A stretch of 64,000 bases of DNA, from NCBI GenBank assembly GCA_042571725.1, contig JBHPFN010000004.1, positions 507 to 64,506 on the forward strand, given 5' to 3'. The translations under genes were made by a program, and so were the position numbers. This document shows, piece by piece, positions 1 through 64,000 of this stretch. The DNA is from Candidatus Omnitrophota bacterium (GTDB taxonomy: Bacteria; Omnitrophota; Gorgyraeia; VGKH01; JBHPFN01). Positions within the stretch are counted from its first letter, which is position 1. The number at the start of each line of letters is the position of its first letter. The notes beneath the pieces were generated by a model. The model had not been told where the DNA came from and did no database searches. It saw only the letters and a program-made list of their open reading frames with translations.

Positions 1-1
1 A

Positions 2-3000
2 TCACCAACAAGGGATACTCGGGATTCGCCGCAACAAGGCGGCGGCGCAATGTTTGTTTCGTTTTGGCCGCTGTTACTGCTAGGCGGCGCAGCACTTGCC
101 GGTGCGCATTTGTTTGGGGCAGAATGCTTAGCTTACGCGGGTATCCCATTCTTAGCAAAAAAGGGTTCTGGTGGCAGAGCTAAGGCAAAAGGCCTGCTGG
201 GTAGGGGATGGGAAAGGGTTACTACCTTCTTTAGTCCTCCCAATATAGCGCAGGAGCGAAGCAGTGATCAGATTGAAGAGCGTGAACTCGAATTAAGAAA
301 TCTAGATGAAGGCGAAACCATTACGCTGAAAGATGGGAGTAATAAAAAATATAGATTTACTTTATTGAAAAAGCCAAAAGGAATGAGAGGAGTTTTATGC
401 TACGATCCCTATCTCGACGGTGACGAAGACAAGATAATGTATTTTGCAAAGGCAAGGGATTTAGATGGCGGAAGAAATGTCCTTCTTCTGTTTAATCTTC
501 AGGCCTCTCAATTATCAGAAGAAGCATTGTCAGATAGAAGCCGAGAAAACATTGCTTTTTTGGCTAAAGTTAACCATCGTAATATTGCGCCTAACCATGT
601 TCTAAAAGACTCAAGAGGAGATATAGTAGTCGTGATTCCTTATTTTCCTGTTCAGGATCCAACACACCTACGCTTCTACCATAGAGATAAGGTAAGCCGT
701 TTTAAAGATGTTCTCTTTCGCTATTTAGCCAATTGCGACAGGATCGAAAGAGAAGACGTCATTAAGCTTCTGGATATGATTGTCGGTTTAGCTGATGCCT
801 TTATGTGTTTCATTGATGATCTTGAGGTTGTTCCGGGCGACTTTGATTTCTCTATAGATGAATCCGGCGTGATATTGTTGGTTCCTAATTATCAAGGGTA
901 CACTACGCTTGATTACCAACGTGACAAAATGGAAATAGAGAGAAAATTATTAGAAATCATGCATGGCTGCATAGAAGCGATAGAGCCATTTTTACCAAAC
1001 GAACCCCGCTATCATTCATTAATTCATCGAGCATTAGGTATCCTAAAAAACTACAGGTACTTTTGGGATAGGTCTAAAAGTAAAACTATTGGGGATTTAG
1101 TAGTTGATTTACAAAGTATGCGGGCTGATTTTATTGCTCAAGATCAAACTCCCGGAACTTTTGAACCAACCTATCATGATTTATTGGGACAAAGGCGAGT
1201 ACCGTGTAGGTTCTCATGGCAAGAAGACGAAAGTTTTGTAAGTCTTGAAGCCAAAAAAGCAGAGTCTTGGTGGGAACTTTTTGGCAATGCTAGCGCTCAC
1301 CAAAAGGAACGGGAGCTAGCAATAGCTTCTTCAGAGCTACTAAAAGTAGGCGTAAGCATTTCAGATTTTGTGAGAGGTAAAAAAGTTCTCTCTATTGGTT
1401 TTGGCAAGTGCGTTGGTGAGCTTGGAGTATTAATTGAAGAATATTCTGAAGATGCGTCAGGGATTGTGGGTATAGAGTGGGAGAGGGATTTAGTTGTTGA
1501 TGCGGCGCAAGGACTTTTTAATCGCTTCGCTGATGCTTCAGGAGATGGCGTCTATCGCCAAAGAGTTTTGGATAAGGTAAGGCTCTTTTGTGAGGATGCC
1601 GCTTGTCTAAATGAAATACTTGAGGATAATTCTGTCGGATTTATCTATGTGGCTAATATATTTGTTAATGATTTTCCGATTTCCAAAAATAAGAAACAGG
1701 CGATATTTGAAGAAATGATGAGGATCTTGGAAGATGGGGGAATTGTTGTGTTGATCACTACGGATGATTGGGTAAAAGAAAAGCTAAGAGAAACAGGTAC
1801 TGTTATTTGCGAACAGCAAGCGCTCGTTGTCTATCAGCATTCTAATCAATCAGCGCAAGAGACAAAGCCTGCTTTGGATGTTGCGCAAATGGTTTCTTCC
1901 TGGTGGCCGATGGTGATTCCGCTTGGCCTTGGTCTGTTAGAGAGCTTTACTGGTGGAATCACAGAAACAACCGGGCTTGCTGTTTTCGTGGGGATTCCAT
2001 TTTCACTCGAGAGAATACTCAATGGGGTTAATGGTATCCGCGGTTCGCCGTGGCTGCGCAAGCCTAAAAAGATCTTCCGCAATCGTTCCACCGCTATTAT
2101 CCTTGGCCTCTTAATTGTCCTCAACGGCATAGCACCCTTTCCCGGAAAACCCAGCATTGCCCAAAACGATATTGCCACTTTGGTCTTTATCATCAATCTC
2201 ATCGCAGGAATTATGTTTCTTCCCTTGATGCAGTTTATGTTTAACGGCAGATTCATCGCACTTTCAAAAGATTTAACCAAAAAACAATGGCGTGACATCA
2301 TAGGGCACGGGTTGCTCATCCAGGGCGTTGTCTTCCCCTTGTTTTTATTGGGCTTAGGGCTTGTTTCGGAAAAAACCTTTGTCATTGTGACTCGTCTACA
2401 GCCATTTCTGATATTGTTGCTGGGTATCCTATGGTTTAAAACGGATACGTTCGCATGGAGGAAATTAATCGGCTTTGTTTCTGTAACGGGCACCATGGCT
2501 CTATTTCTTGCATCAAAGACTTCCGCAGGCAGTAGCCAGATGTGGGGGGTTATCTTTGTGGTATTGGCAACCATTGTGGGATCGGTTGCGAACTGCTGGA
2601 GAGGAAAGATAGTAAGGGTCATCGAAAATGGCGCCTTGATTACAGTCTTATCGATTTGGATCGGTGTAGTTACAGGGGTGCTCCTTGCGGGGCTGGCGCT
2701 CATCGGCTATGCTATCGGGTTTGCGAATCCAGATATTCTTAATGAGCTTTTTTCAATTCATCATGTGTACCCGGTGATATCTTGGCAATTGATTGTGTAT
2801 TCCCTCATCTTAGGCTGGGGCCTGTTTCTTAATTTTGAAGCGCACGAACGCAATCCAGCGGCCCCGTTGACAAATTTGCTTTCGTTTGCTCCGGTTGTCA
2901 CGATGATTGTTTTCCAGGCTATCCATCGGACTATGCCAGTATCGAATGAGATTGTAGTTGTCGCAATTATGATTCTCGGGACGTTCTTGATAAAGCGGTC

Positions 3001-6000
3001 TTATCGGGGCAAAACCGGGCTGGGCAAGGGCAACAACGAAGTTGATTTACACATTCACTCAAAACCCTATTCTCCCGGAGCAACGCTGCTCTCCGAAAAG
3101 ATTGTGGATGAAGCAGTTGAAAGGGATTTAAAGGCCATTGCAGTTACCGATTACCATTCTTTGAGAGGCACGGTGAAAGCAATACGCTACGTTGAAGAAA
3201 AGGGATTGAATAGTAAGATTGAAATCATCCCCGGCGTTGAAATTGAGACAAAGGAAGGCTATCGTCTGCTGGTTTATTTTCCTGATGTTCAACGGTTTAG
3301 AACTCATTTCGATAGAATTGAAGCCACCATGCCCGAGATGGAGAAGAGGACCGCGCGAGAAGTTTTTCGGTGGGCCAACACTTCCGGTTTTGGCGGCGTT
3401 GCCATTTGTTCCCTTTCGGGCGAAGGTCAAAAACCGACCAACGAGCGAGAGATGGTTAAGCTCTTACGTCAAGGGTGTGACGGTTTTGAAGCAGATCACT
3501 CCTCATCCCGCAGCCGCAGCGTAGTTAATACCTTGATGATTCTTAATAACTGGAACTTTTTCTACCCTACTTTTGCTAAGATTATCACTGTGGGCAGCAA
3601 TTTTTATGACGGTCGTAAGCAAGAAATCGGCCGCGGATGGCCCGGTAGAAGAGACTTTAGACATGCGTACAGTTGGGGTTATGATTTAGTTGAGGATCTT
3701 AAGGCTCTGGCAAACCGTAAGATTCTTCAGCAAGAGCAGAGTGATGGCACGCTAGCCTTAGGCCCTGAATTCGATCTGCGTGAGTATCCTTATGTGTTAA
3801 ATTCTGCCAGACAGGTTGAGAGAAGTGCGACGCCGATGATTGACCTGCATGTGGTTTCTTCCTGTTCCCACAGGAAGCGTCCCTCGCCATTAGAGATTAT
3901 CGAATCAGTCTCACGCAGGGGAGTCAAAACAATTGCCTTTGCCGACATAGGGACTGCGCAAGGTGCCATAGATACAAAAGAGCTCGCTGCGGAAAGGGGA
4001 GTGGAGGTTATTCTCGCGGTTGAGATTCATACCAATGAGCTTGAGCATCTTCTTGTGTATTTTATTGAAGGAGCGCAGCGCATGTCTGCTGAGGATATCG
4101 AGATTCTCATTCAGCAATCCAAGAGAATGACCGTTGAAGAGACGATTAACTGGGCGCGTGCCTTAGGCGGCATTGCTCACCTGGCGCATCCGGGATGGTA
4201 CGGAGAACCGTTTGATATAGAGAGGTCCCGAGCCTGGTGTAATGCAGGTTTAGGCGGTTTTGAAGTTGACCACGGATTTTTTAGATCAAGAAATCGGCTG
4301 CCAATTATGGTGTTTCTTTTTAAACACAACCTATCAGAGATCTGGAAAAACCCCGATGGTTCAAGCCTTGATTTAAAAACCATGACCGTCGGCAGCGGCG
4401 GCAAAGGCATACCCTGCCAAGGCTGGGAACATAAAACACAATGGCCTGATGCTCCTTCGTACGGGCCTGGGGTTGTGGAGGCATTGAAGCGCAAGGCAGC
4501 AATGCAAAACGCACACGCAACAGAGAGCACAGCTTTGCCGGCAGCAGGCCAATCCGGAACAGGTGATGGAGTAAGTTGCTTTATGGGGATGGGATCCGGC
4601 GCATTAGACACCATATTAGGGACGTTTCTGAATTTGTTCAGAGAACTGTCCCTCATAGGGACACACTTAGCTTTAGCATCAGAAACGTCCCTAATTAGCT
4701 TTGGCGGGATGGTGTTGGGTGTGGCCATTGATGCTGATGACGAATGGAGAGAAGAGCTTGATCGAATAAATCATGAATTCAAGCAACTACAAAAGGAAGA
4801 AGGATTATCAACAGAAGAATATGTAGACAGAGCAAATATTTTAATCGTGGAGCTTGCAGAATATGCCAAAAAAGCTTGCATGGATATAAATGCGTTTCCT
4901 CTTTATGAGAAACTCCTTCTTTCAAAGCAAGAAAGGGTAAAGGCTGATCCGAAATACTATAGAGAAGGAAAAAGAATAGATCCTTATGAAGAAATTGCCA
5001 AACCGCTTGGAAGAGGTCCGATTTTTGTGTTTATTAATCCTTACTCACGCCCTTACGGCTTTTGGTTACCGACAAATATTTTCCATCTTTCTAATGAGTT
5101 AAGAGCTGCAGGTATCGCTCAAGGTCATTCATCTATTGCTTCTGGCGATGTAGTCAATGTATCTTCGGCTTCATTAGATGATGAAATAAGAAAAATGCGA
5201 AACTATTATGGAGACAGAGAATTGATTTATGGAATATCGACTAGTGAAACATTATATCCGGCATGCATGGAATTTGTAAAAGCAATAAGAAGGAATGAGC
5301 CAGAGTCCTTGGTTGTTCTAGGCGGACATATGGTTAATGCTGACCATGAAAACGTTGCCAAGCATGCAAGGCAACTAGGGGTAAATGTTTTAGTCAGAGG
5401 AGGAGCAAGGAATCTCCCTGAGTTAGTCAAGGCATTAATCGGCCAAAAAGCAAACGAGCCTATAGGAGCAGATTTAAGGAAATTTGTAGAAAGTCAACAG
5501 GGAGTATTGTTGCTTGCTGGCGGTAAAGAGGCAGAAGGAAGATATTATGATATTGGAAATGAAGCAGAGACCTATCCTGACTTAGAAAGCAGAGTCTTGC
5601 ATCCAAGCGTTGTAAGGTATGCGGCAGAACTTTCTGCAAAAGGTGCTTATCTTAAAGAAGAAGACAGAAGAACAATGACTATCCAGATAACTTCGGAGAT
5701 TGGATGTCCTTATGGGTGTGATTATTGCTCCGGTCCCTTTAGCAAGGTTAAATGTGTAAGCGCAGGAAAATTGATTGCTGAAATAGAAGAGATTATAGAC
5801 ATTCTAGGCCTTGAGAATGACATCGTTATTGAGCTTACAGGTGCAGACACACTGATCAATAAAAAACGAATAAGAGAGTTCTTAGATATTATTTTAACTG
5901 ATAAGAGGCAGCTTATTCCTTATCTGAAGAGATCAAAATGCACTGCATCTGTACGCTCATTCTATGTTGAAGGAAGATTGGATGAAGAGTTGATAGATAA

Positions 6001-9000
6001 GTTAGCCCAAGTTTTTGGCGTTGTGCAAATTGGAGTTGAAAGCGGTGACGATGAAGAACTCGTACGATGGGGCAAGGGGGTAACATGGAGTCAAACAGAA
6101 GCTCTTTTTGAGGCAATTGAGAGAGCAAATAAGAAACACAAAACATCTTTTTCAGTTGATATGTATGCAATTGCATCTGGACTAGAGACGCGGCCACGTA
6201 ATTTAATTAACTCATTAGCAAATCTCCTCTATGCCTTTTTGCGATATGATTGCATCGGAAGAACCTATGTCATGTCTGTAGTGATACCTGATATTGGATC
6301 AAGAGTTTTTGTACGACTAACTGACGATGATATGAGAAGGATGGATCCTGATTACAGAAGACAGTACAGAATACTTGAAGAATTAGATTGTTTCTTATAT
6401 GAGCACGTTCTTCCAAGAGACGCATTGGTAAGAAGCTTTTTCGTAGGTAAGAAGCTAAGAGAAGAAGTTCTTGGGGCTACGCGCAATGAAGGATGCCCGA
6501 GAGGCTTGGAAGCAATAAGTATTTATGAAGCGCTGTGGAATTTTGGTTATTTATGCGCAGAGCAACGATTAAGACTTACCAAAGAAAAAGAAGAAGGAAC
6601 TAATTGGAATGAAGAAAAACAAGCAAGGTTAGATGAGTTAATAGATGTAATTGATCTTTTTAATGAAAAGCTTAGCTTTATGAAAAGAACCGGACTCAAA
6701 GACAAATATGATGCCATAGTTGAAAAATATTCTGAGCCAGATGAAAGCCAAGGTCGTGGCGGCGGGGCGTTTATTTCTTCCTGGTGGCCAATATTGATTC
6801 TTGGTGGCACGACTCTTGTCGGAGCGCATTTCTTAGGCGTGCAGGGTGCGGAATCAGCTATGATGTTACCGATATTTTTGAAACTCCGACGCCGCGGGCC
6901 GCCCTTCGGCAGGATACGGCTTGCGTTTAATCGAGCAGTCGAAAAAATAAAGAATGAAAGAGATGAGTTAGTCAGAAAAGGATTTATCGGCAATCAGTAT
7001 TGGAGAGATAGAGATAATATTAAAGATGAATTGATGTTGGTCTTTTTTGTAACCGCTGCATACTCATTTTTGTTTAAATACGTACTTGAGGTTTTTGGCG
7101 GCGCCCCTCCGAGCTTATCGATTGCCAATTACATCATTATTGCCATTTTTATATTTCTAATCACTCTTAGCGCCTCAGTAGGACACCCGATTTTCCATAT
7201 CATTCATGCCTATCGAATTAACAAACGGAATAAAAAAGCCGGAATAGAGTTACCGACGGCCAAACAGAGAATCTCTGTTCTTAAAAGACCATTCATTGTT
7301 CATAACACAATAACTGTTCTTGCCATTGCCGCCGTAATGATCGTTAACAACGATATTCTACAAGGAGTATTTGTTTTTGCAGCGATTATTCATTTCTGGA
7401 GAGGAGCCGCAGCGCGTGTAAGTACAGATGGCTACGCAATAGAATCGCTAAAGAAACACGGGCAAGCTTACGACATGTTAAGAGACGGATTTGAGGATGT
7501 GGTAAGAGATGTGCGCTTAGGCGTAATGCAGCGTATCGGGCTTCTTTTTCCGATTGCAATTGAGGCAGAAGGAAGAAGGTGGCAGGTCCACCCTGGGACA
7601 CTCGGGCCGTTTGCAGAATATGTTACCTCGCGTATCGACGCATTATTATCTCGAGGAGATCGAGGCAGCGGTGAACAAGATTTCGACGTGGCGCCCCCTG
7701 TCCCGAGCGCAGTCGAGGGGCTCGCATCAGATGAGTCAACGATGGATACTCGGGATTCGCCGCGGGAAGGCGGCGGCGTAATGATGAGTATGTGGGGGCT
7801 GTTTACCACGCTTGCCGGCCTTTTCTTCGGTGGGATGGTGTTGGGTGTGGCTGCAGATGCTGATAACGATGAGAGTGCCACAGGTAATTTTTGGGCTGAA
7901 GAGGAAGACGTTGAGCTCACAAAGGTCATCACGCTGGAATTATATCTTAATCCTCGATTTAGGGAACTGAGGGGTTTATTAAGTTCTTTAGGTATAGGCA
8001 GAAACTTTAACAAAATACATACAGGTTTAAGATTTGCTCGATTTCTACTTCATGAGGAAAAGGCTCATCCTCACGTCAGCGTAAACGCACTATTATCGCG
8101 CGCTCGAATGCTCAGGATATTTATTGAAATGATGAGGGAGTATTTCTCGGCAGAAGAAATGGTTGAGATTTTTGCGCTCTCATACACGGGATTATTTTTC
8201 AGCCATCAAGTTGAAGGCGCAGAAGAAGCAATTTCGTTACATGATAATAAGCTCAGAGAGACTCTTTATCCTAATGAAATCTTTAATTTAGGGTTAGATG
8301 AGAAGCAATTTGTGCCAATGGCATTAGTGGTGTTGAGTTGTCTGGAAAGATTGGAAAATCCGGATAATGAGACTACTCCCGGAGTAGAAACGCCTACACG
8401 AAGGGTTGTGAGAGAATTCATTGACACGACACTTAATGAGTATATCCCGCGACTTCAGCAAGAGAATCAAAATATTCACCAGGGAGCACCGTTTTATCCT
8501 CCTTATCTAGGTAGTGCAGGTTGGCTCATTGATTGGCAGGAGGGCGCTCGGGAGCGTAGCGCATTATTGGGAGATCACTGTAGATATCACGCCTATCAAT
8601 TTGGATATAGTGCTATAAGGCAGATAGGCTGGGGTTTTAGCGGAGGGCGGATCTGGAATATGATTTCAACACACAGGCACGACTATCCAGCCATTGTTGG
8701 GTTTATTGAGAAGCATTGCAGGCTTGCAAGCGGCAGGATTAGCCTTAGGTTAATTAAAGATGTATTTCAGGGGGGTAAGGCATTTCCAAACCTACCAATG
8801 CTTGAGGAATTTCTCACCAATCGGCCTACCACGACCATCGATGAGCTTATGCAATGCAGCAGCGCTCCATTGATAACACCCTATCACATAGATACCAATA
8901 GGGGTGGAGAAATATACGTACCCATTGGATTTCAGCTTGGGAGGGAAGGCTTTGGTATGGAACATATGAAATCTAAAGTTGCTCAAAGGAGAATTGATCT

Positions 9001-12000
9001 CCAAGAGCTATTAGGAGAAATGTGGTTAGATACTATAATTAAAGTTGGAGTGTTACCTATTATTGGAATGGGATTGCAAGTTCCCGCGGCACAAGGAGAA
9101 AGGATGTTTTTCTTTGGGAAGATAAATCCTCATAGAGTTAGATGGCTACAACAGACCAGACAAGAGATAGGTAGGTTTCAACCATTAAGCGATGAAACCA
9201 TAGATCTATTGGGAAACATTTACTTGCAGGTTGTTGTTGGCCTTGTTGAGGATGAGCACGTCAGAGGCTATAAGGGGAATGTAATAACCGCTTTTCCGAT
9301 TGTTGAGCCCCAAGAGGTAGCTGAGCAGGTATTGGTCAGCGTAAAGGAATTAGATGGTAGAAGGGCCTTGAGTCGACAAAGCATTTATCAGCACATAGTA
9401 CAGCCGTGTAATAGACTTTTTAGGAGATGGGGTGTTCCTTTTGTGATACGACGGCATAAAGAAGGTAAAAGAAAATACACGCTTGTGCCTACTAACGCTT
9501 CAACTGGTAGCGGAATAATTGCTTCGATGTGGGGAATCGTTATTTTACTTTCCGGTTTTTTCTCCGGTGGCATGGTGTTGGGGGTGGCAGAGGGTTTAGG
9601 TTGTAGTGCATCCTTACTGCCGCCGATGTATACCAATGCGCAGGAGGGTAATTTTGTTGGACGCTATAGCAAAATTATTGAGCAAGAAAAAGGCCGAGTT
9701 ACCGCAGATGATGTTGAAGAATTGCGCCGATTCAGCCGTCTCATACCAGAGTTGCTCACTTTAAAATCACTTCGAAGTTGCGATGGTTCAGCATTAGAGG
9801 TTTTTGACCTACTTGAGAACAATGAATTTGTGGTGAGGTGGCACGATGCAGTAAGCATGGATGCCGATAGAGGAGATTCTCATTGTTATTGTAGCGTTGT
9901 CATCGCAGGAGTGAGATTTATTCTGGATTTAACCGCTGAGCAGTTTGAAACCGCTCCTTCAGAGGAAGAAAAATATACATTTTTAGGTATTGTATTAATT
10001 CCCGCACGGGTTGCGTTTGAGCTTAGGGAAAGGCTTGATTTCTATTCTATGCCCGATGGTTGTCGAGGCTATACATCTACGTATGTTGATTGGAGGAAGG
10101 CTCAAGGTTATCGCGTTGAGTATGAAGAAGGCAACCCCGAACTCCTAGAAAATAGAAATCTAGCAGGGATGGTTTCTCTTATCTGTGCACTCGAGGATAT
10201 TGACCCCCGGGTAAGAGAAGCAGCCCAATCACTGCTGGATAATTCGCCCTATGCATTAATAGGCCCCTATAGGAGACGATTGCTGGATCCGGGAGTGAGC
10301 TGGACGATAAGTGAGTCCGTTGCTTCTTTTCTGCTTGATGAATATTTTCGATATGCAGATAATTTTGATGTTCCATTGCCTTTGTTTGTGGTTGACGGTC
10401 CTTCCGGGATTGGTAAGACCACTACAGCGCAAGAGATGGTCAGGGTCACAGGAAAAGGAAAAATAAAATACCAACTAGTGTATTTAAACCTCGATATGTT
10501 TCTGAAGGATCAGGCGTGGCGCCATGAGATAAGAGATAAAATTGCCAGCGGAGAATTACATCCGGACGACTTTGATGAAAGGGATTTCTTTGATTACGAT
10601 AGGATTATTGCGATGTTAAGGGATATTGATGAGTTTCGTCGCTCAGGAGATGAAACCGGTGTGTTGGTGCTTACTCATGTGTGGAATCCCGAGAAAGGAC
10701 GATATGAGGATCTGCAGATTCCCTTGACAAGAAATACAGTTTTTCTTATTGACGGAAAGTATGCACATGAGAAAAGGCTTCGTCCCTTTTACGGCAAGCA
10801 TCCTTTTAAAGTCCGTTTAGACGAGGATGATGATTCGATTGGGAGGAAGTTTGAACACAGAGAACGCGCCAAAGGAAAAAGCGAAGAAGAGGTAGCCAAG
10901 CAGATGATATTTCATGATTTGGTTGTTTTACCTCACTTTAGGCGCTATGCCCAAGAGCCGCAAGAGAACCTTTTTGTCTTAAGATGTTCTCACGGAGAAA
11001 TCCCAACCGAGCCGCTAAGAGATGCAGATGTCGACAGCGTAGAGAGAGAATCCCGCGCTGCAGGCGGCGGGGCGATGATGTTGATGTGGGGGATATTTAC
11101 CACGCTCACCGGTCTTTTCTCTGGCGGGATGGTGTTGGGTGTGGCTGCAGATGCTGATGGAGGTAGAAAGGATGACGCCGTGCCGCCGGCGTCGGGGAGG
11201 GTTGCCAGACTTACCGATAGATTCCTCGGATGGTTGAATGAGCGGTTATTCGCACTACAGCGAATCATCGGCAGAAGACTTTCCGAAAGCCGGCGTTTAA
11301 CGGCAGTTTGGACCAATGAAGAGATAGCTTTAGAGGGTATCTTGCAATTTTCTCCAGCAGAATTAGAAGAGCAAAGACAAAATATCATTAATAGGTATAT
11401 AGTCCCGCAGCGCAGACTACAGTATTTACCGTACGAAAGTAGGCTGCGTGGAAGAAATAGATGGCGCTGGAATGATACGGTGTTCGTTGTTCTTCTTGAA
11501 GATGGTACACAGGTAACTGCGCACTCCAGCCATATCCGCGGAGTTCTTATAAAAGTTGTTCTAGAAATTGAAAATCGGATTCAGCTCGAAGAAAGAAAAC
11601 GGAGGCGTAAACTTTCTGATGATGAAAGAGAGGAGTTCATCCGTCAATTGACCCTTGTGGTGGCTTCCACCGATTACTTAGGAGAAGCTGTGGCTATTGT
11701 GGCGCGGCTTATGGGAGTACAGGCACAGATATTTCTTCCGCAATGGGCTTCACAGGGAACCATCGAAGCTCTCTCGCAATTCGGCGTATCCGTTGATAGC
11801 CATTTACCGGATTATGATGTTGCCAGCGCCCACGCACGCAACTTTTTTGAACTTCATGCCAACGCCATACTCATTGACGGCGCCGAAGACGAAACCAAGG
11901 CCCGGGGCGCAGCCATTGCCGCTATGGAGATGATGCACGAATGGCATAAGTGGATCGGCTACGAAACCATTAAGGCCATGGCGCGATTGATCGCCAAGTA

Positions 12001-15000
12001 TGAAAAAATGAGCCTCGAAGCAGTTATCCGAGAATATGATTACTCAGAACTTGCCCAGCGCTGGGAGGATCTAGAAGAACAATTGAAAAGAAGAGATCAC
12101 AGGCACTACACTTCTGTTAATGAAGATGTCACCATGCTTTCCAGCGCAGAGGCCCAGCCACTCCTTGAGGAGCTTCGGCAGGATGAGGAACTCCTCGTTG
12201 AGTTGGTTAGGCCTATCGGATTGGTACCGAGTCAATTCGTTGTTGTTGGCGGCACGGGATTGGACGCCGCGGGTACAATCGAAGGGCTCAGACGCGACAA
12301 TGTACCGGTTACTATCGTTGAGCCATCCGGAGCTAATCCGCTCTATTGTTCTTTAACCGGAAGAGAAGAAGGTGAGCCGCCGATACTCCTTAGGGCCTCT
12401 GAGACCAGCGCAATCGGTGTACGTGTGCGCTCAGTCGGTCATATGCCGCATGCGGTGCTTCGAAAGACACTTCATAGGGCCGTAACCGTAAGCGAAGAGT
12501 CTGTTGAAGAAATGAGAAAATTCTTAAGCGCAACAGGTCTCGATGTAGAAGGAACCGGCGCACTCCCGCATGCAGCGGTTGTTTTAGAGCGCGCTGATCT
12601 TTTTGACGATGATATCATTTTGCACGTGAACAGTTCGCGCATTGATACTGAGCTCAGTCAAGAAGAATTAGCGCATCCGAAGGCTAAGACGGTTTTCTTT
12701 AGGATCCACCCCAGACTCCAGGAACTTTGGCTTTTGGTACGAGGCGCTATTCGCGTTCCAAGGTTCTCAAGAATCTTCTTCCAAAGAATGCGATTTCAGA
12801 AAATCGGCGGCGAGCGACAACTGGCCCGCCAAGTGGCTGCTGTCTACGAAGAAACAATTCAAGATATTCTTAGGCGATGGGATGCTATCCCCGAAAAAGA
12901 AGAAAGACTGCGCGGTAGAATGAGGCAGCTGATGGGCTTGCTAGTGGAATTAGATATTACCGATTTAAGCGTATTTCGCCTACGCCCGCGCCATTGGATT
13001 TGGCTATACCAAAATACGGTTTTGCAAGGTGAACAGCCTGCGTTTGTCGCACAGGTACGCGAAAGGGTAGAGACCATCTGTAGGATCACGGAGGTGCAAG
13101 ATTTTACGTCATTAGCCGATGCCGAATTCGACGGTTACGGTAAAAAGCTTAAGTCTCTTGCCAGAGAACACAGCAAAACAGATTTTGTTCAATTAGAGCC
13201 GAAAGACTTGATTGATCTATTCGAACACTTCAGCGCAGGGCTACCCTACGATGCAAGGCAGTGGATCCGTCATGCCCTTGATCCGCTGCTCTGGGGCCGT
13301 ACTCAGAAAAACTGGGGAAGAGCCGAAGCAGCACGCGATGAGATTATAGAATCATTTAACCACGACCAGGAGGGCGTAGCCACCGCGTACTATGATAGGA
13401 GGGAGGCGGTGCCGATAGATAGGTTAGTGCCCACACAAGACTTGAAAGCGGAATTTCCGGGCGATGATCACGCAGGAATTGTTAAGAGATTGAGACGCGA
13501 CATCAAAGGAGGCCTTATCGTACCTATTACGGTTTTTGAAATACCGGGAAGTGATGATTATTTTCTTATGTGGGGTGGTCCTCGTGCGTTGGCCAAGTAC
13601 CAAGAAGGCCACGCCACCATAAATGCCTTTATTGTGAAAGTAGCATCGCCGCAAGAGCAAACGCTACAGTTCCTATCCCAGCAGATGCACCTGCGCTGCC
13701 AAGAGAAAGGATTGGCTTCAATTTTGGATCTATTCCCGGATAGTCCGACCAGATTCTTAAATAAAACCCTCCTCTATCCGCCAACCGCGCACCGTATAGA
13801 AAGAGCAATCGACAGCGAAGAAAGAGAATTTACACCGATGACGGACTTTCCTATAAGAGGCGCTCACGTGCGCATAGCTACGTTCAGGTCTGAGGTTCAG
13901 GGGGCGCCGTTAGTCTTTATTCATACCCGCAGAGCGGGAGATACATTGGAGATTTATTTCTCGTTGGCTGCGTTTATACTCTTTCGCCAGGTATTTTCTG
14001 AGTCGGCAAGGCAGGATGGCCTGGAGATGATTGTCGTGTATCTCTCCGAGCGGCTTATCCGGGAGAGGTCGCACACAACGGCCTCAGTTGCGTTTGAGAC
14101 ATACAGCCAGAGATCTGCCCGTATGAAGGAAGCCCGCAGAAGATTGAGACTATTGACCCAGAAGGCAGAGAAGCGAAATCTTACCGGCGACTGGAGAGTG
14201 ACCGGCTCACGCGGAGATCGCGAGCAACCGGAATCCATGCCGGTGGAAGAGGACGATTGGTCAGTGGTCATGCATGCATATTTGATAGTGAGAAATGCGC
14301 ATCTTTCGGCGGACCTTCCTGCCAATAGACATGAATACGAAGACGTTTTGGCCCGTGTAACCAGAAGTCTTTCTGGCCGCCAATTTACTATCACTGTGGA
14401 TGGCAGGGTGATCTTGGCGTATGATGCAGGGTTACAACAAGCTCCGGTCGTTCACGATCTTTGGTTGACGCAAAGGGGAAGAAAAGTATTCTACTCCGCG
14501 GCTGGCATACTCTTTTCAGAAGAAGAACCCTTTATCACGATTATCGGCTCTGCAACACCAACCGATAGATCTGAACATGATACTGATGAGTTTCCAAGAC
14601 TCGTCGATGATAACGAAGCAACTGATGCTACCCCTCCGGAGAGACCGGAGGGAGATCAACCCAGCGGCGGTGGGGCCAGCTGCTTTGTGGGAATAGAGTT
14701 ATTCCAGTTAAGTCTGTTAGGACAGTTAATACAGTTCGCATTCGGTGGGCTGGTGTTGGGTGTGACGGTAGATGCTGATAACAATAATATATCTGAAGGT
14801 CCGCCTGAGCATAGATGGTGGGATGAACAAGAAAGTCCAGCTTTTGATGTATTAGAAGCACAGCTTGAAGTCCAGCGTAGGATTATGGAAAGACTTCAAG
14901 AAAGAATTAATGGTGCAATTCATGGCAAATTTAGATTAAAGTCGACTCCCTTTGTGTGTGCAATCTTTAACATAGCACACGCAGATGCTTTGCGAATACA

Positions 15001-18000
15001 AGTTTTTCTAAGTGAGGAAGAAAGAAGCCGCGACCCTGAATTAGCAGATGCCCTGGCAAGTTTGGGTATGAGTAAGGGGTGGATTGGAATAATGGATATA
15101 GTAATAGCTACAGACATAAAAATGCAACCTCTATTGGTCATTTCGGAAGTATTGGTTGCAAAAGCTTATTGGAGACTTAGAGATAGAGATAAACGAAAGA
15201 TTAAGCGTTGGCATAAATTACTTGTTAGCTACTTTGAGGCGATAAAAGAGGAAGTCGGCGTAGCAGAGGTTCTGAAACCGACCAATGGACAAATGAAATC
15301 TCTTCCCGCTCTTCAAAGGGAATTTGAGGAGAGAGCTCATTTACCAGATGCAATCGATGAACTTTACGGCAGGCCTTCTCGCGAATACAGAGATGAAGAA
15401 AGAGAAATTTTAATTTGGAAGTATGGCGGTTGTACGGTGAAGGCGGATTTTTGGGTTTATAGAGAGGCATTCCTCGTATCAGACAGTTCAACAAGGGATA
15501 CTCAGGATTCGCCACAGAAAGGTGATGGGAACGGCATAATAACTTCGATGTGGGCACTGTTTACTACACTTGCCGGCATTTTCTCCGGTGGGATGGTGTT
15601 GGGTGTAGCAAGTGGGTCAGATGGAGTTGGCAGTCCCTCATTGGTTTCCGAGAGGGGAGATTCACCTTTATCCATTTCGGAAACAAAACGCAGAGCATAC
15701 GATGAGCTCGCGAGAAGAAGAAAATATGATCTTGGCGAAAGACCTGCAATGAAAGAAGCAGCAGCATCAATTTTTGGCCAAGCGATTCCGCTCGATGAAG
15801 TAAGGGGCAGCAAAGTTTTGGACGTGGCTATAGGAGCGGGTTTGATATCCGGATATGCTGCAGAAAATGGTGCCAGAGAAATTGTAGGCGTAGACATATC
15901 GTCCGGAATGCTTAAATGGGCGGATAGCAACCTCGCCCCATTTACATCAACCGCTACAATACGTCTGATTAAAGGAGATATTTTAAGATTGGCCGATTTA
16001 TTCAGAAAGGAAGATGGGCAAGTAGAGAAATTCGAAATTATCACTATAGGCAATGTGCTTTCTTTTTATCCTCCTAAAGAGAGAGTAGCAATTTTATCGC
16101 AGGCATTAGAATTGCTCGAGGAGGGCGGATATATTGTTCTTCTTTATAGAAGCATGGATGAGGTGAAAAATCCTCTCGCAACTCTTGTTTATCGTAGGCC
16201 CATGATACCAAAAATCACACCAGATGGGTACGTTGAAATTCTGGAAAATTTAGCAAGAGACTTAGGATATACTGTTGAGGCAGGGTTTTATGCTGCCAAC
16301 TATGAGACAGATACGGATTATAATCGTCAGTTAAGCGATCTTGAGGTGGTAGTAAGTCACACTATGGTTCTCTGGGCAAAAAGAAAACCTTTGGCAGCTC
16401 GAAACATCGGAGATTTACCTACACCCGCGCAACCCGGCGGCGACGACGCGAGCTGTTTTATGGGAATGGGGTTATTCCAGTTAGGTTGGTTAAGTCAGTT
16501 ATTTCAGTTCGCATTTGGTGGGATGGTGTTGGGTGTGGCAGAGGGGTCAGGCTCATTTGAACAAGCAAGAGGATTTACATCGTATGAATACGAGAGATAT
16601 GGTTTGAACCTTTCCGATATACCAGATGAATTTGCGTGCGAGCCGCTCGCTATTATTAGAATAAGAGAGAATCTATCGCAGAGAAATTGGTTCTGGAGGC
16701 ACGCGACGCCCAAGATTCGAGAAAGAGCAATAGAGCGTATTAAGACATTGATGAATAAATTAGAAGCATTGCAAAGTTTAGAATCATTCAAAAATATTAT
16801 CGGAGACAGGAAGATCGTTGCTATTTACACGGCTGGTAGTTATCCATGGCATGATGACCCAGGGGATATAGATGTTCATTTCGTCGTTAGAGGGGAAAGA
16901 GGATTTGAGCTGATATATTTATCTGCAGAGGAAGCTGATGAACTCAGCATTGCTTTAGAATTCACCGGTAGAAAAATGACAAGAATTGCATTGCAGATAT
17001 TTGGTACAACCAATTTAGAAAGGGCGGCACAAGACATAGAGATCAAAGATGGAGGAAATCTTCAAAGAAAATTATTGACTATATATGGTAATGCTGTGCA
17101 ATTAGGCGGATTAGATTTATTTGAAAATAGTCAACCACCCGCTAATGACTTTCACATTTTAGCCTCCTGCATAAGAAGTTTAGCTGTTGGTTCCGTGAGA
17201 GAAAAACGTCTTCGGGAAGCAGAAGCTATAGAAGATTGGTTGGCAGAAGGGATAACCACCCCGAAGATGGGTGTGGCAGAGGTCGGTGGTTTTAGTAGTG
17301 GGGTAGACATAATTACGATTGCTAACCAAGTAGCACAGCGAAGCGGTCATGCGGGAAGCGTGGCTTTAAAAATTCACGCCTTTTTAAACAGAAGCAACCC
17401 AGATATACATAGACATGCTGTTTTACTTTCGCGTGCCTCGAAAAGTTCTGTGCCTGGCATGAAAAGATCTAAGGTTCCACCTAATCCTGTTATTAGTATT
17501 GCCTCGGCAAAATATATGCTTCGCGCAGCCGCAATGAGGGCCGGTAAAACGAAATATTATGATTCGTCGATTCCAGAAGAATCTAGCAACCCAGAAGATT
17601 CGCATTCTGGCGGTGGGGCGATGTTTATTTTTATATGGCCGGTGGTGATTCTTGCAGCTTTACTTGCTGTGCCGACGATTGCGTGGGCGGGTGAATTTGG
17701 AAAGCTTATTGATACAGCCAATTCATTTTATCAATGGTATGCAGCTTTATTATCAACGCATACTCTTATAGTTAAGATTTTGACCTCAGCGATATTGTTG
17801 GCTATCGGAGATTTCATCGCCCAATGGACCGAGAAAAAATCCCTACGATCATTAGATAAGTGGCGTCTGATTTATATGACAATCCTGGGTGGCGGTTACG
17901 GTATCGTATGGCACGTCCTGTTTATGCTGCTTGAGAAAGGTTTTCCTGGTAGGGATCTTCTAAGCGGAGTCTTACCGAAGCTATTAATTGATCAAGGGCC

Positions 18001-21000
18001 TTTTACAATGTTTTTTCATTTTCTTAACTTTTTTATGGTTGGGTTATTCGGAGGCGTTGGGAGCTTCTTTGCAACCGGAGTCTTTACATTTACATTTGAA
18101 AAGTATAAAGACACGATAAGGAAGGATTACAAACTAGCTTTATTCACAAATTGGCTGTATTGGCCAACCATTCAAGCGGTAAGTTATCTTATTATTCCTC
18201 TTGATTTCCGAGTCCTATGGGTGAATATTGCTTTTATTTTTTGGGCACCTATTCTTTCTAAAATAGGTCATGGCGAATGGAAAGCATTCACACGAAAACT
18301 CGCAAGAAATCCTCGTTCCGGCGGTGGGGCGATGATGTCAATATGGGGATTATTTACCACACTTGCCGGCCTTTTCTCCGGCGGGATGGTGTTGGGTGTG
18401 GCCGCAGATGCGGGTGATGTGAGCGCCACAGCTGATTCGCACGATTATCTGATCCTTGCTGAAGCGCAAAGGTTATTTGAAGGGGAAGGGATTGCGCACC
18501 GCGTAGAAGAGGTTATCGCCTTCACTGGTCCGCAACGGGCATTCATTGAATACGCCATATCAAAATTGAATCAAGGTTATCAATTAAGTGATGTTGTCTA
18601 TCTGGTCGAATCGGTCCGGCAGACAAGTTTTGCGCACGTTGAGGAGTTATTATCAGATGATAGGATTATTTGGTATGCCAATCGACCAAAGGCTACAATT
18701 GGCACCATTATATGGCATACCGTGAATTGCGCGTATCGGGACAATATCCATCAAGCCCATACACTGATGTATGAGTTAGGTATCGCCCCGAGTTGCCTAA
18801 AGGGAATCATAGATGCCATCGGTTTCATAGGTATTGAAGACGTTCGCTTATGGCTAACGGGTCGTGAGTTTCCAATCCGTCCGAGTGAGATCTTTAGAAT
18901 TGCGCACCTTCAGAAACAGTCATCTATGGAAGAGGTGAAAAAGGCTTTAAGATCAGGCACTGAATATCTCCGGATACAGGATGACATGACTGAACCACGA
19001 TGCTTTTCTTCGATAGAAGAGGCAATAGAAGTTCTTGGTCACGAAGAATTGAAGGCGCTGAGAGTTAGCCCGCAGAGGCCGCTAAGAGTTTCGGATGTGC
19101 TTTATGTTGTTGCTGTCCTAAAAGAATATGGGGCTGATGAAGTCAATTTTGCCATGTCGTTTGGCGTAGATCCATGGAAGTTACAGTATGTTTTAAAAGG
19201 CTTGAGAAGCGATCGAGAAAAATGGTTATCTTGGCTTCAGGAAAGAGAACGATACGGACGATACAAAGTAACTTTAAATCGAGCCGCTCAAAGCCGCCGC
19301 GCTCTAGAAAGCTTTCGGACGGCAGAGCAGCATCGCCGGGAACAAAGAGGTTTTCGATTACGGCTATTTGACTTTGAGGCTCGGATTTATCCATTTTCGG
19401 ATTATGACCCCCGGGCAAAAGCTGATGCGGATGAAGATTTCGTATTAGCCCTTTATCCGAGCGGTTCAGATTCTTTAAGAAGCCCAAAGAAGAAAACAAG
19501 AAAGATAGGTTTTCATTATCCGCACGGCACGATAGGCGGTATGCGGTTTAAGATCATCAATAATGAAATTATTGTTTGTGACGTTCAAAGCGACATCCAG
19601 GAAGATCTTCACCGACGCTATAAATATTGGTATACGATGATTCTCGTGGTGCTTGAAGATTTTGCAGCTGAATTTAGTATCACTCGCATCATCGTGCCAC
19701 CAGCGTATGCTCAATTCAGATTATGGGCAGAGCAACTCTACGGCCCGAATCCTTTAACAATGTTTTCTTTTTATGCACGAGGATATCCTGCTGGAGATTA
19801 TTCACTTCGACAAATGCCCGACGGGGCTATGCATGGGTTAGTCGCCATGCCCTTTGCGTGGACCAAAGGGATTAACGCAAGAGACGAGCTTGATGTTTCA
19901 ACCGTGGAACGTTGTTTCTTTGAACTTTTGGAAAGAGAAATAGGTCAGTCAGCGAAAGAAGAAGCGGTAAGAGGCGGAGGAGCAATGGTTTCGATGTGGG
20001 GATTGTTTACTACGCTTGCCGGCCTTTTCTCCGGTGGGATGGTGTTGGGTGTGGCAGGCGGGCTGGATGAAGCTCGTTCTTCCACACCGGTGGAGACAGA
20101 GAAGAGCAGATCGCAGGTGCTATGGAATGTGGCAGAAAGATTGGGTTCTTTGACTTCTATTGAAGAGAGAGGTGCTTGTGAGGATGCATTTGCGGATGCG
20201 CTAAAAACTGCTCTTGCGAGAAAAGAGGCAATGAGATTACTTGATTTTATAAGGTCTAGAGCAAGAAGAGAGCCAGACGAAAACCAGCCTTGTCCAGGTT
20301 TTTATTATGTTCGTCAAGACTCGCAAGAAAATCTCGTGTTAGCTCGATTTGCTGAAGGTGACTTTCTGGCTGCTATTTTAGGCAGCAAGTTTGCACCTCC
20401 CGGCAATGAACAATCTGTGTGGTATGGCAATGAGGCAAAAGACATCATGCTCTATACAAATGTTAACAACAATGGCTACATCGTAGTTTTTCCTAGTGCT
20501 GCATTTAATGCATTAGCTAATCAAGGCCAAGCAAAACATGTGACTGGTTTACCAGATCTAGAAGAATGGCACTATTTCTATGTTAAAGACGATTTGCCCA
20601 TTTCAGGGGAAACTACACCACTAATTTTTATAGGCACAGGACTGAGCGAGAAGTTAGAAGCTGCACAAAGCGAAGATGCACAATTAAGAGAAAAATTGGA
20701 GGCCTTAAGAAAACAAGTTCAGATTGAGGTCTTAGATCTTACAAAACAAACCATGGTTGATAACCTAGAGGCTGCACTTGCGCGTCATGGTTTCAAATTT
20801 GTGGGGAAAAAGTTCTGGCCGAGCTGGAAAGTTATTATTTACAATGTTCTGCAGGTTCCAGAAATGAGCGAGATTACAGAAAAAATATTAAGATCAGAAG
20901 GCGAAGACAGTGCCTCTGTTTCCTCGCCAGGAGGAGATCAACCCACCGGCGGCGGGGCATCCCTCGCATCAGATAGGCTAACAGATGATCGAATATTCTT

Positions 21001-24000
21001 ACAAGCTGTTAGGGATGCTTTACATGCACGACCTTTTGTCCCAGAACAACTTATTCGTGCTCTAAAGCGCGATCCAGAAATCCGCAGATTATTTGAGACG
21101 AAAGCAAAATCCTGGATTAGTCAAAGAGTTCGGGCAACCTTAGAAGCACGTCACCCAGGAGCCGTGAAACAGTGGGTTTTGGACACTCTCGAAATACATA
21201 CTCTAAGAGTCATGCATCAGTTTGAGCGCTATTTAGCAGCGGAAGAGCTGCCTTCAGGCGCAGATCTTAGCATGTTCAGATTGCTGTTAGCGCTACACGA
21301 TATTGGTAAGCCGCTTACAAAAGGTGATGAAGATACTCGTAAACAATATGTGCACACGCAAGATACTATTAAAGAATTGCGGCATAAACTTCCTTTGCCC
21401 GCAGAGCAAATTGATTTAATGATGGCTTTGCTTGATGGAGACCCTCTTGGTTTGTATATGCAAGGATCTACAGCAATAGAAAAGACCAGGACAACTATTA
21501 TTGGGATGAACAATAGAGTTAAGTATCCATTAGCAGACTTCTTTAGACTACTTACTCTCTATTATCAATCCGATACACTAAGTTACACTTTGGATGCAGG
21601 GTATGATTCTGATTGGCTGGCGGGACTCTTTGTTTTCGATATAGAACATTCAAGGTTTGTTTTTGATGATGAAGCGGGAAGGATGAAATTTTCAGGAGAA
21701 AAAGAAAGCAGATTTCGAGCTTTGGAAGAATCGATTGTTAGTTTAAATGTCGGGCATCGGGAAATCTACCCAAAAGGCGGTGGGGCGAGCTGTTTTGTGG
21801 GAATAGGGCTATTTCAGTTAGGACAGTTAAGTCAGTTAGGTCAGCTTGCCCTGAGTGCAGTCGAAGGGTTATTTCAGTTTACATTTGGCGGGATGGTGTT
21901 GGGTGTGGCCAGCGGGTCAGATGAATCTCGTTCCTCCTCGCCGGCAAGAAGAAACAGGAGAAATGACGATGCTAAAAGGAAGCTAAGGGAAGCTTTTGAG
22001 AGAGGGGAAGATATTGTCATAGCGCTTTCAGATAGAACACCACAAGCAAAATTGTTTGCATTTGACTGGGATGGCATTTTTGCAAAAGAGAAGGGTTATT
22101 TTGAAAAAGCCTGGGCAGCTTTAATAGTTATGATAAAGAACAAAACAGAAAATATTAATGCGGGGGAGCTCAGCCCTGAGCAGGTTCAAGAAGGTGAAGT
22201 TTTTAGAAGGGAAACAAGAGGCATGGAATACGCTTTACGCTTCGATCGACTAAGAGCAATGGCCTTGCAGTCTGGAGCGGATAGATCTCAACTAAGAACT
22301 GATCAAGAGTGTGCAGATATATTTTACGAAATAATTATTAGGCTCGCTCAACAAGATTTTGGAGAAGATTTAGAGGATTGGATCTATCCGGAATCAAAAG
22401 CATTTTTAATAAATTTAAAAACCGATCATCCAGATAGGTTAACATATGTTGTTACAGCAAATATTCAAAACGCCTTTAGGGAAATAATAGTTTCACGATT
22501 TAGCATAAAGAGATATTTTGACGGTATTTTTGGGCATCCTTTGAGATCAAGCCCGGATAACATTATAAATAAGACTACTATTTTAACCGAATTAAGACAG
22601 AGAAATGGTTTGGGTGTTAATGAGGTTGTATTTTTTGGTGACGCGGTAAGCGACATAAGATTCGGAAGAGAAGCAGGTGTAATCGTTGTTGGGGTAGCCA
22701 ATACTTATGAGAATGGTGTGCAATTAATAGATGCGGGAGCAGATATTATAGTTACTAGCCTAGCTCCTAGAAGAGAAATTATGCAACTATTAATGGATAG
22801 CTCCGCTTCTTCACCGACGGGAGAAGGTAAGCCAACAGGCGGAGGGGCGATGGTTTCTATATGGGGACTGCTTGCCACGCTCACTGGACTTTTCTCCGGT
22901 GGGATGGTATTGGGTGTGGCAGCAGATGCTAAAAACGATGAGGGCGCCGCAGGAGATTCAGAAACAGATACCGCCTCATCGTTGATGACAGTGCGAACGT
23001 TTAGCACCGGAAGGCATTCATTCCAAATTGTTTCAACTCCGCACGATACCGAATTTGGCATTGACTTATCTGTCCCCCATGAAGGCAGAGAGGAATGTGA
23101 GATTGGAATACATCTATGGAGATTTGCACGCTTGGCTGAATTTTTTATGGATTCTTACCGAGGTAATATGGAGAACGGGCCCGGCTATTTAGAACAGTGG
23201 ATGAGGACACACGATATAGTTACTACGTTTCTTGATGAAGACGAGCATCGCTTGCTGTGCGGTGAGAGATTGACATTGTTAGGGCGGCAGACAACTGTGG
23301 AAGATCGAGAACTTCTTGAAAAGAACTTTATTCCAGAATTATTAGGTTTTATTGTTACCATCGCAAGCAACGATGAAATAAGGGAGCAATTTCTGAGGAT
23401 TTGCAATGAGGAGCTGGTAAGATGGAGCGACCCATATATTCGAAGCCATTTTATTCCTGCAGAAATTCAAACTGTAATACAGCAATTTCAAGGCGGGCTT
23501 AGGGGGCTTGGTAACGTCAAGCCTCTTGATGTTGAAATAATGCAAGTTTTGAGAATTTTGTCGAGAAGAAGGCTACCGGTAAGAAAATTCTTCATGTACG
23601 AAAGAGACACTCGATGGGCTAGAGACGAAAAACTGCTCTTACCTCATTTGGAAGGCGAGCCTTATTATTTCGTCTTCCCAGGTGAAGGAGAATTTGATAA
23701 GGATGAGACCCATTTATTCGAGAGAGGTGCGGTTGTTTCAGGAATCGCGAGAACGCCGTTTTTAATTTATGCAGATTCGGTGGATGTACAGGAAGTAGAG
23801 GCCTTAGGTCGTTATGCGCGAGAAAATATTCCTGGATACGAAGCGCTCAGCGTGTATAGGCTACCGGCCGGCTGGGCCACATTTCAATTTGGAAATAAGA
23901 TTTACCTTTTAGATAACGCTCATCTTGATTGTGTGAGCGGATATATTCCAAGAAGATTTAGTCATCGTAACGAGAATATTCTTTTACTCGATCCTCACTA

Positions 24001-27000
24001 TTGTCGGGCAATAAAAAATCATAGCGAATTAGCAAGGTTTCTTTCTGAGCAGGGACCACATGTAGGCGTTGAGATTATTGATTCCGATGAAACACAATTT
24101 AATCCTGCGAATTTTGCTGATTTATCCGAAGACCACCTACTCTTTAATTATGCCCCTCATTTGATTGGAAGATTACAGTTGAGAGAAGGTATGTATAGCA
24201 TGATTGATTCAGGAGTAAACGCATTGACTGCAATTACTACCTTGGGGGGTAGCATCGGTTGTCTTATGTCACGCACTCCCATAACTTCAGCATACCGACA
24301 CCAATTCGCAATAGCGGGAGAAGATCAAGTCAGCGTCAAGCGCTCAGGCGGCGGCGTAATGATGTCGATGTGGGGATTATTTACCACGCTTGCCGGTCTT
24401 TTTTCCGGTGGGATGGTATTGGGTGTGGCAAGCGGGTCAGATGATAGTCATCTCTCCTCGCCGGCACAGACTCTTTCACTCGATTCGATCTCAATCGAAC
24501 GTATTGAAGAAGATGCATATGACGCATTGACTGATGAAATAAACGCACTCATCGAGCCAAGCGCCCAATTTTATGATAATCCTCTCGGTCGAGCTGTATT
24601 GTTTCATCGTCTGTTATCTCAAGGTGATTATTTTACCTTATCCCTTTTTAATATTTGGGAGTTATTAATTAAAGGAAGAAAACTGGTTACTCAGGTTTTA
24701 ACGGCACGTTCGCCAGACGGTCAGCTATGCGGCATACACATGTTGAGTCTGGCAGATACAAGTCGCTATGTAGAAAAATATCCTATGCTAGCAGGGGAGC
24801 AACTTTTTGCAGCTACTGTGGCGGTGTTTCCTCAGGCACGAAGGTTGGGTTTGGGAAGTATGCTTACTCAGATAAGCTTGACTCTTGCTCATAGGCAAGA
24901 TAATGTGAGGCTCTTTAGATTTTCCGCTCTTAAAGGTAATGAGCTTTCAGGCAGAACTATGAATGCTGCAGCACGTACCCTGCAGGCAACACCTCAATAT
25001 CTCGGCGAGAGACATTCTAACCCAGGTGTTTTACTTGATGATTATCTATTGAGCATGAATGGAGATGCGCCATTTTCTGCTCGCGCTGAGGCTCTTTCTA
25101 AAGAAGAAGATAAGACAGGAAGGGGGGCAACGGCTTCGATGGGAGGATTGCTTACTACACTTACCGGCCTTTTCTCCGGCGGGATGGTGTTGGGTGTGGC
25201 AGCACTGACCTTTGTAAATGAGGCAGTACAGCACCAACTTTCTCTGGATGTATTAGACATAGTCAGTGCAGCACTGAAACTTGTATGCGAGGCAGTGCAG
25301 CACCCACTCAATTCAACACATATGGGTGCAGTGCCAACTTCCTTTGCCTATTTATTTGGAATAGTTGGTGCAGAAGCAGGTGAAGGTAACCCGTCGAAGA
25401 AAGCGACAAGAGAAGATTTAAAGCGTCGCGTAAGAGAAAAGAAAATCATATGGTCGCTGACCGATAAGCACAGAGATAAGCTTCCATTGCTTTTGGCTCT
25501 AGATATTATTCCGGGCTTATCAATCAGTGATGTCAGAATTAATCGAAATCGCTTTTTTCATTGGGTTACGACTGTCCGAATGATTGCTGACAGCATTCGG
25601 AGAAAAGAAGATGGATTGTTGTCGGCAGTTACGGATATTGGAGCAACATTATTTCTAGCTCACGCCAGAGCTGAAGCGGACATTTATATAGGCAGTAGGT
25701 CTATAACTCGGAAATCGATTACAGAGGGCCGAAAGATTGCTGCACAAGAAGGCCGAGAGATTTTGGTTTTAGTCTCAAGAGGTATGTATGCACTTAGAAA
25801 AAACATACTTGGACAACTTGAAAGATCTTGTCAGAGGGCTCAAGACAATGGTGCTGACGGAATAATTATTGAGCCATCGAGTAGAAAAGAGGACATTGCA
25901 AGTATCGTTACAGCGCTTAAGCGGAAATTTCCGCAGCTACTCATTGGTATCGGAGTTAGTGCAGGACTGACCGATGCTCATTTACTTTTCAAGGAAACAG
26001 AAGCTGATTTTATTATGATAAGGACTAACTGGATTTCTGATGAGCCTATTAAAGAAGCACCGAGGCTTCGCAGAGACGTTGACGAGGTGCTCGCAGAGAA
26101 AGGCGGAGCAGTTCATTCAACCTTAACGGGAATCACCACACTCACACAGGATATCATAGTAAAGAATCCCCGCACAGGTAAATATGGTAGATTTGCTGAA
26201 AGTCAACTATGCGACTGGAGAGATCCACTGATAGTCAGAACAGCAGAAGAGATTGTGCAGGGTGCAACAACCGATGCAGAAAAGGCGCGCAGGATTTGCG
26301 TATGGCTTAAAGAGAACATCGAATACCATCTTGGCCACGGAGCGTACTGGGATATGCCTGCTTCCGGAACACTCGCTACCCGAGATAAAGAACCTAATAA
26401 GGGTAAGATTAAAGCGCACTGTTTTAATTGTGCGAATATACAGGTTGCGATGTTACGTGCTGTAGGTGTTTTTGCACGTTACGCGTCCGTTGAGAGAGAG
26501 ATGGTTGCGGCTAAGAATTTACTTCCTTCGTGGGCATTAGCAAGGATGAGGATATTCAGACATATCTTTGCAGAGGTTTTTGTTGACGGAGCATGGCGCA
26601 GATTCGATGTTACCATGGATGATGATTTTGATACGCCCGGAGAGTGGGAAAAACATGATTCACCGGAGACGCAAGAAGAATACGCAATTTTAGATGCGTA
26701 TGCTTTCGAACAAGCCAAGAGAGATACCCATGCCGAGCGCGACGCAATCGACGATTTTCTTCAGGAAAGACTGCGAAGGCAATTAAGCCGCGGCGGGAGC
26801 CTTGCTACATTCTTTACTCAATGGAGAGAGTGGCATCCTGCTAGAGATGAAGAAGAAGCAAGGTTGCTTAAAGAAAGAGTAGTTTTATGCATTCAGCATT
26901 CGAGAGATGTCACATCGGAGTTTCGGGAAGCTTTAATAGCATTGCAAGAAGATGTGCTGAATTTCGTTTCGACATTCGGGTACACAGAAATTATGAGAGA

Positions 27001-27502
27001 TCCGAGACGAGGTCGGGGTGCGGTAGGATTACTTGCAGTTGTAGGATTTGATCCAGGCGATGGATTTAGAGCTATGCAGGACCGAATAATACAGGTGGTG
27101 CAGCGTGCTGAGTTACGCGTTCTTGATACAGGAGGTCCCTTTTTTAAAACCCCTGTTGGAGAAGCTGTGTTACTCGTAGGAGAAAGTAGTGGCCACACTA
27201 TTTTTTATATTACCAAACAATTTTTTCTTACGCTTAACGAACAGATTGCTGAAAGCTGGTTTTCTCCTTTAGGGACAATTTTTGCTCACGGTGCCTGTCG
27301 CGTCGCTGGATATACCGAAGCTCAGGCTAATGCCTATCATTTAGTAGTAAATAAAGAGATAGATCAGCTAGTGCAGGCTATATCTGTCGGTTCCGATTCA
27401 CAGACAAAAAGACATGGCGGCGGGAAGACCTCGCCTATTCCTGGCGAAGAAGATGAAGAGGCAAAGAAAGATGACGAGCACGTTGAGGAGGAAGAAAACT
27501 AA
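2..27502 (+). CDS. Giant multi-module ORF, 5' end off-window (9,166 sense codons visible): at least 18 heterogeneous enzyme/membrane modules joined by a recurring hydrophobic junction
   Basis: No stop in this frame from nt 2 to the TAA at 27500-27502. The 16 codons before the first ATG (SPTRDTRDSPQQGGGA) reproduce the pre-junction motif seen again at 7736-7780 and 15485-15530, so the ORF continues upstream. Each inter-junction block carries a different catalytic signature (see domain features). Confidence 0.9.
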   Translation, partial: SPTRDTRDSPQQGGGAMFVSFWPLLLLGGAALAGAHLFGAECLAYAGIPFLAKKGSGGRAKAKGLLGRGWERVTTFFSPPNIAQERSSDQIEERELELRNLDEGETITLKDGSNKKYRFTLLKKPKGMRGVLCYDPYLDGDEDKIMYFAKARDLDGGRNVLLLFNLQASQLSEEALSDRSRENIAFLAKVNHRNIAPNHVLKDSRGDIVVVIPYFPVQDPTHLRFYHRDKVSRFKDVLFRYLANCDRIEREDVIKLLDMIVGLADAFMCFIDDLEVVPGDFDFSIDESGVILLVPNYQGYTTLDYQRDKMEIERKLLEIMHGCIEAIEPFLPNEPRYHSLIHRALGILKNYRYFWDRSKSKTIGDLVVDLQSMRADFIAQDQTPGTFEPTYHDLLGQRRVPCRFSWQEDESFVSLEAKKAESWWELFGNASAHQKERELAIASSELLKVGVSISDFVRGKKVLSIGFGKCVGELGVLIEEYSEDASGIVGIEWERDLVVDAAQGLFNRFADASGDGVYRQRVLDKVRLFCEDAACLNEILEDNSVGFIYVANIFVNDFPISKNKKQAIFEEMMRILEDGGIVVLITTDDWVKEKLRETGTVICEQQALVVYQHSNQSAQETKPALDVAQMVSSWWPMVIPLGLGLLESFTGGITETTGLAVFVGIPFSLERILNGVNGIRGSPWLRKPKKIFRNRSTAIILGLLIVLNGIAPFPGKPSIAQNDIATLVFIINLIAGIMFLPLMQFMFNGRFIALSKDLTKKQWRDIIGHGLLIQGVVFPLFLLGLGLVSEKTFVIVTRLQPFLILLLGILWFKTDTFAWRKLIGFVSVTGTMALFLASKTSAGSSQMWGVIFVVLATIVGSVANCWRGKIVRVIENGALITVLSIWIGVVTGVLLAGLALIGYAIGFANPDILNELFSIHHVYPVISWQLIVYSLILGWGLFLNFEAHERNPAAPLTNLLSFAPVVTMIVFQAIHRTMPVSNEIVVVAIMILGTFLIKRSYRGKTGLGKGNNEVDLHIHSKPYSPGATLLSEKIVDEAVERDLKAIAVTDYHSLRGTVKAIRYVEEKGLNSKIEIIPGVEIETKEGYRLLVYFPDVQRFRTHFDRIEATMPEMEKRTAREVFRWANTSGFGGVAICSLSGEGQKPTNEREMVKLLRQGCDGFEADHSSSRSRSVVNTLMILNNWNFFYPTFAKIITVGSNFYDGRKQEIGRGWPGRRDFRHAYSWGYDLVEDLKALANRKILQQEQSDGTLALGPEFDLREYPYVLNSARQVERSATPMIDLHVVSSCSHRKRPSPLEIIESVSRRGVKTIAFADIGTAQGAIDTKELAAERGVEVILAVEIHTNELEHLLVYFIEGAQRMSAEDIEILIQQSKRMTVEETINWARALGGIAHLAHPGWYGEPFDIERSRAWCNAGLGGFEVDHGFFRSRNRLPIMVFLFKHNLSEIWKNPDGSSLDLKTMTVGSGGKGIPCQGWEHKTQWPDAPSYGPGVVEALKRKAAMQNAHATESTALPAAGQSGTGDGVSCFMGMGSGALDTILGTFLNLFRELSLIGTHLALASETSLISFGGMVLGVAIDADDEWREELDRINHEFKQLQKEEGLSTEEYVDRANILIVELAEYAKKACMDINAFPLYEKLLLSKQERVKADPKYYREGKRIDPYEEIAKPLGRGPIFVFINPYSRPYGFWLPTNIFHLSNELRAAGIAQGHSSIASGDVVNVSSASLDDEIRKMRNYYGDRELIYGISTSETLYPACMEFVKAIRRNEPESLVVLGGHMVNADHENVAKHARQLGVNVLVRGGARNLPELVKALIGQKANEPIGADLRKFVESQQGVLLLAGGKEAEGRYYDIGNEAETYPDLESRVLHPSVVRYAAELSAKGAYLKEEDRRTMTIQITSEIGCPYGCDYCSGPFSKVKCVSAGKLIAEIEEIIDILGLENDIVIELTGADTLINKKRIREFLDIILTDKRQLIPYLKRSKCTASVRSFYVEGRLDEELIDKLAQVFGVVQIGVESGDDEELVRWGKGVTWSQTEALFEAIERANKKHKTSFSVDMYAIASGLETRPRNLINSLANLLYAFLRYDCIGRTYVMSVVIPDIGSRVFVRLTDDDMRRMDPDYRRQYRILEELDCFLYEHVLPRDALVRSFFVGKKLREEVLGATRNEGCPRGLEAISIYEALWNFGYLCAEQRLRLTKEKEEGTNWNEEKQARLDELIDVIDLFNEKLSFMKRTGLKDKYDAIVEKYSEPDESQGRGGGAFISSWWPILILGGTTLVGAHFLGVQGAESAMMLPIFLKLRRRGPPFGRIRLAFNRAVEKIKNERDELVRKGFIGNQYWRDRDNIKDELMLVFFVTAAYSFLFKYVLEVFGGAPPSLSIANYIIIAIFIFLITLSASVGHPIFHIIHAYRINKRNKKAGIELPTAKQRISVLKRPFIVHNTITVLAIAAVMIVNNDILQGVFVFAAIIHFWRGAAARVSTDGYAIESLKKHGQAYDMLRDGFEDVVRDVRLGVMQRIGLLFPIAIEAEGRRWQVHPGTLGPFAEYVTSRIDALLSRGDRGSGEQDFDVAPPVPSAVEGLASDESTMDTRDSPREGGGVMMSMWGLFTTLAGLFFGGMVLGVAADADNDESATGNFWAEEEDVELTKVITLELYLNPRFRELRGLLSSLGIGRNFNKIHTGLRFARFLLHEEKAHPHVSVNALLSRARMLRIFIEMMREYFSAEEMVEIFALSYTGLFFSHQVEGAEEAISLHDNKLRETLYPNEIFNLGLDEKQFVPMALVVLSCLERLENPDNETTPGVETPTRRVVREFIDTTLNEYIPRLQQENQNIHQGAPFYPPYLGSAGWLIDWQEGARERSALLGDHCRYHAYQFGYSAIRQIGWGFSGGRIWNMISTHRHDYPAIVGFIEKHCRLASGRISLRLIKDVFQGGKAFPNLPMLEEFLTNRPTTTIDELMQCSSAPLITPYHIDTNRGGEIYVPIGFQLGREGFGMEHMKSKVAQRRIDLQELLGEMWLDTIIKVGVLPIIGMGLQVPAAQGERMFFFGKINPHRVRWLQQTRQEIGRFQPLSDETIDLLGNIYLQVVVGLVEDEHVRGYKGNVITAFPIVEPQEVAEQVLVSVKELDGRRALSRQSIYQHIVQPCNRLFRRWGVPFVIRRHKEGKRKYTLVPTNASTGSGIIASMWGIVILLSGFFSGGMVLGVAEGLGCSASLLPPMYTNAQEGNFVGRYSKIIEQEKGRVTADDVEELRRFSRLIPELLTLKSLRSCDGSALEVFDLLENNEFVVRWHDAVSMDADRGDSHCYCSVVIAGVRFILDLTAEQFETAPSEEEKYTFLGIVLIPARVAFELRERLDFYSMPDGCRGYTSTYVDWRKAQGYRVEYEEGNPELLENRNLAGMVSLICALEDIDPRVREAAQSLLDNSPYALIGPYRRRLLDPGVSWTISESVASFLLDEYFRYADNFDVPLPLFVVDGPSGIGKTTTAQEMVRVTGKGKIKYQLVYLNLDMFLKDQAWRHEIRDKIASGELHPDDFDERDFFDYDRIIAMLRDIDEFRRSGDETGVLVLTHVWNPEKGRYEDLQIPLTRNTVFLIDGKYAHEKRLRPFYGKHPFKVRLDEDDDSIGRKFEHRERAKGKSEEEVAKQMIFHDLVVLPHFRRYAQEPQENLFVLRCSHGEIPTEPLRDADVDSVERESRAAGGGAMMLMWGIFTTLTGLFSGGMVLGVAADADGGRKDDAVPPASGRVARLTDRFLGWLNERLFALQRIIGRRLSESRRLTAVWTNEEIALEGILQFSPAELEEQRQNIINRYIVPQRRLQYLPYESRLRGRNRWRWNDTVFVVLLEDGTQVTAHSSHIRGVLIKVVLEIENRIQLEERKRRRKLSDDEREEFIRQLTLVVASTDYLGEAVAIVARLMGVQAQIFLPQWASQGTIEALSQFGVSVDSHLPDYDVASAHARNFFELHANAILIDGAEDETKARGAAIAAMEMMHEWHKWIGYETIKAMARLIAKYEKMSLEAVIREYDYSELAQRWEDLEEQLKRRDHRHYTSVNEDVTMLSSAEAQPLLEELRQDEELLVELVRPIGLVPSQFVVVGGTGLDAAGTIEGLRRDNVPVTIVEPSGANPLYCSLTGREEGEPPILLRASETSAIGVRVRSVGHMPHAVLRKTLHRAVTVSEESVEEMRKFLSATGLDVEGTGALPHAAVVLERADLFDDDIILHVNSSRIDTELSQEELAHPKAKTVFFRIHPRLQELWLLVRGAIRVPRFSRIFFQRMRFQKIGGERQLARQVAAVYEETIQDILRRWDAIPEKEERLRGRMRQLMGLLVELDITDLSVFRLRPRHWIWLYQNTVLQGEQPAFVAQVRERVETICRITEVQDFTSLADAEFDGYGKKLKSLAREHSKTDFVQLEPKDLIDLFEHFSAGLPYDARQWIRHALDPLLWGRTQKNWGRAEAARDEIIESFNHDQEGVATAYYDRREAVPIDRLVPTQDLKAEFPGDDHAGIVKRLRRDIKGGLIVPITVFEIPGSDDYFLMWGGPRALAKYQEGHATINAFIVKVASPQEQTLQFLSQQMHLRCQEKGLASILDLFPDSPTRFLNKTLLYPPTAHRIERAIDSEEREFTPMTDFPIRGAHVRIATFRSEVQGAPLVFIHTRRAGDTLEIYFSLAAFILFRQVFSESARQDGLEMIVVYLSERLIRERSHTTASVAFETYSQRSARMKEARRRLRLLTQKAEKRNLTGDWRVTGSRGDREQPESMPVEEDDWSVVMHAYLIVRNAHLSADLPANRHEYEDVLARVTRSLSGRQFTITVDGRVILAYDAGLQQAPVVHDLWLTQRGRKVFYSAAGILFSEEEPFITIIGSATPTDRSEHDTDEFPRLVDDNEATDATPPERPEGDQPSGGGASCFVGIELFQLSLLGQLIQFAFGGLVLGVTVDADNNNISEGPPEHRWWDEQESPAFDVLEAQLEVQRRIMERLQERINGAIHGKFRLKSTPFVCAIFNIAHADALRIQVFLSEEERSRDPELADALASLGMSKGWIGIMDIVIATDIKMQPLLVISEVLVAKAYWRLRDRDKRKIKRWHKLLVSYFEAIKEEVGVAEVLKPTNGQMKSLPALQREFEERAHLPDAIDELYGRPSREYRDEEREILIWKYGGCTVKADFWVYREAFLVSDSSTRDTQDSPQKGDGNGIITSMWALFTTLAGIFSGGMVLGVASGSDGVGSPSLVSERGDSPLSISETKRRAYDELARRRKYDLGERPAMKEAAASIFGQAIPLDEVRGSKVLDVAIGAGLISGYAAENGAREIVGVDISSGMLKWADSNLAPFTSTATIRLIKGDILRLADLFRKEDGQVEKFEIITIGNVLSFYPPKERVAILSQALELLEEGGYIVLLYRSMDEVKNPLATLVYRRPMIPKITPDGYVEILENLARDLGYTVEAGFYAANYETDTDYNRQLSDLEVVVSHTMVLWAKRKPLAARNIGDLPTPAQPGGDDASCFMGMGLFQLGWLSQLFQFAFGGMVLGVAEGSGSFEQARGFTSYEYERYGLNLSDIPDEFACEPLAIIRIRENLSQRNWFWRHATPKIRERAIERIKTLMNKLEALQSLESFKNIIGDRKIVAIYTAGSYPWHDDPGDIDVHFVVRGERGFELIYLSAEEADELSIALEFTGRKMTRIALQIFGTTNLERAAQDIEIKDGGNLQRKLLTIYGNAVQLGGLDLFENSQPPANDFHILASCIRSLAVGSVREKRLREAEAIEDWLAEGITTPKMGVAEVGGFSSGVDIITIANQVAQRSGHAGSVALKIHAFLNRSNPDIHRHAVLLSRASKSSVPGMKRSKVPPNPVISIASAKYMLRAAAMRAGKTKYYDSSIPEESSNPEDSHSGGGAMFIFIWPVVILAALLAVPTIAWAGEFGKLIDTANSFYQWYAALLSTHTLIVKILTSAILLAIGDFIAQWTEKKSLRSLDKWRLIYMTILGGGYGIVWHVLFMLLEKGFPGRDLLSGVLPKLLIDQGPFTMFFHFLNFFMVGLFGGVGSFFATGVFTFTFEKYKDTIRKDYKLALFTNWLYWPTIQAVSYLIIPLDFRVLWVNIAFIFWAPILSKIGHGEWKAFTRKLARNPRSGGGAMMSIWGLFTTLAGLFSGGMVLGVAADAGDVSATADSHDYLILAEAQRLFEGEGIAHRVEEVIAFTGPQRAFIEYAISKLNQGYQLSDVVYLVESVRQTSFAHVEELLSDDRIIWYANRPKATIGTIIWHTVNCAYRDNIHQAHTLMYELGIAPSCLKGIIDAIGFIGIEDVRLWLTGREFPIRPSEIFRIAHLQKQSSMEEVKKALRSGTEYLRIQDDMTEPRCFSSIEEAIEVLGHEELKALRVSPQRPLRVSDVLYVVAVLKEYGADEVNFAMSFGVDPWKLQYVLKGLRSDREKWLSWLQERERYGRYKVTLNRAAQSRRALESFRTAEQHRREQRGFRLRLFDFEARIYPFSDYDPRAKADADEDFVLALYPSGSDSLRSPKKKTRKIGFHYPHGTIGGMRFKIINNEIIVCDVQSDIQEDLHRRYKYWYTMILVVLEDFAAEFSITRIIVPPAYAQFRLWAEQLYGPNPLTMFSFYARGYPAGDYSLRQMPDGAMHGLVAMPFAWTKGINARDELDVSTVERCFFELLEREIGQSAKEEAVRGGGAMVSMWGLFTTLAGLFSGGMVLGVAGGLDEARSSTPVETEKSRSQVLWNVAERLGSLTSIEERGACEDAFADALKTALARKEAMRLLDFIRSRARREPDENQPCPGFYYVRQDSQENLVLARFAEGDFLAAILGSKFAPPGNEQSVWYGNEAKDIMLYTNVNNNGYIVVFPSAAFNALANQGQAKHVTGLPDLEEWHYFYVKDDLPISGETTPLIFIGTGLSEKLEAAQSEDAQLREKLEALRKQVQIEVLDLTKQTMVDNLEAALARHGFKFVGKKFWPSWKVIIYNVLQVPEMSEITEKILRSEGEDSASVSSPGGDQPTGGGASLASDRLTDDRIFLQAVRDALHARPFVPEQLIRALKRDPEIRRLFETKAKSWISQRVRATLEARHPGAVKQWVLDTLEIHTLRVMHQFERYLAAEELPSGADLSMFRLLLALHDIGKPLTKGDEDTRKQYVHTQDTIKELRHKLPLPAEQIDLMMALLDGDPLGLYMQGSTAIEKTRTTIIGMNNRVKYPLADFFRLLTLYYQSDTLSYTLDAGYDSDWLAGLFVFDIEHSRFVFDDEAGRMKFSGEKESRFRALEESIVSLNVGHREIYPKGGGASCFVGIGLFQLGQLSQLGQLALSAVEGLFQFTFGGMVLGVASGSDESRSSSPARRNRRNDDAKRKLREAFERGEDIVIALSDRTPQAKLFAFDWDGIFAKEKGYFEKAWAALIVMIKNKTENINAGELSPEQVQEGEVFRRETRGMEYALRFDRLRAMALQSGADRSQLRTDQECADIFYEIIIRLAQQDFGEDLEDWIYPESKAFLINLKTDHPDRLTYVVTANIQNAFREIIVSRFSIKRYFDGIFGHPLRSSPDNIINKTTILTELRQRNGLGVNEVVFFGDAVSDIRFGREAGVIVVGVANTYENGVQLIDAGADIIVTSLAPRREIMQLLMDSSASSPTGEGKPTGGGAMVSIWGLLATLTGLFSGGMVLGVAADAKNDEGAAGDSETDTASSLMTVRTFSTGRHSFQIVSTPHDTEFGIDLSVPHEGREECEIGIHLWRFARLAEFFMDSYRGNMENGPGYLEQWMRTHDIVTTFLDEDEHRLLCGERLTLLGRQTTVEDRELLEKNFIPELLGFIVTIASNDEIREQFLRICNEELVRWSDPYIRSHFIPAEIQTVIQQFQGGLRGLGNVKPLDVEIMQVLRILSRRRLPVRKFFMYERDTRWARDEKLLLPHLEGEPYYFVFPGEGEFDKDETHLFERGAVVSGIARTPFLIYADSVDVQEVEALGRYARENIPGYEALSVYRLPAGWATFQFGNKIYLLDNAHLDCVSGYIPRRFSHRNENILLLDPHYCRAIKNHSELARFLSEQGPHVGVEIIDSDETQFNPANFADLSEDHLLFNYAPHLIGRLQLREGMYSMIDSGVNALTAITTLGGSIGCLMSRTPITSAYRHQFAIAGEDQVSVKRSGGGVMMSMWGLFTTLAGLFSGGMVLGVASGSDDSHLSSPAQTLSLDSISIERIEEDAYDALTDEINALIEPSAQFYDNPLGRAVLFHRLLSQGDYFTLSLFNIWELLIKGRKLVTQVLTARSPDGQLCGIHMLSLADTSRYVEKYPMLAGEQLFAATVAVFPQARRLGLGSMLTQISLTLAHRQDNVRLFRFSALKGNELSGRTMNAAARTLQATPQYLGERHSNPGVLLDDYLLSMNGDAPFSARAEALSKEEDKTGRGATASMGGLLTTLTGLFSGGMVLGVAALTFVNEAVQHQLSLDVLDIVSAALKLVCEAVQHPLNSTHMGAVPTSFAYLFGIVGAEAGEGNPSKKATREDLKRRVREKKIIWSLTDKHRDKLPLLLALDIIPGLSISDVRINRNRFFHWVTTVRMIADSIRRKEDGLLSAVTDIGATLFLAHARAEADIYIGSRSITRKSITEGRKIAAQEGREILVLVSRGMYALRKNILGQLERSCQRAQDNGADGIIIEPSSRKEDIASIVTALKRKFPQLLIGIGVSAGLTDAHLLFKETEADFIMIRTNWISDEPIKEAPRLRRDVDEVLAEKGGAVHSTLTGITTLTQDIIVKNPRTGKYGRFAESQLCDWRDPLIVRTAEEIVQGATTDAEKARRICVWLKENIEYHLGHGAYWDMPASGTLATRDKEPNKGKIKAHCFNCANIQVAMLRAVGVFARYASVEREMVAAKNLLPSWALARMRIFRHIFAEVFVDGAWRRFDVTMDDDFDTPGEWEKHDSPETQEEYAILDAYAFEQAKRDTHAERDAIDDFLQERLRRQLSRGGSLATFFTQWREWHPARDEEEARLLKERVVLCIQHSRDVTSEFREALIALQEDVLNFVSTFGYTEIMRDPRRGRGAVGLLAVVGFDPGDGFRAMQDRIIQVVQRAELRVLDTGGPFFKTPVGEAVLLVGESSGHTIFYITKQFFLTLNEQIAESWFSPLGTIFAHGACRVAGYTEAQANAYHLVVNKEIDQLVQAISVGSDSQTKRHGGGKTSPIPGEEDEEAKKDDEHVEEEEN
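38..124 (+). repeat. Junction J0 (type B): GGGA-MFVSFWPLLLLGGAALAGAHLFGAE
   Basis: In-frame ggc ggc ggc gca followed by atg at 50 and a hydrophobic WP-containing helix. Closely resembles J3 and J10. Basic flank follows (KKGSGGRAKAK). Confidence 0.8.
1379..1790 (+). other. Module 1 domain: class I SAM-dependent methyltransferase-like
   Basis: Motif I-like KKVLSIGFGKCVGELG, then GIEWERDLV, FIYVANIF and post-III ILEDGGIVVLIT. Confidence 0.5.
1889..1963 (+). repeat. Junction J1 (type B variant, no GGG): MVSSWWPMVIPLGLGLLESFTGGIT
   Basis: SSWWP core shared with J3 (ISSWWPILILGG). Leads into the polytopic membrane domain. GIPF shortly after, as in J0. Confidence 0.6.
1889..3000 (+). other. Module 2 domain: polytopic membrane region (about 9-10 hydrophobic segments, EamA/DMT-like impression)
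   Basis: A run of about 20-aa hydrophobic segments separated by short K/R loops (AIILGLLIVLNGIAPF, LVFIINLIAGIMFLPL, LLIQGVVFPLFLLGLGLV and others). Family assignment is tentative. Confidence 0.5.
3041..3620 (+). other. Module 2 domain: PHP (polymerase/histidinol-phosphatase) phosphoesterase, copy 1
   Basis: VDLHIHSKPYSPGA...AIAVTDYHSL...IIPGVEIETKEGYRLLVYF matches the canonical PHP N-terminal DLHxHS / TDH / GxE pattern. Confidence 0.6.
3836..4400 (+). other. Module 2 domain: PHP-like domain, copy 2 (more divergent)
   Basis: MIDLHVVSSCSH...KTIAFADIGTAQG...ILAVEIHTNELEHLLVYF...HLAHPGWYG parallels copy 1. Confidence 0.45.
4562..4741 (+). repeat. Junction J2 (type C, long): GDGVSCFMGMG...SLISFGGMVLGVAIDADD
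   Basis: SCFMGMG start and FGGMVLGVA end shared with J7, J9 and J13. Contains the exact 20-mer gggatggtgttgggtgtggc at 4706-4725. Confidence 0.8.
5218..6215 (+). other. Module 3 domain: B12-binding-like domain + radical SAM core
   Basis: CxxxCxxC at 5705-5728 (CPYGCDYC), preceded by a Rossmann-like LVVLGGHMVNADHE...VLVRGGARNLPELV segment, as in B12-binding (class B-type) radical SAM enzymes. GVESGDDEEL downstream. Confidence 0.65.
6758..6853 (+). repeat. Junction J3 (type B): GGGA-FISSWWPILILGGTTLVGAHFLGVQGAE
   Basis: ggc ggc ggg gcg then a hydrophobic WWP helix, near-identical in pattern to J0. Followed by a basic stretch (LKLRRRGPPFGRIR) and a membrane module. Confidence 0.8.
6854..7400 (+). 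other. Module 4: small membrane domain of unknown family (about 4 hydrophobic segments)
   Basis: LMLVFFVTAAYSFLFKYVLEVFGG, IANYIIIAIFIFLITLSASVG, ITVLAIAAVMIVNN, GVFVFAAIIHFW. Confidence 0.4.
7769..7864 (+). repeat. Junction J4 (type A): GGGV-MMSMWGLFTTLAGLFFGGMVLGVA-ADAD
   Basis: Prototype junction. ATG directly after the G-run (7781). Exact 20-mer present. Acidic flank ADADNDE. Confidence 0.9.
9506..9589 (+). repeat. Junction J5 (type A variant): GSGIIASMWGIVILLSGFFSGGMVLGVA
   Basis: SMWG...SGGMVLGVA retained. The 20-mer has 2 mismatches (ggcatggtgttgggggtggc). Confidence 0.8.
10379..10985 (+). other. Module 6 domain: P-loop kinase (uridine kinase/phosphoribulokinase-like)
   Basis: Walker A GPSGIGKTT at 10397-10423 followed by YLNLDMFLKD and VFLIDGKYA, the pattern of the PRK/uridine kinase family. 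Confidence 0.45.
11063..11158 (+). repeat. Junction J6 (type A): GGGA-MMLMWGIFTTLTGLFSGGMVLGVA-ADAD
   Basis: ggc ggc ggg gcg atg atg. Exact 20-mer. Acidic flank ADADGG. Confidence 0.9.
11393..12660 (+). other. Module 7 domain: PLP fold-type II (Trp-synthase-beta/threonine dehydratase superfamily)-like
   Basis: VVASTDYLGEAVAIVARLMGVQAQIFLP, and the VVVGGTGLDAAGTIEGL glycine loop. The expected SFKxRG lysine position reads SSHIRG (11525-11542). Confidence 0.45.
13409..13645 (+). other. Module 7 domain: ParB/sulfiredoxin-like N-terminal domain
   Basis: VPIDRLVPTQD...IVKRLRRDIKGGLIVPITVFEIPGSDDYFLMWGGPRALA...INAFIV resembles the ParB-like nuclease fold pattern (l.P...R, Pi.v, G.hR..A). Confidence 0.4.
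14666..14779 (+). repeat. Junction J7 (type C): GGGA-SCFVGIELFQLSLLGQLIQFAFGGLVLGVT-VDAD
   Basis: Preceded by GDQPS (ggagatcaaccc, also at 20933). The 20-mer has 2 mismatches. Confidence 0.85.
15521..15622 (+). repeat. Junction J8 (type A): GDGNGIITSMWALFTTLAGIFSGGMVLGVA-SGSD
   Basis: Preceded by SSTRDTQDSPQK (the TRDT-DSP pre-junction element). The 20-mer has 1 mismatch. Confidence 0.85.
15812..16150 (+). other. Module 9 domain: class I SAM-dependent methyltransferase
   Basis: KVLDVAIGAGLISGY (motif I), EIVGVDISSGML (motif II), ITIGNVLSFY, LEEGGYIVLL. Confidence 0.6.
16436..16540 (+). repeat. Junction J9 (type C): GGDDASCFMGMGLFQLGWLSQLFQFAFGGMVLGVA
   Basis: Type C pattern. Exact 20-mer. 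Followed by EGSGS. Confidence 0.85.
16808..17110 (+). other. Module 10 domain: nucleotidyltransferase (Pol-beta-fold)-like
   Basis: IVAIYTAGSYPWHDDPGDIDVHFVV matches the GS...(D/E)xD signature of minimal NTases. Confidence 0.4.
17267..17281 (+). repeat. Junction scar J9b: only the 3' end retained (MGVAE)
   Basis: tgggtgtggcagagg equals the last 15 nt of the J9 region (the preceding base differs, atg vs ttg). No GGG and no hydrophobic helix upstream. Confidence 0.5.
17609..17695 (+). repeat. Junction J10 (type B): GGGA-MFIFIWPVVILAALLAVPTIAWAGE
   Basis: ggc ggt ggg gcg atg ttt. Parallels J0 (GGGAMFVSFWP). Leads into the Mpv17/PMP22-like membrane module. Confidence 0.8.
17730..18270 (+). other. 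Module 11 domain: Mpv17/PMP22-family membrane protein-like
   Basis: WYAALLSTHTLIVKILTSAILLAIGDFIAQ...LLIDQGPFTMFF...NWLYWPTIQAVSYLIIPLDFRVLWVNIAFIFWAPILS tracks the family consensus as I recall it. Confidence 0.55.
18320..18418 (+). repeat. Junction J11 (type A): GGGA-MMSIWGLFTTLAGLFSGGMVLGVA-ADAGD
   Basis: Exact 20-mer. ATG directly after the G-run (18332). Confidence 0.9.
19973..20071 (+). repeat. Junction J12 (type A): GGGA-MVSMWGLFTTLAGLFSGGMVLGVA-GGLDE
   Basis: The G-run is ggcggaggagca (contains GGAGGA) immediately before ATG 19985. Exact 20-mer. Confidence 0.9.
20927..20965 (+). repeat. Junction scar J12b: only the 5' half retained (PGGDQPTGGGASL), no hydrophobic helix
   Basis: ggagatcaacccaccggcggcggggca is near-identical to the 5' half of J7 (14651-14677), but it runs straight into the soluble HD module. 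Confidence 0.6.
21187..21600 (+). other. Module 14 domain: HD phosphohydrolase
   Basis: EIHTLRVM...LLLALHDIGKP, with the HD doublet at 21296-21301. Confidence 0.55.
21776..21925 (+). repeat. Junction J13 (type C, longest): GGGA-SCFVGIGLFQLGQLSQLGQLALSAVEGLFQFTFGGMVLGVA-SGSDE
   Basis: Type C pattern with an internal QLGQLSQLGQL expansion. Exact 20-mer. Confidence 0.9.
22052..22710 (+). other. Module 15 domain: HAD-superfamily hydrolase
   Basis: Motif I FDWDG (DxD at 22064-22072), motif II VVTAN, motif IV FFGDAVSDI. Confidence 0.6.
22838..22930 (+). repeat. Junction J14 (type A): GGGA-MVSIWGLLATLTGLFSGGMVLGVA-ADA
   Basis: The G-run ggcggaggggcg (contains GGAGG) sits before ATG 22850. The 20-mer has 1 mismatch (gta for gtg). 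Confidence 0.9.
23650..24290 (+). other. Module 16 domain: guanidino-group modifying enzyme superfamily (amidinotransferase/arginine-deiminase/DDAH-like)
   Basis: AHLDCV (23921-) resembles the MHLDT motif. FNPANFADLSEDHLLFN. C-terminal GGSIGCLMS with the candidate catalytic Cys at 24260-24262. Confidence 0.5.
24347..24445 (+). repeat. Junction J15 (type A): GGGV-MMSMWGLFTTLAGLFSGGMVLGVA-SGSDD
   Basis: Peptide almost identical to J4. The 20-mer has 1 mismatch. ATG at 24359. Confidence 0.9.
24640..24965 (+). other. Module 17 domain: GNAT acetyltransferase-like
   Basis: VAVFPQARRLGLGSMLTQ resembles GNAT motif A (Q/RxxGxG). Confidence 0.45.
25118..25204 (+). repeat. Junction J16 (type A variant): GRGATASMGGLLTTLTGLFSGGMVLGVAA
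   Basis: Exact 20-mer. W replaced by G. No acidic flank (ALTF follows). Confidence 0.8.
26275..26625 (+). other. Module 18 domain: transglutaminase-like cysteine protease core
   Basis: KAHCFNCANIQVAMLRAVGVFARY (Cys at 26420-26422), then HIFAEVFVDGAWRRFDVT, giving the Cys-His-Asp arrangement of the TGase-like core. Confidence 0.55.
27416..27424 (+). repeat. Terminal GGG boundary motif (KRHGGG) followed only by a 25-aa acidic tail and the stop
   Basis: ggc ggc ggg in frame. The context basic-residue + GGG matches the 5' half of the junctions. No hydrophobic helix follows (KTSPIPGEEDEEAKKDDEHVEEEEN*). Confidence 0.5.
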
Positions 27503-27732
27503 TTCCTGGCGCAAAAGCCTTTGGTAGAGAGCGTATTAAGATAATAGTTGCTATGTTATGTAGTTTGTGTTATAACTTACACGCTTGGCCCATTTAGGCA
27601 AAAACTTCATGGGAAGCGCTTGCTTTTTAGTGAAAAGTATGTTACACTTTAAATGCCGACGTTAAATTAACGGTATGTCGGCACTGTTCGCCAGTCATTG
27701 AGACAGAGGCGAACCGGAAGGAAATAAAGCTA

Positions 27733-28062
27733 ATGCATGCTCAAGATTTACGATCAAATGTACGTTATGGCTGTACAGTTCCTATCATGTGCCGCCGTGG
27801 TACTGCCTTCGAGCATGGTCAGACCAGAGACATTTCAGAGAACGGCATTGGGTTAATCTCTCAGAAGTTTATCCCGAAGAATTCAAAACTTATCTTAGAG
27901 ATTGCCCTTGCTCCAGCCACGGAGCCTCTGATGGCGTTGGGAAAGGTTAAATGGGTTGAGAAAATGGGTTATTCAGAGATGTATCGGCTTGGGCTTCAAT
28001 TCGAGAACCTCTCTGTAGATACCCAGAAACGCCTTTCCAAGTTCTTCAGGGGTACAGTATAA
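27733..28062 (+). CDS. PilZ domain protein (c-di-GMP receptor-type)
   Basis: RSNVR (RxxxR) and DISENG (DxSxxG) motifs. 109 aa single domain. Confidence 0.7.
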   Translation: MHAQDLRSNVRYGCTVPIMCRRGTAFEHGQTRDISENGIGLISQKFIPKNSKLILEIALAPATEPLMALGKVKWVEKMGYSEMYRLGLQFENLSVDTQKRLSKFFRGTV

Positions 28063-28160
28063 CTCACCAATCACTACTGAAAGCCTGAGTTTTTCGACAC
28101 GAAAGAAGGTATGTGTACATCTCTATGTACGCATCGGGTCATCCATAAGGAGTGATCGAA

Positions 28161-28541
28161 ATGGAAGACAAAAGAGTTTTAAACCGGTGGCCTATCACCT
28201 TTACTGCTCAGTACTTCACCGAGAAAGACGCTGATACACAAACCCAGACAACCTGTACGTGTAAGAATATCAACAACAAAGGAATTTGTCTCTGCGTCGA
28301 TCGAGAGCTCCCGAAAGATTCCTACCTTGACGTAAACCTTATGCTGCGGGATTATGGTTCTGTGCCTGCGCGCTGCCGGGTTATCTGGCAGAGGAAGGTT
28401 GAGAGGGAAGGGGAGTCGCACTTTTTAACCGGACTTCGCTTCACCCGTATCAGCGACGAATACAAGGAGCGGATCTTCGAGTGTATCTATAGAAATATGC
28501 GTGAAGAACTACTGCAGCACTGGTGGAAGGGCATCGGGTAA
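28161..28541 (+). CDS. PilZ domain protein (second, divergent)
   Basis: RVLNR (RxxxR) and NINNKG in place of DxSxxG. ATG 28161 is preferred over the track's GTG 28152 because AAGGAG at 28147-28152 sits 8 nt upstream. Confidence 0.55.
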   Translation: MEDKRVLNRWPITFTAQYFTEKDADTQTQTTCTCKNINNKGICLCVDRELPKDSYLDVNLMLRDYGSVPARCRVIWQRKVEREGESHFLTGLRFTRISDEYKERIFECIYRNMREELLQHWWKGIG

Positions 28542-28674
28542 TAACCCTGCCGTATTGTAAAGCAAAAGCCTTTCTGGAAATTCCGCACAATAATTTCTTG
28601 ACCCTCTTTTTTTTCTATGTTACACTAAAAATCTAGTTTTCCCCGTAAACAGATAAAAATCCGATAGGAGCTAT

Positions 28675-31107
28675 ATGAGCAAAAAAACTTACGGACACTT
28701 CTCAAAAGACGGCCTCGAGTACATCATAACCCGGCCTGATACCCCCCGTCCGTGGATTAACTATCTTACCAATGATTCATACTGCGCGATTATTTCTCAG
28801 TGTGCGGGTGGATACAGTTTCTATAAGGATTGTCGGGCGTACCGCGTGTTGCGTTGGTTGCCAGAGAATTGGCACTTCGACCGACCCGGACGATACATAT
28901 ACGCAAAGGAAAAAGGGATATCTAACCTGTGGTCCCTTACGTATCAACCTACCAGAGTAAAACCTACCTTTTTCCAAGCGCGCCACGGATTAGGCTATAC
29001 GGTAATTGAAACAGAAAATCACGGCATACATTCCCAAATTACCTATTTTGTCCCGAATAACGCCGATTGCGAAATCTGGCTGGTTAAACTTACCAATAAA
29101 ACAGCAAGGAAACGGAATTTAGAGCTCTATCCGTACGCGGAATGGTTGATAGGTGATTATCATGAAGAGTTGCGCTACCGTAACATCTTGAATCTTTACA
29201 ACCGCGTGTGGTTTGATAAGGTACATAAGGCTATTTTTGCCAAGAAGACCGCTACCTGGAAAGACATGGGTATCCAGCCGTTCGATTCCTTGGCATTTAT
29301 GGGTTCTTCGCTGCCGGTAAAGGCAAGTGTTACTCGCAAAGGTGCGTTTTTAGGACAGTACAACACCGAAGAAAGACCCCAGATGCTCACACAGGATACA
29401 TTCAAGAATGTACCGTTTTGTTCAGGGGAGGACGGAATCGCCTGCTTCAAGCACGATGTTACCTTAAAGGCAAAGGCGACAAAAGAGTTTGTGATTGTTT
29501 TAGGGCAGACCGATAGCGTTCCTAAGATAAATAAGTTTCTGACTAAATTCCGAAAGATTTCTCAGACCAAGGAAGAGCTTAGGAAAACAAAGGACCTCTG
29601 GAAGAAACGAGTCGTAGATAACATTCACATTGAGACCCCTGATAAAGATTTCAATACTTTGATGAATACGTGGGTGAAATATCAGCTCTATATCTGTAAT
29701 ACCTGGAGCCGTTCGCCATCGTATTATCACGAAGGCTCAGGTGGAAGAGGCTATCGCGATTCCTGCCAGGATTCTGAGAGTATTGCCTCAATCAATCCTC
29801 TCTTTACCCGCGCGAGGATTTTAACCCTGGCTTCCTTGATTAGAAAAGACGGCACCTCAGCACCGGGTTGGTCTGATACCAGCGGTGCGGCGAAACACCG
29901 GCCAAATAAAGATCATCAGATCTGGTTGGCGGTAACGGTTGCTTCCTATATAAAGGAGACGGGCGATAAGGACATCCTTTTAGAGTATGCACCATATCTT
30001 AAGGATAATTGGATAAATGGTTGGGAGAAAGATTCAGATTACAAAGGCGGCTCGGCTACTGACGGAGAGGGCACGGTATTTGAACATCTGGAGCGCAATC
30101 TTAATTTTACCTTTAATGATGTGGGGCAGCGGGGCCTGCCGTTAATAGGCCATGCGGATTGGAATGATGCTATTGATTCGGCCGGAATTCGTTTAAAAGG
30201 TGAGAGCGTGTGGCTTGCGCAGGCACTGGTTCGGGCCTTAAAGGTTTTAGCAGAATTGGCTGAGCTTATCGGGCAACAAGAAAAGAAGCGGGAGTACCTG
30301 CATAAAGCCCAGACTATGACCGAACGCATCAACGGCGTCGGGTGGGACGGTGCATGGTACCGGCGAGGATTTACCGATAATGGTTCGGTGTACGGCAGCA
30401 AGAGCAATAAGGAAGGTAAGATCTATTTGAATGCCCAGTCCTGGGCAGTGCTCTCCGGCGTAGCTGAAGGTGAGAGGCTTAAGAAGGTAATTAAATCCGT
30501 GGATAAACATCTCGACGGGCCACACGGGCTGGCGCTGTTTCATCCGGCATATAGTAACTTTCAGCCGGAATTAGGACGTATCAGCATGTTTTCGGAAGGG
30601 ACAAAGGAGAACGCAGCGGTGTTTTGTCATGCTGCACATTTTATGGTGGTGGCGTATTGCATGGCTGGCTGCGGCAATCGTGCATACGAGTCATTAAAAA
30701 AGATCATGCCTAACGCACAGCCCGATTATGATCTGTATGCCACCGAGCCGTATGCGTATGCCGAATACTTAGTAGGGCCGCAGCATCCTTACCTTTATGG
30801 CCTGGGCGCATTTACCTGGATTACAGGCACCGCAGGCTGGGGGTTTATGGCTGCGACCCAGTGGTTGTTAGGAGTACGTGCTGATTATAATGGATTAATC
30901 GTCGATCCCTGCATACCAAGTCATTGGAAAAAATGTTTTGTCAAACGTGAATTTAGAGGTGCGGTCTACGAGATTTCCATAGAAAATCCGCGCGGCGTGC
31001 AACATGGTGTGCGAGAAGTAGTTGTTGACGGAAAAAGCATTGTAGGAAATCTCGTTGAACCGTTTAATGACGGAAAGGCCCATAAGGTTAAGGTGGTTTT
31101 AGGCTAA
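28675..31107 (+). CDS. GH94-like glycoside phosphorylase (cellobiose/cellodextrin/chitobiose phosphorylase family)
   Basis: 810 aa. RGYRDSCQDSE and GHADWNDA motifs and a size typical of GH94. Confidence 0.6.
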   Translation: MSKKTYGHFSKDGLEYIITRPDTPRPWINYLTNDSYCAIISQCAGGYSFYKDCRAYRVLRWLPENWHFDRPGRYIYAKEKGISNLWSLTYQPTRVKPTFFQARHGLGYTVIETENHGIHSQITYFVPNNADCEIWLVKLTNKTARKRNLELYPYAEWLIGDYHEELRYRNILNLYNRVWFDKVHKAIFAKKTATWKDMGIQPFDSLAFMGSSLPVKASVTRKGAFLGQYNTEERPQMLTQDTFKNVPFCSGEDGIACFKHDVTLKAKATKEFVIVLGQTDSVPKINKFLTKFRKISQTKEELRKTKDLWKKRVVDNIHIETPDKDFNTLMNTWVKYQLYICNTWSRSPSYYHEGSGGRGYRDSCQDSESIASINPLFTRARILTLASLIRKDGTSAPGWSDTSGAAKHRPNKDHQIWLAVTVASYIKETGDKDILLEYAPYLKDNWINGWEKDSDYKGGSATDGEGTVFEHLERNLNFTFNDVGQRGLPLIGHADWNDAIDSAGIRLKGESVWLAQALVRALKVLAELAELIGQQEKKREYLHKAQTMTERINGVGWDGAWYRRGFTDNGSVYGSKSNKEGKIYLNAQSWAVLSGVAEGERLKKVIKSVDKHLDGPHGLALFHPAYSNFQPELGRISMFSEGTKENAAVFCHAAHFMVVAYCMAGCGNRAYESLKKIMPNAQPDYDLYATEPYAYAEYLVGPQHPYLYGLGAFTWITGTAGWGFMAATQWLLGVRADYNGLIVDPCIPSHWKKCFVKREFRGAVYEISIENPRGVQHGVREVVVDGKSIVGNLVEPFNDGKAHKVKVVLG

Positions 31108-31230
31108 ATTTCCTATTTAAGCGCTTTCTTAGCGCAATCCTGCGTAACTTATTTTATTGTAATAATTACTGGCAAAATCTTCAAAAATATGCTATACTAT
31201 AGGTACATTAGAATCATAAAATAGAAATTC

Positions 31231-31258
31231 AAAAGGGTCAGAGGTTGACCCTTTTTTA
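31231..31258 (+). terminator. Intrinsic terminator downstream of the phosphorylase gene
   Basis: aaaagggtca (31231-40) pairs perfectly with tgaccctttt (31246-55), 5-nt loop, T-run follows. Confidence 0.6.
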
Positions 31259-31468
31259 TTGGATAGATTTTAAACTATTTGAAAAAGAATGTAACTATGA
31301 AGCCAAGAAGACAAGCAGAGAGCGATTGGTTTACGCAGATTACTGCAGATGAAACAATGCAGGAGATTACTGATATCTGCGATCAACTGTTTATGCAGTC
31401 TGTGTCTATCTGCGTAAGGATGAGTCAGCTTAGTATGTTAAACAAACAAAAGCCTTGGAGGCGCAAGG

Positions 31469-31861
31469 ATGTTTAGGCTAGCTAAAATGACTGGGTTGTA
31501 TGTTATTATTGTTTTTGTTTTGAGTTTTGTTTTTAATTGTCTTGTTATAGGGATTGAATGTGTTGATGAATGGTTTGAAACCAATGGAATTCATGTTCCG
31601 GCAGAGGTTATTGAGATCAAAGACAAAAAGGAACTTAAAGGAAAGAGCGAGCACCTATGTCCAAATTGCACAAGATACGTTGAAATCGAGTCTTTGAAGC
31701 TTGGAGACGCTATTTCAGTTTTCAATAATAAAAAGTTGACGCAATCCAAGATTACCCGTATAATGGAAAATACGTCTTCTGTGACAGTGCACAACTTAGA
31801 AGTAGATGGCGCACACCACAAGACAGCGCCGCAAGACACAGCAAAGAAGCAGCTCTGCTAG
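31469..31861 (+). CDS. Hypothetical small membrane-anchored protein with a Hint-like C-terminal motif
   Basis: N-terminal hydrophobic helix. LKLGDAISVF...VTVHNLEVDGAHH is reminiscent of Hint/intein terminal blocks. Weak. Confidence 0.3.
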   Translation: MFRLAKMTGLYVIIVFVLSFVFNCLVIGIECVDEWFETNGIHVPAEVIEIKDKKELKGKSEHLCPNCTRYVEIESLKLGDAISVFNNKKLTQSKITRIMENTSSVTVHNLEVDGAHHKTAPQDTAKKQLC

Positions 31862-32000
31862 GTATGGCGGTCAGCGTAGATAACATTATAGCGGGTAAGC
31901 TATTCAGTTTTATAACCTATTAAAAAAACTCCTTTTTTAAAAACATACTAAAGTAGTATTTTAGTATAGCAAGGTGGATTTATTTATTCGAGGGGATGGA

Positions 32001-33293
32001 ATGAAAAAAGCATTACTATACGGATTAGTGCTGGGCGTATTCTTCTTCAGTGGCTGCGTTGAGCAAGCACAGGATGGAGAGAAAACCTTAACCGCGTGGC
32101 ACTGGATGACCGACCGAGACGAGGCATTCCAGGAATTAGCCAAGCAATACGAGGAACAAACCGGAATAAAAGTCAATTTTGAACTTTTTGCCCCTTCTGA
32201 CATTTATACCCAGAAGGTGCGCGCTGCTGCCCAGGGCATGAACCTCCCGGATATTTACGGAATCTTAGCGGAGAAGCGCGATTTTTCTTCCTTTATTAAA
32301 GCCGGGCATGTGCTGGAGCTGACTCCTTATATGGAGGAAGCAGAATATGAATGGCAGAAGACGTTCTTTCCTAAGGCCCTGGAGGTGAATAGATTTGAGC
32401 CGGACAATAGTTACGGCATAAACCCAGGGATTTACGGGGTGCCTCTGGATGTAGTGACTATCCAGATGGTTTACAACAAAAAATTATTTTCTGAGTTAGG
32501 GCTTGATCCCGAGAGGCCTCCGCAGACATTTGGGGAATTGCTTGATATTGGTAAGAAAATCAAGGCCGCGAAAATGCTGGGGTTAGTTTCCGGGTGGGGC
32601 GAGATTTGGATGATTGACTGTTTTGCCAATAATTACGCCTTTAATATTATGGGTAGAGATAAGGTCTTGGCTACCATTAGAGGAGAGGTTTCTTATACTG
32701 ATCCGGATTGGGTGCGCGTGCTTGAGCTTTTTCAACAGATGCAAGAAGCCGGTGTTCTGGCAGGCGGATTGGTGACGATGATTAATAAGGTTGCTGAGCA
32801 GCATTTTGCCAATGACCGCGCGGTATTCGGCTTTAACGGCTCCTGGTGCGTGAATGTATTTAAGGGGATGAATCCCGGTCTGGAATACGGGGCAATGCTT
32901 CCACCTAAGGCTTCTGACGAATATCCTCGGTCTATCTGGGGAGGGGCGGGTTCTTCTTTTATGGTAAACGCGCGTTCGCGCAATATAGATGAAGTAATAA
33001 AATTTCTGAAGTGGTTGACGGGCAAGGACCAGCAGGCATTTCTTGCTCAGGCGACCAATAACCTGCCTTCAAACAGAGAGAGCTTGAGCGAAATCTCCGG
33101 GATGCTGCAGCAGTTTGCCGACGATATGGATAATACCACCCATCCTAATACCTGGGAGATTTCGGAGTTTCCGGCAGTCATTGAAGCGTTTGATAAAGGC
33201 ATTCAGTCGATCATTATCGGTGAGAAAACTCCTCAACAGGTTGCCTCCGAGGTACAAAAGATAAAGGAACGCGAACTGTCACGCAGGAAATAA
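32001..33293 (+). CDS. ABC sugar transporter, extracellular solute-binding lipoprotein
   Basis: MKKALLYGLVLGVFFFSGC lipobox. Family-1 SBP-like sequence. Start moved to ATG 32001 (the track's GTG 31974 adds 9 non-signal residues). Confidence 0.7.
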   Translation: MKKALLYGLVLGVFFFSGCVEQAQDGEKTLTAWHWMTDRDEAFQELAKQYEEQTGIKVNFELFAPSDIYTQKVRAAAQGMNLPDIYGILAEKRDFSSFIKAGHVLELTPYMEEAEYEWQKTFFPKALEVNRFEPDNSYGINPGIYGVPLDVVTIQMVYNKKLFSELGLDPERPPQTFGELLDIGKKIKAAKMLGLVSGWGEIWMIDCFANNYAFNIMGRDKVLATIRGEVSYTDPDWVRVLELFQQMQEAGVLAGGLVTMINKVAEQHFANDRAVFGFNGSWCVNVFKGMNPGLEYGAMLPPKASDEYPRSIWGGAGSSFMVNARSRNIDEVIKFLKWLTGKDQQAFLAQATNNLPSNRESLSEISGMLQQFADDMDNTTHPNTWEISEFPAVIEAFDKGIQSIIIGEKTPQQVASEVQKIKERELSRRK

Positions 33294-33296
33294 CGT

Positions 33297-34190
33297 ATGG
33301 TACCGTTTACGAGAATTAAATCAACACTAGAAAATTACTTTTTCGTACTGCCCGCAGTCACTATCTTTGCCATATTTTATATCATACCTTTTGTATGGGT
33401 ATTTAGATTGGGGCTCTATGATTGGGATGGGATTATGCCTACTAAGGCATTCGTGGGCTTAAGCAATTTTAAAGAGATACTTTTCCATGATAAAATCTGG
33501 TGGCAGTCTATGTTTAATGCCGGCTATATTACTTTCATCGCGCTGACCTTCCAGAATGCCTTGGCGTTTTTACTGGCCTTGGCCTGCGACCGGGAGATAA
33601 GGCTAAAGAATTTTTACCGGGTGATATTTTTTATCCCGCCGGTTTTATCCGCAATAGTCGTGGGGCTCGTATGGCAGTGGATTTTAGACGGAAATTACGG
33701 GATCCTTAATCATTGGCTGGTGAGTATGGGCTTTCCTCATTTAGCTAAGAATTGGCTCTCTGATCCTAAAACAGCACTTACAACCGTGGCATTGGTGCAT
33801 TCCTGGAAGGGATTTGGGTGGGGGTTCTTGATATTTCTTGCCGGCTTACAAACTATTCCGCGCGAACTCTATGAAGCAGCGCGCGTTGACGGCGCGAATT
33901 CCTGGTGTCGCTTTATCAGGATTACCATTCCCTTGATGATACCCGTGGCAGTGTTGGTGGGGATCCTTACGGTGCTCGGGACAATGCAGGCATTCGTTCT
34001 TATTATTTCTATGACCGAAGGAGGCCCGGCATATCATACTCAGGTTCCTATGTTAAGGATACTGGGCTCAATGCTTGGTTCTTCCCGTTTCGGGTATGCC
34101 TGCGCGCAGGGGATTAATTTTGGTTTGGTTCTGGTGATTATATCGTTTATTCAATATCGGTTCTCGCGTAGGGCAAGGGAGATGGTTTAA
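33297..34190 (+). CDS. ABC sugar transporter permease (MalF/UgpA-type)
   Basis: EAA loop YEAARVDGANSWCRFIRITIPL. Six hydrophobic segments. Confidence 0.8.
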   Translation: MVPFTRIKSTLENYFFVLPAVTIFAIFYIIPFVWVFRLGLYDWDGIMPTKAFVGLSNFKEILFHDKIWWQSMFNAGYITFIALTFQNALAFLLALACDREIRLKNFYRVIFFIPPVLSAIVVGLVWQWILDGNYGILNHWLVSMGFPHLAKNWLSDPKTALTTVALVHSWKGFGWGFLIFLAGLQTIPRELYEAARVDGANSWCRFIRITIPLMIPVAVLVGILTVLGTMQAFVLIISMTEGGPAYHTQVPMLRILGSMLGSSRFGYACAQGINFGLVLVIISFIQYRFSRRAREMV

Positions 34191-34262
34191 GGGCGGCACA
34201 CCGAAGGTTCAGCTCTCCGTTTGAACGAAACGGAGAGGAGAAACCCCGGCTCGGAAAAAATT

Positions 34263-35111
34263 ATGAGAATTAACGCATATTACAAAGCTAAGAGGATTGC
34301 GGTTAATACGCCGATACACATATTTCTGTTTGCTGTGGCGATTACGTGTTTATTTCCTTTGGTATGGATGGTCTCATCCAGCCTTAAGACGCAGGAAGTG
34401 ATCTTCAGGAATATGTCGCTTATCCCTGAGGGGTGGCATTTTGAGAATTATTACCGGGCTTGGGTAGAAGGCGGCTTCGGAAGGTATTTTTTAAACAGCT
34501 TATTTTATTCGGTGGCGGTAGTGATCGGCATTGTTATTGTTTCTTCCCTGGCCGCGTATGCGTTTTCGCGCCTGAAGTTTCCGGGGAAAAATATTTTGTT
34601 TATTATGTTCTTGGCGGGAATGATGATTCCTATCCCGGGGAGTTTTGTGGCGTTGTATGTCTTATTGAATAAACTGGGCTTAAGGAATACCGCCTTGGGC
34701 TATATTTTATGTATGATAAACGTGGGGCTCTCCACGAGCATATTTCTCTTAAAAACATTTTTTGATAAGATGCCTAAAGAATTAGAGGATGCCGCGCGCA
34801 TCGACGGGTGTTCAAAGATAGGCACATGGCGCCATGTAGCTCTGCCTCTTGCTAAGCCGGTGCTGGCGGTGGTGGTGGTTTTTAACGCCCTGAATGTCTG
34901 GAACGAATATGTGCTGGCTCTGATAGTATTTGACAGTAAATCCCTGATGCCCCTTCAGCGGGCGTTGATGATGTTTCGGGGAGAGTACATGACGAATTAC
35001 CCGCTTTTAATGGCAGGGCTTACCATAACGGCACTGCCAATAATCATACTGTACCTTCTTATGCAGAAGTATATTGTAAAGGGAGTAACTGCCGGAGCGA
35101 TATACGGATGA
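34263..35111 (+). CDS. ABC sugar transporter permease (MalG/UgpE-type)
   Basis: EDAARIDGCSKIGTWRHVALPLAKP EAA loop. The start is ambiguous (TTG 34221 or ATG 34263). Confidence 0.75.
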   Translation: MRINAYYKAKRIAVNTPIHIFLFAVAITCLFPLVWMVSSSLKTQEVIFRNMSLIPEGWHFENYYRAWVEGGFGRYFLNSLFYSVAVVIGIVIVSSLAAYAFSRLKFPGKNILFIMFLAGMMIPIPGSFVALYVLLNKLGLRNTALGYILCMINVGLSTSIFLLKTFFDKMPKELEDAARIDGCSKIGTWRHVALPLAKPVLAVVVVFNALNVWNEYVLALIVFDSKSLMPLQRALMMFRGEYMTNYPLLMAGLTITALPIIILYLLMQKYIVKGVTAGAIYG

Positions 35112-35164
35112 AAAAACGTTTCATCTAGAAACGTTGTTTTAATTGAAAGGAGAAGCGTTAATCT

Positions 35165-36643
35165 ATGGGAGAACAAACTGTGCAGCCAAAACACCATGTT
35201 ACAGCTCGAGAAGACCGTATCCCCGTTTTTCAAAAAGCCGTATACAGCATAGGCGCACTTGTCAATAGCCTTCAGGCCGCAGCTATTGGGGCGATGGTTA
35301 TTGTTTTGAATCTCGGATTAGGCGTTAATCCCGCTTTAGTCGGCTTCGTCGGATTCATTCCCCGTATTGTCGATGCAATACTTGACCCTCTTGTTGGTTA
35401 TACTTCGGATAACATGCGCACCCGATGGGGTCGCCGCAGGCCTCTTATATTCTTTGGGGCTATTTCTGCAGGAATTTTATATGCATTACTGTTTCAATTA
35501 TATCAGGGCCGTCCCGAAATATTCTATGTTGTTTATTTCTTGGGGATTCAGATTCTCTTTTTCGTCGGATTTACCTGCTATTCTATTCCCTGGATAGCAC
35601 TTGGCTATGAAATGACGCCCGACTATCACGAGCGCACACGTTTGCAGGGGGTCAGCAACTTTGTCGCTCAAATCGCCTGGATTATCGCTCCCTGGATTTT
35701 CAAAATCATGAGTAACAAGACCATGTTTACCGATATTGTTCACGGGGCACGGATTCTGGCGATATTTATCGGCGGCTTTATCATTATCGGCGGTATATTA
35801 CCGGCTATCTTCAACAAAGAGCATTTTGCGGACTTGCCAAGACCAAAGAGAGAAAAGGGCCGTCTGAACACATTAAAAGACTTTCTTAATGGCGTGGCGA
35901 TTACTTTTAAATGTAAACCATTTGTCAAGCTTTGCGCGGCAACATTTTTGATTTTTAACGGGTTCATGCTGGCTTCGGCCTTCTCTGCCTATGTCATTTT
36001 CTTTTATGTGTATGGCGGCTCCGAGAACCTTGATGCCGCTTATTCACAGGGCGGGACATTGCTTGGTTGGTTTGGATCGATCAGTTCGGTATGTACCTTT
36101 TGTGTTATCTTTCTGGTTACATGGATCTCGACCAAGATTGGAAAGCGGAAAACCTTTTTAATCGCTATTAGCCTTTCAATCATCGGTTATGCTTTGAAAT
36201 GGGTAGGGTATAATCCCAATCAGCCATACTTGCTGCTTATTGCGTCGCCATTTATCGCCTTCGGCCTGGGGTCGCTCTTTACGATGGTCAATTCCATGGT
36301 TGCCGATGTTTGCGACCTTGACGAACTTGAGACCGGCACACGCAGAGAAGGTATGTTCGGGGCTATTTACTGGTGGATGGTAAAGCTCGGGCTTGCTGTT
36401 ACATCGCTTATTTCCGGGATCCTCCTTAATGTGAGCGGTTTCAATGTCGAATTAGGCCTTAACCAGACAGCCAGCGCTTTAATGAAGATGAGGATTTTTG
36501 ATATCGGCATCCCGATCGTAACGTCTCTGGCGGCTCTTTTTATCATTATGACTTTCTCGATTACCGAAGATAAGGCCTATCAGATTCGTGCGCAGGTCGA
36601 AAAACAAAGAGAAGAAAGGAAAAAAGGAGAAAGGCGGGGTTAG
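35165..36643 (+). CDS. Glycoside-pentoside-hexuronide (GPH):cation symporter family transporter
   Basis: DPLVGYTSDNMRTRWGRRRPLIFFGA is the classic GPH/MelB loop motif. 12-TM-like profile. Confidence 0.7.
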   Translation: MGEQTVQPKHHVTAREDRIPVFQKAVYSIGALVNSLQAAAIGAMVIVLNLGLGVNPALVGFVGFIPRIVDAILDPLVGYTSDNMRTRWGRRRPLIFFGAISAGILYALLFQLYQGRPEIFYVVYFLGIQILFFVGFTCYSIPWIALGYEMTPDYHERTRLQGVSNFVAQIAWIIAPWIFKIMSNKTMFTDIVHGARILAIFIGGFIIIGGILPAIFNKEHFADLPRPKREKGRLNTLKDFLNGVAITFKCKPFVKLCAATFLIFNGFMLASAFSAYVIFFYVYGGSENLDAAYSQGGTLLGWFGSISSVCTFCVIFLVTWISTKIGKRKTFLIAISLSIIGYALKWVGYNPNQPYLLLIASPFIAFGLGSLFTMVNSMVADVCDLDELETGTRREGMFGAIYWWMVKLGLAVTSLISGILLNVSGFNVELGLNQTASALMKMRIFDIGIPIVTSLAALFIIMTFSITEDKAYQIRAQVEKQREERKKGERRG

Positions 36644-36716
36644 ATATCAAACGCCAAGATAAGTTGTTGTAGAAGTATATCGTTAAAGATATTATCGCAG
36701 AAGCGGTGGAGGGAAG

Positions 36717-39071
36717 ATGTATAAACGTAAAGTTAAAAACTCAAATCTCAAAACTAAAACTCAAAACGCAAAATTTTCCGTTTTACGTTTTGGTTATGCA
36801 CTTTGCGTTTTAAGTTTTGCGCTTTTAACCTGTTTTGCATTTGCTCAGGAAGGTCTTTCTTCCAAAGAGTATGTAGCCAAGGCATGGGAGGTTTTGGGGC
36901 AGAAGAACTGGGAAGAACTTTTTGACCTTACCAATAAATGTATAGAAGAATATAAGGATGAAGCTGATACCCAGCAGGCATCTTTGAGTGAATGTCCGCC
37001 GAAGGGAGCAGAAGGTGTCCATCAGGAATTAAATGATGTGGCAACCTGTTATTTTATCCAGGGCGAGGCGTATATGCGCCAAGGGAAAAATGAAAAGGCA
37101 AAGAAAATTTTTCAGCATATCATTGATAATTATAAATTCGCACAGGCCTGGGATCCGCGCGGATGGTTTTGGTTGGTGGAGGAGAAGGCGCGCGTGACCA
37201 TCGATAAATTAGAAGGCAAGGTGGCAAAACCAGAAGTAAAGCCGAGGATTACTCGTAAAGCCACCCGTCTGGTGCTTAACAATCCAGGGACAGAAAGAAT
37301 CGTCAACTATAAAAAATACGGGACGTTTAAAAATATCGGCACTAAGGATTATCAATATGAAGTAATTAACCAGGCTGGCCTTATTGAAGCGGTGGGAGAC
37401 GGTATCTATCCGAATACCTCAGGGGTACGAAAAGACCCAGAATACAAAAAGGCACAAAAAGAGGGGCGGCTTGAAGGGAATCACTGGGATTATATGTATA
37501 CCGACGATCTAGCGGCTAATTTTTACAAATGGGCAATGTCAAATGAGCCGCCGGGGACAAAGTTGTTTTATACCGCCTTGGCATTAGAGAGGGCTGGTTT
37601 AATTGAGCAGGCAATAAAAGCCTACTATACTATTATAGTGCATTTTCCTGGTTCAACAGGATGGACCTATTGGCACACGCCATGGTATCCGGGCCAGGCA
37701 GCAATCGCTAAGGTCCGTTTTCTGGTTCGAAAATACCCCGAATTAGAGCTTCGGTTTGAGGGCGCGCGCATTAAGATAACAAATGGATTTGATAATGATA
37801 TCACTAACGATATTGTAATTGCCAATCCCGGGGTTTTAAGAAAGATTAATTTCTTTGATCGGCTCAAAGACCGATTTTTCCCTAAAGGAATCAGTTTCTT
37901 TAGTCAGGAAGAGATAAAGAAGGTTATCGGAGATGGCAAGGTACAGTTAGTGCAGTATAAAAATAATCATTGGCGGGTTATGATAGAAGGAAAACCCTTT
38001 GTGATAAAAGGGATTACCTATGCACCTACGCGCGTGGGGCAAAGTCCTGACGAAGGCACGCTGGCGAATTGGATGGTGGAGGATTCCGACAACAACGGTA
38101 AAATCGACGGGCCATATGATGTCTGGGTGGATAAGAACCGTAGCGGCAGGCAGGATGCGGATGAGCCGGTGGTGGGTGATTTTCAACTTCTTAAAGAGAT
38201 GGGCACTAACGTTATCAGGCTGTATAAACAGCCGCACGAGATTAAAAAAGAAGTTTTAAGGGATTTATATGAAAATTACGGCATCTATACTATGATCGGA
38301 GATTTCTTAGGTAAGTATGCCTTAGGATCCGGGGCAGGCTGGTATGAGGGCACCGATTACACCAATCCGGAGCATAAGAAGAATATGCTCGAGTCCGTCA
38401 GGCAAATGGTCATGAGACATAAAGACGAACCGTATACGCTGATGTGGCTTTTAGGCAATGAAAATAATTACGGGGTAGCCTGTAACGCGGATAAAAACCC
38501 CGAGGCCTATTTTAAATTTGTCAATGAGGCAGCACTCTTGATTAAGTCTTTGGATAAAGACCATCCTGTAGCGGTGGTAAACGGTGATACGTTATTTTTA
38601 GATATATTTGCTAAGTATTGCCCGGATGTCGATGCCTTTGGCGCCAATGCCTACCGGGGAGATTACGGCTTTGGTTCGTTCTGGGAACAGGTCAATGATG
38701 CAGCAGGCATCCCAGGGTTTATTACCGAATACGGCTGTCCTGCCCATGTGGATGGCAAGACTCCGGAAGAAGGCGAACAGGCGCAGGCAGATTATCACAA
38801 AGGGTGTTGGGATGATATCGCCTACAATATGTTTGGCGGTAAAGGTGAAGGCAATGCGATAGGAGGAGTGATTTATCAATGGTTAGATGAATGGTGGAAG
38901 GCATATGAGCCTTCTATGCACGATACCGCAGGATTATTCAGCGGTCCGTTTCCTGACGGCTATATGCATGAGGAGTGGCTAGGTATCTGCGGCCAGGGGC
39001 ACGGGGCGAGCAGCCCGTTTTTACGGGAGCTTCGCAAGAGCTATTTTGTATATCAGGCGTTATGGAGGTGA
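36717..39071 (+). CDS. Secreted glycoside hydrolase, clan GH-A TIM barrel (GH2/GH5-like) with an N-terminal TPR-like WFW module
   Basis: Signal peptide. LLKEMGTNVIRLY, WLLGNENNYG (acid/base NE) and GFITEYG (nucleophile E) motifs. Confidence 0.5.
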   Translation: MYKRKVKNSNLKTKTQNAKFSVLRFGYALCVLSFALLTCFAFAQEGLSSKEYVAKAWEVLGQKNWEELFDLTNKCIEEYKDEADTQQASLSECPPKGAEGVHQELNDVATCYFIQGEAYMRQGKNEKAKKIFQHIIDNYKFAQAWDPRGWFWLVEEKARVTIDKLEGKVAKPEVKPRITRKATRLVLNNPGTERIVNYKKYGTFKNIGTKDYQYEVINQAGLIEAVGDGIYPNTSGVRKDPEYKKAQKEGRLEGNHWDYMYTDDLAANFYKWAMSNEPPGTKLFYTALALERAGLIEQAIKAYYTIIVHFPGSTGWTYWHTPWYPGQAAIAKVRFLVRKYPELELRFEGARIKITNGFDNDITNDIVIANPGVLRKINFFDRLKDRFFPKGISFFSQEEIKKVIGDGKVQLVQYKNNHWRVMIEGKPFVIKGITYAPTRVGQSPDEGTLANWMVEDSDNNGKIDGPYDVWVDKNRSGRQDADEPVVGDFQLLKEMGTNVIRLYKQPHEIKKEVLRDLYENYGIYTMIGDFLGKYALGSGAGWYEGTDYTNPEHKKNMLESVRQMVMRHKDEPYTLMWLLGNENNYGVACNADKNPEAYFKFVNEAALLIKSLDKDHPVAVVNGDTLFLDIFAKYCPDVDAFGANAYRGDYGFGSFWEQVNDAAGIPGFITEYGCPAHVDGKTPEEGEQAQADYHKGCWDDIAYNMFGGKGEGNAIGGVIYQWLDEWWKAYEPSMHDTAGLFSGPFPDGYMHEEWLGICGQGHGASSPFLRELRKSYFVYQALWR

Positions 39072-39175
39072 GGTTGAAAAAAAGTAAAATGGATGGTATA
39101 CTTACTGTGCTAAAGCACATAAGCGGAACGAAGAAAAGGACAACTAACAAGGATGCGTTAAAAAGGAGGTCGGAT

Positions 39176-40114
39176 ATGAAAAAAACAGTCCTTTCGTTGT
39201 TGGTAATCGGTGCATTATGTATGATGATGCCCCTTGGAGTGTTCGCTCAAGAATATAACTTTGGCGATTACCGTTCAGTAACACTGGCCACTAAAGGCTG
39301 GCAGGCACTGGATAAGGGTGACATTGAGGCAGTACTTGCATACACTAATAAATGTATCGAACTGTATTCAAAAGAAGCAAAGAAGATGCAGGGAGGCTTA
39401 ACCGAATATGTTAAGAGCGCTGCAGAAGGCGGTTCTGACCAGGACGTCTTTAGTCTTTGGGCCTTAAATGATGTGGGCACCTGTTATTTTATCCAGGGCG
39501 AAGCATTCAGGAAGGCATCGATGTTTGAAGAGGCCAAGGAAGCATATACTACTTTGGTAAACGGGTATGCTTTTGCACAATGCTGGGATTCGAAGGGTTG
39601 GTTCTGGAAACCTGCAGAAGCTGCAAAAGAGAAGTTAGAAATGTTTGTATCAGGAAAGGATTACGATTTCGGCGACTATACGTCTCAAACACTTACCACC
39701 AAGGCATGGGGAGCGTTTAACGCCGGCGATTTAAATATGGCCTTGATGTATACTGATAAATGTATCGAGCTTTACCAGGATAAAGCAAAAGAGATGCAGG
39801 CATCACTCGATGGTTATCCTTGGGAGAGCAACGAAGAAGTTTTTTCTTATTGGGCACTTAATGATGTCGGAACTTGTTTCTTCATTAAAGGTGATATGCT
39901 TCGTCAGGCTGGAAAGATACAGGAGGCAAAAGAGGCATTTAATACCTTGATGGATGAATTTAAATATGCGCAAAGCTGGGACCCTAATGGTTGGTTCTGG
40001 AAGCCTGCTGATGCCGCGCGCGAGCGGTTACTTGAGATAGAAGATGTCGCTTCGACAGAAGCGGTTGATCAAGCATTAGAAAAGGCCGAGGGAGAAGTAG
40101 AAGCAGCAGAATAA
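39176..40114 (+). CDS. Secreted protein with two tandem TPR-like WFW modules
   Basis: AAGGAGG at 39163-69 precedes ATG 39176. Signal peptide MKKTVLSLLVIGALCMMMPLGVFA. Two about 125-aa internal repeats ending in GWFWKPA. Confidence 0.65.
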   Translation: MKKTVLSLLVIGALCMMMPLGVFAQEYNFGDYRSVTLATKGWQALDKGDIEAVLAYTNKCIELYSKEAKKMQGGLTEYVKSAAEGGSDQDVFSLWALNDVGTCYFIQGEAFRKASMFEEAKEAYTTLVNGYAFAQCWDSKGWFWKPAEAAKEKLEMFVSGKDYDFGDYTSQTLTTKAWGAFNAGDLNMALMYTDKCIELYQDKAKEMQASLDGYPWESNEEVFSYWALNDVGTCFFIKGDMLRQAGKIQEAKEAFNTLMDEFKYAQSWDPNGWFWKPADAARERLLEIEDVASTEAVDQALEKAEGEVEAAE

Positions 40115-40189
40115 TCAATACGAATTGCAGCATTAATTTTAGAGAGTGCAGTTAAGGAATTGCTGTGTAAAGAGGAGGTAATAGAATAA

Positions 40190-40840
40190 GTGAAAAAACT
40201 CTTATTTTTGGTAGTGGCAGTATTTCTTAGTGTGGTAGTTGGCTGTGGCAAATACGCTGACGAAGAAAAGGCTCTTGAGGTTTCAGAGGAGCCAGGCGGG
40301 AGTTCGGTTGCCATGGCAGAGGAATTTCGCCTTTTCGGAGTGTATATCGATAAAGGTTCCGGAGAGAATCATTTTATTCCTTCCGGCTGGATGGGGGATG
40401 TTAATGATGTGGAGTTTAGCGATATGTCCAGAGAAAACCCTCATTCCGGAAAGACCTGTATTAAGGTTGTATACTTGCCGAATGCATCCGGAGGAAACCG
40501 TTGGGTAGGCATCTATTGGCAATCCACCGCGAATAACTGGGGCAATAAAAAGGGAGGTTATGATTTAACCGGCGCGACCAAGCTTACCTTTTGGGCCCGA
40601 GGAGATAAAGGCGGAGAGCGGGTTGAAGAGTTTAAGCTCGGCGGCATTACCGGCACGTATCCCGATTCTGATATTGCCGGAATCGGCCCGGTTATCTTAA
40701 CCAACGAATGGCAGGAATACAAGATTGACCTGGGAGGCAAAGATCTATCGTATATTAACGGCGGATTCGGTTGGGCAACTAACCTTGATGTGAATCCTGA
40801 AGGATGCACGTTTTATATTGACGACATAGTATACGAATAG
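40190..40840 (+). CDS. Lipoprotein with a CBM/jelly-roll-like carbohydrate-binding domain (tentative)
   Basis: MKKLLFLVVAVFLSVVVGC lipobox. Beta-rich, W/G/N-rich sequence. Sits in the glycan cluster. Confidence 0.35.
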   Translation: MKKLLFLVVAVFLSVVVGCGKYADEEKALEVSEEPGGSSVAMAEEFRLFGVYIDKGSGENHFIPSGWMGDVNDVEFSDMSRENPHSGKTCIKVVYLPNASGGNRWVGIYWQSTANNWGNKKGGYDLTGATKLTFWARGDKGGERVEEFKLGGITGTYPDSDIAGIGPVILTNEWQEYKIDLGGKDLSYINGGFGWATNLDVNPEGCTFYIDDIVYE

Positions 40841-41147
40841 ACCGCGCTTTGTTTTGACTATTGCGGGAAGAAGACTTTAAAAAAGTTTTTTTCCCGTTTT
40901 TTTGTTGCCATCGTCTTATCAGGCCCTAACGAAAAAGAAAATTTTTTAAAAAAGATATGGAATTCGGAAATTTGTTTGCTATAATAAAACAAAAGTCAAA
41001 ACTCTGTATTATTATTTGAGTTACGGAGAAAAAGTAATTATTTTTGTATTCATCTAAGAATTACCAGCCTTAGCAGTAAACATTGCTACTATCGAGAACG
41101 TAAAGAGATGTTGTTCTGTAAGCCACGGAGGAAGGAAATGGTTATAG

Positions 41148-42392
41148 ATGAAACCCTTAAGCTTAAGGGAGGAGATGCTTAATGAGCGGCAGCGTAAGAA
41201 TCTCTCTATCTTAGAAGCGATAAAGCGCTTCGGCCCCGTGAGTAAAACAGATATCGGCAAGCTTTCTGGTTTGAATATCGTTACCGTAACTAACTATATC
41301 GATCATTTTTTACGTTCTAACATCGTGTTTGAAAAAGAGTTAGATATTTCCACCGGCGGCAGGCGGCCGGTATTGCTGGATTTAAACGATAGGGCAGGAT
41401 ATGCTATCGGCATAGGGATGAACCTATTAAATACGGTAGGGGTTGTTACCGATTTCGACGGTACCGTAGTTCATCGGGTGGAAAAAGAGTCTTTGGATTT
41501 AAGCTCAAAAGAAATAGCGCAGTCGCTTATAGAGGTTATTCGGCAGTTATTAAACGCAAATGCAATAAGCAAAGATAAGATACAAGGTGTCGGAATTGGC
41601 CTTGCCGGAGTGGTGAATAATAAGACAGGCTCGGTGCGTTGGCCGGAAAAGTTAGCAGGCAGCAATTGTTCATATGCTTCAGTGTATCTGCCTCTGCGCG
41701 ATATGATAAAGAATGAGTTTGGTCTTTCATGCACGCTGGAGAACGATGCTACGGTTGCCTGTTTTGGAGAACAGTGGTTGGGGATGGATGCCGATGTAGA
41801 GAATCTGATTTATATGTTTTCCGGAGTTGGCTGCGGCATAATGATTAATAGAGAGATTTACCGTGGTACTACTGGTAGCGCAGGAGAGCTTTCAATTCAT
41901 AATGCAAAAGATGACCTTCCCTCAAAATGTGATTTTGGCTCTCCCTGTTTAATGAAGCGCTGGGAAGCAGACTTAGGCCTGGTGAATGAGGCTAAGGTGA
42001 TTTTAGGCGGCAAGGGCGCTTCAAAATACAAGGACAGCAAAATCATGGAGTTAGCAGGGGCAGAGACAGATTCTATTAAGCTTATGCATATCTTTGAAGC
42101 TGCAAAACAGAACGATGCTCTTGCGGGAATTTTAGTGGAACGCGCCGGAAAACTATTGGGGATAAAAATTGCTTATTTAGTGAATCTTTTGAATCCTCAG
42201 CTGGTGATTATCGGAGGTGGCATCGAAAAAGCAGGAGACAAATTGCTCGATGCGGTAAAAGAAACGGTATCGCGCTGGGCATTTGAGGATACGGCGGGTG
42301 CGGTAAAAATTATCCCTTCGAGATTCGGCGAAGATTCCGTAGCCCTCGGTGCGGCCAGCTTGGTTGTGCGTAACATTTTTACCCAAATTTGA
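41148..42392 (+). CDS. ROK-family transcriptional regulator (wHTH + sugar-kinase fold)
   Basis: N-terminal wHTH (ILEAIKRFGPVSKTDIGKLSGLNIVTVTNYIDHF), then GIGLAGVVN, ENDATVACFGE and GAASLV motifs of ROK proteins. Alternative start ATG 41175. Confidence 0.75.
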   Translation: MKPLSLREEMLNERQRKNLSILEAIKRFGPVSKTDIGKLSGLNIVTVTNYIDHFLRSNIVFEKELDISTGGRRPVLLDLNDRAGYAIGIGMNLLNTVGVVTDFDGTVVHRVEKESLDLSSKEIAQSLIEVIRQLLNANAISKDKIQGVGIGLAGVVNNKTGSVRWPEKLAGSNCSYASVYLPLRDMIKNEFGLSCTLENDATVACFGEQWLGMDADVENLIYMFSGVGCGIMINREIYRGTTGSAGELSIHNAKDDLPSKCDFGSPCLMKRWEADLGLVNEAKVILGGKGASKYKDSKIMELAGAETDSIKLMHIFEAAKQNDALAGILVERAGKLLGIKIAYLVNLLNPQLVIIGGGIEKAGDKLLDAVKETVSRWAFEDTAGAVKIIPSRFGEDSVALGAASLVVRNIFTQI

Positions 42393-42533
42393 TTGTAGTT
42401 ATTAAATTTATATTAAATTTATCTTGAATTAGCAGAGTAAGTATGTTATATCATAAGAAAAGTGTAAGTACTTCTGTTGTTTATATTTCTCTACTCTTTA
42501 TAAAGCATTGCAATTTATAAAGGAGGATAATAC

Positions 42534-43736
42534 ATGGGTGCCTCAAAGGTATTAATAATTGTTTTAGGCGCGATACTGGTGGTGATGCTTATCTTTTCTC
42601 TTCAGACGTATAGCTCAAAACAGAGCCTTATGGGGCAATATCAAAGTTTAAAGCAGAGCGTTCAAGGTCAGCGGGATGAACTGGAGGCTCGCATCAACGG
42701 TTTGCAGCAGGAAAAGGTTAAATTACAGGATAGCGTGGGAAGAATTCAAAAGCAATTAGATGGTATTGCCACAGAGAGAAACGAATGGAAGAATAAATAT
42801 GAGGTTGTCTCGAGGGAAAAAGAGGACCTTATAAAGAAAATAAAAACAATGCCTACCACAGTCACACCTCAACCGGTTGCCCCGACAGCAGCACCGGTGG
42901 TATCTGGTGAGCCTCAACCAGGAGAAGATGCGTATTGGGCTAAATTGATACGTGATAAGAAAGCACTTGAATTAAAGTTGCAAGAATTAAAATCAGAGCT
43001 CAATCAGCAGCTCGTGCGATTCGGAGAGGTAAAGAGGTCGCACGCAGAAGTTGAGCTGGAGTTGGGTAAAGTGCAGCAAGAGAAGAATGAATTAGAGCGT
43101 AAGCTGCGTTTTAGCAAGCAGGTATCTAAGAACATTTCTTTGGAGTTAGTAACCGAAAAGAACGATAAGAAGTTAATGAAAGATGAATATAGTAGAATGA
43201 AAGCAGATAATTCGTCTTTGCGTAGAAACGTAAAAGAGCTTGCTTCTTCGAAACAATCATTGGAAAAGGGCTTAAATGAGCTGGAAGAGCAAAAAATAAA
43301 ATTGCAAAAGCGCATAGCCGATACTGAAGGCTTGGTGCGCAGCAGGCTTAACGATTTGTTGAGGCTTAAAGACGAAGTCGATATGATTTACGATGGAAGA
43401 GAAGAGGGCGAGGGTGAATATTCGTCAGTTGAGCTTCCTCCGATTGTAGTCCGGGCGCAACACGGAACAGCAGGCCCTACCAGTCCAGCGACCGCTACTC
43501 AGCTTAAGCCGCCGAAAGAATTAAGCGGTAAGATCATCTCTATTAATAAAGACAATAATTTTGCGATTGTTGATTTGGGCGAAGAAGAAGGCGTTATGAT
43601 GGGCAGGATTTTTAAAGTATATCGGGGTGAGGCTTCGGTAGGAACGCTTGAGGTAATCCAAACTCGTCGTGATATTTCTGCTGCTGATATTAAGGATGGA
43701 GTAGAAAAGATACAAGTGGGAGATTTAGTACGTTAG
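42534..43736 (+). CDS. Membrane-anchored coiled-coil protein, unknown function
   Basis: N-terminal TM helix, about 270 aa of heptad-rich K/E/L/Q sequence, small C-terminal beta domain. Confidence 0.5.
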   Translation: MGASKVLIIVLGAILVVMLIFSLQTYSSKQSLMGQYQSLKQSVQGQRDELEARINGLQQEKVKLQDSVGRIQKQLDGIATERNEWKNKYEVVSREKEDLIKKIKTMPTTVTPQPVAPTAAPVVSGEPQPGEDAYWAKLIRDKKALELKLQELKSELNQQLVRFGEVKRSHAEVELELGKVQQEKNELERKLRFSKQVSKNISLELVTEKNDKKLMKDEYSRMKADNSSLRRNVKELASSKQSLEKGLNELEEQKIKLQKRIADTEGLVRSRLNDLLRLKDEVDMIYDGREEGEGEYSSVELPPIVVRAQHGTAGPTSPATATQLKPPKELSGKIISINKDNNFAIVDLGEEEGVMMGRIFKVYRGEASVGTLEVIQTRRDISAADIKDGVEKIQVGDLVR

Positions 43737-43779
43737 TTTTTCCGTAATCAAGTAAACATTCAAGACAAGCAAAACATAC

Positions 43780-44778
43780 GTGACACAGAAAAGAATTCGA
43801 ATCGAAGATGTTGCAGAGGCCGCAGGAGTTTCGGTAACTACGGTTTCTCGCGTCATTAATAAAGTTCCTACCGTCAATGAAGCCAATCGACGTAAAGTCG
43901 AGGAAGCAGTCCGCCGTTTAAAATTCAAACCTCATGCGATTGCCCAGCGTTTAGCCAGTGGCACTAATCGGACCGTTGCGCTGGTAATCCCACGCTACGA
44001 AGGTATATTTCATTCTTTCTATGCAATGGAGCTTATCCGCGGCGTAGGGAGTGTCTGCGAGAGCCTCAAACTAGATCTTTTATTCCATATCACCGATAGT
44101 CGCGCAGATTTAAATATCTCTTCGGTTGGTGGTGTTATTTTCTCTGATATTATCGGTAACGAAAAGCAGCTAAAGCAGGCGCAGGAAGAAGAGGTTCCCT
44201 GCATTGTGGTAAACCATGCGGTGGAAACCAAAGATGTAAATTTTGTTGCTGCTGATAACGTCGCAGGTGCCAATGCAGCGATAGATCATTTGCTCCATTC
44301 AGGGCATAAGAGGATTGCAACGATTACCGGAGATCTCATCACGCAGTGCGCCCGGCAGAGGCTTGACGGTTACAAACAGGCGCTCAATAAAAAGAAAATT
44401 CCAGTAAAAGAACAATATATCATCAAGGGAGATTATTCCAGGCGTTCAGCTCGACACGCAACAGAGAAATTGCTTACGTTAAAAGAGCCGCCTTCTGCGA
44501 TTTTTGCTGCTAGTGACGACATGGCGCTCGAGGCGATTGCGGTGATTCTTGAAAAGAATCTTAAGGTCCCCGAAGACATTTCCGTAATCGGATTTGATGA
44601 TAATCCTGCTTCCCTTTACGGCCCTGTGCCGTTGACTACAGTAAAACAGCCGATATTCATCATGGCACAAGAGGCGGGTAAGGAATTAAATAAAATTATT
44701 AGCGGCAAGACAAAAGCTACGGTACAAAAAATACTTCCCACTGAGCTCGTAATACGAGATTCCTGCGCTCATATCTAA
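43780..44778 (+). CDS. LacI-family transcriptional regulator
   Basis: IEDVAEAAGVSVTTVSRVINK HTH plus a periplasmic-binding-fold effector domain. Confidence 0.85.
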   Translation: MTQKRIRIEDVAEAAGVSVTTVSRVINKVPTVNEANRRKVEEAVRRLKFKPHAIAQRLASGTNRTVALVIPRYEGIFHSFYAMELIRGVGSVCESLKLDLLFHITDSRADLNISSVGGVIFSDIIGNEKQLKQAQEEEVPCIVVNHAVETKDVNFVAADNVAGANAAIDHLLHSGHKRIATITGDLITQCARQRLDGYKQALNKKKIPVKEQYIIKGDYSRRSARHATEKLLTLKEPPSAIFAASDDMALEAIAVILEKNLKVPEDISVIGFDDNPASLYGPVPLTTVKQPIFIMAQEAGKELNKIISGKTKATVQKILPTELVIRDSCAHI

Positions 44779-44799
44779 CTTTTCTTTAAGAGGACAAAA

Positions 44800-45846
44800 G
44801 TGCGTAACGATATTTTTCAAAAAAAGCAATGCATCGCATCTGCAATTGGAAGTATGTCTCTTAAGGACCCTGAGGAAGCATGTGGTTTTATTATTGAGAC
44901 ATTTCAGAACGATCTTATCTTCTGGCCTCAGCTGCCGAGGCGTTCATTCTACGAAAATATGTATGTGCAGTATTCAGAAGGCTTACCCGGTGTGGTTATC
45001 GATGAGAAGAATCAACGAATTTTTGTCGATACCTCTGCAGAGAAATTCATGCAAGAGTTGGAGGCAAGTTATCAGGCGTACGAACAGAATGATATTGACT
45101 ATTTTTCTATGAGTCAAAAGTGTGCCTCTGGTCTTTACGCTATGCTTCGGCTGTTGCCAAAGCTTACCAGCTTTTCTGCAATCAAGGGGCAGGTAATCGG
45201 CCCGATAAGCTTTGCGCTTTCGGTGACCGATCAAGATAAACAACCGCTTATGTATAACGCGGATGTATTTGAGATTATTACCAAGACCTTGGCAATGAAG
45301 GCTCGGTGGCAGATACGAAAACTTAAAGAAAGCAATGCACTATTGCGTACCACGGTTGTATTTATCGACGAGCCATATTTGGTTTCTATCGGAAGTAGCT
45401 TTGTTGCTTTAAAAAAGGAGCAGGTAATCTCAAGCATCAATGCAGTGATCAAAGCAATCCATGAAGAAGGTGCCCTTGCAGGAATTCATTGCTGCGGCAA
45501 TACCGACTGGTCGATTGTGTTAGAGACCGACTTGGATATTTTGAATTTCGATGCGTATAGCTATGCTGAAAATCTTTTTTTGTACAAAGATGTCTTAAAA
45601 TCATTTGTCGATAGAAAAGGGATTATCGCCTGGGGCATTGTGCCTACTTCGCAGGATGTAGAACTTAATGAGGGCAGCGCTAAGAAGCTCGTTGAAAAAC
45701 TTACCACTCTCTCAAAAGAAAAAAATATATCACTCACTCGGTGTTTGATTACGCCCAGCTGTGGATGCGGAAGCATTACATCCGATGAATTAAACATATT
45801 GATACATGCACTTACCGTTAAAACCGCCAATCTGTTGTCACGTTAA
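44800..45846 (+). CDS. MetE-C-terminal/URO-D-like (cobalamin-independent methyltransferase fold) family protein, tentative
   Basis: IKGQVIGPISFAL, VVFIDEPYL and GIHCCGNTDW resemble the Meth_synt_2-type pattern. Confidence 0.35.
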   Translation: MRNDIFQKKQCIASAIGSMSLKDPEEACGFIIETFQNDLIFWPQLPRRSFYENMYVQYSEGLPGVVIDEKNQRIFVDTSAEKFMQELEASYQAYEQNDIDYFSMSQKCASGLYAMLRLLPKLTSFSAIKGQVIGPISFALSVTDQDKQPLMYNADVFEIITKTLAMKARWQIRKLKESNALLRTTVVFIDEPYLVSIGSSFVALKKEQVISSINAVIKAIHEEGALAGIHCCGNTDWSIVLETDLDILNFDAYSYAENLFLYKDVLKSFVDRKGIIAWGIVPTSQDVELNEGSAKKLVEKLTTLSKEKNISLTRCLITPSCGCGSITSDELNILIHALTVKTANLLSR

Positions 45847-45854
45847 AATTCTAT

Positions 45855-45883
45855 TTGACAATTATTTTCTTTCGCTGTAGTAT
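45855..45883 (+). promoter_or_regulatory. Candidate sigma70 promoter for the riboswitch-btuF transcript
   Basis: TTGACA (45855-60), 17-nt spacer, TAGTAT (45878-83). Confidence 0.4.
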
Positions 45884-45896
45884 AAAGCAGTTGTTC

Positions 45897-46075
45897 TTTT
45901 GTGAGAAACGATAAAGGGAATTCGGTGAAAATCCGAAACTGCCCCCGCAACTGTAAGTAGCAAAAGAAAGCGGTAGTCACTGGGATAGTCGGTTTAAAAA
46001 GCTGCTATTCTGGGAAGGCACGCTAGAGTCAAAACGCTACAAGTCAGGAGACCTGAAAGCAATCTCCGGGGTGAG
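45897..46075 (+). promoter_or_regulatory. Cobalamin (B12) riboswitch 1
   Basis: AAAGGGAA...GGTGAAAATCC...GCCCCCGCAACTGTAA core and B12 box aagtcaggagacctg at 46041-46055. Upstream of the btuF-like gene. Confidence 0.8.
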
Positions 46076-46098
46076 AGGGAACAAAAAGTATGGCTATT

Positions 46099-46132
46099 AC
46101 CCAATCTCTACTTACGGAGATTGGGTTTTTTT
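46099..46132 (+). terminator. Riboswitch 1 expression-platform terminator
   Basis: acccaatctc (46099-108) pairs perfectly with gagattgggt (46117-126). T7 run ends 1 nt before ATG 46133. Confidence 0.7.
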
Positions 46133-46978
46133 ATGAAAAAATATCTTATCATTACAATCACAGCTTTATTACTTGTCGGCAATCAAAGCAAAAGCTTATT
46201 CGCTGAACAAAGAACACAGAGAATTATTTCTCTCACCCCCGCAACCACAGAGATTTTATTTAGCTTAAGCTTGGATGATCAGATTATTGGGGTAACCACT
46301 TTTTGCAATTATCCTCCTGAGGCCATTACAAAAGAAAAGGTAGGGACATTCAGCCAGCCGAATATCGAAAAGATTGTTTTGTTAAAACCTGATATTATCT
46401 TTGCCACAGGCCTTGAGCAGGCGCATACCGTTGAGAGGCTTAGGCAGCTACAATTACGCGTGGTGGTTAGCCATCCTGCGACAATCGATGAGTTATTTAG
46501 TTCAATCGCAGAGATTGGAACGGTTACCCATCGGGAAAAAGAAGCCCAGGGGATAATCGATGCGATGAAAAAGAAGATTGAAGTTATTGCAGCAAACGTA
46601 GCGCATATCGCACAAGAGGAAAAACCAGAGGTGTTTATTGAGATTTGGCATGATCCCTTGATGACTGCAGGCAAGGGTTCGTTTGTGGATGAATTAATTA
46701 CCCTGGCAGGAGGAATTAACATTGCAGGCGACACCCCCCGGCCTTACAGTTATTTTAGCGCTGAACAAGTAATTATCCGCAACCCCGACTGTATTATCCT
46801 TGGCTATATGGATAGCGAGCAAGGCGCTGGTATTGCGCATCGATTGGGATGGGGTGATATTAAAGCAGTGCAACGCAATCGGGTCTATAGCGATATTGAT
46901 CCCGATGTATTATTGCGTCCCGGACCTAGGTTAGCCCAGGGCCTCTACGAGCTTCACCAGAGATTCTACGCCCAATAA
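46133..46978 (+). CDS. btuF: Cobalamin/siderophore-type periplasmic binding protein (BtuF-like)
   Basis: Signal peptide, then RIISLTPATTEILFSLSL and IIFATG motifs of cluster-A (FecB/BtuF) SBPs. Follows a B12 riboswitch. Start at ATG 46133, not TTG 46121, which lies inside the terminator stem. Confidence 0.7.
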   Translation: MKKYLIITITALLLVGNQSKSLFAEQRTQRIISLTPATTEILFSLSLDDQIIGVTTFCNYPPEAITKEKVGTFSQPNIEKIVLLKPDIIFATGLEQAHTVERLRQLQLRVVVSHPATIDELFSSIAEIGTVTHREKEAQGIIDAMKKKIEVIAANVAHIAQEEKPEVFIEIWHDPLMTAGKGSFVDELITLAGGINIAGDTPRPYSYFSAEQVIIRNPDCIILGYMDSEQGAGIAHRLGWGDIKAVQRNRVYSDIDPDVLLRPGPRLAQGLYELHQRFYAQ

Positions 46979-46980
46979 TT

Positions 46981-47937
46981 ATGAACGCAAAAAGAAATAT
47001 ATTTCTATTAACGATGCTTTTGCTAGCTGCAGTGGTTTTAGGAATTAGTCAAGGGTCTGTGCGCATCCCGTTTTCAGAACTGTTATCCGAAAAATACCAG
47101 CAGATCTTGTTTTTACGATTTGCACGTGTTGCGCTGAGTATTTTAGTCGGGGCTGGGTTGGGCGTCTGCGGTGTTGTGCTGCAGGCAATCTTAAGAAATC
47201 CACTTGCTGAGCCCTATCTCTTAGGTACTTCAAGCGGCGCTGGTTTAGGTGCGGTGGTAGGAATCATTATCGGAATTTCCGGCGCAGCGCTTCCCTTTGT
47301 TGCATTCTTAGGAGCACTTCTGACGATTTTCTTAGTCTATAACATAGCGCGGGAGAACAATACAATTCCGGTTCAATCTCTTATTTTATCAGGGGTAATT
47401 GTTGCGATCGCACTTTCTGGAATTGTGGTATTCTTGGTATCACTTCACAGCAGCGAGGCGCTGCATGGGATGATGTGGTGGCTCTTAGGGAGTCTGCAGG
47501 TATATGATTTAAAACTCCTTTCGATAGTTACTGCGATAGTGGTAAGCGGGATTATCCTTATATTTATTCTTGCGCAGGATTTAAATGCGATTAGTATTGG
47601 CGAAGAAGCCGCGCTCCATTTGGGCATTGATATAGAAAAGATAAAGAAGATATTGCTATTGATCACTTCTTTAATTACCGGAGCGCTGGTTTCTATTTCC
47701 GGAATGATCGGGTTTGTCGGTTTAATTATTCCGCATATCATGAGGTTTATCGTGGGGCCAGATCACAAAAGGCTTATTCCGGCGACCTGTATTGGTGCAG
47801 CGGCATTTTTAGTGCTATGCGATACCTTCTCGCGCAGCATAGTTCCTCCGGTTGAAATTCCGATAGGGGTAATTACTGCGTTTGTAGGCGCACCGATTTT
47901 TATCACTTTATTAAGAAGGAAGCAGAGGGTCAAATAG
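46981..47937 (+). CDS. btuC: FecCD-family ABC permease (BtuC-like)
   Basis: 318 aa, about 9-10 TM, GAGLGVCGVVLQAILRNPLAEPYLLGTSSGA signature. Confidence 0.8.
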   Translation: MNAKRNIFLLTMLLLAAVVLGISQGSVRIPFSELLSEKYQQILFLRFARVALSILVGAGLGVCGVVLQAILRNPLAEPYLLGTSSGAGLGAVVGIIIGISGAALPFVAFLGALLTIFLVYNIARENNTIPVQSLILSGVIVAIALSGIVVFLVSLHSSEALHGMMWWLLGSLQVYDLKLLSIVTAIVVSGIILIFILAQDLNAISIGEEAALHLGIDIEKIKKILLLITSLITGALVSISGMIGFVGLIIPHIMRFIVGPDHKRLIPATCIGAAAFLVLCDTFSRSIVPPVEIPIGVITAFVGAPIFITLLRRKQRVK

Positions 47938-47939
47938 GT

Positions 47940-48731
47940 ATGGGTACTGTATTAAAAGTTGATACGCTTTCTGCTGGTTATGGTAGCCAGACCGTTATAC
48001 GAGATGTTTCATTTACGATCCGCAAGGGTGAATTTGTAGGCATTATAGGTCCCAATGGTTCGGGAAAATCAACATTGCTAAGGACCCTAAGCCGCGCACT
48101 TACTCCCTTGAAGGGAACCGTAGTATTTGAGGGACAGGATATATATGCTATGGGGCTGAAAGATTTGTTTCAAAGAATTGCCTTTGTGCCTCAGGATACG
48201 TTGATTAATTTCTCATTTTCCGTCTGGGAGATTGTCTTAATGGGCAGGATCCCTCATCTGAAAAGGCTTCAGGCAGAGCAAAAAGCAGATTGTGTTATAG
48301 CTGAAGATTCTCTTAAAGTTACGGATTCATTGTCGCTTAAAGAGAAGATGATTAACCAGTTAAGCGCAGGAGAGCGTCAGCGGGTTATTATTGCCAAGGC
48401 ATTGACCCAGGAGCCGATACTGCTCTTTCTTGATGAGCCGACGTCACATTTGGATATTACGCATCAGATACGGATATTAGATTTACTCAAAAGATTAAAC
48501 CGCGAACAGGGCTTAACTATTGTTGTTGTCCTGCACGATTTAAATTTAGCAGGGGAATATTGCAAGAGGCTTATGATGCTTAACGAAGGCGCTATCTTTA
48601 AAGACGGCACCCCGGAAGAGGTATTAACGTATCAAAATATCGAAGAAGTGTATAAAACTGTAGTGGTAGTAAACAAAAATCCCATGTCTTCAAAGCCGTA
48701 TGTAACATTGGTTTCACAAGAAAAGGGATAG
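47940..48731 (+). CDS. btuD: ABC transporter ATPase (BtuD/FepC-like)
   Basis: Walker A GPNGSGKST, signature LSAGERQR, Walker B LLFLDEPTSHLD. Confidence 0.85.
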   Translation: MGTVLKVDTLSAGYGSQTVIRDVSFTIRKGEFVGIIGPNGSGKSTLLRTLSRALTPLKGTVVFEGQDIYAMGLKDLFQRIAFVPQDTLINFSFSVWEIVLMGRIPHLKRLQAEQKADCVIAEDSLKVTDSLSLKEKMINQLSAGERQRVIIAKALTQEPILLFLDEPTSHLDITHQIRILDLLKRLNREQGLTIVVVLHDLNLAGEYCKRLMMLNEGAIFKDGTPEEVLTYQNIEEVYKTVVVVNKNPMSSKPYVTLVSQEKG

Positions 48732-48764
48732 TGTTTTTTGACAACCTGGCTTATATTGGTGCTC

Positions 48765-48960
48765 GTAAAAGCTTAATAGGGAAACTTGTACTTGCCTGTA
48801 CTCATCGTGCTCAATAGTGAGTGCAGGCAGGAAGCAAGTGCGGTCCCGCCGCTGTACGAGGCTACGAACGTCACAAAAAAAAGCCACTACTCGCCATAAG
48901 GTGTGTGGGAAGGCAGTGATAAGTAGGTTTGATGCCTTAAGTCAGAAGACCTGCCAATAT
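48765..48960 (+). promoter_or_regulatory. Cobalamin (B12) riboswitch 2
   Basis: AATAGGGAA...GGTCCCGCCGCTGTA...GCCACT...GGGAAGGC and B12 box aagtcagaagacctgcc at 48939-48955. Upstream of the TonB-dependent receptor. Confidence 0.8.
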
Positions 48961-49041
48961 ATTAGAGAATGTTTCTTACAAAGCCTCGTGGATAGGCCTA
49001 AGGAGACTATAGATTTTTAAGGGTAAAGTAAAACAGGGTGC

Positions 49042-49080
49042 AGCCCTTGGCGTAAAAAAACGTCAAGGGCTCTTTTATTT
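49042..49080 (+). terminator. Riboswitch 2 expression-platform terminator
   Basis: agcccttg (49042-49) pairs with caagggct (49064-71), followed by cttttattt. Confidence 0.55.
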
Positions 49081-49094
49081 GAGAAAGGAAAAAG

Positions 49095-51134
49095 ATGAAA
49101 CGATTTATTATTACTGGTTTTACCATTTGGATTCTTCTGGCGTGTACGTCTATTGCTGCAGCCGATGAGGAAAGTGCTGTGGATTTAGGTCCGATTGTCA
49201 TTACCGCCAGCCGTATCGCACAACATGACTATAAGGTTGCCGGCAATGTTACCGTTATTAATAGCGAGGATATTGAAGCATCTAACGCACGCACAATCCC
49301 CGAAATTTTACAGCTTCAACCCGGTGTCAACATCTACGACACCGGTACCACTAAGACGGCAACGGTTGACATTCGCGGGTTCGGTGATACCGCAGCTCGA
49401 AACGTGCTTATTTTAGTCAATGACCGCAAGGTTAATTCTATCGATATTTCAGGACCTGACCTTATGCAGATTCCTCTTGAAGCAGTAGAGCAAATTGAAA
49501 TCGTACGGGGTGCGAGTTCAGTTTTGTATGGAGATAACGCGGTCGGAGGTGTGGTTAACATTATCACCAAGCAGGGCAAAGGTTCGCTCTCAGGCCAAGT
49601 CGGCGCGGCCTACGGAAGTTATCGGACTTCAGGTGCTAATATGGAAGTCACCGGATCGCGAAAATTTGAAATGACCGGTTTAGATAATGAAATATCATAC
49701 TATTTGTATTCGAAGTATTATTATACTGATGGCTACCGGGATAACAGCGATTTGTTGAGTAAGGATTATAACGGCCACTTTGGTTATAAGTTGTCTGATA
49801 GGGCATCGGTTGACCTTCGGATGGGCTGGCATAGGGATGATTACGGACTTCCCGGTGGGTTGGATACCGATGAATTAGCAAGCTTAGGCAGAAGAGGTTC
49901 AGCTGATTCCAATGATTTTGCTTCCTCTAAAGATAAATTCGTTCAACTTGCATTTGATATAAAGCCTTATCCCGACGATATTGAGCTTGGACACCTTGCC
50001 CTTGATTTTTCCTATCGCAAGCGCGATACCTATGGTTCGTTTGCAGCGTTTGATTTTAACTCAAAGCGCGCAATCGATTCCTATGGGTTGACCAGCAAAT
50101 ACATTTTTGATAAAGAATTGTTTGATAAAGAATTTAATTTTGTTGCCGGCCTTGATTATTACGATACAGATAATGGTATTTTAGGAAGTGGTTCAAACAC
50201 CGATGACTTGACCATTTCGAAAGAAGAATTCGGTGGCTATCTGTTTGCTGAATATGAAGCCTTTGATGATTTCTTTGCAAGCGCGGGAACACGTTTTCAA
50301 CAAGCCGATTATACCTTTGATCAGAGGGCAGCAACGGTCAGCTACGATTCTACAAAACCGCAAGAATCGGTGAGCTCCTTTGGTATGAAGTATGAATATG
50401 CGCCAGGTTCAAATATGTTTTTTGACGTTCAGCAAACCTTTCGGTTTCTCGCAACCGATGAATGGTACGATTCATTTACGGCTACACTCAATAGAGATCT
50501 CGAGCAGCAAACCGGTATGCAGTATGAGGCGGGCCTAAAGCACAATTACAAGAATGCCAGCGTTCTTACCGCAACGGTGTATCAGTTAGATTTAAAAAAT
50601 GAGATTTTCTATGATCCAAAAGGAGGACCCGGAGGGTGGGGTGCGAATTCCAACTACGATACCACACGTCGATTTGGCTTCGAAGCAGGCCAGACTACAA
50701 ATGTGTTGCGGTTTCTTGATACGGAAATGTTTAACACTTTGGAATTCTCCACCAACTACGCGTATCAAGATCCGGAATTTGTAGACGGTGTAAACGACGG
50801 TAAGCTTATTCCTTTAGCAGCTCAGCATCAGGCTAATATTGGTTGCAATCTCGAGTTGTATAATAATCTCGGGTTTTCGATACAGGGTCGTTACGTAAGT
50901 TCTCGATACCCTATCAATGATACCGAGAATATCACTGTACCACTAAAGCCATACTTTGTAGTGGACAGTAAATTTTCTTATAAGAGACGACATCTGGAGT
51001 TTTTCGTAGCGATTAATAATATGTTTAATGAGAAATACTATAGTTATGCAGCGAAAAAATCAGGGTCACTCGATAAAGATCACTATCCTGCTGCAGAACG
51101 CAATATTCTCATCGGTGTAACGGGTAAATTCTAA
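49095..51134 (+). CDS. TonB-dependent outer-membrane receptor (BtuB-like by riboswitch context)
   Basis: Signal peptide. TonB-box-like LGPIVITASR. Plug motifs IEIVRGASSVLYGDNAVGGVVNIITK. C-terminal beta-barrel ending in F. Confidence 0.8.
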   Translation: MKRFIITGFTIWILLACTSIAAADEESAVDLGPIVITASRIAQHDYKVAGNVTVINSEDIEASNARTIPEILQLQPGVNIYDTGTTKTATVDIRGFGDTAARNVLILVNDRKVNSIDISGPDLMQIPLEAVEQIEIVRGASSVLYGDNAVGGVVNIITKQGKGSLSGQVGAAYGSYRTSGANMEVTGSRKFEMTGLDNEISYYLYSKYYYTDGYRDNSDLLSKDYNGHFGYKLSDRASVDLRMGWHRDDYGLPGGLDTDELASLGRRGSADSNDFASSKDKFVQLAFDIKPYPDDIELGHLALDFSYRKRDTYGSFAAFDFNSKRAIDSYGLTSKYIFDKELFDKEFNFVAGLDYYDTDNGILGSGSNTDDLTISKEEFGGYLFAEYEAFDDFFASAGTRFQQADYTFDQRAATVSYDSTKPQESVSSFGMKYEYAPGSNMFFDVQQTFRFLATDEWYDSFTATLNRDLEQQTGMQYEAGLKHNYKNASVLTATVYQLDLKNEIFYDPKGGPGGWGANSNYDTTRRFGFEAGQTTNVLRFLDTEMFNTLEFSTNYAYQDPEFVDGVNDGKLIPLAAQHQANIGCNLELYNNLGFSIQGRYVSSRYPINDTENITVPLKPYFVVDSKFSYKRRHLEFFVAINNMFNEKYYSYAAKKSGSLDKDHYPAAERNILIGVTGKF

Positions 51135-51398
51135 ACAGACACTGTTGTTTATTGCTATTGTATAGTTAGATGGTAATGGATTTTTCAATAATTAATCTGA
51201 ATGAACAAAAAAAATTTAATCAATACACTTTAAAAAAGTTTTTTAACGACGAATTTTCACAATCAGCATGAAGCAACAAGTCAACACGATTAAAATATGT
51301 TGACAAAGAAAAAAGAAGTGATAGAATTAAATTGTTATCAGGAAAGATAATCGTCTTCATAAGACATTTTAAATAGATTAATACGCAATTACTCCGCA

Positions 51399-51446
51399 AC
51401 ACAACAGATTGTATTCTTTCCTGAGTTTTGACACAATATCTGGTAT
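51399..51446 (+). promoter_or_regulatory. Candidate tandem NrdR boxes
   Basis: acacaacagattgtat (51399-414) and acacaatatctggtat (51431-446) match about 13/16 and 12/16 of the remembered palindrome acaCwAtATaTwGtgt. Their starts are 32 bp apart, just upstream of the nrdJ promoter. Confidence 0.35.
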
Positions 51447-51454
51447 TTTGTAAC

Positions 51455-51483
51455 TTGACAAGCACAATCCTCTTTGTTATACT
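51455..51483 (+). promoter_or_regulatory. Candidate sigma70 promoter of nrdJ
   Basis: TTGACA (51455-60), 17-nt spacer, TATACT (51478-83), 34 nt before the GTG start, with AAGGTGG as the RBS. Confidence 0.55.
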
Positions 51484-51516
51484 GTAATACACTTCTCGTT
51501 TGAAAGGTGGTGAATA

Positions 51517-53781
51517 GTGATCGACAAACTCTCCGAAAATGCCCTCACGGTTTTAGAAAAACGTTACCTCAAAAAAGATCATTCCGGAAAATCTACCGAA
51601 GGCCCCTACGATATGTTTCGGCGCGTTGCAAAAGCAATTGCGTCTGCGGATAAATCATATGACACTTCGTCTGAAGAGATAAAAAGGGCCGAGGAAGCAT
51701 TTTACTCGATGATGGTGCAGTTAAAATTTATGCCCAACTCCCCAACGCTAATGAACGCAGGAAGAGATTTAGGCCAACTCTCTGCCTGTTTCGTGCTTCC
51801 TATCAATGATTCTATGGATTCCATATTCGAGACATTAAAAGCCACTGCACTTATTCATAAATCAGGAGGCGGAACCGGATTTTCGTTTTCACGCTTGAGA
51901 TCTAAGAATAGTGTTGTGAAGACTACCGGAGGCGTAGCCTCAGGACCGATATCCTTTATGAAGGTTTTCGATGGTGCTACGCAAGCGGTTAAGCAGGGAG
52001 GTACCAGGCGCGGCGCGAATATGGGTATTTTACGCGTTGACCATCCTGATATTATAGATTTTATTACCTGTAAGGCAGAGGATAAGCAGATTAGCAATTT
52101 TAATATCTCTGTTGCGGTAACCAGAGAATTTATGAGCGCATTAGAGCATAATGAGGATTACGATTTAGTCGATCCTCGTACTGACAAAGTAGTCAAAAGC
52201 CTTAATGCCAAAGAGGTTTTTGACCTTATCGTAAAGATGGCTCATAAAAACGGAGAGCCCGGAATCATCTTTATCGATAAAATGAATGATTTTAATCCTA
52301 CACCGAAATTAGGCGCATATGAATCTACTAACCCTTGTGGTGAGCAGGTCCTGTTGCCTTACGAGAGCTGTAATTTAGGCTCAATTAACCTATATCGCAT
52401 GCTTAAGAAAACAAGCGACCGTTATGAGATTGATTGGGAAGAATTACGCGTCACCACTCATACCGCTGTACATTTCTTAGATAACGTCATTGATATCAAT
52501 AAGTTTCCTCTCAGTGAAATTGAGAGGAGCACAAAACTTACCCGTAAGATAGGCTTAGGCGTAATGGGATGGGCGAGCATGCTCTTGCGTTTAGGCATAC
52601 CGTATAATTCTCAAGAAGCAGTAAATATCGCTGAAGAGATAATGTTGTTTATTTTAGAGGAGGCACGCAAGAAATCGCAGAAGCTGGCGAGAGTAAAAGG
52701 CGTTTTCCCCGCATTTAAAGGCAGTATCTACGATAGAAAAGGCATCAAGAAGCAGAGAAATGCCACCCTTACTACCATTGCCCCTACCGGGACCATTAGC
52801 ATTATCGCAGGCCCGTGTTCTTCGGGGATTGAGCCGGTCTTTGCCATTTCGTACTACCGCTCCTGCATGGATAATCATAAATTAGTAGAAGTTGACCCTG
52901 TGTTTGAAGAGATTGCACGCGAGCGCGGATTTTATTCAAAAGAATTAATGGATAAGATTGCTAAAGAAGGTTCGATTCAGAGGCTAAAAGAGGTTCCTGA
53001 GGACATAAAGCGGGTGTTTGTTACTTCACACGATATCAGCCCTGAATGGCATATTAGAATGCAGGCTGCATTCCAGAAATATACCGATAATGCAGTCTCA
53101 AAGACAGTTAATTTCTCCACTACAGCTACGGTTAAAGATGTGCGCGAAGTGTATATGTTAGCCCACCATTTAGGTTGTAAAGGCGTTACTATTTATCGTG
53201 ATGGCAGCAGGGAAGAACAGGTATTAAACATCTCTGGAAGGGACAAAAAACTACACGTTGCCAGTAAAGTTGCCCCTCGCCCAAGACCTGAGGTGACCAT
53301 GGGCACCACCACAAAGGTTTCAACCGGCTGCGGCAATCTCTATGTGACTATCAATGTTGATCAAGACAGCAAGCCCTTCGAAGTCTTTACCCAAATCGGA
53401 AAAGCCGGCGGTTGTGCTGCCAGCCAGCTAGAAGCAGTCGGCAGGCTGGTATCGTTGGCTCTGCGTTCCGGAGTGGAAATAAAGTCTATCGTTGATCAAT
53501 TGCGCGGCATTCGGTGTCCGTCTCCGTCATGGGAGAAAGGAAAAAGGATTTTCTCATGCACCGATGCAATTTCCCGAGTAGTCGAAAAACGTCTTTGCGA
53601 CGAAACTGCAGTTATATCCCAGGAAGAAACACAGGCTGAGAGCACATCGAAGATAGGGCATCAGGCGGTGAAACGACGCGGAACCACCGTTGTAGTAGGC
53701 ATGTGTCCCGATTGCGGAAGTGCTCTGCGCCACGAAGAAGGCTGCGTTAAGTGTCAGGCCTGCGGATTCTCTAAATGCTAA
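51517..53781 (+). CDS. nrdJ: Class II (adenosylcobalamin-dependent) ribonucleotide reductase
   Basis: 754 aa. SNPCGEQ, TIAPTGT and VSKTVN motifs. C-terminal CxxC...CxxC zinc tail. No separate beta subunit adjacent. Confidence 0.85.
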   Translation: MIDKLSENALTVLEKRYLKKDHSGKSTEGPYDMFRRVAKAIASADKSYDTSSEEIKRAEEAFYSMMVQLKFMPNSPTLMNAGRDLGQLSACFVLPINDSMDSIFETLKATALIHKSGGGTGFSFSRLRSKNSVVKTTGGVASGPISFMKVFDGATQAVKQGGTRRGANMGILRVDHPDIIDFITCKAEDKQISNFNISVAVTREFMSALEHNEDYDLVDPRTDKVVKSLNAKEVFDLIVKMAHKNGEPGIIFIDKMNDFNPTPKLGAYESTNPCGEQVLLPYESCNLGSINLYRMLKKTSDRYEIDWEELRVTTHTAVHFLDNVIDINKFPLSEIERSTKLTRKIGLGVMGWASMLLRLGIPYNSQEAVNIAEEIMLFILEEARKKSQKLARVKGVFPAFKGSIYDRKGIKKQRNATLTTIAPTGTISIIAGPCSSGIEPVFAISYYRSCMDNHKLVEVDPVFEEIARERGFYSKELMDKIAKEGSIQRLKEVPEDIKRVFVTSHDISPEWHIRMQAAFQKYTDNAVSKTVNFSTTATVKDVREVYMLAHHLGCKGVTIYRDGSREEQVLNISGRDKKLHVASKVAPRPRPEVTMGTTTKVSTGCGNLYVTINVDQDSKPFEVFTQIGKAGGCAASQLEAVGRLVSLALRSGVEIKSIVDQLRGIRCPSPSWEKGKRIFSCTDAISRVVEKRLCDETAVISQEETQAESTSKIGHQAVKRRGTTVVVGMCPDCGSALRHEEGCVKCQACGFSKC

Positions 53782-53820
53782 TTTTCTCACGCCTTGCCAC
53801 CCAATACAGAGGACGTGGTT

Positions 53821-55107
53821 ATGAAAAAGATTCTTTATATCGTCCTTGATGGCCTTGGGGATTTACCGATTAAAGAATTAGGCAAAAAAACCCCCCTTGA
53901 GGCCGCAAATACTCCTCGCTTAGATACCTTGGCACAAAAAGCGAAGCTAGGTAAAGTGTATCCTGTGGCAAGGGGCATCGCACCGGAATCAGATATCGCA
54001 GTTATAAGTCTTTTAGGGTTAGACGCGCATACGCATTATACAGGCCGTGGTCCTTTAGAGAGCTTTGCCGAAGGGCTTATGGTACACAAAGGAGATCTGG
54101 CACTACGAGTAAACTTTGCTACGGTAAAAGAAGACGGCAAGACTATCGAAGACCGGCGCGTAGGAAGAAATCTCTCGGCAGAAGAAACAGAAGCCCTTTC
54201 TAAAGAAATCAATTCGCAGGTTATTTTAAGTAGCGCCACGTTTGATTTTAAAGCTACTATAGGTCATCGTGGCGTTTTGGTTATTCGATGTATCAGAAAT
54301 AGGCTTTCCGGATGGATTACCAACACAGACCCCGCCTATGAAAGAAGAGGCTTGTTGGGCATTGCGAAAAAGAAACCAGGCAAGGCGCTGCTGGAAAGCA
54401 GACCTATGTCCGGACACGAGAAGTCGCTTCATGCAAAAGAAGCAGCAAAGCTGCTCAACGAATTTACTCAGAAATCGCATAGCGTCCTTAATCAATCTGC
54501 GGTAAACAAACAGAGAATTTCCGACGGCCATTTACCGGCAAATATTATTCTTTCTCGGGATGCAGGCGACCATCTGTCGCAATTTCCTTCTTTGCAAGAA
54601 ACGCATGGACTGAGTTTTGGTTCATTTGTCGAGATGCCGGTCGAGAGAGGTATCGCACTTCTTGCCGGTATGGCGGTTATCAATGTTCCTTCACGCACAG
54701 GGGATCTGGATATTGATTATGGCGTCTGGGCAAAGCTTGCATTAGAAGGGTTGCATAAGTTTGATTGCCTCTATGTCCACATCAAAGGGCCTGATGAGGC
54801 AGCGCACGACGGAGATTTTATAAAGAAAAAAGAAATCATCGAAGCAATCGATGCGTTCTTTTTTGCAAAGTTACTCCCTGCGCTTGATATGGATGATACC
54901 GTAGTTGCCGTAACTGCAGATCATACCACTGTAAGTCGATTGCGAGCCCACACTGCTGATCCGGTGCCGCTTTTAGTCTACGTACAAGGCATTCAAGGGG
55001 ATCGCGCATCTGGTTTTAGCGAGCGGCAGGCAAAAAGGGGAAGCTTAAAGTCGATAACCGGTAGAAAGCTAATGGACTTGTTTAAAAAATACGCCGCGAG
55101 TACATAG
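53821..55107 (+). CDS. apgM: Cofactor-independent phosphoglycerate mutase, archaeal type
   Basis: ILYIVLDGLGD N-terminus, HIKGPDEAAHDG and VTADHTT metal-site motifs. Start at ATG 53821 (RBS GAGGA 7 nt upstream). Confidence 0.7.
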   Translation: MKKILYIVLDGLGDLPIKELGKKTPLEAANTPRLDTLAQKAKLGKVYPVARGIAPESDIAVISLLGLDAHTHYTGRGPLESFAEGLMVHKGDLALRVNFATVKEDGKTIEDRRVGRNLSAEETEALSKEINSQVILSSATFDFKATIGHRGVLVIRCIRNRLSGWITNTDPAYERRGLLGIAKKKPGKALLESRPMSGHEKSLHAKEAAKLLNEFTQKSHSVLNQSAVNKQRISDGHLPANIILSRDAGDHLSQFPSLQETHGLSFGSFVEMPVERGIALLAGMAVINVPSRTGDLDIDYGVWAKLALEGLHKFDCLYVHIKGPDEAAHDGDFIKKKEIIEAIDAFFFAKLLPALDMDDTVVAVTADHTTVSRLRAHTADPVPLLVYVQGIQGDRASGFSERQAKRGSLKSITGRKLMDLFKKYAAST

Positions 55108-55208
55108 TACACTATTTTAAAACTTGCCAAAAAGCGCGAAACACTGTAGAATAGCTTTAAGTAATTTTTGCCATAAACTTCTAACGCAATATTTGAAAGG
55201 AGGAATGA

Positions 55209-55604
55209 ATGAAGAAACAACGAGGTTTCAGCATGGGTTTTAAACGAGGTGTTATCATAGCCGCTGAAAAGGACAACGCGGTACACATTGCTAAATTAAT
55301 GGAGGAGTACGATATAGGCGCTGTGGTTATTTTACGGGGAGAAAAGCTTGTAGGACTTGTCAGCGAGCGCGATTTAGCCAGGCGCGTTATCGCAAAAGGG
55401 CTATCCCCGCAAAAAGTACACGCAAAAGATTTTATGACAACAAAAGTTGTTACCGCCGAGTTTAAAGACGGCATTCGAAAGATTTATCAGACGCTCTGCA
55501 ACGTAAAATTTAGACACCTTCCTATTATGGACAAGGGTAAGTTAGTCGGCATCGCATCTCAGAGGGATGTGTTGTATAGCTTGAGTCCTAAAGAAATGTT
55601 TTAA
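55209..55604 (+). CDS. CBS-domain pair protein
   Basis: Two CBS-like repeats (GAVVILRGEKLVGLVSERDL; HLPIMDKGKLVGIASQRDV). Confidence 0.75.
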   Translation: MKKQRGFSMGFKRGVIIAAEKDNAVHIAKLMEEYDIGAVVILRGEKLVGLVSERDLARRVIAKGLSPQKVHAKDFMTTKVVTAEFKDGIRKIYQTLCNVKFRHLPIMDKGKLVGIASQRDVLYSLSPKEMF

Positions 55605-55726
55605 CGATAGTTTTTGTGCTTCTAACGCATCGTACCGTTGATGAGTTATATTTTTATGATACGATATAATTCTCCTCCGCTGCAAACCCGCTTTTCTCCA
55701 CTCTATTTTCTAAGAAAGGAGCTTGT

Positions 55727-57118
55727 ATGAGCCTTAGGAAGATTCTACTCAACGAAAACGATATCCCCCGACAATGGTATAATTTAGCAGCCGATTTACC
55801 TACCCCTATGCAGCCGCCGTTGGGGCCCGACGGAAAACCAATTACGCCCGATATGCTCGCTCCGGTATTTCCCATGAATCTGATTGAGCAGGAGGCAAGC
55901 CAGGAGCGCTGGATTGATATCCCTGAAGAGATTTTAGAGATTTTGTACCGTTGGAGGCCGGCTCCTCTGCGAAGGGCGGTGTATTTAGAACAGCATTTAA
56001 AAACTCCTGCGCGTATTTATTATAAGGATGAAAGCTTAAGCCCTCCGGGGAGCCATAAGCCCAATACCGCTATTGCACAAGCCTGGTACAACAAACAGTT
56101 TGGCATAAAACGGTTAACCACAGAAACCGGCGCAGGTCAATGGGGTAGTGCCTTGGCCTTTGCCTGTAGTTTGATAGGGCTAGAGTGCAAGGTGTATATG
56201 GTGCGTATTAGTTACGAACAAAAACCACTTCGTAAATCGATGATGAAAATATGGGGCGCAGAATGTATCCCCAGTCCGAGCGATCAGACAAAAGCAGGTA
56301 GAGATATCTTGAAGCGGATGCCTGATACGCCCGGAAGTTTGGGCATTGCTATCTCGGAGGCAATCGAAGATGCAGTGACCGATACCTCAGGGAAAACCCG
56401 GTATTCATTAGGTAGTGTGTTGAATCATGTATTGTTGCATCAGACAATAATCGGGCTTGAGGCAAAAAAACAACTTGCCAGTATTAAAGAGAAGAACGTT
56501 GATGTAGTAATTGGTTGTGCCGGAGGGGGGAGTAATTTCGCCGGGCTTGCGTTTCCCTTTGTTTGCGATAAGATTAACGGCGCAAAAATAGATATTATTC
56601 CTACCGAGCCTACCGCATGTCCGACCATGACCCGCGGTCCGTTTACCTATGATTTCGGAGACGTCGCTTGTCAGACACCTTTGATTGCAATGTATACCCT
56701 AGGGCACGCCTTTGTACCACCGCCTATACATGCAGGAGGCCTGCGCTACCATGGCATGGCGCCTCTTGTTAGCCAGGCGGCTGTTGAGGGATTGATTAGT
56801 CCACGGTCGTTTGATCAGGTGAAATGTTATGAGTCTGCGGTGCTCTGGGCAAAAACCGAAGGGTTTATCTGCGCACCCGAGACCAGCCATGCTGTTGCCT
56901 GCGTGATTGATGAGGCGATAAAAGCACGGGAAGAAGGTAAGGAGAAGGTCATCCTTTTTAACTACAGCGGGCACGGACTAATGGATTTAGCCGGCTATGA
57001 CAAATTCCTCTCCGGAGAGCTCGATGTATATTCCTTGCCGGAAGGTGACTTAAAGGAATCGTTAGGTTCGATAAAAGATTTACCAAAGGCACCTGTGGGA
57101 AAGTCGGGTAAATGGTAG
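55727..57118 (+). CDS. trpB2: Tryptophan synthase beta-like, TrpB2 type
   Basis: 463 aa. [17 protein letters not shown]-lysine motif and [11 protein letters not shown] glycine loop. The N-terminal extension is typical of TrpB2. Confidence 0.75.
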
Positions 57119-57146
57119 AGCATAAACAGCGCAACGAATAGGATAC

Positions 57147-58136
57147 ATGAAGAGAATATTGCGCTTAGCGATTTTTGTTCTCATAGCATTTCTTATGGTA
57201 CGGGCAACGACAATCGGTTGGCGTTTTTGGAGTAAACAGATGAGATCTGCGGTAATAGAAGATACTACGTTAGCTCAAACATTAAAGGAGCATGTGAGAG
57301 TGCTTTCTCATGAAATAGGGGACCGAAGCGTTTTTTCTTACGAAGCACTACAGCAGGCTGAAGGATACATTGTCAATCAGCTTACTTCCTTTGGCTACAA
57401 CGTGGAATTCCAACCGTATTCTGTTTACGGAAAGAACGTGCGCAATATCATCGTGACCAAAGAGGGAATAGAAAAACCAGAAGAGATAGTTGTTGTCGGA
57501 GCCCATTACGATACCTGTGGTAATCCCGGAGCTGATGATAACGCAAGTGCCATTGCCGGCCTTTTAGAGCTTGCGCGGTCGGCCCTCGATGCAGAGAATA
57601 AGCGAACATTACAATTCATTGCCTTTGTGAATGAAGAGCCCCCGTTTTTTATGACCGACGATATGGGATCTCGGGTGTACACAAAAAAGGCCAAAGAGCA
57701 AGGTAAGGATATAAAGGCTGCTCTTATTTTGGAGATGATCGGATACTATAATGATGCTTCGTTTTCTCAACGCTACCCTCCGTTATTTGGCTTTTTTTAT
57801 CCAAATAAGGCAAATTTTATTTGTGTGGTGGGAGATTTCAATTCGCGTTGGTTGGCAAAAGATATCGTTTCACGCTTTAAGCGTATCTCAGCCTTTCCCA
57901 TCGAGTCAATAGTGACGTTTCGCGCAGTTCCTGGCGTTGAGTTTTCTGATCACTGGTCGTTTTGGCAAGAGGGATATCCGGCAGTGATGATTACCGATAC
58001 TGCATTTTATCGGTATCCGCACTATCATAGCCCTTTAGATACGTATGAAAAATTAGATTACGACAGTATGGCTGAAGTGGTTACGGGCCTGCAGTCCACA
58101 GTGGTTACATTAGCAAATAAACAGTTGTATAATTGA
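57147..58136 (+). CDS. M28-family aminopeptidase (membrane-anchored)
   Basis: VVGAHYDT, GADDNASAIAGLLELAR and NEEPPF motifs. Confidence 0.75.
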   Translation: MKRILRLAIFVLIAFLMVRATTIGWRFWSKQMRSAVIEDTTLAQTLKEHVRVLSHEIGDRSVFSYEALQQAEGYIVNQLTSFGYNVEFQPYSVYGKNVRNIIVTKEGIEKPEEIVVVGAHYDTCGNPGADDNASAIAGLLELARSALDAENKRTLQFIAFVNEEPPFFMTDDMGSRVYTKKAKEQGKDIKAALILEMIGYYNDASFSQRYPPLFGFFYPNKANFICVVGDFNSRWLAKDIVSRFKRISAFPIESIVTFRAVPGVEFSDHWSFWQEGYPAVMITDTAFYRYPHYHSPLDTYEKLDYDSMAEVVTGLQSTVVTLANKQLYN

Positions 58137-58144
58137 GAGGAGGT

Positions 58145-58417
58145 ATGTTTATGTTGGTGTATGCTCAAGTAGCGTTGCAGCTTCTTCAGTCAACGGCATT
58201 GTTCTTAGGTGTGAGCTTTTTTGTATTGTTTGCAGTAAGTAAAGTAGAAACGAAAGGCTTAAAGGTGTTTGGCACCGTTATTGCCGTGATGATTTGGATT
58301 CTTACTGCTTCACTGGTAGGATTCGGGATATACGCATCTGTAAAAAATGCCCAAGCTATGAAAAACTTAGAGAGTCAACAACAACTTGAAATGCCGGCTT
58401 TTCCAGAAGCACAGTAA
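58145..58417 (+). CDS. Small membrane protein, unknown function
   Basis: Three hydrophobic helices. GAGAGGAGG RBS before ATG 58145 (the track's TTG 58133 overlaps the RBS). Confidence 0.45.
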   Translation: MFMLVYAQVALQLLQSTALFLGVSFFVLFAVSKVETKGLKVFGTVIAVMIWILTASLVGFGIYASVKNAQAMKNLESQQQLEMPAFPEAQ

Positions 58418-58488
58418 TAGAGAGCGGTTTTAAAAGATATAAAAAAGGATACAAGGTAATAACAATTATCTTGTATCCTTTTTCTTTT

Positions 58489-59220
58489 TTATTTAGCTAA
58501 TTCTTCGTCGATAATTTTTTTAAAGGTTGAAAACGAACGTGCTCCTGAAATAAACCTACCGTTAACAAAAAAGGCGGGGGTGCCACCGACGCCAAATTTT
58601 CTGCCTTCTTTCATATCGTTGCTTACCTCTGCTTTTATTTCTTCGTCATTTAAGCATGCGTTAAAACTAGCAGTATCTAAGCCAATTTCTTGGGCAGTTG
58701 CCTTGAGCGACTCATCTGTTAAAGAATCAGCCGTGTTTAGCTTATCAAACATCTCCCAATATTTATCCTGTTCTCCCGCACATTCGGCTGCAACGGCTAC
58801 GGCTGCAGAACCTAAGGGGAAATCGCGATAGGTGAATTTTACCTTTCCTGTATCGATGTATTCTTTCTGAAGTTGAGGGAAGGTCGAGTTGTAGAACCGT
58901 TTAGAGTAAGGACATTTAAAATCACTGAATTCCACTAGTAAAACCTTTGCATTAGGATCTCCTTTTATCGCATTGCCAGCAGCGGTGACACCCTTTACAG
59001 TCTTTTCACCCGCTTTCGGCGGAACCATCCCTCTGGTTCTTTCCTGCATGGCCTTTGACCGCTCAAGTAGCGCAGCAGTTCGCGCATCCATGGTTTGAAT
59101 TTCTTTCTCTTCGATAGTTTTACTTATAGCTTTGGCACCAAAAATGAAGCTTGTTCCGATAATAACACCTGTAAGAATAATACACAGACACACCCACAAT
59201 GTACTTGCTCCTTTTTTCAT
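58489..59220 (-). CDS. DsbA-family thioredoxin-fold protein with a CPYS (monothiol) active site
   Basis: FSDFKCPYSKRF, with the motif encoded by 58903-58914 on the - strand. N-terminal membrane anchor. DsbA-like helical insert. Confidence 0.7.
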   Translation of the reverse strand: MKKGASTLWVCLCIILTGVIIGTSFIFGAKAISKTIEEKEIQTMDARTAALLERSKAMQERTRGMVPPKAGEKTVKGVTAAGNAIKGDPNAKVLLVEFSDFKCPYSKRFYNSTFPQLQKEYIDTGKVKFTYRDFPLGSAAVAVAAECAGEQDKYWEMFDKLNTADSLTDESLKATAQEIGLDTASFNACLNDEEIKAEVSNDMKEGRKFGVGGTPAFFVNGRFISGARSFSTFKKIIDEELAK

Positions 59221-59392
59221 TATGCCTCCTTTATTTTTTTATACTTCTATTATTTGCACCTATTGTAACACTAATTGTTATTTCTCACAAGCGCAATTCT
59301 TATAAAGCGATTAACGTTTTTTGGTCTTGTAAAAAAGTTAAATTCGAGTTAATATAATCGGAGAATCTAATGTTGCAAGAAGGAGAATCGCA

Positions 59393-60190
59393 ATGAAAAA
59401 GTATAAATTGTTGCCATATATTATTGTGGTATGTTTAATCGGCTGCGCAACGGTTCCAGTAACAGGGAGAAAACAGCTTTCTTTAGTATCGTCTTCTCAA
59501 CTGTTTGCTTTAAGTAGCGATAGCTATAGACAGTTAATCAGTAAAGCAAAGCTTTCCACGGATACTGAGAATACGCAGATGCTTCAGGAAGTAGGAAAGC
59601 GCATCGCCGTTGCAGCCGAAGAATTCATGCGAGAAAATAATATGGCTCAAGAGATACAAAGCTATCGATGGGAATTTAATCTTATCGAAGACGAAAAAGC
59701 AGTCAATGCATTTGCAATGCCGGGCGGGAAGGTTGCAGTCTATACAGGAATCCTTCCAGTTACCAAAGATGCAGACGGTCTTGCGACAGTGGTAGGACAC
59801 GAGATCGCTCATGTTATGGCAAATCACGGGGGAGAGAGGATGAGCCAGCTGTTGCTGGTAAACTTAGGTGGTATTGCCTTGGCAACGGCAGTAAGGCAGA
59901 AACCAAATGAAACTCAACAGTATGTAATGATCGCCTACGGATTAGGTGCAAACGTCGGGGTACTCTTACCGTATAGCCGTACCCATGAGTCAGAGTCGGA
60001 TCGCATTGGCCTTATTCTGATGGCCAGAGCCGGCTATGATCCTAGGAAAGCAATTGGATTCTGGGAGAGGATGAATGCGCAAAAAAAACTCAGGCCTCCT
60101 GAATTTTTATCCACGCACCCCGCGCCTGCTCGGCGGATCGATGATATCCGCAAGACCATTCCTGAGGCAATGGGGTATTACAAAAATTAA
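59393..60190 (+). CDS. M48-family zinc metalloprotease lipoprotein
   Basis: Lipobox LIGC. HEIAHV (HExxH). Downstream ESESDRIG. Confidence 0.8.
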   Translation: MKKYKLLPYIIVVCLIGCATVPVTGRKQLSLVSSSQLFALSSDSYRQLISKAKLSTDTENTQMLQEVGKRIAVAAEEFMRENNMAQEIQSYRWEFNLIEDEKAVNAFAMPGGKVAVYTGILPVTKDADGLATVVGHEIAHVMANHGGERMSQLLLVNLGGIALATAVRQKPNETQQYVMIAYGLGANVGVLLPYSRTHESESDRIGLILMARAGYDPRKAIGFWERMNAQKKLRPPEFLSTHPAPARRIDDIRKTIPEAMGYYKN

Positions 60191-60199
60191 ACGGTGAAT

Positions 60200-61120
60200 A
60201 TGAAGAGAAAAATAATTATACTCCTGCTTTTTATAGCGCTCTGTAGCGTATCAGGCATCCTTTTGCGCAATTCCTATGTGCACTTTCAACGGATGCGCGT
60301 CGAACGTTTACGACTTCAAAGGCGCAAGGCTGACTGGCAATTGTTGCAAGATGCCTTAGAGGATGAATTTTCTTATTATAGAGTTGAGCCATTACTGATT
60401 GTCGAAGATTTAAATACCGGATGGCAGTTTTCTCACAATAAAGATACTGCGGTGCCGTCGGCGAGCCTGGTAAAGGTGCCTATCATGGTGTGTTGTTTTG
60501 ATCAGGCAGCACGGGGTAAAATCAACTTGGATGATATCATTGCCCTTCGTGCCAAGCATAAGGTAGGCGGCTCGGGAAAGCTGCGCTATGCACCAAATGG
60601 AACCAAGACTTCAGTAGGAAAGCTTATTGAGCTTATGATTGCCCAGAGCGACAATACCGCAACGAATGTGCTTATTGATATGCTTGGCTTTGAGCAGCTC
60701 AATGCCTACTTTAAAGAAATTGGTTTGAAAAATACTAATATTTCTCGGATGATGATGGATTTTAAGAGCCGCGCGAAAGGAATTGAGAATTACACCACTG
60801 TTGAAGATATGGCATTTCTTTTTAAGAAGATGTATGAGGGAAGATTAATCAGCAAAGGCGTCTCATCTAAGTGTATTGAGATATTAAAGAAGCAGAAGTC
60901 ACGAGATAGAATTCCTGCCAGGCTTCCGAAAGAAGCAGTCGTTGCTCATAAAACAGGCTTAGAGAAAACAGTCTGCCATGATATCGGAATAGTGTATACA
61001 GAGAAGGGAAATGTGCTTATCTGTGCGCTCACAAAGCATAAGAATAAAAACTCCTGGCCTTCAAAAAAGTTTATTTCCAATGTTTCATTCTTAGCGTACA
61101 ATTATCTACAGGGAGGATAG
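60200..61120 (+). CDS. Class A beta-lactamase-like serine hydrolase
   Basis: SLVK (SxxK), SDN (QSDNTATN), HKTG (KTG). N-terminal anchor. Confidence 0.6.
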   Translation: MKRKIIILLLFIALCSVSGILLRNSYVHFQRMRVERLRLQRRKADWQLLQDALEDEFSYYRVEPLLIVEDLNTGWQFSHNKDTAVPSASLVKVPIMVCCFDQAARGKINLDDIIALRAKHKVGGSGKLRYAPNGTKTSVGKLIELMIAQSDNTATNVLIDMLGFEQLNAYFKEIGLKNTNISRMMMDFKSRAKGIENYTTVEDMAFLFKKMYEGRLISKGVSSKCIEILKKQKSRDRIPARLPKEAVVAHKTGLEKTVCHDIGIVYTEKGNVLICALTKHKNKNSWPSKKFISNVSFLAYNYLQGG

Positions 61121-61124
61121 TGCT

Positions 61125-61391
61125 ATGCCAGAAAACTATCATAAAGCAAAAGAAGGATTCATGAGCATGATTGGGCTTTTGTTTGCAGTTGCAATCATAG
61201 CAGTACTGTGCTATTTTGTAGTGACTACCTATGTTAAGCCGCCGGTAGCTGATACGTCAGTTCAGGAGGCTGCTTCGCAAGCAGGCATAGATACCTCGAA
61301 TTACAAGTCGGTACTTGAGACTACTAAAACGACGGTAAAGGATATTGAAAAACAACAAATGGATCGTCAGAAGCAATTAGGCGATTGGTAA
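61125..61391 (+). CDS. Small single-TM protein, unknown function
   Basis: One hydrophobic helix (MIGLLFAVAIIAVLCYFVV). Tightly packed in the operon. Confidence 0.4.
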   Translation: MPENYHKAKEGFMSMIGLLFAVAIIAVLCYFVVTTYVKPPVADTSVQEAASQAGIDTSNYKSVLETTKTTVKDIEKQQMDRQKQLGDW

Positions 61392-61401
61392 GGGGTGCAT
61401 A

Positions 61402-62127
61402 ATGATGCGTTCAGGTAATCCGGCGCTACGAGCAAATACATTTACTCAAGCGCGCTCCTATGACTCAACCGAAGTAATGAGCATACAGGGCACGGTCAAT
61501 AAAACCTTGCTTTTATTGTTTGCCACCGTTCTTACTGCATCGTGGGCATGGGGTAATCCTGTGAGAATACTACCGTTTCTGATGCCCGCGGCGATCGGAG
61601 GTTTTGTTATTGCTCTGGTGACCGTTTTTAAGAAGGAATGGGCAGGTATTACCGCACCTCTCTATGCCCTGGTGGAAGGAGTGTTTTTAGGTGGTATTTC
61701 ACTGGTGTTTGAAAAGTCATATCCCGGCATAGTGATTCAGGCAGTTGGATTGACCTTTGGAGTGCTCTTTTGCCTTTTGATGGCATATAAATCACGCATG
61801 ATTAAAGTCACTGATAACTTTAGGTTGGGAGTGGTAGCTGCAACAGGCGGTATTGCATTGTTCTATTTTGCGAGTATCATCTTGGGATTTTTTGGCATTC
61901 GCATACCGTTGATTCATGAGAGCGGGCCTATCGGAATCGGGTTTAGCTTATTCGTTGTGGTGATTGCATCGCTTAATCTCGTGCTTGATTTTGATTTTAT
62001 TGAGAAAGGTTCTGAAGCGAGAGCTCCTAAGTATATGGAATGGTACGCTGCCTTTGGCTTAATGGTAACGCTCATCTGGTTATATCTAGAGATGCTGAGA
62101 CTCCTATCAAAGATACGGAATAGATAA
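61402..62127 (+). CDS. Bax inhibitor-1/YccA family membrane protein
   Basis: About 7 TM, 241 aa, N-terminal MRSGNPAL and the overall BI-1 pattern. Confidence 0.7.
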   Translation: MMRSGNPALRANTFTQARSYDSTEVMSIQGTVNKTLLLLFATVLTASWAWGNPVRILPFLMPAAIGGFVIALVTVFKKEWAGITAPLYALVEGVFLGGISLVFEKSYPGIVIQAVGLTFGVLFCLLMAYKSRMIKVTDNFRLGVVAATGGIALFYFASIILGFFGIRIPLIHESGPIGIGFSLFVVVIASLNLVLDFDFIEKGSEARAPKYMEWYAAFGLMVTLIWLYLEMLRLLSKIRNR

Positions 62128-62141
62128 TTGGGGAGGGTAAA

Positions 62142-62321
62142 ATGAAATTTGTATGTCCTACGTGCCAAGAACAGATGGATCAAGACTTACTTATTGTTGT
62201 GCCGCACACCGAGCAGCACATTGTCGATGAGATCAAAAAGAAACATCCTGAATGGCAGGGAAAAGATGGGGTTTGTAAAAAATGTTATGTGTACTTTAAG
62301 AAACAACTCCATCCAGGTTAA
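62142..62321 (+). CDS. Small zinc-ribbon-like protein (59 aa; not in the ORF track)
   Basis: GGGGAGGG RBS before ATG 62142. CPTC...CKKC cysteine pairs. Stop TAA at 62319-21. Confidence 0.5.
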   Translation: MKFVCPTCQEQMDQDLLIVVPHTEQHIVDEIKKKHPEWQGKDGVCKKCYVYFKKQLHPG

Positions 62322-62333
62322 AAAATAAATTAG

Positions 62334-62600
62334 ATGGGAGGAATGATGAAAAAAACTATTTGCCTTCTGCTCCTGGCAGCATTTCTCGTTGGGTGCGCCT
62401 ATGGAAAAGATAAGATGGAAACACTTTTTATCGACCAGGATTACATCAAGTACAAACAGCTCGAAGATGAGCTTGAAAAAGACTATTTAAACGGCTATAT
62501 AAGTTACCACGAGTACGTCACCAGGAAAGACGAGCTTAATCAAGAGCGTCTTAAATCAGAACAGACCCGTCAAGATATCATTACAGGTCAAGAACAATAG
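62334..62600 (+). CDS. Small lipoprotein, unknown function
   Basis: LLLAAFLVGC lipobox. Confidence 0.5.
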   Translation: MGGMMKKTICLLLLAAFLVGCAYGKDKMETLFIDQDYIKYKQLEDELEKDYLNGYISYHEYVTRKDELNQERLKSEQTRQDIITGQEQ

Positions 62601-62606
62601 AATACA

Positions 62607-64000
62607 ATGGTACACTATGACTGCATAGTTGTCGGCGCAGGTCACGCCGGCATTGAGGCGTCTTTGTCCGCAGCGCGATTGGGTTGTAAGACGTTGTTGG
62701 TTACCATGGATCTGGATAAGATTGGCCAGATGAGCTGTAATCCTGCGATCGGCGGCGTCGGTAAGGGGCAGCTGGTAAAAGAGGTCGGCGCATTAGGTGG
62801 TCAGATGGCAGAGAGTGCTGATAGGACGGCGATTCAATTCCGCCAGCTCAACGCTTCAAAAGGCCCTGCAGTTCGCTCCTCGCGTTGCCAATCAGATATG
62901 GAAAAGTATCGTCTGCTTGCCAAACATATCCTGGAGGCGCAAGACAATCTTTTCTTGAAACAGGCTGAAGTTGTAAAGATTATTGCGAAATCAGCTGCTG
63001 CAGAAGGTGTTGTTACTGCCATCGGCGAGAAGTTTTTTGCCGCAACAATTATTCTTTGCCCCGGGACATTCTTAAACGGCCTTTTGCACTTTGGCCTGAC
63101 GCATTTTTCCGGCGGTAGAATCACAGAGCCAGCCAGTATATCCTTATCCAAAGATTTAGCTGAATTAGGATTTACCATGCAGCGATTTAAGACCGGCACC
63201 TGTCCTCGACTTGATGCGCGCACGATTAATTTTAAAAAGCTAGAGAAGCAACCGCCGGATAAACAGCCGTCATTCTTCTCTTTTGATACCACCAAAACGT
63301 ACTTAGCGCAGGTTCCTTGTTATATTACCTATACCAATCCTAAGACACATAAAATAATCCGCTCAGGTTTGGACCGCTCGCCGCTCTATACAGGGATTAT
63401 CCAATCAACGGGTGTGCGTTATTGCCCCTCGATTGAAGATAAGATAGTAAGGTTTTCCGATAGGGATAGGCATCAGGTGTTCTTAGAGCCGCAGGGGTTA
63501 GACACGTATGAATATTATCCCAATGGATTAGCCAGTTCGCTTCCTATCGATGTGCAATTAAAAATGCTGCATTCAATCCCTGGTCTTGAAAAAACAGAGT
63601 GTACCCGACCCGGATACGGGATTGAACACGATTTAGTTGATCCCAGAGAATTGTATCCGACGCTGGAGACAAAGAAGATCGAGAATCTTTTTCTTGCCGG
63701 ACAGATAAACGGCACTACCGGTTACGAGGAGGCAGCAGCGCAAGGTTTGATGGCCGGCATTAATGCAGCAGGAAAGGTGAAAAGAAAAGAACCTGTTGTG
63801 CTCGATAGGTCAGAAGCGTATATCGGGGTACTTATTGATGATTTAACTACCAAGGGGACAAATGAGCCGTATCGGATGTTTACCTCGCGCGTTGAATATC
63901 GACTTCTGGTGCGTGAAGACAATGCTGATATACGACTCAAAGGAATTGGTTATAACATCGGCCTCATTGAAAAAAAGCAATGGGCTAGAACTAAGAATAA
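62607..64000 (+). CDS. mnmG: tRNA uridine-5-carboxymethylaminomethyl modification enzyme MnmG (GidA), 3' end off-window
   Basis: Manual translation gives [26 protein letters not shown]...[18 protein letters not shown]. The frame stays open to nt 64000. Absent from the ORF track because there is no stop in the window. Confidence 0.9.

Follow-up and report, generated by a model that had tools for sequence, protein, structure and literature searches.

The window analysed here, a 64,000-nucleotide stretch of a 73,627-bp contig, opens inside a giant gene whose 3′ part occupies its first 27.5 kb (2–27502; this and all other features below lie on the + strand). Frame 2 runs from 2 to 27499 through 9,166 sense codons with zero stops and ends in a stop codon at 27500–27502; the remaining five frames contain 308–704 stops each over the same stretch, and base composition gives P ~1e-252 for such an uninterrupted run. 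Stop-codon reassignment is irrelevant, as none of the three stop codons occurs in the frame. Both 27.5 kb and 9,166 aa describe the visible portion of the gene, which is cut by the left window edge and has its 5′ part beyond it. The first in-frame ATG, at 50, is not the gene start, because the frame is open leftward and a junction motif, described below, starts as early as codon 13.

Two small PilZ genes (27733–28541), a hallmark kept at Omnitrophota giant-gene loci, lie directly downstream of the giant gene. They are followed by a conserved block (28675–39071) that encodes a GH94 cellobiose phosphorylase, a substrate-binding protein (SBP) with two ABC permeases, an MFS transporter and a TPR-GH2-like protein. 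The GH94 enzyme (28675–31107) is 100% identical to NCBI MFC1703492.1 from Candidatus Omnitrophota bacterium, and every named protein among its best 120 matches is labelled Omnitrophota/Omnitrophica. A phage or plasmid origin was rejected in view of the chromosomal housekeeping context (mnmG, ribonucleotide reductase and phosphoglycerate mutase). The gene order, from giant gene to PilZ genes, GH94 and sugar transport, is common to seven related contigs, in which the flanking GH94 proteins are 71–78% identical. Giant genes at the syntenic position in relatives were called at 32,516, 15,650, 15,685, 11,957, 17,470, 21,600, 13,491 and 44,129 aa, and the last 2,300–2,950 aa of their products gave no BLAST match to the window protein or to one another.

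Giant ORFs of >20 kb with many transmembrane (TM) helices are common in Omnitrophota (Seymour 2023, PMC10066038). The type protein of the 'Archaeovorins' comprises 39,678 aa in Velamenicoccus archaeovorus LiM (West-Roberts et al. 2023; Kizina et al. 2022), and genes of this type have pilZ genes and binding-protein-dependent sugar transport downstream (West-Roberts 2023, bioRxiv 10.1101/2023.11.21.568195). The same study reported C39 or S8 peptidase domains at giant-protein N-termini and stated that the cleavage points are unknown. A 'multi-enzyme metabolic cluster' class has also been described, with ~46% of Omnitrophota long proteins assigned as TM-only, uncleaved and anchored in the inner membrane (Nielsen & Lui 2026), and Omnitrophota gigantic proteins have been read by the Aravind lab as predation-effector batteries (PMC12419801). 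Size criteria range from >20 kb (Seymour 2023) through at least 10 kaa (Nielsen & Lui) to at least 30 kaa (West-Roberts), and the published catalogue holds 5,761 proteins of at least 10 kaa.

The visible 27.5 kb exceeds the 20-kb criterion, and GH94 identity places the host genome in Omnitrophota. Hydrophobic segments occur along the whole ORF (Kyte-Doolittle; AlphaFold helix), which is tiled by diverse, diverged enzyme domains (methyltransferase, radical SAM, HAD, HD and GNAT) and followed by two PilZ genes, GH94, SBP, two permeases, MFS and GH2-like genes. Given the GH94 match, the shared gene order and the matching domain repertoire, TM helices and downstream pilZ/SBP transport, the ORF almost certainly encodes the last 9,166 residues of a giant protein from an uncultured Omnitrophota bacterium, one of the membrane-associated multi-enzyme class ('Archaeovorin'-like or 'multi-enzyme cluster') encoded in a conserved locus. 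It shares with that class the phylum, a single ORF of tens of kilobases, many TM helices, unrelated diverged enzyme domains, downstream pilZ, sugar transport and glycoside hydrolase genes, and sequences unique to each genome. It differs in that the GT, GH, NUDIX and HEAT domains typical of Archaeovorins are absent from the visible 9,166 residues of this 3′ part, as are SecA-DEAD and C39 domains. A second difference from the published descriptions of the class is the regular, gene-specific junction peptide at every border.

A previous sequence-only reading of this DNA had described a stop-free run of 9,166 codons, open at the left edge, that encodes a beads-on-a-string array of unrelated enzyme and membrane modules with non-repetitive sequence between junction repeats. 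The frame count, the 18 borders with their diverse Pfam-supported domains, and the repeat analysis all agree with that description. So does its statement that the ORF resembles neither RTX/MARTX toxins nor NRPS/PKS assembly lines: Pfam and NCBIfam searches of the ORF found no RTX/glycine-rich A/B/C repeats, no inositol-hexakisphosphate-activated cysteine protease domain, and no condensation, adenylation, KS, AT or carrier-protein domains. Its view that the architecture was undescribed was mistaken, as the locus bears the published Omnitrophota giant-gene signature, and its two options, a fused operon or a multi-effector array, are essentially the readings now debated in the literature. It had also named, as grounds for abandoning its proposal, membership in a characterised giant-protein family with the same junction; that family has been described without biochemical characterisation, and the exact junction was found nowhere else.

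The ORF is divided into about 18 blocks, each with between one and three independent domains of enzymatic or small membrane type. Pfam matches and hydropathy identified an EamA-like multi-pass membrane module (1883–3013; PF00892, 9e-7, two stretches), two PHP phosphoesterase modules (3014–4561; PF02811, 1.2e-14, two stretches) and a B12-binding plus radical SAM module with the motif GCPYGCDYC (CxxxCxxC; 4742–6757; PF04055, 3e-10; PF02310, 2e-4). Further along are a PLP-dependent fold-type II (PALP) module (11552–12781; PF00291, 3e-24), the second of two class I SAM methyltransferase modules (15620–16438; PF13649, 1e-10), which as a mad2 methyltransferase was also the only PADLOC match in the ORF, and an Mpv17/PMP22-like four-TM module (17609–18319; PF04117, 2.9e-12). 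An HD module (20948–21775) scored 2.7e-4 and 21.6 bits, just under the Pfam cutoff of 22, and is followed by a HAD module (21914–22837; PF00702, 4.7e-6). The C-terminal module (26102–27499; PF01841, 1e-12) has a transglutaminase-like core with a papain-fold Cys-His-Asp arrangement and could be a candidate protease.

Profile scans of the individual blocks, which the sequence-only reading had proposed, thus supported ten blocks by Pfam and left the others weakly matched or unmatched. Its calls of two PHP domains, radical SAM, PALP fold II, one methyltransferase, Mpv17/PMP22, HD, HAD and a transglutaminase-like core were upheld; those of the first methyltransferase (E 0.03), a Walker-A/PRK-like kinase (E 0.03) and GNAT (E 0.07) have weak profile support; and those of ParB-like, NTase and 'GME' C-terminal Cys modules found no statistical support in Pfam and PDB searches of those blocks. 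A single-sequence AlphaFold run of the 'GME' block (22931–24346) gave an unusable model (pLDDT 35.6). PDB sequence searches with seven stretches spanning the modules without firm Pfam support returned nothing below E = 0.3, and three consecutive modules (18320–21901) had no homologue at E ≤ 1e-3. Four blocks that had been called unassignable by eye (7865–9505, 14780–15520, 18419–19972 and 20072–20947) are still so in Pfam, NCBIfam, PADLOC and PDB searches.

The blocks are separated by recurring junction elements of 17–60 aa. A core, GGNGGNATGGTNTTGGGNGTNGC, matched 13 times (0.01 expected from shuffles), always on the + strand, in frame and exclusively inside the ORF; these 13 copies, three to four type-C variants (GGGAMF.SFWP...) and one remnant account for the 18 borders. 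Nine junctions are of type A (repeat family D1, 9 copies), which reads ..RE GGGVMMSMWGLFTTLAGLFFGGMVLGVAADA at 7769–7861 and recurs at 9506–9598, 11063–11155, 15521–15619, 18320–18412, 19973–20065, 22838–22930, 24347–24439 and 25118–25210. The longer type B, GGGASCFVG...FAFGGLVLGVTVDAD (family D3), is found at 14666–14779, with further copies at 4562–4741, 16439–16549 and 21776–21913. Type C, GGGAMFVSFWPLLLLGG..L.GAH (families D6 and D7), leads directly into a membrane module at 38–136 and recurs at 6758–6856 and 17609–17701 and, in degenerate form, at 1883–1981. The remnant at 20948–20962 (family D5) retains the upstream half of a junction (GDQPT GGGAS) without the hydrophobic helix and has 92% DNA identity to 14651–14676.

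Junctions share a layout in which [K/R]-x-GGG-A is followed by an uncharged, glycine-zipper-like helix of 24–30 residues (..WGLFTTLAGLFSGGMVLGVA), then by A-x-A or S-G-S, and then by an acidic low-complexity linker. The core 23-mer is almost invariant, synonymous sites included: TTG is used in 13 of 13 core copies, compared with 18% of Leu codons, and codon identity among the cores is 0.74 against an expected 0.26. An RNA element was considered and rejected: nine junction copies folded no better than shuffles (z of +0.5 to −1.4) and had no common structure, and an Rfam scan of the ORF gave no match.

Searches outside the window did not recover this junction. A type-A profile matched nothing among 5.8e9 protein clusters, and a 13-copy profile retrieved only three matches from 1.84e9 representatives, all of them spurious: Ig-repeat proteins whose low-complexity repeats resemble ASGGLATGVA. 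The back-translated junction had no match in JGI metagenomes and a single chance match in GTDB genomes, to a TadB/GspF-like membrane protein of an Anaerolineaceae MAG. Judged from these collections (GTDB, JGI and protein clusters), which do not include the window genome, the window-type junction is apparently private to its lineage. Thus the search for the motif in other genomes, also proposed earlier, returned the exact form nowhere else, but giant genes of relatives proved to have recurring motifs of their own.

Such a peptide marks module borders in five of the six syntenic giant genes with a 3′ end long enough to read. The motifs are GPGFGCFVVPLSLGVVEE in L005 (8 copies at domain borders), D[ST]S[CS]FVSF..GG.VFG.AEE in L002 (7 copies), FGCFFIP..LFGGD in L009 (5 copies), SSSPVE in L010 (9 copies) and SSSAV in L007; the giant gene of L011 has no obvious junction peptide. 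Each block between motifs contains one Pfam domain. A pattern, SCF...GG.V.G.A, is common to the type-B junctions and those of L002, L005 and L009 and might reflect homology between lineages, a comparison of short patterns made by eye. In L002 and L009, codon identity among junction copies is near expectation (0.55 versus 0.48 and 0.49), so the peptide rather than the DNA is conserved there. Neither West-Roberts 2023 nor Nielsen & Lui 2026 mentions a junction peptide at module borders (the terms junction, linker and cleavage are absent from the latter), and a recurring peptide that marks these borders within a giant gene may be a new feature of the class.

AlphaFold, run on the alignment of 13 junction copies, predicted one continuous helix (residues 8–37, pLDDT 69.5) and no hairpin, and a Kyte-Doolittle scan showed each junction and three multi-pass modules to contain hydrophobic segments. 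Charge around the helix is strongly polarized. Upstream of the nine type-A junctions, 25 of 108 residues are K or R (background 11.7%), with some in every copy, compared with 5 of 108 downstream, and in 13 of 13 core junctions the first charge on the downstream side is acidic (D or E). By the positive-inside rule, this uniform polarity means that all copies favour one orientation. The uncharged run in relatives' junctions is 5–19 residues, below membrane-spanning length, which indicates that membrane spanning is not the conserved junction function.

Taken together, giant-gene identity, junction anatomy and junction-directed processing form the explanation that we consider probable. Its least secure component is the last: the junctions could be putative processing and membrane-targeting signals at which a precursor is cut into single modules, a role that sequence features make plausible, if somewhat short of an even chance. 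Cleavage at the junction recognition elements would be carried out by C39 or S8 peptidases, whose domains are reported at the N-termini of, or beside, such genes, or alternatively by the transglutaminase-like papain-fold module at the ORF C-terminus. In this lineage each released module would begin with the hydrophobic helix, which would act as a signal-anchor or much like a signal peptide and so either tether the module to the inner membrane or direct it outward, perhaps towards the T2SS/Tad-like machinery found beside such genes in other genomes. Candidate cut sites (GGG↓A, GG↓MVLGV and AxA↓) are pattern resemblances. A cut right after GGG would leave the basic residues with the upstream fragment and thereby weaken the signal-peptide analogy, and export is made less likely by the radical SAM, PLP, kinase and methyltransferase modules, whose chemistry would be difficult to accommodate outside the cytoplasm. 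Repeated junction DNA would also provide homology for intragenic recombination, which could account for the junctions' concerted evolution as well as for the rapid replacement of modules. More tentatively still, with perhaps a one-in-three prospect of holding, Omnitrophota giant genes could in general be chromosomal polyproteins, each with a junction of its own that evolves in step with a matching protease (C39, S8 or papain-like). The junction would double as a signal-anchor in the present lineage, and its repeated DNA would also drive cassette shuffling.

The ORF as such is one more fragment of a class with thousands of catalogued members; its junctions bear on the debate over whether such genes yield megadalton chains or processed pieces. 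If processing is correct, one ORF of 30–100 kb would yield dozens of enzymes, each inserted into the membrane or secreted on its own. This would be the cellular equivalent of a viral polyprotein strategy and would provide the cleavage map that, by its own account, the field is missing. The border motif provides objective boundaries by which giant proteins can be divided into modules before their structures are predicted or annotated. It also defines exact peptide termini that can be sought in existing metaproteomes such as the V. archaeovorus LiM data, and it offers a basis for a simple reporter assay of processing and topology.

The main rival to processing is an uncleaved polytopic megaprotein in which every junction is a single pass through the inner membrane and consecutive modules lie by turns in the cytoplasm and the periplasm, as a membrane-organised enzyme array. 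The junctions are hydrophobic and long enough to span (one helix with an uncharged run of 29–32 residues), true multi-pass modules (EamA and Mpv17) lie within the chain, and the ~46% share of TM-only anchored proteins comes from DeepTMHMM surveys (Nielsen & Lui 2026). A continuous chain, however, needs alternating orientations, whereas junction polarity is identical throughout; ATP-, SAM-, PLP- and acetyl-CoA-type modules would fall on both sides of the membrane, with the P-loop kinase and PALP blocks opposite the HAD, GNAT and transglutaminase-like blocks; and junctions too short to span are nonetheless kept at module borders in relatives. We regard this topology as unlikely, though it deserves serious consideration, and the uniform charge polarity is a sequence-level argument against taking published alternating-topology predictions at face value. 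Internal translation starts would also orient all helices alike. In this operon-in-one-frame scheme, the G-rich GGCGGCGGGGCG and ATG ATG of type-A junctions would act as an internal ribosome-binding site and start, so that modules would additionally be made singly, each with an N-terminal hydrophobic leader; six of the nine type-A junctions do encode GGG-[A/V]-M-M or GGG-A-M-V, preceded directly by a stretch rich in purines and G. Yet GGCGG is a poor Shine-Dalgarno match with only 3–5 nt to the ATG, ribosomes arriving from upstream would read through regardless as there are no stop codons, no Met codon lies close to the G-rich run (within a few codons) in three of the four type-B junctions, in the type-C junction at 6758 or in the remnant, and relatives' junctions are without Met. 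Such starts are very improbable.

The junctions might instead be DNA-level homology patches for in-frame gain, loss and shuffling of cassettes, their peptide being a tolerated linker. Conservation of the core at synonymous sites, the half-junction remnant at 20948 and the complete difference in module content between relatives with common flanks all fit this idea. Against it, the L002 and L009 peptides are kept at near-expected codon identity, junction RNA lacks a conserved fold, and a neutral linker is unlikely to remain a 30-residue hydrophobic helix with fixed polarity. We consider this account improbable, although it is compatible with, and not exclusive of, the processing explanation. Dispersed repeats of 90–126 nt are also the type of sequence that misleads short-read assemblers, and the giant protein is missing from protein collections that contain its GH94 neighbour, both of which could hint at a chimera collapsed on the repeats or a decaying pseudogene. 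Such an artefact is scarcely credible: the frame runs for 27.5 kb without a stop or frameshift (at the chance probability given above), ten Pfam-supported domains share it, the repeats are only 63–79% identical to the reference copy over 126 nt and thus too diverged for collapse, and seven independent assemblies of relatives have giant genes at the same place.

The polyprotein comparison extends to several known systems. Flavivirus and pestivirus polyproteins are processed through internal signal sequences and by viral and host proteases. Like the giant gene, they place many unrelated units in one ORF, with a short conserved site at each border and hydrophobic internal signal/anchor segments followed by small-x-small residues. 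The giant gene differs in being bacterial and chromosomal, with putative cleavage, and in having a single helix per border, whereas flavivirus luminal proteins end in topology-restoring two-helix hairpins. MARTX toxins are likewise giant bacterial proteins with arrays of unrelated effector enzymes, released by cleavage at inter-effector sites, but no hydrophobic helix marks those sites. The polyvalent proteins that phages and conjugative elements encode, reportedly set out by Iyer and colleagues in 2017, combine many disparate enzymatic domains (methylases, peptidases and nucleotide-modifying enzymes) in a single chain, with another cell as their presumed target; the giant gene differs in its chromosomal housekeeping context, its TM-like punctuation and the absence of a DNA-injection context.

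Among signals, all type-A copies follow a Sec-like order (K/R, uncharged run, A-D-A or S-G-S, D/E), and the junction resembles a native TonB-receptor signal peptide (..SIAAA↓DEES), but its h-region is unusually long and the elements are internal. Sorting-signal, prepilin N-methylation and Hint models from NCBIfam and Pfam had no match in the ORF. C-terminal sorting signals (GlyGly-CTERM/rhombosortase, PEP-CTERM, PGF-CTERM and LPXTG) were rejected: the junctions are internal, the residues after them are acidic where such signals have a basic cluster, and no NCBIfam model matched at E ≤ 0.01. Class III (prepilin-type) signal peptides share the K/R-x-GGG and subsequent hydrophobic helix and were likewise rejected, as position +5 is M, W or S rather than Glu, the elements are internal and N_methyl (PF07963) was not matched. 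A lipobox reading was rejected, as was an intein/Hint origin, the junctions being 17–60 aa compared with ~130–150 aa for Hint; G↓CF in L005 is a mere tripeptide resemblance to the hedgehog cleavage site. Double-glycine leaders cut by C39 peptidases, reported at Omnitrophota giant-protein N-termini, resemble the junction in GGG↓A and ..LFSGG↓M and differ in that the junction sites are internal and repeated, with no C39 domain in the window. Before the second GG, the window junction has F(−4), A(−7), L(−12) and M(−15), with L rather than E/D at −8. The L005 junctions are without GG, and that of L002 (..VLEDLLSIFGG) is a better double-glycine fit. In L012, two S8 peptidase genes lie immediately after the 44,129-aa giant gene.

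The frame-2 reading frame of the giant gene runs through window positions 2-27499, with 9,166 sense codons before a stop at 27500-27502. The five other frames contain 308-704 stops each over the same stretch, and the probability of meeting no stop, given the base composition, is ~1e-252, bearing out the long stop-free ORF described from sequence alone. The ORF is still open at the left edge of the window, and because a junction motif (one of the short recurring peptides that border its modules) begins already at codon 13, the gene does not begin at the first ATG (position 50). The GH94 cellobiose phosphorylase encoded downstream is 100% identical to NCBI MFC1703492.1, from a 73,627-bp contig of 'Candidatus Omnitrophota bacterium', and every source-named protein among the next 119 matches listed is labelled Omnitrophota or Omnitrophica. 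Using GH94 orthologues (67-78% identity), we located relatives and compared the surrounding loci. Seven independent contigs share one gene order: a giant gene, 2-4 PilZ genes, GH94 and then sugar transport. Upstream-gene calls at the related GH94 loci were 32,516, 15,650, 15,685, 11,957, 17,470, 21,600, 13,491 and 44,129 residues; one complete genome, CP070837.1, has GH94 and no giant gene. Taken together, the GH94 identity and the syntenic giant genes identify the window ORF as the 3' part of an Omnitrophota giant gene.

Most Omnitrophota genomes carry giant ORFs of >20 kb, and a V. archaeovorus LiM protein of 39,678 aa with 42 TM has been cited (Seymour et al. 2023, PMC10066038). Forty-six genes of >90 kb have been reported, with a T2SS-like locus upstream and pilZ and SBP-dependent carbohydrate transport downstream (West-Roberts et al. 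2023, bioRxiv 10.1101/2023.11.21.568195). A catalogue of 916 long proteins includes a class 1, 'multi-enzyme metabolic clusters', in which the polypeptide is tiled by many distinct Pfams; Pfam co-occurrence modules across the whole catalogue include methyltransferase, GNAT, HAD, HD and radical SAM, and the protein richest in TM helices has ~1 every 370 residues (Nielsen & Lui 2026, bioRxiv 10.64898/2026.06.07.730766). The words 'cleavage', 'linker' and 'junction' are absent from that text. Gigantic Omnitrophota proteins have also been interpreted as predation batteries that combine sensing with effector functions (Burroughs et al. 2025, PMC12419801). The architecture is thus not undescribed, as the sequence-only reading had held, and its lack of fit to adhesin, RTX or NRPS types, rightly noted there, follows from membership of this separate, recently reported class. 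The giant ORF is real and adds an example to a known class; that it is an artefact is scarcely credible. The giant protein is missing from protein collections that contain the neighbouring GH94 protein of the same NCBI contig; a partial or pseudo annotation, or omission on grounds of length, is the probable reason, and protein databases may systematically under-represent giant ORFs.

Searches of Pfam and NCBIfam back an array of unrelated modules, all on the + strand: an EamA-like transporter, two PHP domains, a B12-binding plus radical SAM module (GCPYGCDYC), a PALP fold-II enzyme, one class I methyltransferase, Mpv17/PMP22 (17609-18319; PF04117, 2.9e-12), HD (21.6 bits vs a cutoff of 22), HAD and a C-terminal transglutaminase-like Cys-His-Asp core. 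Other enzyme calls fared less well: the first methyltransferase, the Walker-A kinase and GNAT score only weakly (E 0.03-0.09), and the ParB-like, NTase and 'GME' cysteine calls had no scoring match in Pfam, NCBIfam or PDB searches. The four blocks that had seemed unassignable by eye, and several others, also found no match in any library searched, and three consecutive blocks had no match when 5.8 billion protein clusters were searched by word index. Single-sequence AlphaFold modelling of the block at 22931-24346, which had been credited with the GME cysteine, was useless (pLDDT 35.6). Mpv17/PMP22 proteins are known chiefly from the peroxisomal and mitochondrial membranes of eukaryotes; here such a domain sits inside a bacterial giant protein as one module.

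The modules are separated by 18 borders, counting all junction types and a remnant. A junction core, GGNGGNATGGTNTTGGGNGTNGC, occurs in 13 copies, all on the + strand, in frame and within the giant ORF, compared with 0.01 expected from shuffles. Repeat finding recovered a type A family (9 copies, ~126 nt) and a type B family (3 copies, 108 nt), with the upstream halves of junctions forming smaller families. At the protein level, on the + strand, type A (9 copies) reads [K/R]xGGG[AV]MMSMWGLFTTLAGLFSGGMVLGVA(ADAD or SGSD), type B (4 copies) GGGASCF[VM]G...F.FGG[ML]VLGV and type C (3 copies and 1 degenerate) GGGAMF.SFWP..L.GG..L.GAH, the last continuing directly into a multi-pass membrane module; the remnant at 20948 (GDQPTGGGAS, + strand) lacks the hydrophobic part. 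In three junctions (6-52, 7737-7783 and 15489-15535) the repeated DNA extends further upstream, at 70-87% identity, and encodes S/T-TRDT(R/Q)DSP..GGG, which suggests that some junctions were copied along with the tail of the preceding module. Window-type junctions appear in none of the collections searched: there was no match among 5.8e9 protein clusters, only 3 spurious Ig-repeat matches in a full HMMER search of 1.84e9 representatives, a single chance match in GTDB species genomes and nothing in JGI metagenomes.

Five of the six syntenic relatives with giant-gene 3' ends long enough to read have a recurring junction motif of their own: GPGFGCFVVPLSLG[VM]VEE in L005 (8 times in 2,912 aa), D[ST]S[CSH]F[VI]SF..GG[LMF]VFG[RV]AEE in L002 (7 times), FGCFFIP..LFGGD..KGN in L009 (5 times), SSSPVE in L010 (9 times) and SSSAV in L007; none was evident in L011. 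Judged by eye, the L002, L005 and L009 motifs share with window type B the pattern small-[C/S]-F-hydrophobic ... [L/F]-G-hydrophobic-[A/V]-acidic. Where Pfam detects domains in relatives (methyltransferases, radical SAM, HATPase and GNAT), there is one per inter-motif block. The last 2,300-2,950 residues of the giant proteins of these six contigs had no BLAST match, whether in the window protein or among themselves. Together with the relatives' own motifs, this lack of module conservation points to a border motif that is conserved inside one gene and differs between genes, with rapid turnover of module content. Genes flanking the giant gene are 71-78% identical between window and relatives, making it a hypervariable island within a conserved neighbourhood.

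The DNA of the junctions bears on what is being conserved. Codon identity among copies of the window core is 0.74 vs 0.26 expected, and its Leu is TTG in 13/13 copies, TTG being only 18% of Leu codons, so by codon usage the core is conserved beyond any protein-level requirement. No conserved or unusually stable RNA fold was found in the junctions, and an Rfam scan of them returned nothing. The codon excess would fit junctions acting mainly as recombination substrates, an improbable primary role that is nonetheless compatible with a polyprotein. Codon identity is also above expectation in L005 and L010 but near it in L002 and L009 (0.55 vs 0.48 and 0.49), where the peptide is kept regardless; this pattern indicates that the junction peptide is under selection, and gene conversion or recent spread apparently homogenizes junction DNA as well in some lineages.

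AlphaFold, given the 13-copy alignment, models the junction as a single continuous 30-residue helix with no hairpin, at moderate confidence (pLDDT 69.5). In type A, the 12 upstream residues include K/R in all nine copies (25/108 vs a background of 11.7%), K/R is almost absent downstream (5/108), and the first charged residue 3' of the core is Asp/Glu in 13/13 core junctions. By the positive-inside rule, which relates flanking charge to helix orientation, every copy would favour N-in/C-out. With one span per junction, however, an uncleaved polytopic chain would have to alternate in orientation, so that the membrane would divide the P-loop kinase from the PLP enzyme, and likewise HAD and GNAT from the transglutaminase-like block. 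The shared polarity of all type A junctions speaks against such a chain, as do the relatives' uncharged runs (5-19 residues), which are below membrane-spanning length; we consider it unlikely. Uniform polarity and these short runs argue that the conserved junction role is predicted to be something other than spanning the membrane in an intact chain. Independent helix insertion in the window lineage would require cutting or separate synthesis. The latter, through internal translation starts at the GGG-A-M-M codons, is very improbable, as a suitably placed Met is missing from most type B junctions and from relatives.

We tentatively propose, at somewhat less than even confidence, that the gene encodes a polyprotein whose junctions signal processing and targeting; graded jointly, identity as an Omnitrophota giant gene plus this mechanism is reasonably probable. 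By pattern alone, a junction looks like a signal peptide or signal anchor of the Sec type, with K/R ahead of a long h-region, followed by A-D-A or S-G-S and, beyond that, acidic residues; the native leader of the window TonB receptor (..SIAAA, then DEES) is comparable. The two Gly-Gly motifs of the junction could be C39-type sites. Candidate proteases would be the C39 or S8 domains that the giant-protein class is reported to carry N-terminally, the papain-fold transglutaminase-like module at the C-terminus of the window protein or, in trans, adjacent S8 genes as in L012. Junction helices would then insert independently in the window lineage, leaving freed modules tethered to the membrane or exported. 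Export sits poorly with radical SAM, PLP, ATP or SAM chemistry, unless the enzymes work inside a prey cell, as predation hypotheses would have it. The junctions thus give Omnitrophota giant proteins specific candidate module borders and cleavage points that can be tested, together with a sequence-level argument against alternating topology.

The related loci differ in accessory genes. In L012, the 44,129-aa giant gene is separated from the PilZ genes by genes for two paralogous ~1,300-aa proteins (878-8895) with a subtilisin (Peptidase_S8) domain and FG-GAP repeats; genes of this kind are absent from the window. L002 (13088-16123) and L011 (12679-16179) encode, between GH94 and the SBP gene, a 1,011-1,166-aa protein bearing Hint, PT-HINT and intein-splicing domains; the equivalent place in the window (31107-31974) has only a 130-aa ORF (31469-31861) without family matches. 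The L009 giant protein contains internal tandem repeats of ~45-90 aa at residues ~300-540 (KLTKALAELKKQKNWYKYAELIFGMSKGRLIDREEVLS), and that of L002 has three ~100-aa repeats at residues ~1900-2300 (..NLTQRQVSDEV..QERFLSNGF..) and a C-terminal sigma-70 region-4 HTH (PF04545, 5.5e-6).

The rest of the window is ordinary bacterial chromosome. Two PilZ genes follow the giant ORF in + strand context, and the window also encodes an SBP/ABC sugar importer, an MFS transporter, a TPR-GH2-like protein, ROK and LacI regulators, phosphoglycerate mutase and mnmG (gidA; 62601-63998). Two + strand cobalamin riboswitches (Rfam RF00174) precede uptake genes: one at 45878-46074 (90 bits) is followed by a BtuF-like/FecCD/ABC-ATPase operon (46121-48731) and one at 48740-48972 (81 bits) by a TonB-dependent receptor (49095-51134), with a B12-dependent class II ribonucleotide reductase (51517-53781) 3' of the receptor. 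TonB-domain content was found in only 2/560 ORFs flanking the 14 largest giant genes (Nielsen & Lui 2026). All but one of the plausible genes in window 1-64000 (34/35) lie on the + strand, GC skew is positive throughout and cumulative skew climbs monotonically; together with mnmG, these features point to a leading-strand stretch that may lie fairly near the replication origin.

Follow-up and report, generated by a model that had tools for sequence, protein, structure and literature searches.

Mutually recombining junction cassettes between unrelated modules of a truncated Omnitrophota giant gene, a possible cassette boundary

The visible part of a truncated giant gene from a Candidatus Omnitrophota bacterium consists of unrelated modules and 17 junction cassettes that appear to recombine with each other, and the junction may act as a cassette boundary; we give this reading a probability of about 0.6. 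The exchange of DNA among the junction copies, with breakpoints in two blocks that are common to the helix types, is well supported by the comparison of the copies. As judged from sequence, this exchange has been shown to produce hybrid junctions, in which one flank stands beside different helix types, and to have kept the 3' end of about 40 nt near-identical at synonymous sites by concerted evolution.

The window, meaning the whole 64-kb stretch of DNA that was analysed, encodes NrdJ, GH36, TonB-receptor and TrpB-like proteins that match NCBI 'Candidatus Omnitrophota bacterium' proteins exactly; its NrdJ is 100% identical to MFC1703510.1 and has best matches exclusively in Omnitrophota. In the ORF list the giant ORF is open at the left edge of the window. 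Its first ATG (position 50) is downstream of a junction 5' element at 6..52, so the ORF must extend past the window. At most about 9.6 kb of the remainder can lie further on the 73,627-bp contig, and the 9,166 aa discussed here are the visible part. A syntenic MAG, GCA_042567325.1, has a contig that stops before the giant-gene locus.

The giant ORF contains about 19 modules. Distinct Pfam families tile the chain and none is dominant: the matches are to EamA, PHP (twice), B12-binding, Radical_SAM, PALP, methyltransferase, Mpv17_PMP22, HD, HAD and Transglut_core, while for about half of the modules nothing in Pfam scored above threshold. Inter-module comparison found the modules to be mutually unrelated, and not paralogues. 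The last module by Pfam is the papain-like Transglut_core, where Cys, His and Asp motifs were read by eye from the translation. There are 40 Kyte-Doolittle hydrophobic peaks along the chain, among them the 17 junction helices.

The junctions that separate these modules have a common order: first a polar linker, next a (K/R)xGGG(A/V) block, then the helix, which can be of type A, B or C, and finally an acidic or small-residue linker. The helices are about 30 aa long and hydrophobic or amphipathic, and the octapeptide GGMVLGVA, between helix and linker, is invariant in type A and type C junctions. Searches of both strands of the 64-kb window with nhmmer and six-frame hmmsearch confined junction copies to the giant ORF, and no orphan or silent cassettes with the junction motif were found in the 36 kb downstream of it. 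The features are as follows.

2..27502, plus strand: giant ORF, 9,166 aa visible (ORF list and translation; stop codon 27500-27502)
6..52, plus strand: 5' element 'TRDTRDSP..GGGA' before J0, upstream of the first ATG (50)
38..157, plus strand: J0, type B, GGGA and hydrophobic hairpin, then basic flank (+5)
1883..1945, plus strand: fourth type-B helix, without GGGA, before the EamA membrane module; 16-mer common with J3b
4562..4729, plus strand: J3, long type C, ends in GGMVLGVA
6758..6829, plus strand: J3b, type B, before a membrane module
7737..7852, plus strand: J4, TRD 5' element (7737-7783), then type-A helix with core
9509..9589, plus strand: J5, type-A variant, EG-class 3' flank
11063..11146, plus strand: J6, type A; exact 33-mer common with J4, reaching into the ADAD flank
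14651..14767, plus strand: J7, GDQPSGGGAS 5' element, then type-C helix, core variant GGLVLGVT
15489..15610, plus strand: J8, diverged TRD 5' element, then type-A helix, SGSD-class 3' flank
16436..16544, plus strand: J9, type C; ends in TGGGTGTGGCAGAGG (16530-16544), EG-class flank
17255..17296, plus strand: scar J9b, codons ACC ACC CCG AAG ATG GGT GTG GCA GAG GTC GGT GGT TTT AGT (TTPKMGVAEVGGFS)
17609..17686, plus strand: J10, type B, before the Mpv17/PMP22 membrane module
18320..18403, plus strand: J11, type A; exact 37-mer common with J16
19973..20056, plus strand: J12, type A; 3' flank closest to J13 (type C)
20933..20965, plus strand: scar J12b, GDQPTGGGAS without a helix, linker between module 11 and the HD module
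21776..21946, plus strand: J13, long type C with core, then SGSDESRSSSPA flank
22838..22921, plus strand: J14, type A; derived GTA variant and exact 27-mer common with its neighbour J15
24347..24466, plus strand: J15, type A; GGGVMM 5' block closest to J4, 3' flank closest to J13
25118..25201, plus strand: J16, type A, last junction

Do the two halves of a junction share a single history? The sequence-only reading had proposed that they do not, and the shared elements it described were recovered. The 5' element GGATACTCGGGATTCGCCGC is found unchanged at 13-32 and 7744-7763, and with 2 mismatches at 15496-15515; a type-B helix follows it at J0, and type-A helices follow it at J4 and J8. The element GGAGATCAACCC-NN-CGGCGG-N-GGGG is found only at 14651-14675 and 20933-20957, where the first copy stands before a type-C helix and the second runs without a helix into the Pfam HD module. 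By shuffles, 0 matches are expected for either element. The TGGGTGTGGCAGAGG remnant is likewise exact at the end of J9 (16530-16544) and at 17268-17282, although its second position had been given one base off, as 17267-17281; copies with 1-2 mismatches end J5, J12 and J14.

The independent ancestry of the halves was borne out at the codon level, where the synonymous-site identity of flanks common to different helix types is far above what amino-acid conservation would need. The 5' flanks of J0 (B) and J4 (A) agree in 9/10 codons (P=1.4e-4) and the 3' flanks of J13 (C) and J15 (A) in 8/9 (P=6e-5), the last 60 nt of J13 being 85% identical to J15. Identity is also found between J12 and J13 (6/7 codons, P=3e-3) and between J4 and J14 (7/8, P=0.01); for J7 and J12b the test gave only P=0.05. 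Flank identity is bounded by the blocks common to all types, since it ends at GGGA-M and starts at the core, and the nearest neighbours of the junctions switch from segment to segment. The Sawyer run test gave a global P of 0.034 for J4-J6; with sequences this short, global values reach only marginal significance (0.03-0.08). The modules are not paralogues, so duplication of a single module with its junction, followed by divergence, cannot account for the pattern.

It is very improbable that the similarities arose by chance or in assembly. The source is a MAG contig, and the J9b 15-mer taken alone is only marginally significant. However, the shuffle expectation for GGATACTCGGGATTCGCCGC and GGAGATCAACCC is zero, a stop-free frame of 27.5 kb cannot be artefactual, and the shared words are all in frame. 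Repeats of 20-37 nt are below the typical assembler k-mer size, which also counts against an artefact.

The 3' core of about 40 nt is nearly frozen at synonymous sites: synonymous identity is 0.73 there, compared with 0.46 for the helix's 5' half and 0.26-0.29 expected from background. Its codons are mostly non-preferred: the Leu codon is TTG in 13/13 copies (18% in the background), GGG occurs in 12/13 (14%) and TCC in 7/8 (10%). Core haplotypes are common to types A and C, and 34 junction pairs are connected by exact words 20 to 37 nt long, every spacing being a multiple of 3. A frozen core with exact in-frame repeats of this length provides a mechanism for junction exchange, which might proceed by short-tract gene conversion or unequal recombination. 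Exchange would reinforce itself at the block with invariant amino acids, since the longest uninterrupted identity is found there. The 20-37-nt exact repeats all share one frame. A crossover between any two of them would therefore remove, duplicate or fuse entire modules with the frame intact, so that the junction can serve as a cassette boundary.

Alternatively, the core might be kept by selection on the RNA or DNA sequence and not by recombination, for example as a hairpin or G/U-rich ribosome-pausing element for co-translational membrane targeting, or as a recombination or repair signal. This is unlikely, even though non-preferred codons are fixed in every copy and junctions are enriched in G-runs. 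A 13-bp hairpin can pair in 9/9 type-A copies (95.7% of cells paired, versus 41-49% when the partner is slid), and third positions of its left arm vary solely by pair-preserving transitions. However, covariation was not above the shuffle control, single-sequence folds are not stabler than shuffles (z -1.5 to +0.6), and type-C junctions hold the frozen core without a complementary left arm. Selection of this kind also leaves unexplained the flanks common to different helix types. Matches to Rfam in the window were limited to two cobalamin riboswitches (45878-46074 and 48740-48972), with none at the junctions.

Two sites had been taken as scars of deletions between junction copies. A crossover between two copies would leave a hybrid junction, so the scars do not show such deletions; J12b and J9b are better described as decayed junctions that lost the helix internally. 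There is a solid case that J12b is the helix-less remnant of a decayed junction, and J9b is probably a decayed junction too. It is plausible, if weakly so, that J9b reads like a type-A helix minus its interior, plus an EG-class flank; a DNA HMM built on the core gives J9b alone 4.8 bits (E=3). Outside the canonical junctions of the 27.5-kb ORF, junction words of at least 13 nt occur only at nt 1893, 17268 and 20933, all in an identical reading register (P = 0.005-0.02 for the three sites when synonymous codons are shuffled and the protein sequence is kept). Low-confidence models place both scars in predicted coil.

Further evidence comes from base composition. GC3 ranges from 0.285 to 0.52 across modules (chi-square p=8e-26), and its steps are larger at junctions than at random intra-module positions (P=5e-5). 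A patchwork with seams at the junctions suggests that the modules arrived with differing histories, as far as codon composition can tell; differing constraints, and not origins, could partly underlie the differences.

Variation of GC3 among modules, and the fact that these are unrelated folds, would also be expected if the modules were once separate genes, each bearing at its N-terminus a homologous anchor or signal-like helix, that were fused by stop-codon loss. Junction likeness would then be vertical inheritance within an anchor family. An in-frame ATG directly follows GGGA in many junctions, and in two of them (J12 and J14) a GGAGG-like motif lies upstream of the ATG. By contrast, Met is missing at that place in type-C and several type-A junctions, and the helix is found in no other gene on either strand of the 64-kb window. 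Nor does any protein among 1.84 billion representatives carry it, where a single copy would score E = 1e-11 to 1e-15; no relatives of the giant gene were found in any searched collection. Vertical inheritance yields neither hybrid junctions nor a synonymous-frozen core. Fusion is quite improbable.

What might the junction helices do? It is possible that each helix tethers a cytoplasmic-type enzyme module to the membrane, in a monotopic or bundled arrangement, and that GGMVLGVA carries a GxxxG packing motif. Charge polarity is uniform across all helices of types A and C, which is a poor fit to a simple alternating transmembrane topology.

The same polarity, impossible for an uncleaved alternating transmembrane chain, can be read as a sign of polyprotein processing. 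On this rival proposal the two conserved blocks are putative protease sites, a double-glycine-type site (GGG|A) N-terminal to the helix and a small-x-small site (GVA|(A/S/E/G)) C-terminal to it, and their conservation and the independent halves reflect two separable functional sub-sites. J12b would be no scar, but a working helix-less site or linker. GGG(A/V) and GGMVLGVA are indeed the most invariant peptides, common to otherwise different helix types, the final module has a papain-like transglutaminase core, and published work on Omnitrophota giants proposes cleavage by C39 or S8 peptidase domains. However, Pfam finds neither C39 nor S8 in the visible 9,166 aa, and the stretch upstream of GGG is polar and disordered. 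C39 peptidases recognise an amphipathic leader, which this stretch does not resemble. Moreover, selection on amino acids cannot yield codon-level flank identity or frozen synonymous sites. Processing is therefore rather doubtful, although it is compatible with recombination as the means by which the copies spread.

Recombining junctions have partial counterparts in known systems. In polymorphic toxins, a short conserved motif marks the cassette exchange point; similarly, a short conserved in-frame motif adjoins unrelated downstream modules here and is the site of recombination. In those systems (CdiA, Rhs and similar), recombination swaps C-terminal toxin cassettes (Zhang et al. 2012, PMC3482391). 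Exchange there is confined to the C-terminal tip and involves orphan cassettes and paired immunity genes, whereas the present gene has 17 internal junctions, with no toxin or immunity genes and no orphan cassette in the 36 kb downstream. Modular genes for polyketide and non-ribosomal peptide synthetases undergo module duplication, deletion and swapping when their repeated domains engage in homologous recombination and gene conversion. These are also very long multi-module ORFs, with internal direct repeats that evolve in concert and permit in-frame module changes. However, their repeats are kb-long catalytic domains and their modules paralogous, while the unit repeated here, between unrelated modules, is a helix about 30 aa long that has a 20-37 nt exact core.

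In flavivirus-type polyproteins, the mature proteins are separated by internal segments of signal or transmembrane type. There, too, hydrophobic helices with a small-x-small C-terminal motif split functional units (cf. PMC4410938), but the present gene is cellular and its modules are cytoplasmic-type enzymes. The GlyGly-CTERM/rhombosortase signal is C-terminal and consists of a glycine-rich motif, a glycine-containing hydrophobic helix and a basic cluster. The junctions share a glycine-rich motif directly before such a helix; however, they are internal and followed by an acidic flank (charge -1 to -5), and this sorting signal was rejected for them.

The closest setting is the phylum itself. 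Published Omnitrophota giants with membrane anchors and multiple enzymes include a 'multi-enzyme metabolic cluster' class (bioRxiv 10.64898/2026.06.07.730766) and 'archaeovorin'-type giants (bioRxiv 10.1101/2023.11.21.568195); see also Seymour et al. 2023 (PMC10066038). About 80% of these giant proteins are sequence singletons. The present gene is alike in phylum and in singleton status. Its visible 27.5 kb exceed 20 kb, and its visible 9,166 aa compare with a cut-off of 10,000 aa or more in the newer catalogue. It also has many different enzyme domains of high divergence (methyltransferase, GNAT-like, HAD, HD, radical SAM) and a hydrophobic helix every few hundred residues, but SecA_DEAD, C39 and dockerin are missing from its visible part. 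It differs further in that a single cassette, with a core frozen at the DNA level and mosaic flanks, can be recognised in all of its junction helices; term searches in two preprints, and the passages on giant ORFs and transmembrane helices in two further papers, yielded no conserved linker, intragenic recombination or fusion. The gene's domain vocabulary and helix density match the published giants of the phylum, and it fits the known class of giant multi-enzyme proteins studded with helices. New in the present analysis are the near-frozen 3' core and the GC3 steps that coincide with junctions, and it is reasonable to infer that whole modules of this giant gene may have been shuffled.

A single reading frame of 9,166 codons, open at the left edge of the window, runs from position 2 to 27502. 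The 5' flank of its first junction lies upstream of the first ATG, and therefore the gene extends past the window. Its Pfam domains are EamA, two PHP, B12-binding with radical SAM, PALP, methyltransferase, Mpv17/PMP22, HD, HAD and transglutaminase-core; for about half of the modules Pfam gave nothing above threshold, and loosening the cut-offs yielded no more than faint hints of methyltransferase and GNAT. The Mpv17/PMP22 match (E=3e-13) falls in the module at 17609-18325 of this bacterial giant protein. Mpv17/PMP22 is a membrane family described chiefly in the peroxisomes and mitochondria of eukaryotes. The giant gene is a member of the known Omnitrophota giant-protein class, and has in common with the published proteins its multi-enzyme content and a helix every few hundred residues. 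Several thousand Omnitrophota proteins of 10,000 aa or more have been published, and about 80% of the class are sequence singletons.

The modules are separated by 17 junctions, classed by their helix as type A (nine), type C (four) and type B (four), and no further copy was found on either strand of the 64-kb window. Each junction consists of a polar linker, a (K/R)xGGG(A/V) block, the helix, the invariant peptide GGMVLGVA (in types A and C only) and a linker of acidic or small residues. Three of the four type-B helices precede polytopic membrane modules. In all type-A and type-C helices (7769-25201) K/R stands beside GGG on the N-terminal side and acidic residues on the C-terminal side, so that charge polarity is uniform: the N-flank is neutral or slightly basic, and the C-flank carries a charge of -1 to -5. 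This uniformity speaks against an uncleaved chain whose transmembrane spans simply alternate. The type-C helices are amphipathic and not plainly hydrophobic; that of J13 (21776-21910) resembles J9 (16436-16540) with an internal duplication of Q/L-rich heptads (LFQLGQLSQLGQL...LFQFTF). Just 3' of the last junction lies a 41-nt direct repeat (25199-25239 and 25268-25308; 80% identical, 69 nt apart), whose copies encode NEAVQHQL and CEAVQHPL.

Do the two halves of a junction share one history? The sequence-only reading had proposed that they recombine independently, and codon-level identity bears this out, since the same flanks are used by different helix types. J0 (type B) and J4 (type A) have 41 of 47 nt in common, and the likeness stops exactly at the first helix codon; at 9 of 10 amino-acid-identical sites the codon is also the same, against 3.3 expected (P=1.4e-4). 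At the other end, from the core (the 3' ~40 nt of the junction) onward, J13 (type C) is 85% identical to J15 (type A) over 60 nt, with 8 of 9 codons identical in the 3' flank (P=6e-5). Further pairs give P=3e-3 (J12-J13) and P=0.01 (J4-J14).

When junctions are compared segment by segment, nearest neighbours also differ from one segment to the next. For example, J15 is closest to J4 in its 5' block, to J11 in its helix, to J14 in its core and to J13 in its 3' flank, and two core haplotypes, GGC...GCC and GGT...GCA, each occur in both type A and type C. The global P of a Sawyer-type run test is marginal (0.034-0.08), as expected from alignments of only about 100 nt. The junction mosaic is real. 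Junction copies evidently swap DNA with one another, the breakpoints falling within the blocks they have in common, and concerted evolution evidently acts on the 3' core.

The two ends of the helix region behave differently at synonymous sites. The helix's 5' half, with a pooled synonymous identity of 0.46 (expectation 0.26), evolves as ordinary coding DNA under amino-acid constraint; in the 3' ~40 nt of the junction the value is 0.73 (expectation 0.29). There are 13 junction cores with near-invariant synonymous sites, among them:

18362-18402, junction core
4703-4726, junction core
7829-7851, junction core
21887-21910, junction core

The codons held in the core are non-preferred ones: Leu is TTG in 13 of 13 (18% background), Gly is GGG in 12 of 13 (14%), Ser is TCC in 7 of 8 (10%) and Val is GTG in 11-12 of 13 (21%). 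Eight junctions carry the 20-mer GGGATGGTGTTGGGTGTGGC without a mismatch, and exact words of 20-37 nt are common to 34 junction pairs, in frame every time. Simple vertical divergence cannot yield such a frozen core together with exact repeats. Either gene conversion, which would reinforce itself wherever the amino acids are fixed, or nucleotide-level selection is responsible. RNA structure as the cause was set aside: all type-A junction copies could form a 13-bp hairpin, but neither covariation nor stability supports it, and type C lacks the hairpin while retaining the core. Internal translation starts at junctions were likewise set aside: just 2 of 17 have a GGAGG-like motif, and the codons for GGGA are free to vary.

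The shared words named in the sequence-only reading were located again. The TRD element GGATACTCGGGATTCGCCGC, a 5' element encoding TRDTRDSP, indeed has perfect copies at 13-32 and 7744-7763 and one with two mismatches at 15496-15515, whereas none is expected from shuffles; the near-equal spacing of its copies, about 7.7 kb, is not unusual. The second 5' element occurs, as reported, at 14651-14675 and 20933-20957 and nowhere else. The junction end TGGGTGTGGCAGAGG is exact at 16530-16544 and 17268-17282, so that its presence stands and its original placement was off by one base; near-copies lie at the ends of three further junctions.

Outside the junctions, words of at least 13 nt in common with them occur in three places only, all in register (P = 0.005-0.02 against a codon shuffle). 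The site at nt 1893 is in fact the fourth type-B helix. J12b (20933..20965; GDQPTGGGAS), within an S/G/P/D-rich linker before the HD module, is identical to J7 at 25 of 27 nt, and its identification as a scar of a former junction is solid. The peptide of J9b (17255..17296), I-T-T-P-K-M-G-V-A-E-V-G-G-F-S, reads as a type-A helix minus its interior followed by an EG-class flank; it is plausible as a junction scar, though its statistics taken alone are weak. Single-sequence AlphaFold2 models of the regions around the scars reach a pLDDT of just 36-37, a weak hint that both scars lie in coil. The scars do not show the deletions between junction copies that were proposed earlier: they are decayed junctions, not products of crossover between two copies.

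Module composition offers a separate view of the gene. Among giant-ORF modules third-codon-position GC (GC3) ranges from 0.285 to 0.52 (p=8e-26), a wider spread than among the separate downstream genes. It is 0.33 in module M1, about 0.50 in EamA and PHP, 0.285 in radical SAM, 0.48 in the PALP module and 0.29-0.40 elsewhere. The mean GC3 step is 0.071 at junctions against 0.039 at random intra-module positions (P=5e-5), and five junctions lie past the 95th percentile of the null. This pattern fits modules of different origins or ages joined at junctions. The modules themselves are not paralogous, their sole similarity being a faint methyltransferase-to-methyltransferase match (E=0.011), and no tandem duplication was found among them.

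Is the junction found in other genomes? A type-A junction profile gave no match among 1.84 billion representative proteins, with ample power, and a degenerate junction DNA pattern gave one chance match each in genome and metagenome collections (a LivH-like permease and a DASS-like transporter) and none in viral contigs. Against a protein index, 1,148 aa from J4 to J6 had zero matches, their own protein included, and 1,256 aa from PHP to radical SAM had PHP matches only, of at most 48 bits. None of these collections yielded a relative for the junction or for a module. Contigs of the closest relatives are syntenic with the window and end some 14 kb before reaching the giant gene. One of these, JBHPJR010000031.1 from the related Omnitrophota MAG GCA_042567325.1 (NrdJ 81% identical), keeps the order ROK gene to phosphoglycerate mutase and breaks about 14 kb downstream of the expected giant-gene end, which may be typical fragmentation around giant genes.

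The genes beside the giant ORF are ordinary bacterial ones (sugar transport, ROK-family, TonB-dependent receptor, NrdJ and a TrpB-like enzyme), and the best NrdJ homologues are all from Omnitrophota. NrdJ, a GH36 protein, the TonB receptor and the TrpB-like enzyme are identical to NCBI proteins of a 'Candidatus Omnitrophota bacterium'. The + strand carries every window ORF of 300 aa or longer, and GC skew stays positive across 1-64000, consistent with a single replichore arm. Two cobalamin riboswitches precede a BtuF/FecCD/ABC-like transporter operon and a TonB-dependent receptor and adjoin a B12-dependent ribonucleotide reductase (51517-53781):

45878-46074, cobalamin riboswitch 1
48740-48972, cobalamin riboswitch 2

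How might the junction work? The exact in-frame repeats would turn each junction into a possible site of in-frame crossover, through which modules could be lost, duplicated or joined with the frame intact; with less confidence, the helix may tether cytoplasmic-type enzyme modules to the membrane. GGMVLGVA, with its GxxxG motif and small-x-small end, has two candidate roles, helix bundling and proteolytic processing. The last module (26219-26641) carries a transglutaminase-core (papain-like) domain with Cys, His and Asp motifs apparently intact by eye (HCFNCAN, RHIFAEVF, FDVT) and no match among PDB sequences; a possible role is that of a protease that processes the GG-containing junctions.

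One tentative reading, to which we give roughly one chance in five, is that the junction serves as a portable cassette dedicated to in-frame joining, whose 20-37 nt DNA core is actively kept identical by conversion or nucleotide selection, by which Omnitrophota build, expand and re-order giant multi-enzyme polyproteins through homologous recombination, and whose peptide serves as tether and/or processing site. Such a cassette would be likened to a bacterial counterpart of exon shuffling. Apart from this reading, the observed junction is comparable in its working to the recombination boundaries of polymorphic toxins and to the concerted evolution of modular synthases. The orphan cassettes that a cassette system would have nearby were looked for in the 64-kb window and not found.

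The literature on Omnitrophota giant proteins raises two questions, how genes of tens to hundreds of kb are assembled and maintained, and whether their products stay one chain or are divided. In the passages of it that were examined, no repeated junction cassette that evolves in concert within a giant gene was found. Here the inter-module helices are copies of one such cassette, not generic hydrophobic segments. Its exact in-frame DNA core could mediate gain and loss of modules, and its two invariant peptide blocks are candidate processing or packing sites. On the tentative reading above, if each giant gene has a private junction, this would explain both the reach to 10^4-10^5 codons and why almost all such genes are sequence singletons. 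The giant gene provides a concrete handle on assembly and on the question of one chain or several, and both ideas are now directly testable.

Follow-up and report, generated by a model that had tools for sequence, protein, structure and literature searches.

In a giant ORF from a Candidatus Omnitrophota MAG, the junctions between unrelated modules share a 20-nt core (GGGATGGTGTTGGGTGTGGC) whose synonymous sites are far less variable than those of equally conserved codons 3–60 nt away. The left half (tail and helix) and the right half (head linker) of the junctions have been reassorted around this core, which is probably the place where the modules of the giant gene recombine in frame. The window analyzed here is the whole stretch of 64,000 nucleotides, and all positions refer to it.

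Architecture of the giant ORF and its junctions

The giant ORF (2..27502, + strand) comprises at least 9,166 codons within the window and is open at its 5' end. The preliminary description placed its start at position 50, which was incorrect: positions 2–49 contain no stop codon, are in frame with the ORF and encode another junction tail homologous to the other junction tails, and the N-terminus of the gene lies 5' of the window. The ORF consists of ~18 unrelated modules with junction elements between them, and hydrophobic helices recur every few hundred residues along its length. Pfam domains in the ORF are PALP, PHP (2 copies), radical SAM with B12-binding, EamA, Mpv17, methyltransferase, HAD, HD, and transglutaminase-like. 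The lack of similarity initially described for the modules holds between modules but not within one of them, which has 2 tandem PHP domains. The GC3 varies among modules from 0.29 to 0.50, a spread compatible with different histories. A GNAT-like module was suspected from reading the sequence, without a Pfam detection.

The junction elements are arranged in the order (i) variable tail; (ii) GGG; (iii) Gly-rich hydrophobic helix; and (iv) the invariant GGMVLGVA with a short acidic or Ser/Gly head linker after it. The class A junction repeat codes for the GGG, the helix AM(M/V)S(M/I)WGLFTTLAGLFSGG, and the core, and reaches into the head; its other 8 copies are located at 7768, 9505, 11062, 15526, 18319, 22837, 24346, and 25117. 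The other class C left halves (16430–16537 and 21767–21874) show 82% and 66% identity, respectively. Class B segments related to that of J3 are located at ~1880–1990 and 17609–17700 (Table 1).

A scan of the window for the 20-mer at ≤3 mismatches returned 13 matches, all on the + strand, and none were expected from 100 shuffles. The 8 exact junction copies and 5 copies with 1–2 mismatches reported at first were borne out in both count and position. All 13 cores share one frame of the giant ORF and encode the peptide G-M-V-L-G-V-A. They carry 7 substitutions, 5 of which are synonymous (GGC and GGG in J5; GTA in J8, J14, and J15) and 2 non-synonymous, both in J7 (ATG>CTG and GCN>ACG); the TTG codon is identical in 13/13 copies. 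The exact 20-mer is present in 3 of the 4 class C junctions and 5 of the 9 class A junctions. The only stretch common to all core-bearing junction repeats is the 24-nt block GGY GGG ATG GTG TTG GGT GTG GCN, whose first and last codons are polymorphic at their third positions.

Table 1. Junction features of the giant ORF, in window positions.
Feature	Position	Strand	Description
Core J2, exact	4706..4725	+	Left half class C-like (SCFMGMG...LISFGG); head H1 (IDADDE)
Core J4, exact	7832..7851	+	Tail DTRDSP type; helix class A; head H1 (ADADNDE)
Core J5, 2 synonymous mismatches (GGC, GGG)	9569..9588	+	Divergent class A helix; head EGLG
Core J6, exact	11126..11145	+	Class A helix; H1 head
Core J7, 2 non-synonymous mismatches (M>L, A>T)	14747..14766	+	Tail GDQPS type; helix class C; head H1 (VDADNN)
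Core J8, 1 synonymous mismatch (GTA)	15590..15609	+	Tail DTQDSP type; helix class A; head H2 (SGSDG)
Core J9, exact	16520..16539	+	Class C helix; H2-like head (EGSGS)
Core J11, exact	18383..18402	+	Class A helix; H1 head (ADAGD)
Core J12, exact	20036..20055	+	Class A helix; H2-like head (GGLDEARSS)
Core J13, exact	21890..21909	+	Long class C helix; H2 head (SGSDESRSSSPA)
Core J14, 1 synonymous mismatch (GTA)	22901..22920	+	Class A helix; H1 head (ADAKNDE)
Core J15, 1 synonymous mismatch (GTA)	24410..24429	+	Class A helix; H2 head (SGSDDSHLSSPA)
Core J16, exact	25181..25200	+	Class A helix; head ALTFVNE, neither H1 nor H2
Class A junction repeat, 126 nt, reference copy	19972..20097	+	Family D1; 63–79% identity of others to reference
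Class C left half, reference copy	14657..14764	+	Family D3; GGGASCF.G...LFQL...FQFAFGG, Q-L repeat-rich
Junction J0	38..130	+	GGGA and class B hydrophobic segment (MFVSFWPLLLLGG...); without 20-mer
Junction J3	6758..6900	+	GGGA and class B hydrophobic segment (FISSWWPILILGG...); without 20-mer; families D6, D7
Junction without helix or core (GDQPT-GGGAS-LASDR)	20948..20962	+	Tail 20933–20958
Last GGG motif	27416..27424	+	Followed by acidic C-terminal tail and stop codon

Synonymous invariance of the core and reassortment of its flanks

Synonymous variation was measured as the fraction of codon pairs for one amino acid that differ between junction copies. This fraction was 0.15 in the core, a value matched by random 5-column sets at p = 0.006. 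By contrast, it was 0.56 for Gly(−1) and Ala(+6) jointly (0.51 and 0.62 singly), which abut the core, 0.46 in the upstream helix, and 0.65 in the GGGA tail, near the ~0.74 saturation implied by codon usage. Within the same class A copies, sites 30–60 nt upstream gave 0.52–0.75 (near saturation), compared with 0.15–0.21 in the core. Among the examples of synonymous drift noted earlier for the helix, gcc/acc is an Ala/Thr replacement. Synonymous diversity is lowest in the middle of the block and climbs to the polymorphic edge codons. Low synonymous diversity extends beyond the 20-mer, which corrects the preliminary description: class A codons −4 to −2 (CTT TTC TCC) vary almost as little, being nearly fixed, and the head codons show the same near-fixation within a head class.

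Codon-usage bias or chance, by which the same codons would merely be the preferred ones, has a practically negligible probability. Neither the gene nor its neighbours show skewed codon usage (GGG 0.17, GTG 0.24–0.29, TTG 0.18, and GGT 0.23–0.28), and GGG is the rarest Gly codon. Therefore, the codon string of the core is improbable given its peptide (5.8 × 10⁻⁴ per copy), and 0.008 exact copies among 13 would be expected from codon usage. Skewed codon usage, which the preliminary description had named beforehand as a counter-explanation, is excluded by these values. In addition, the equally conserved Gly in the GGG tail is freely encoded by GGC, GGA, GGG, and GGT. On codon usage and this free choice we rejected codon bias, and no point in its favour was found.

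Helix classes A and C and head classes H1 and H2 are present in all four combinations, and left-flank similarity is uncorrelated with right-flank similarity (Mantel r = −0.12, p = 0.82). The right flanks of J13 and J15 share 72% identity, against 21% for their left flanks; for J12 and J13 the values are 68% (right) and 16% (left; family D2). Because the two halves assort independently, the junctions have been recombined around the core. The tails are also reassorted with the helices: the tails of J0 (6–52) and J4 (7737–7783) share 87% DNA identity (family D4), yet they precede helices of different classes, B in J0 and A in J4. The J7 tail (14651–14676) and the tail of the junction without a helix have 92% DNA identity (family D5). 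The longest exact run through the core has a different partner for each junction and extends to different sides; these runs are 20–37 nt, and no long or recent conversion tracts were found among the junction copies. Two explanations had been offered at the outset, recombination or conversion between junctions and a constraint acting directly at the DNA or RNA level. The left/right reassortment supports the first, with no long tracts, and the RNA-structure branch of the second is not supported by the folding analysis described below.

Proposed exchange between junction copies and the alternatives

We tentatively favor homology-dependent exchange between junction copies as the process that may maintain the synonymous invariance of the core and allow in-frame module shuffling. 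This exchange would act on a segment whose amino-acid sequence was already fixed by selection, and candidate processes are crossover in a short identity tract, short-patch conversion, and templated repair between direct repeats. Since all core copies are in the same frame, exchange between two cores would delete, duplicate, or swap whole modules with the reading frame intact; that is to say, the junction would be a joint for module gain, loss, and reordering in the giant gene. A diversity minimum in the middle of the block is expected from such exchange if a mismatch must be flanked by identity on either side for exchange to occur.

The exchange reading is weakened by several considerations. 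First, efficient RecA recombination in E. coli needs roughly 23–27 bp, and the identity tracts of 20–37 nt are at or below this requirement. Second, in class A, two GGY codons (−5 and −1) are polymorphic at intermediate frequency inside a nearly fixed block of 30–40 nt, which position-specific selection predicts and whole-tract homogenization does not. The exact 20-mer is as frequent in class C as in class A, yet the classes share only 24 nt, so that conversion across classes would have almost no flanking homology. A recombinase gene is also missing from the 36 kb downstream. The exchange reading is based on one sequence, that of a single giant gene, and the exchange may be ongoing or ancient.

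Alternatively, each module boundary may be recognized, in the DNA or the mRNA, by its 20-mer or a ~30-nt block around it, which we consider plausible but less likely than exchange. Possible forms of such a function would be a site bound by a protein or small RNA, a small local hairpin, or a pause or processing signal coupled to helix insertion or cleavage; purifying selection would then hold the synonymous sites, and the mosaic flanks would be an unrelated by-product. The bimodal synonymous diversity (constrained 0–0.28 and free 0.47–0.75, with free GGY among the constrained codons) points in this direction, as does the identity of the core across helix classes that otherwise share nothing. 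The upstream arm of class A (ACCACGCUUGCCGG) can pair with the core, with 95.7% of cells paired compared with 41–49% for a slid partner; its synonymous variants are all wobble-compatible, and J8 has one U-A double change. GGYG and the preceding bases can pair with UGUUGGG in both classes, and the GTA variants occur on a GGT background. However, shuffles pair in 96.1% of cells, and there is therefore no covariation signal for the class A hairpin. Furthermore, class C junctions have the same core without the class A upstream arm (ACCACGCUU), and 5 of the 13 copies tolerate changes. Folds of 120 nt gave z-scores between −2.3 and +1.2, and when only the core was recoded, the proportion of trials with a fold at least as stable as the natural one varied among junctions from 2.5% to 87%. 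The local RNA structure proposed in the preliminary description was not borne out by this check, the natural codons being not consistently more stable.

No promoter or terminator signal and no Rfam family were found at the junctions, and a G-quadruplex-aware fold revealed no G-quadruplex. An internal ribosome-binding site was not supported: the canonical Shine–Dalgarno of this genome lies at 5–9 nt, and none is so spaced before ATG GTG TTG. A genome-wide motif was not supported either, as beyond the junctions and on the minus strand the window shows no enrichment of any sub-k-mer of the core.

It seems unlikely that the core-proximal part (about −6 to +12 codons) simply spread through the gene at a later time than the tails and the N-terminal helix half, with no ongoing process. 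An earlier burst in which junctions were duplicated or replaced could have left too little time for divergence, and low synonymous diversity does span ~55 nt, including codons −4 to −2 and the within-class heads; the class C helices consist of Q-L repeats and may stem from a derived local expansion instead of an old lineage. Against this, the freely varying Gly(−1) and Ala(+6) codons directly abut the core, and the nearly saturated upstream sites of class A occur in the same copies as the conserved core, so that an age difference between parts would still need recombination.

It is quite improbable that a dedicated recombinase uses the 24-nt block as its crossover site for in-frame excision and insertion of module cassettes, which would make the gene a translated counterpart of an integron cassette array or shufflon. 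The heterogeneous, cassette-like modules, with one and the same short direct repeat at their boundaries, and the independent assortment of the flanking sequences would fit such a site, and integron arrays likewise hold unrelated cassettes bounded by a repeated element in direct orientation. However, attC sites occur between separate genes, depend on an adjacent IntI integrase, and form single-stranded hairpins from imperfect palindromes. The core, as read from the 20-mer, is translated and not palindromic, with neither dyad symmetry nor inverted-repeat arms. All of its copies are direct and none is inverted, and within the window no copy occurs outside the giant gene. No recombinase, integrase, or transposase gene was found in the 36 kb downstream of the giant gene; the window excludes the sequence upstream of it.

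Comparison with known systems

The junction motif had no match in protein collections or DNA scans, and no related gene was found. Borrelia vls cassettes are flanked by 17-bp direct repeats, Neisseria pilS/pilE have conserved segments between minicassettes, type I hsdS genes have conserved regions between target-recognition domains, and shufflons carry 19-bp sfx repeats. In these systems, as at the core, short coding DNA is identical between copies and variable or unrelated flanks are newly combined. Their cassettes, however, are variants of one protein segment that serve antigenic or specificity variation, usually with silent donors or inversions, whereas the giant ORF contains whole unrelated enzyme modules in one ORF with direct repeats only and with neither a recombinase nor a silent donor in view. 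Module exchange in modular PKS/NRPS genes and the concerted evolution of repeats within a gene resemble the junctions in synonymous similarity beyond neutral divergence and in mosaic boundaries. Their homogenized tracts span hundreds to thousands of bases, compared with a shared tract of 24 nt and exact runs of ≤37 nt at the junctions.

Giant multi-enzyme membrane-anchored proteins of Omnitrophota have been described as the Archaeovorin type (West-Roberts et al. 2023, bioRxiv 10.1101/2023.11.21.568195) and as a “multi-enzyme metabolic” class (bioRxiv 10.64898/2026.06.07.730766). The searched parts of both papers mention neither a conserved inter-module junction peptide or nucleotide-level conservation nor recombination or gene conversion. 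Cleavage by a C39 or S8 peptidase is proposed there for the Omnitrophota giants, without demonstration (10.1101/2023.11.21.568195; 10.64898/2026.06.07.730766); a C39 domain would sit at the N-terminus of the giant ORF, beyond the window. As far as these parts of the papers describe them, the proteins come from the same phylum as the giant ORF and, like it, are very long ORFs of unrelated, highly divergent enzyme domains with hydrophobic helices every few hundred residues; in the giant ORF, Pfam places methyltransferase, HAD, HD, and radical SAM among these domains.

Architecture of the giant gene and its junctions

The giant gene sits in an Omnitrophota MAG. The B12-dependent ribonucleotide reductase of the window is 100% identical to NCBI MFC1703510.1 (Candidatus Omnitrophota bacterium), and its matches that bear an organism name are all labelled Omnitrophota or Omnitrophica, most matches being nameless. 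Other MAGs have ribonucleotide reductases of 81–83% identity. The gene is a single ORF, and all copies of the junction core share one of its frames. The ORF had been listed as 9,150 codons with a start at position 50, which is not borne out: the stretch before it is open, in frame with the giant ORF and encodes a junction tail, SPTRDTRDSPQQGGGA, whose DNA is homologous to two other junction tails. Therefore, the giant gene, which is open at the 5' end and has at least 9,166 codons within the window, continues upstream, and its supposed start codon, the ATG at 50, codes for an internal Met within a class B junction (described below).

At least 10 different Pfam families were found in the part of the ORF within the window, comprising a PLP-dependent enzyme, two PHP domains, B12-binding plus radical SAM, EamA, Mpv17/PMP22, methyltransferase, HAD, HD, and transglutaminase-like core modules. 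The modules between junctions are mutually unrelated. Their GC3 ranges from 0.29 to 0.50, compared with 0.40–0.55 in neighbouring genes; most modules have values of 0.29–0.40, and those after junctions J1 (0.50) and J6 (0.48) are like the neighbouring genes. This spread hints at different histories or constraints. No C39 or S8 peptidase domain was found in the part of the protein within the window, the N-terminus lying upstream. The last module contains a transglutaminase-like (papain-fold) core, the sole peptidase-like candidate among the domains present, and the C-terminus of the protein consists of GGG followed by an acidic tail.

The junctions (J0–J16) follow the order variable tail, GGG, (A/V), hydrophobic Gly-rich segment, GG-MVLGVA, and head linker. 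The tails include a DTRDSP type (J0, J4, and J8) and a GDQP(S/T) type (J7 and the junction at 20948), and the head linkers are ADADNDE-like (H1) or SGSD.S..SSPA-like (H2). We counted 17–18 hydrophobic segments, whose Kyte–Doolittle 19-residue means peak at 1.7. According to these segments, the junctions comprise (i) class A (AMMSMWGLFTTLAGLFS, 9 copies); (ii) class C (SCF.G..LFQL...FQFAF, 4 copies); (iii) class B (F.S.WWP..., 4 copies), which reads GGGA-(M)F.S.WWP... and is devoid of the core; and (iv) a single junction of tail and GGGAS, with neither hydrophobic helix nor core. What follows a class B junction tends to be a membrane module (EamA, a multi-helix module, or Mpv17), and the class carries its own conserved DNA stretch, TTTCTTCCTGGTGGCC, designated D6 among the DNA repeat families (D1–D7) found in junction parts. 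The joint contains two conserved glycine motifs, GGG and helix-GG. By analogy, these motifs may resemble double-glycine (C39) cleavage sites, which we treat as a lead only. The junction peptide had no match among NCBIfam sorting signals (GlyGly-CTERM, PEP-CTERM, and similar), even at E = 10.

Positions of the giant gene, its junction parts and neighbouring features in the window
Feature	Position	Remark
Giant ORF as listed	50..27502	plus strand
Open stretch before the listed start	2–49	encodes the tail SPTRDTRDSPQQGGGA
Tail homologous to the SPTRDTRDSPQQGGGA tail DNA	7737–7783	87%
Tail homologous to the SPTRDTRDSPQQGGGA tail DNA	15489	70%
Class B junction	38–130	
Class B junction	~1880–1990	
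Class B junction	6758–6900	
Class B junction	17609–17700	
Core copies	4706–25200	13 copies
Gly codons before each core	4703–25203	
J7 tail	14651–14676	
Junction with neither helix nor core	20933–20962	tail at 20933
Partial match to J9	17268–17282	15 nt
Modules compared for GC3	122–27386	
Last module	25202–27499	
Small PilZ-domain ORF	27733–28062	
Small PilZ-domain ORF	28152–28541	
Cobalamin riboswitch (RF00174)	45878–46074	90 bits
Cobalamin riboswitch (RF00174)	48740–48972	81 bits
Strand bias and GC skew	1–64000	

Nucleotide-level conservation of the junction core

The core 20-mer, GGGATGGTGTTGGGTGTGGC, encodes G-M-V-L-G-V-A and occurs in 13 copies, all on the plus strand, 8 of which are exact and 5 of which have 1–2 mismatches; the chance expectation is none. 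Five of the 7 substitutions are synonymous, and both non-synonymous ones are in J7. The claim of the preliminary description that the core is conserved at the nucleotide level, synonymous sites included, is thus upheld, and its reading of gcc/acc as synonymous drift was wrong, the change being an Ala/Thr replacement. Skewed codon usage, raised there as a potential objection, fails to explain the identical codons: neither the giant gene nor 22 neighbouring genes show a bias for the amino acids concerned (GGG 0.17, GGT 0.23–0.28, GTG 0.24–0.29, and TTG 0.18), and invariant glycines elsewhere vary their codons. As an internal control, the invariant glycines of the GGG tail use GGC, GGA, GGG, and GGT near-randomly. 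Given the peptide, the probability of the core codon string is 5.8e-4 per copy.

Diversity was measured over pairs of codons for the same amino acid, as the proportion of pairs in which the two codons differ. This proportion is 0.15 for the five degenerate core codons, 0.46 for the helix, 0.56 for the flanking codons Gly(-1) and Ala(+6), and 0.65 for the GGGA tail, the last being near the ~0.74 that codon usage predicts for saturation. The low diversity of the core is matched by sets of five informative columns drawn at random with p = 0.006. The Gly codon just before the 20-mer is GGT in 8 copies and GGC in 5, and the Ala codon just after it is GCA in 7, GCC in 3, and GCT in 2. The diversity minimum is located at the centre of the block, the edge codons of which are polymorphic. 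The low-diversity zone exceeds the 20-mer, with class A codons -4 to -2 (CTT TTC TCC) nearly fixed and the head codons likewise nearly fixed within one head class; the only stretch common to all core-bearing junction types is GGY GGG ATG GTG TTG GGT GTG GCN (24 nt). These results reveal a constraint on, or homogenisation of, the nucleotides themselves, with the core at its centre and with trivial causes excluded. The polymorphic Gly codons (before each core and, in class A, at codon -5) vary between C and T only, except for one GGA at -5, and sit in CCGG, GGCC, or CpG contexts. The C/T variation at these two codons could reflect methylated-cytosine hot spots.

Several signals were tested at the core. 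A genome-wide oriented motif (Chi, KOPS, or uptake sequence) was not supported, there being no enrichment within the 36 kb of other genome sequence checked: core 8-mers occur 0–2 times outside junctions versus ~1.3 expected, core 10-mers and 12-mers are absent there save one 10-mer at 17268, and sub-k-mers of the core show neither enrichment beyond the junctions nor any minus-strand occurrence. At the same position, within a module, 15 nt (TGGGTGTGGCAGAGG, translated as K-M-G-V-A-E) agree with the 3' half of the J9 core and its head; the chance expectation of such a match is ~0.1, and we do not claim it as a relic half-junction. No promoter-like or terminator-like sites were found at junctions, promoter-like matches being fewer than in shuffles. 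An internal start at ATG GTG TTG, three successive potential starts, was rejected because GGYGGG abuts the ATG with no spacer; the genes of the window have AGGAGG-like Shine–Dalgarno sites at normal spacing (5–9 nt upstream). A G-quadruplex of the Neisseria pilE type was rejected because only two GGG runs are present and the G-quadruplex-aware minimum-free-energy fold shows none. Antisense genes were also considered: of the 13 junctions, just 3 are overlapped by long ORFs on the minus strand.

A shared structured RNA, which the preliminary description had listed among the possible constraints, was likewise not supported, as folding revealed neither unusual stability nor covariation around the core copies. 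The z-scores of the 120-nt junction folds are unremarkable (-2.3 to +1.2), and when only the core is recoded synonymously, the new fold equals or exceeds the natural one in stability in 2.5–87% of trials, depending on the junction, so that the recoding null is not beaten consistently. The class A upstream arm can pair with the core, with 95.7% of cells paired and all upstream synonymous variants wobble-compatible. This class A hairpin shows no covariation, column shuffles pairing equally well, and class C junctions have the same core without the class A upstream arm. No Rfam family was found at junctions, the only matches being two cobalamin riboswitches elsewhere.

Reassortment of junction halves around the core

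Comparison between the junctions revealed that (i) all four combinations of helix class and head class are present, namely class A with H1 (J4, J6, J11, and J14), class A with H2 (J8, J12, and J15), class C with H1 (J2 and J7), and class C with H2 (J9 and J13); (ii) similarity on the left flank (-66 to -4) is uncorrelated with that on the right flank (+23 to +62; Mantel r = -0.12, p = 0.82); (iii) the most alike right flanks (repeat family D2), those of J13/J15 (72% identity) and J12/J13 (68%), are paired with unrelated left flanks (21% and 16%, respectively); (iv) a second breakpoint zone lies at GGG, the J0 tail being 87% identical to the J4 tail (family D4) yet followed by a different helix class, and the J7 tail being 92% identical in DNA to that of the helix-less junction (family D5); and (v) the longest exact run through the core has a different partner for each junction and extends to different sides. 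With the first base of the 20-mer as position 0, the run spans -17 to +19 in J11/J16, 0 to +32 in J4/J6, and -6 to +21 in J2/J13. Recurrent point mutation cannot account for the combinations, given the dozens of differences between the classes. Over time, the junction halves have entered new pairings around the core.

Two features by which concerted evolution is recognised, synonymous sites more alike than those of the flanks (0.15 versus 0.46–0.65) and mosaic copies, are both found here. As the cause we tentatively favour homology-dependent exchange between junction copies, which would keep the synonymous sites of the core alike, would act on a segment already kept two-thirds identical by protein-level selection, and would stay in frame between any two cores. 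Exchange is favoured because it covers the mosaics, the central diversity minimum with polymorphic edges, and the wider zone within classes. Three observations count against it. RecA recombination in E. coli has a minimum identity threshold, and the identity tracts of the junctions are at or below it: exact runs through the core are at most 37 nt and mostly 20–24 nt, and no tract long enough for recent conversion was seen among the junction copies. In addition, the two GGY sites are polymorphic in an otherwise fixed block, and the core is the same in classes whose flanks are not homologous. The short tracts, the polymorphic GGY sites, and the cross-class identity fit a direct sequence-specific function of the core nucleotides better than they fit exchange; such a function is plausible as the cause, though less probable than exchange.

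A purely historical origin, in which the pattern would follow from the age of each part, is improbable, and it still needs recombination. A dedicated site-specific recombination system, such as one using integron attC, shufflon sfx, or tyrosine-recombinase core sites, is very unlikely, as the 20-mer, read directly, has neither self-complementarity nor dyad symmetry, all 13 core copies are direct with none on the minus strand, and a search of the 36 kb downstream of the giant gene found no recombinase. We also consider it unlikely that the 24-nt block is a dedicated, active in-frame exchange site by which giant genes are built and constantly remodelled (a “translated integron”), with a joint sequence particular to each lineage and a joint peptide (helix-GG/GGG) that doubles as a cleavage or membrane-anchoring point.

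Relation to known systems and gene neighbourhood

The giant gene probably belongs with the Omnitrophota giant multi-enzyme proteins, for which a similar architecture of modules and hydrophobic segments is reported. According to the two papers on these giants, “Archaeovorin” and other multi-enzyme proteins have hydrophobic helices every few hundred residues (bioRxiv 10.1101/2023.11.21.568195; 10.64898/2026.06.07.730766), and the giants catalogued in 2026, in a study with 176 complete Omnitrophota genomes, are of at least 10,000 aa (bioRxiv 10.64898/2026.06.07.730766). The paper of West-Roberts et al. (bioRxiv 10.1101/2023.11.21.568195) states that no cleavage points are known for giants and proposes C39 (double-glycine) peptidases for them. 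A conserved inter-module joint, nucleotide-level conservation, recombination, and gene conversion are not mentioned in the sections of either paper that were covered.

The nearest mechanistic analogues are vls, pilS, hsdS, and shufflons, together with the concerted evolution of intragenic repeats. In vls, pilS, hsdS, and shufflons, short conserved in-frame repeats are exchange points between coding cassettes. By contrast, in the giant gene, whole unrelated enzyme modules are joined, all modules are in one ORF, and the common tract is only 24 nt.

The junctions would bear on how Omnitrophota build and keep genes that are tens to hundreds of kb long, and on whether the products are cut. Module boundaries would become concrete with a junction that recurs in frame and carries an invariant peptide, and a core with recombined flanks would offer a candidate mechanism by which modules are gained, lost, and reordered. 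The predictions are lineage-specific cores, structural variants bounded by junctions, and mature protein termini at GGG or GG. If the core instead marked each module boundary as a signal in the mRNA or DNA, this would amount to a novel type of punctuation within a bacterial ORF.

A junction profile found nothing in 5.8 billion proteins and only one marginal match (E = 5e-4) in 1.84 billion representatives, and half of the giant protein (4,650 aa) as query gave one weak, unrelated match. Searches for the exact 20-mer in GTDB species genomes, JGI metagenomes, and viral contigs returned single chance matches (Massilia and others), and a peptide-pattern scan of metagenomes gave 411 candidates, none of which was confirmed. 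The giant protein of the source was itself not recovered from the collection although its ribonucleotide reductase is present, and very long proteins may be under-represented; thus, as regards full-length giants, the lack of homologues is weak evidence.

Directly downstream of the giant gene are two small PilZ-domain ORFs. The two cobalamin riboswitches precede a periplasmic-binding-protein/FecCD/ABC transporter operon and a TonB-dependent receptor, and the B12-dependent ribonucleotide reductase is nearby. Throughout the window, nearly all long ORFs are on the plus strand and the GC skew is positive, which is consistent with a leading-strand location.
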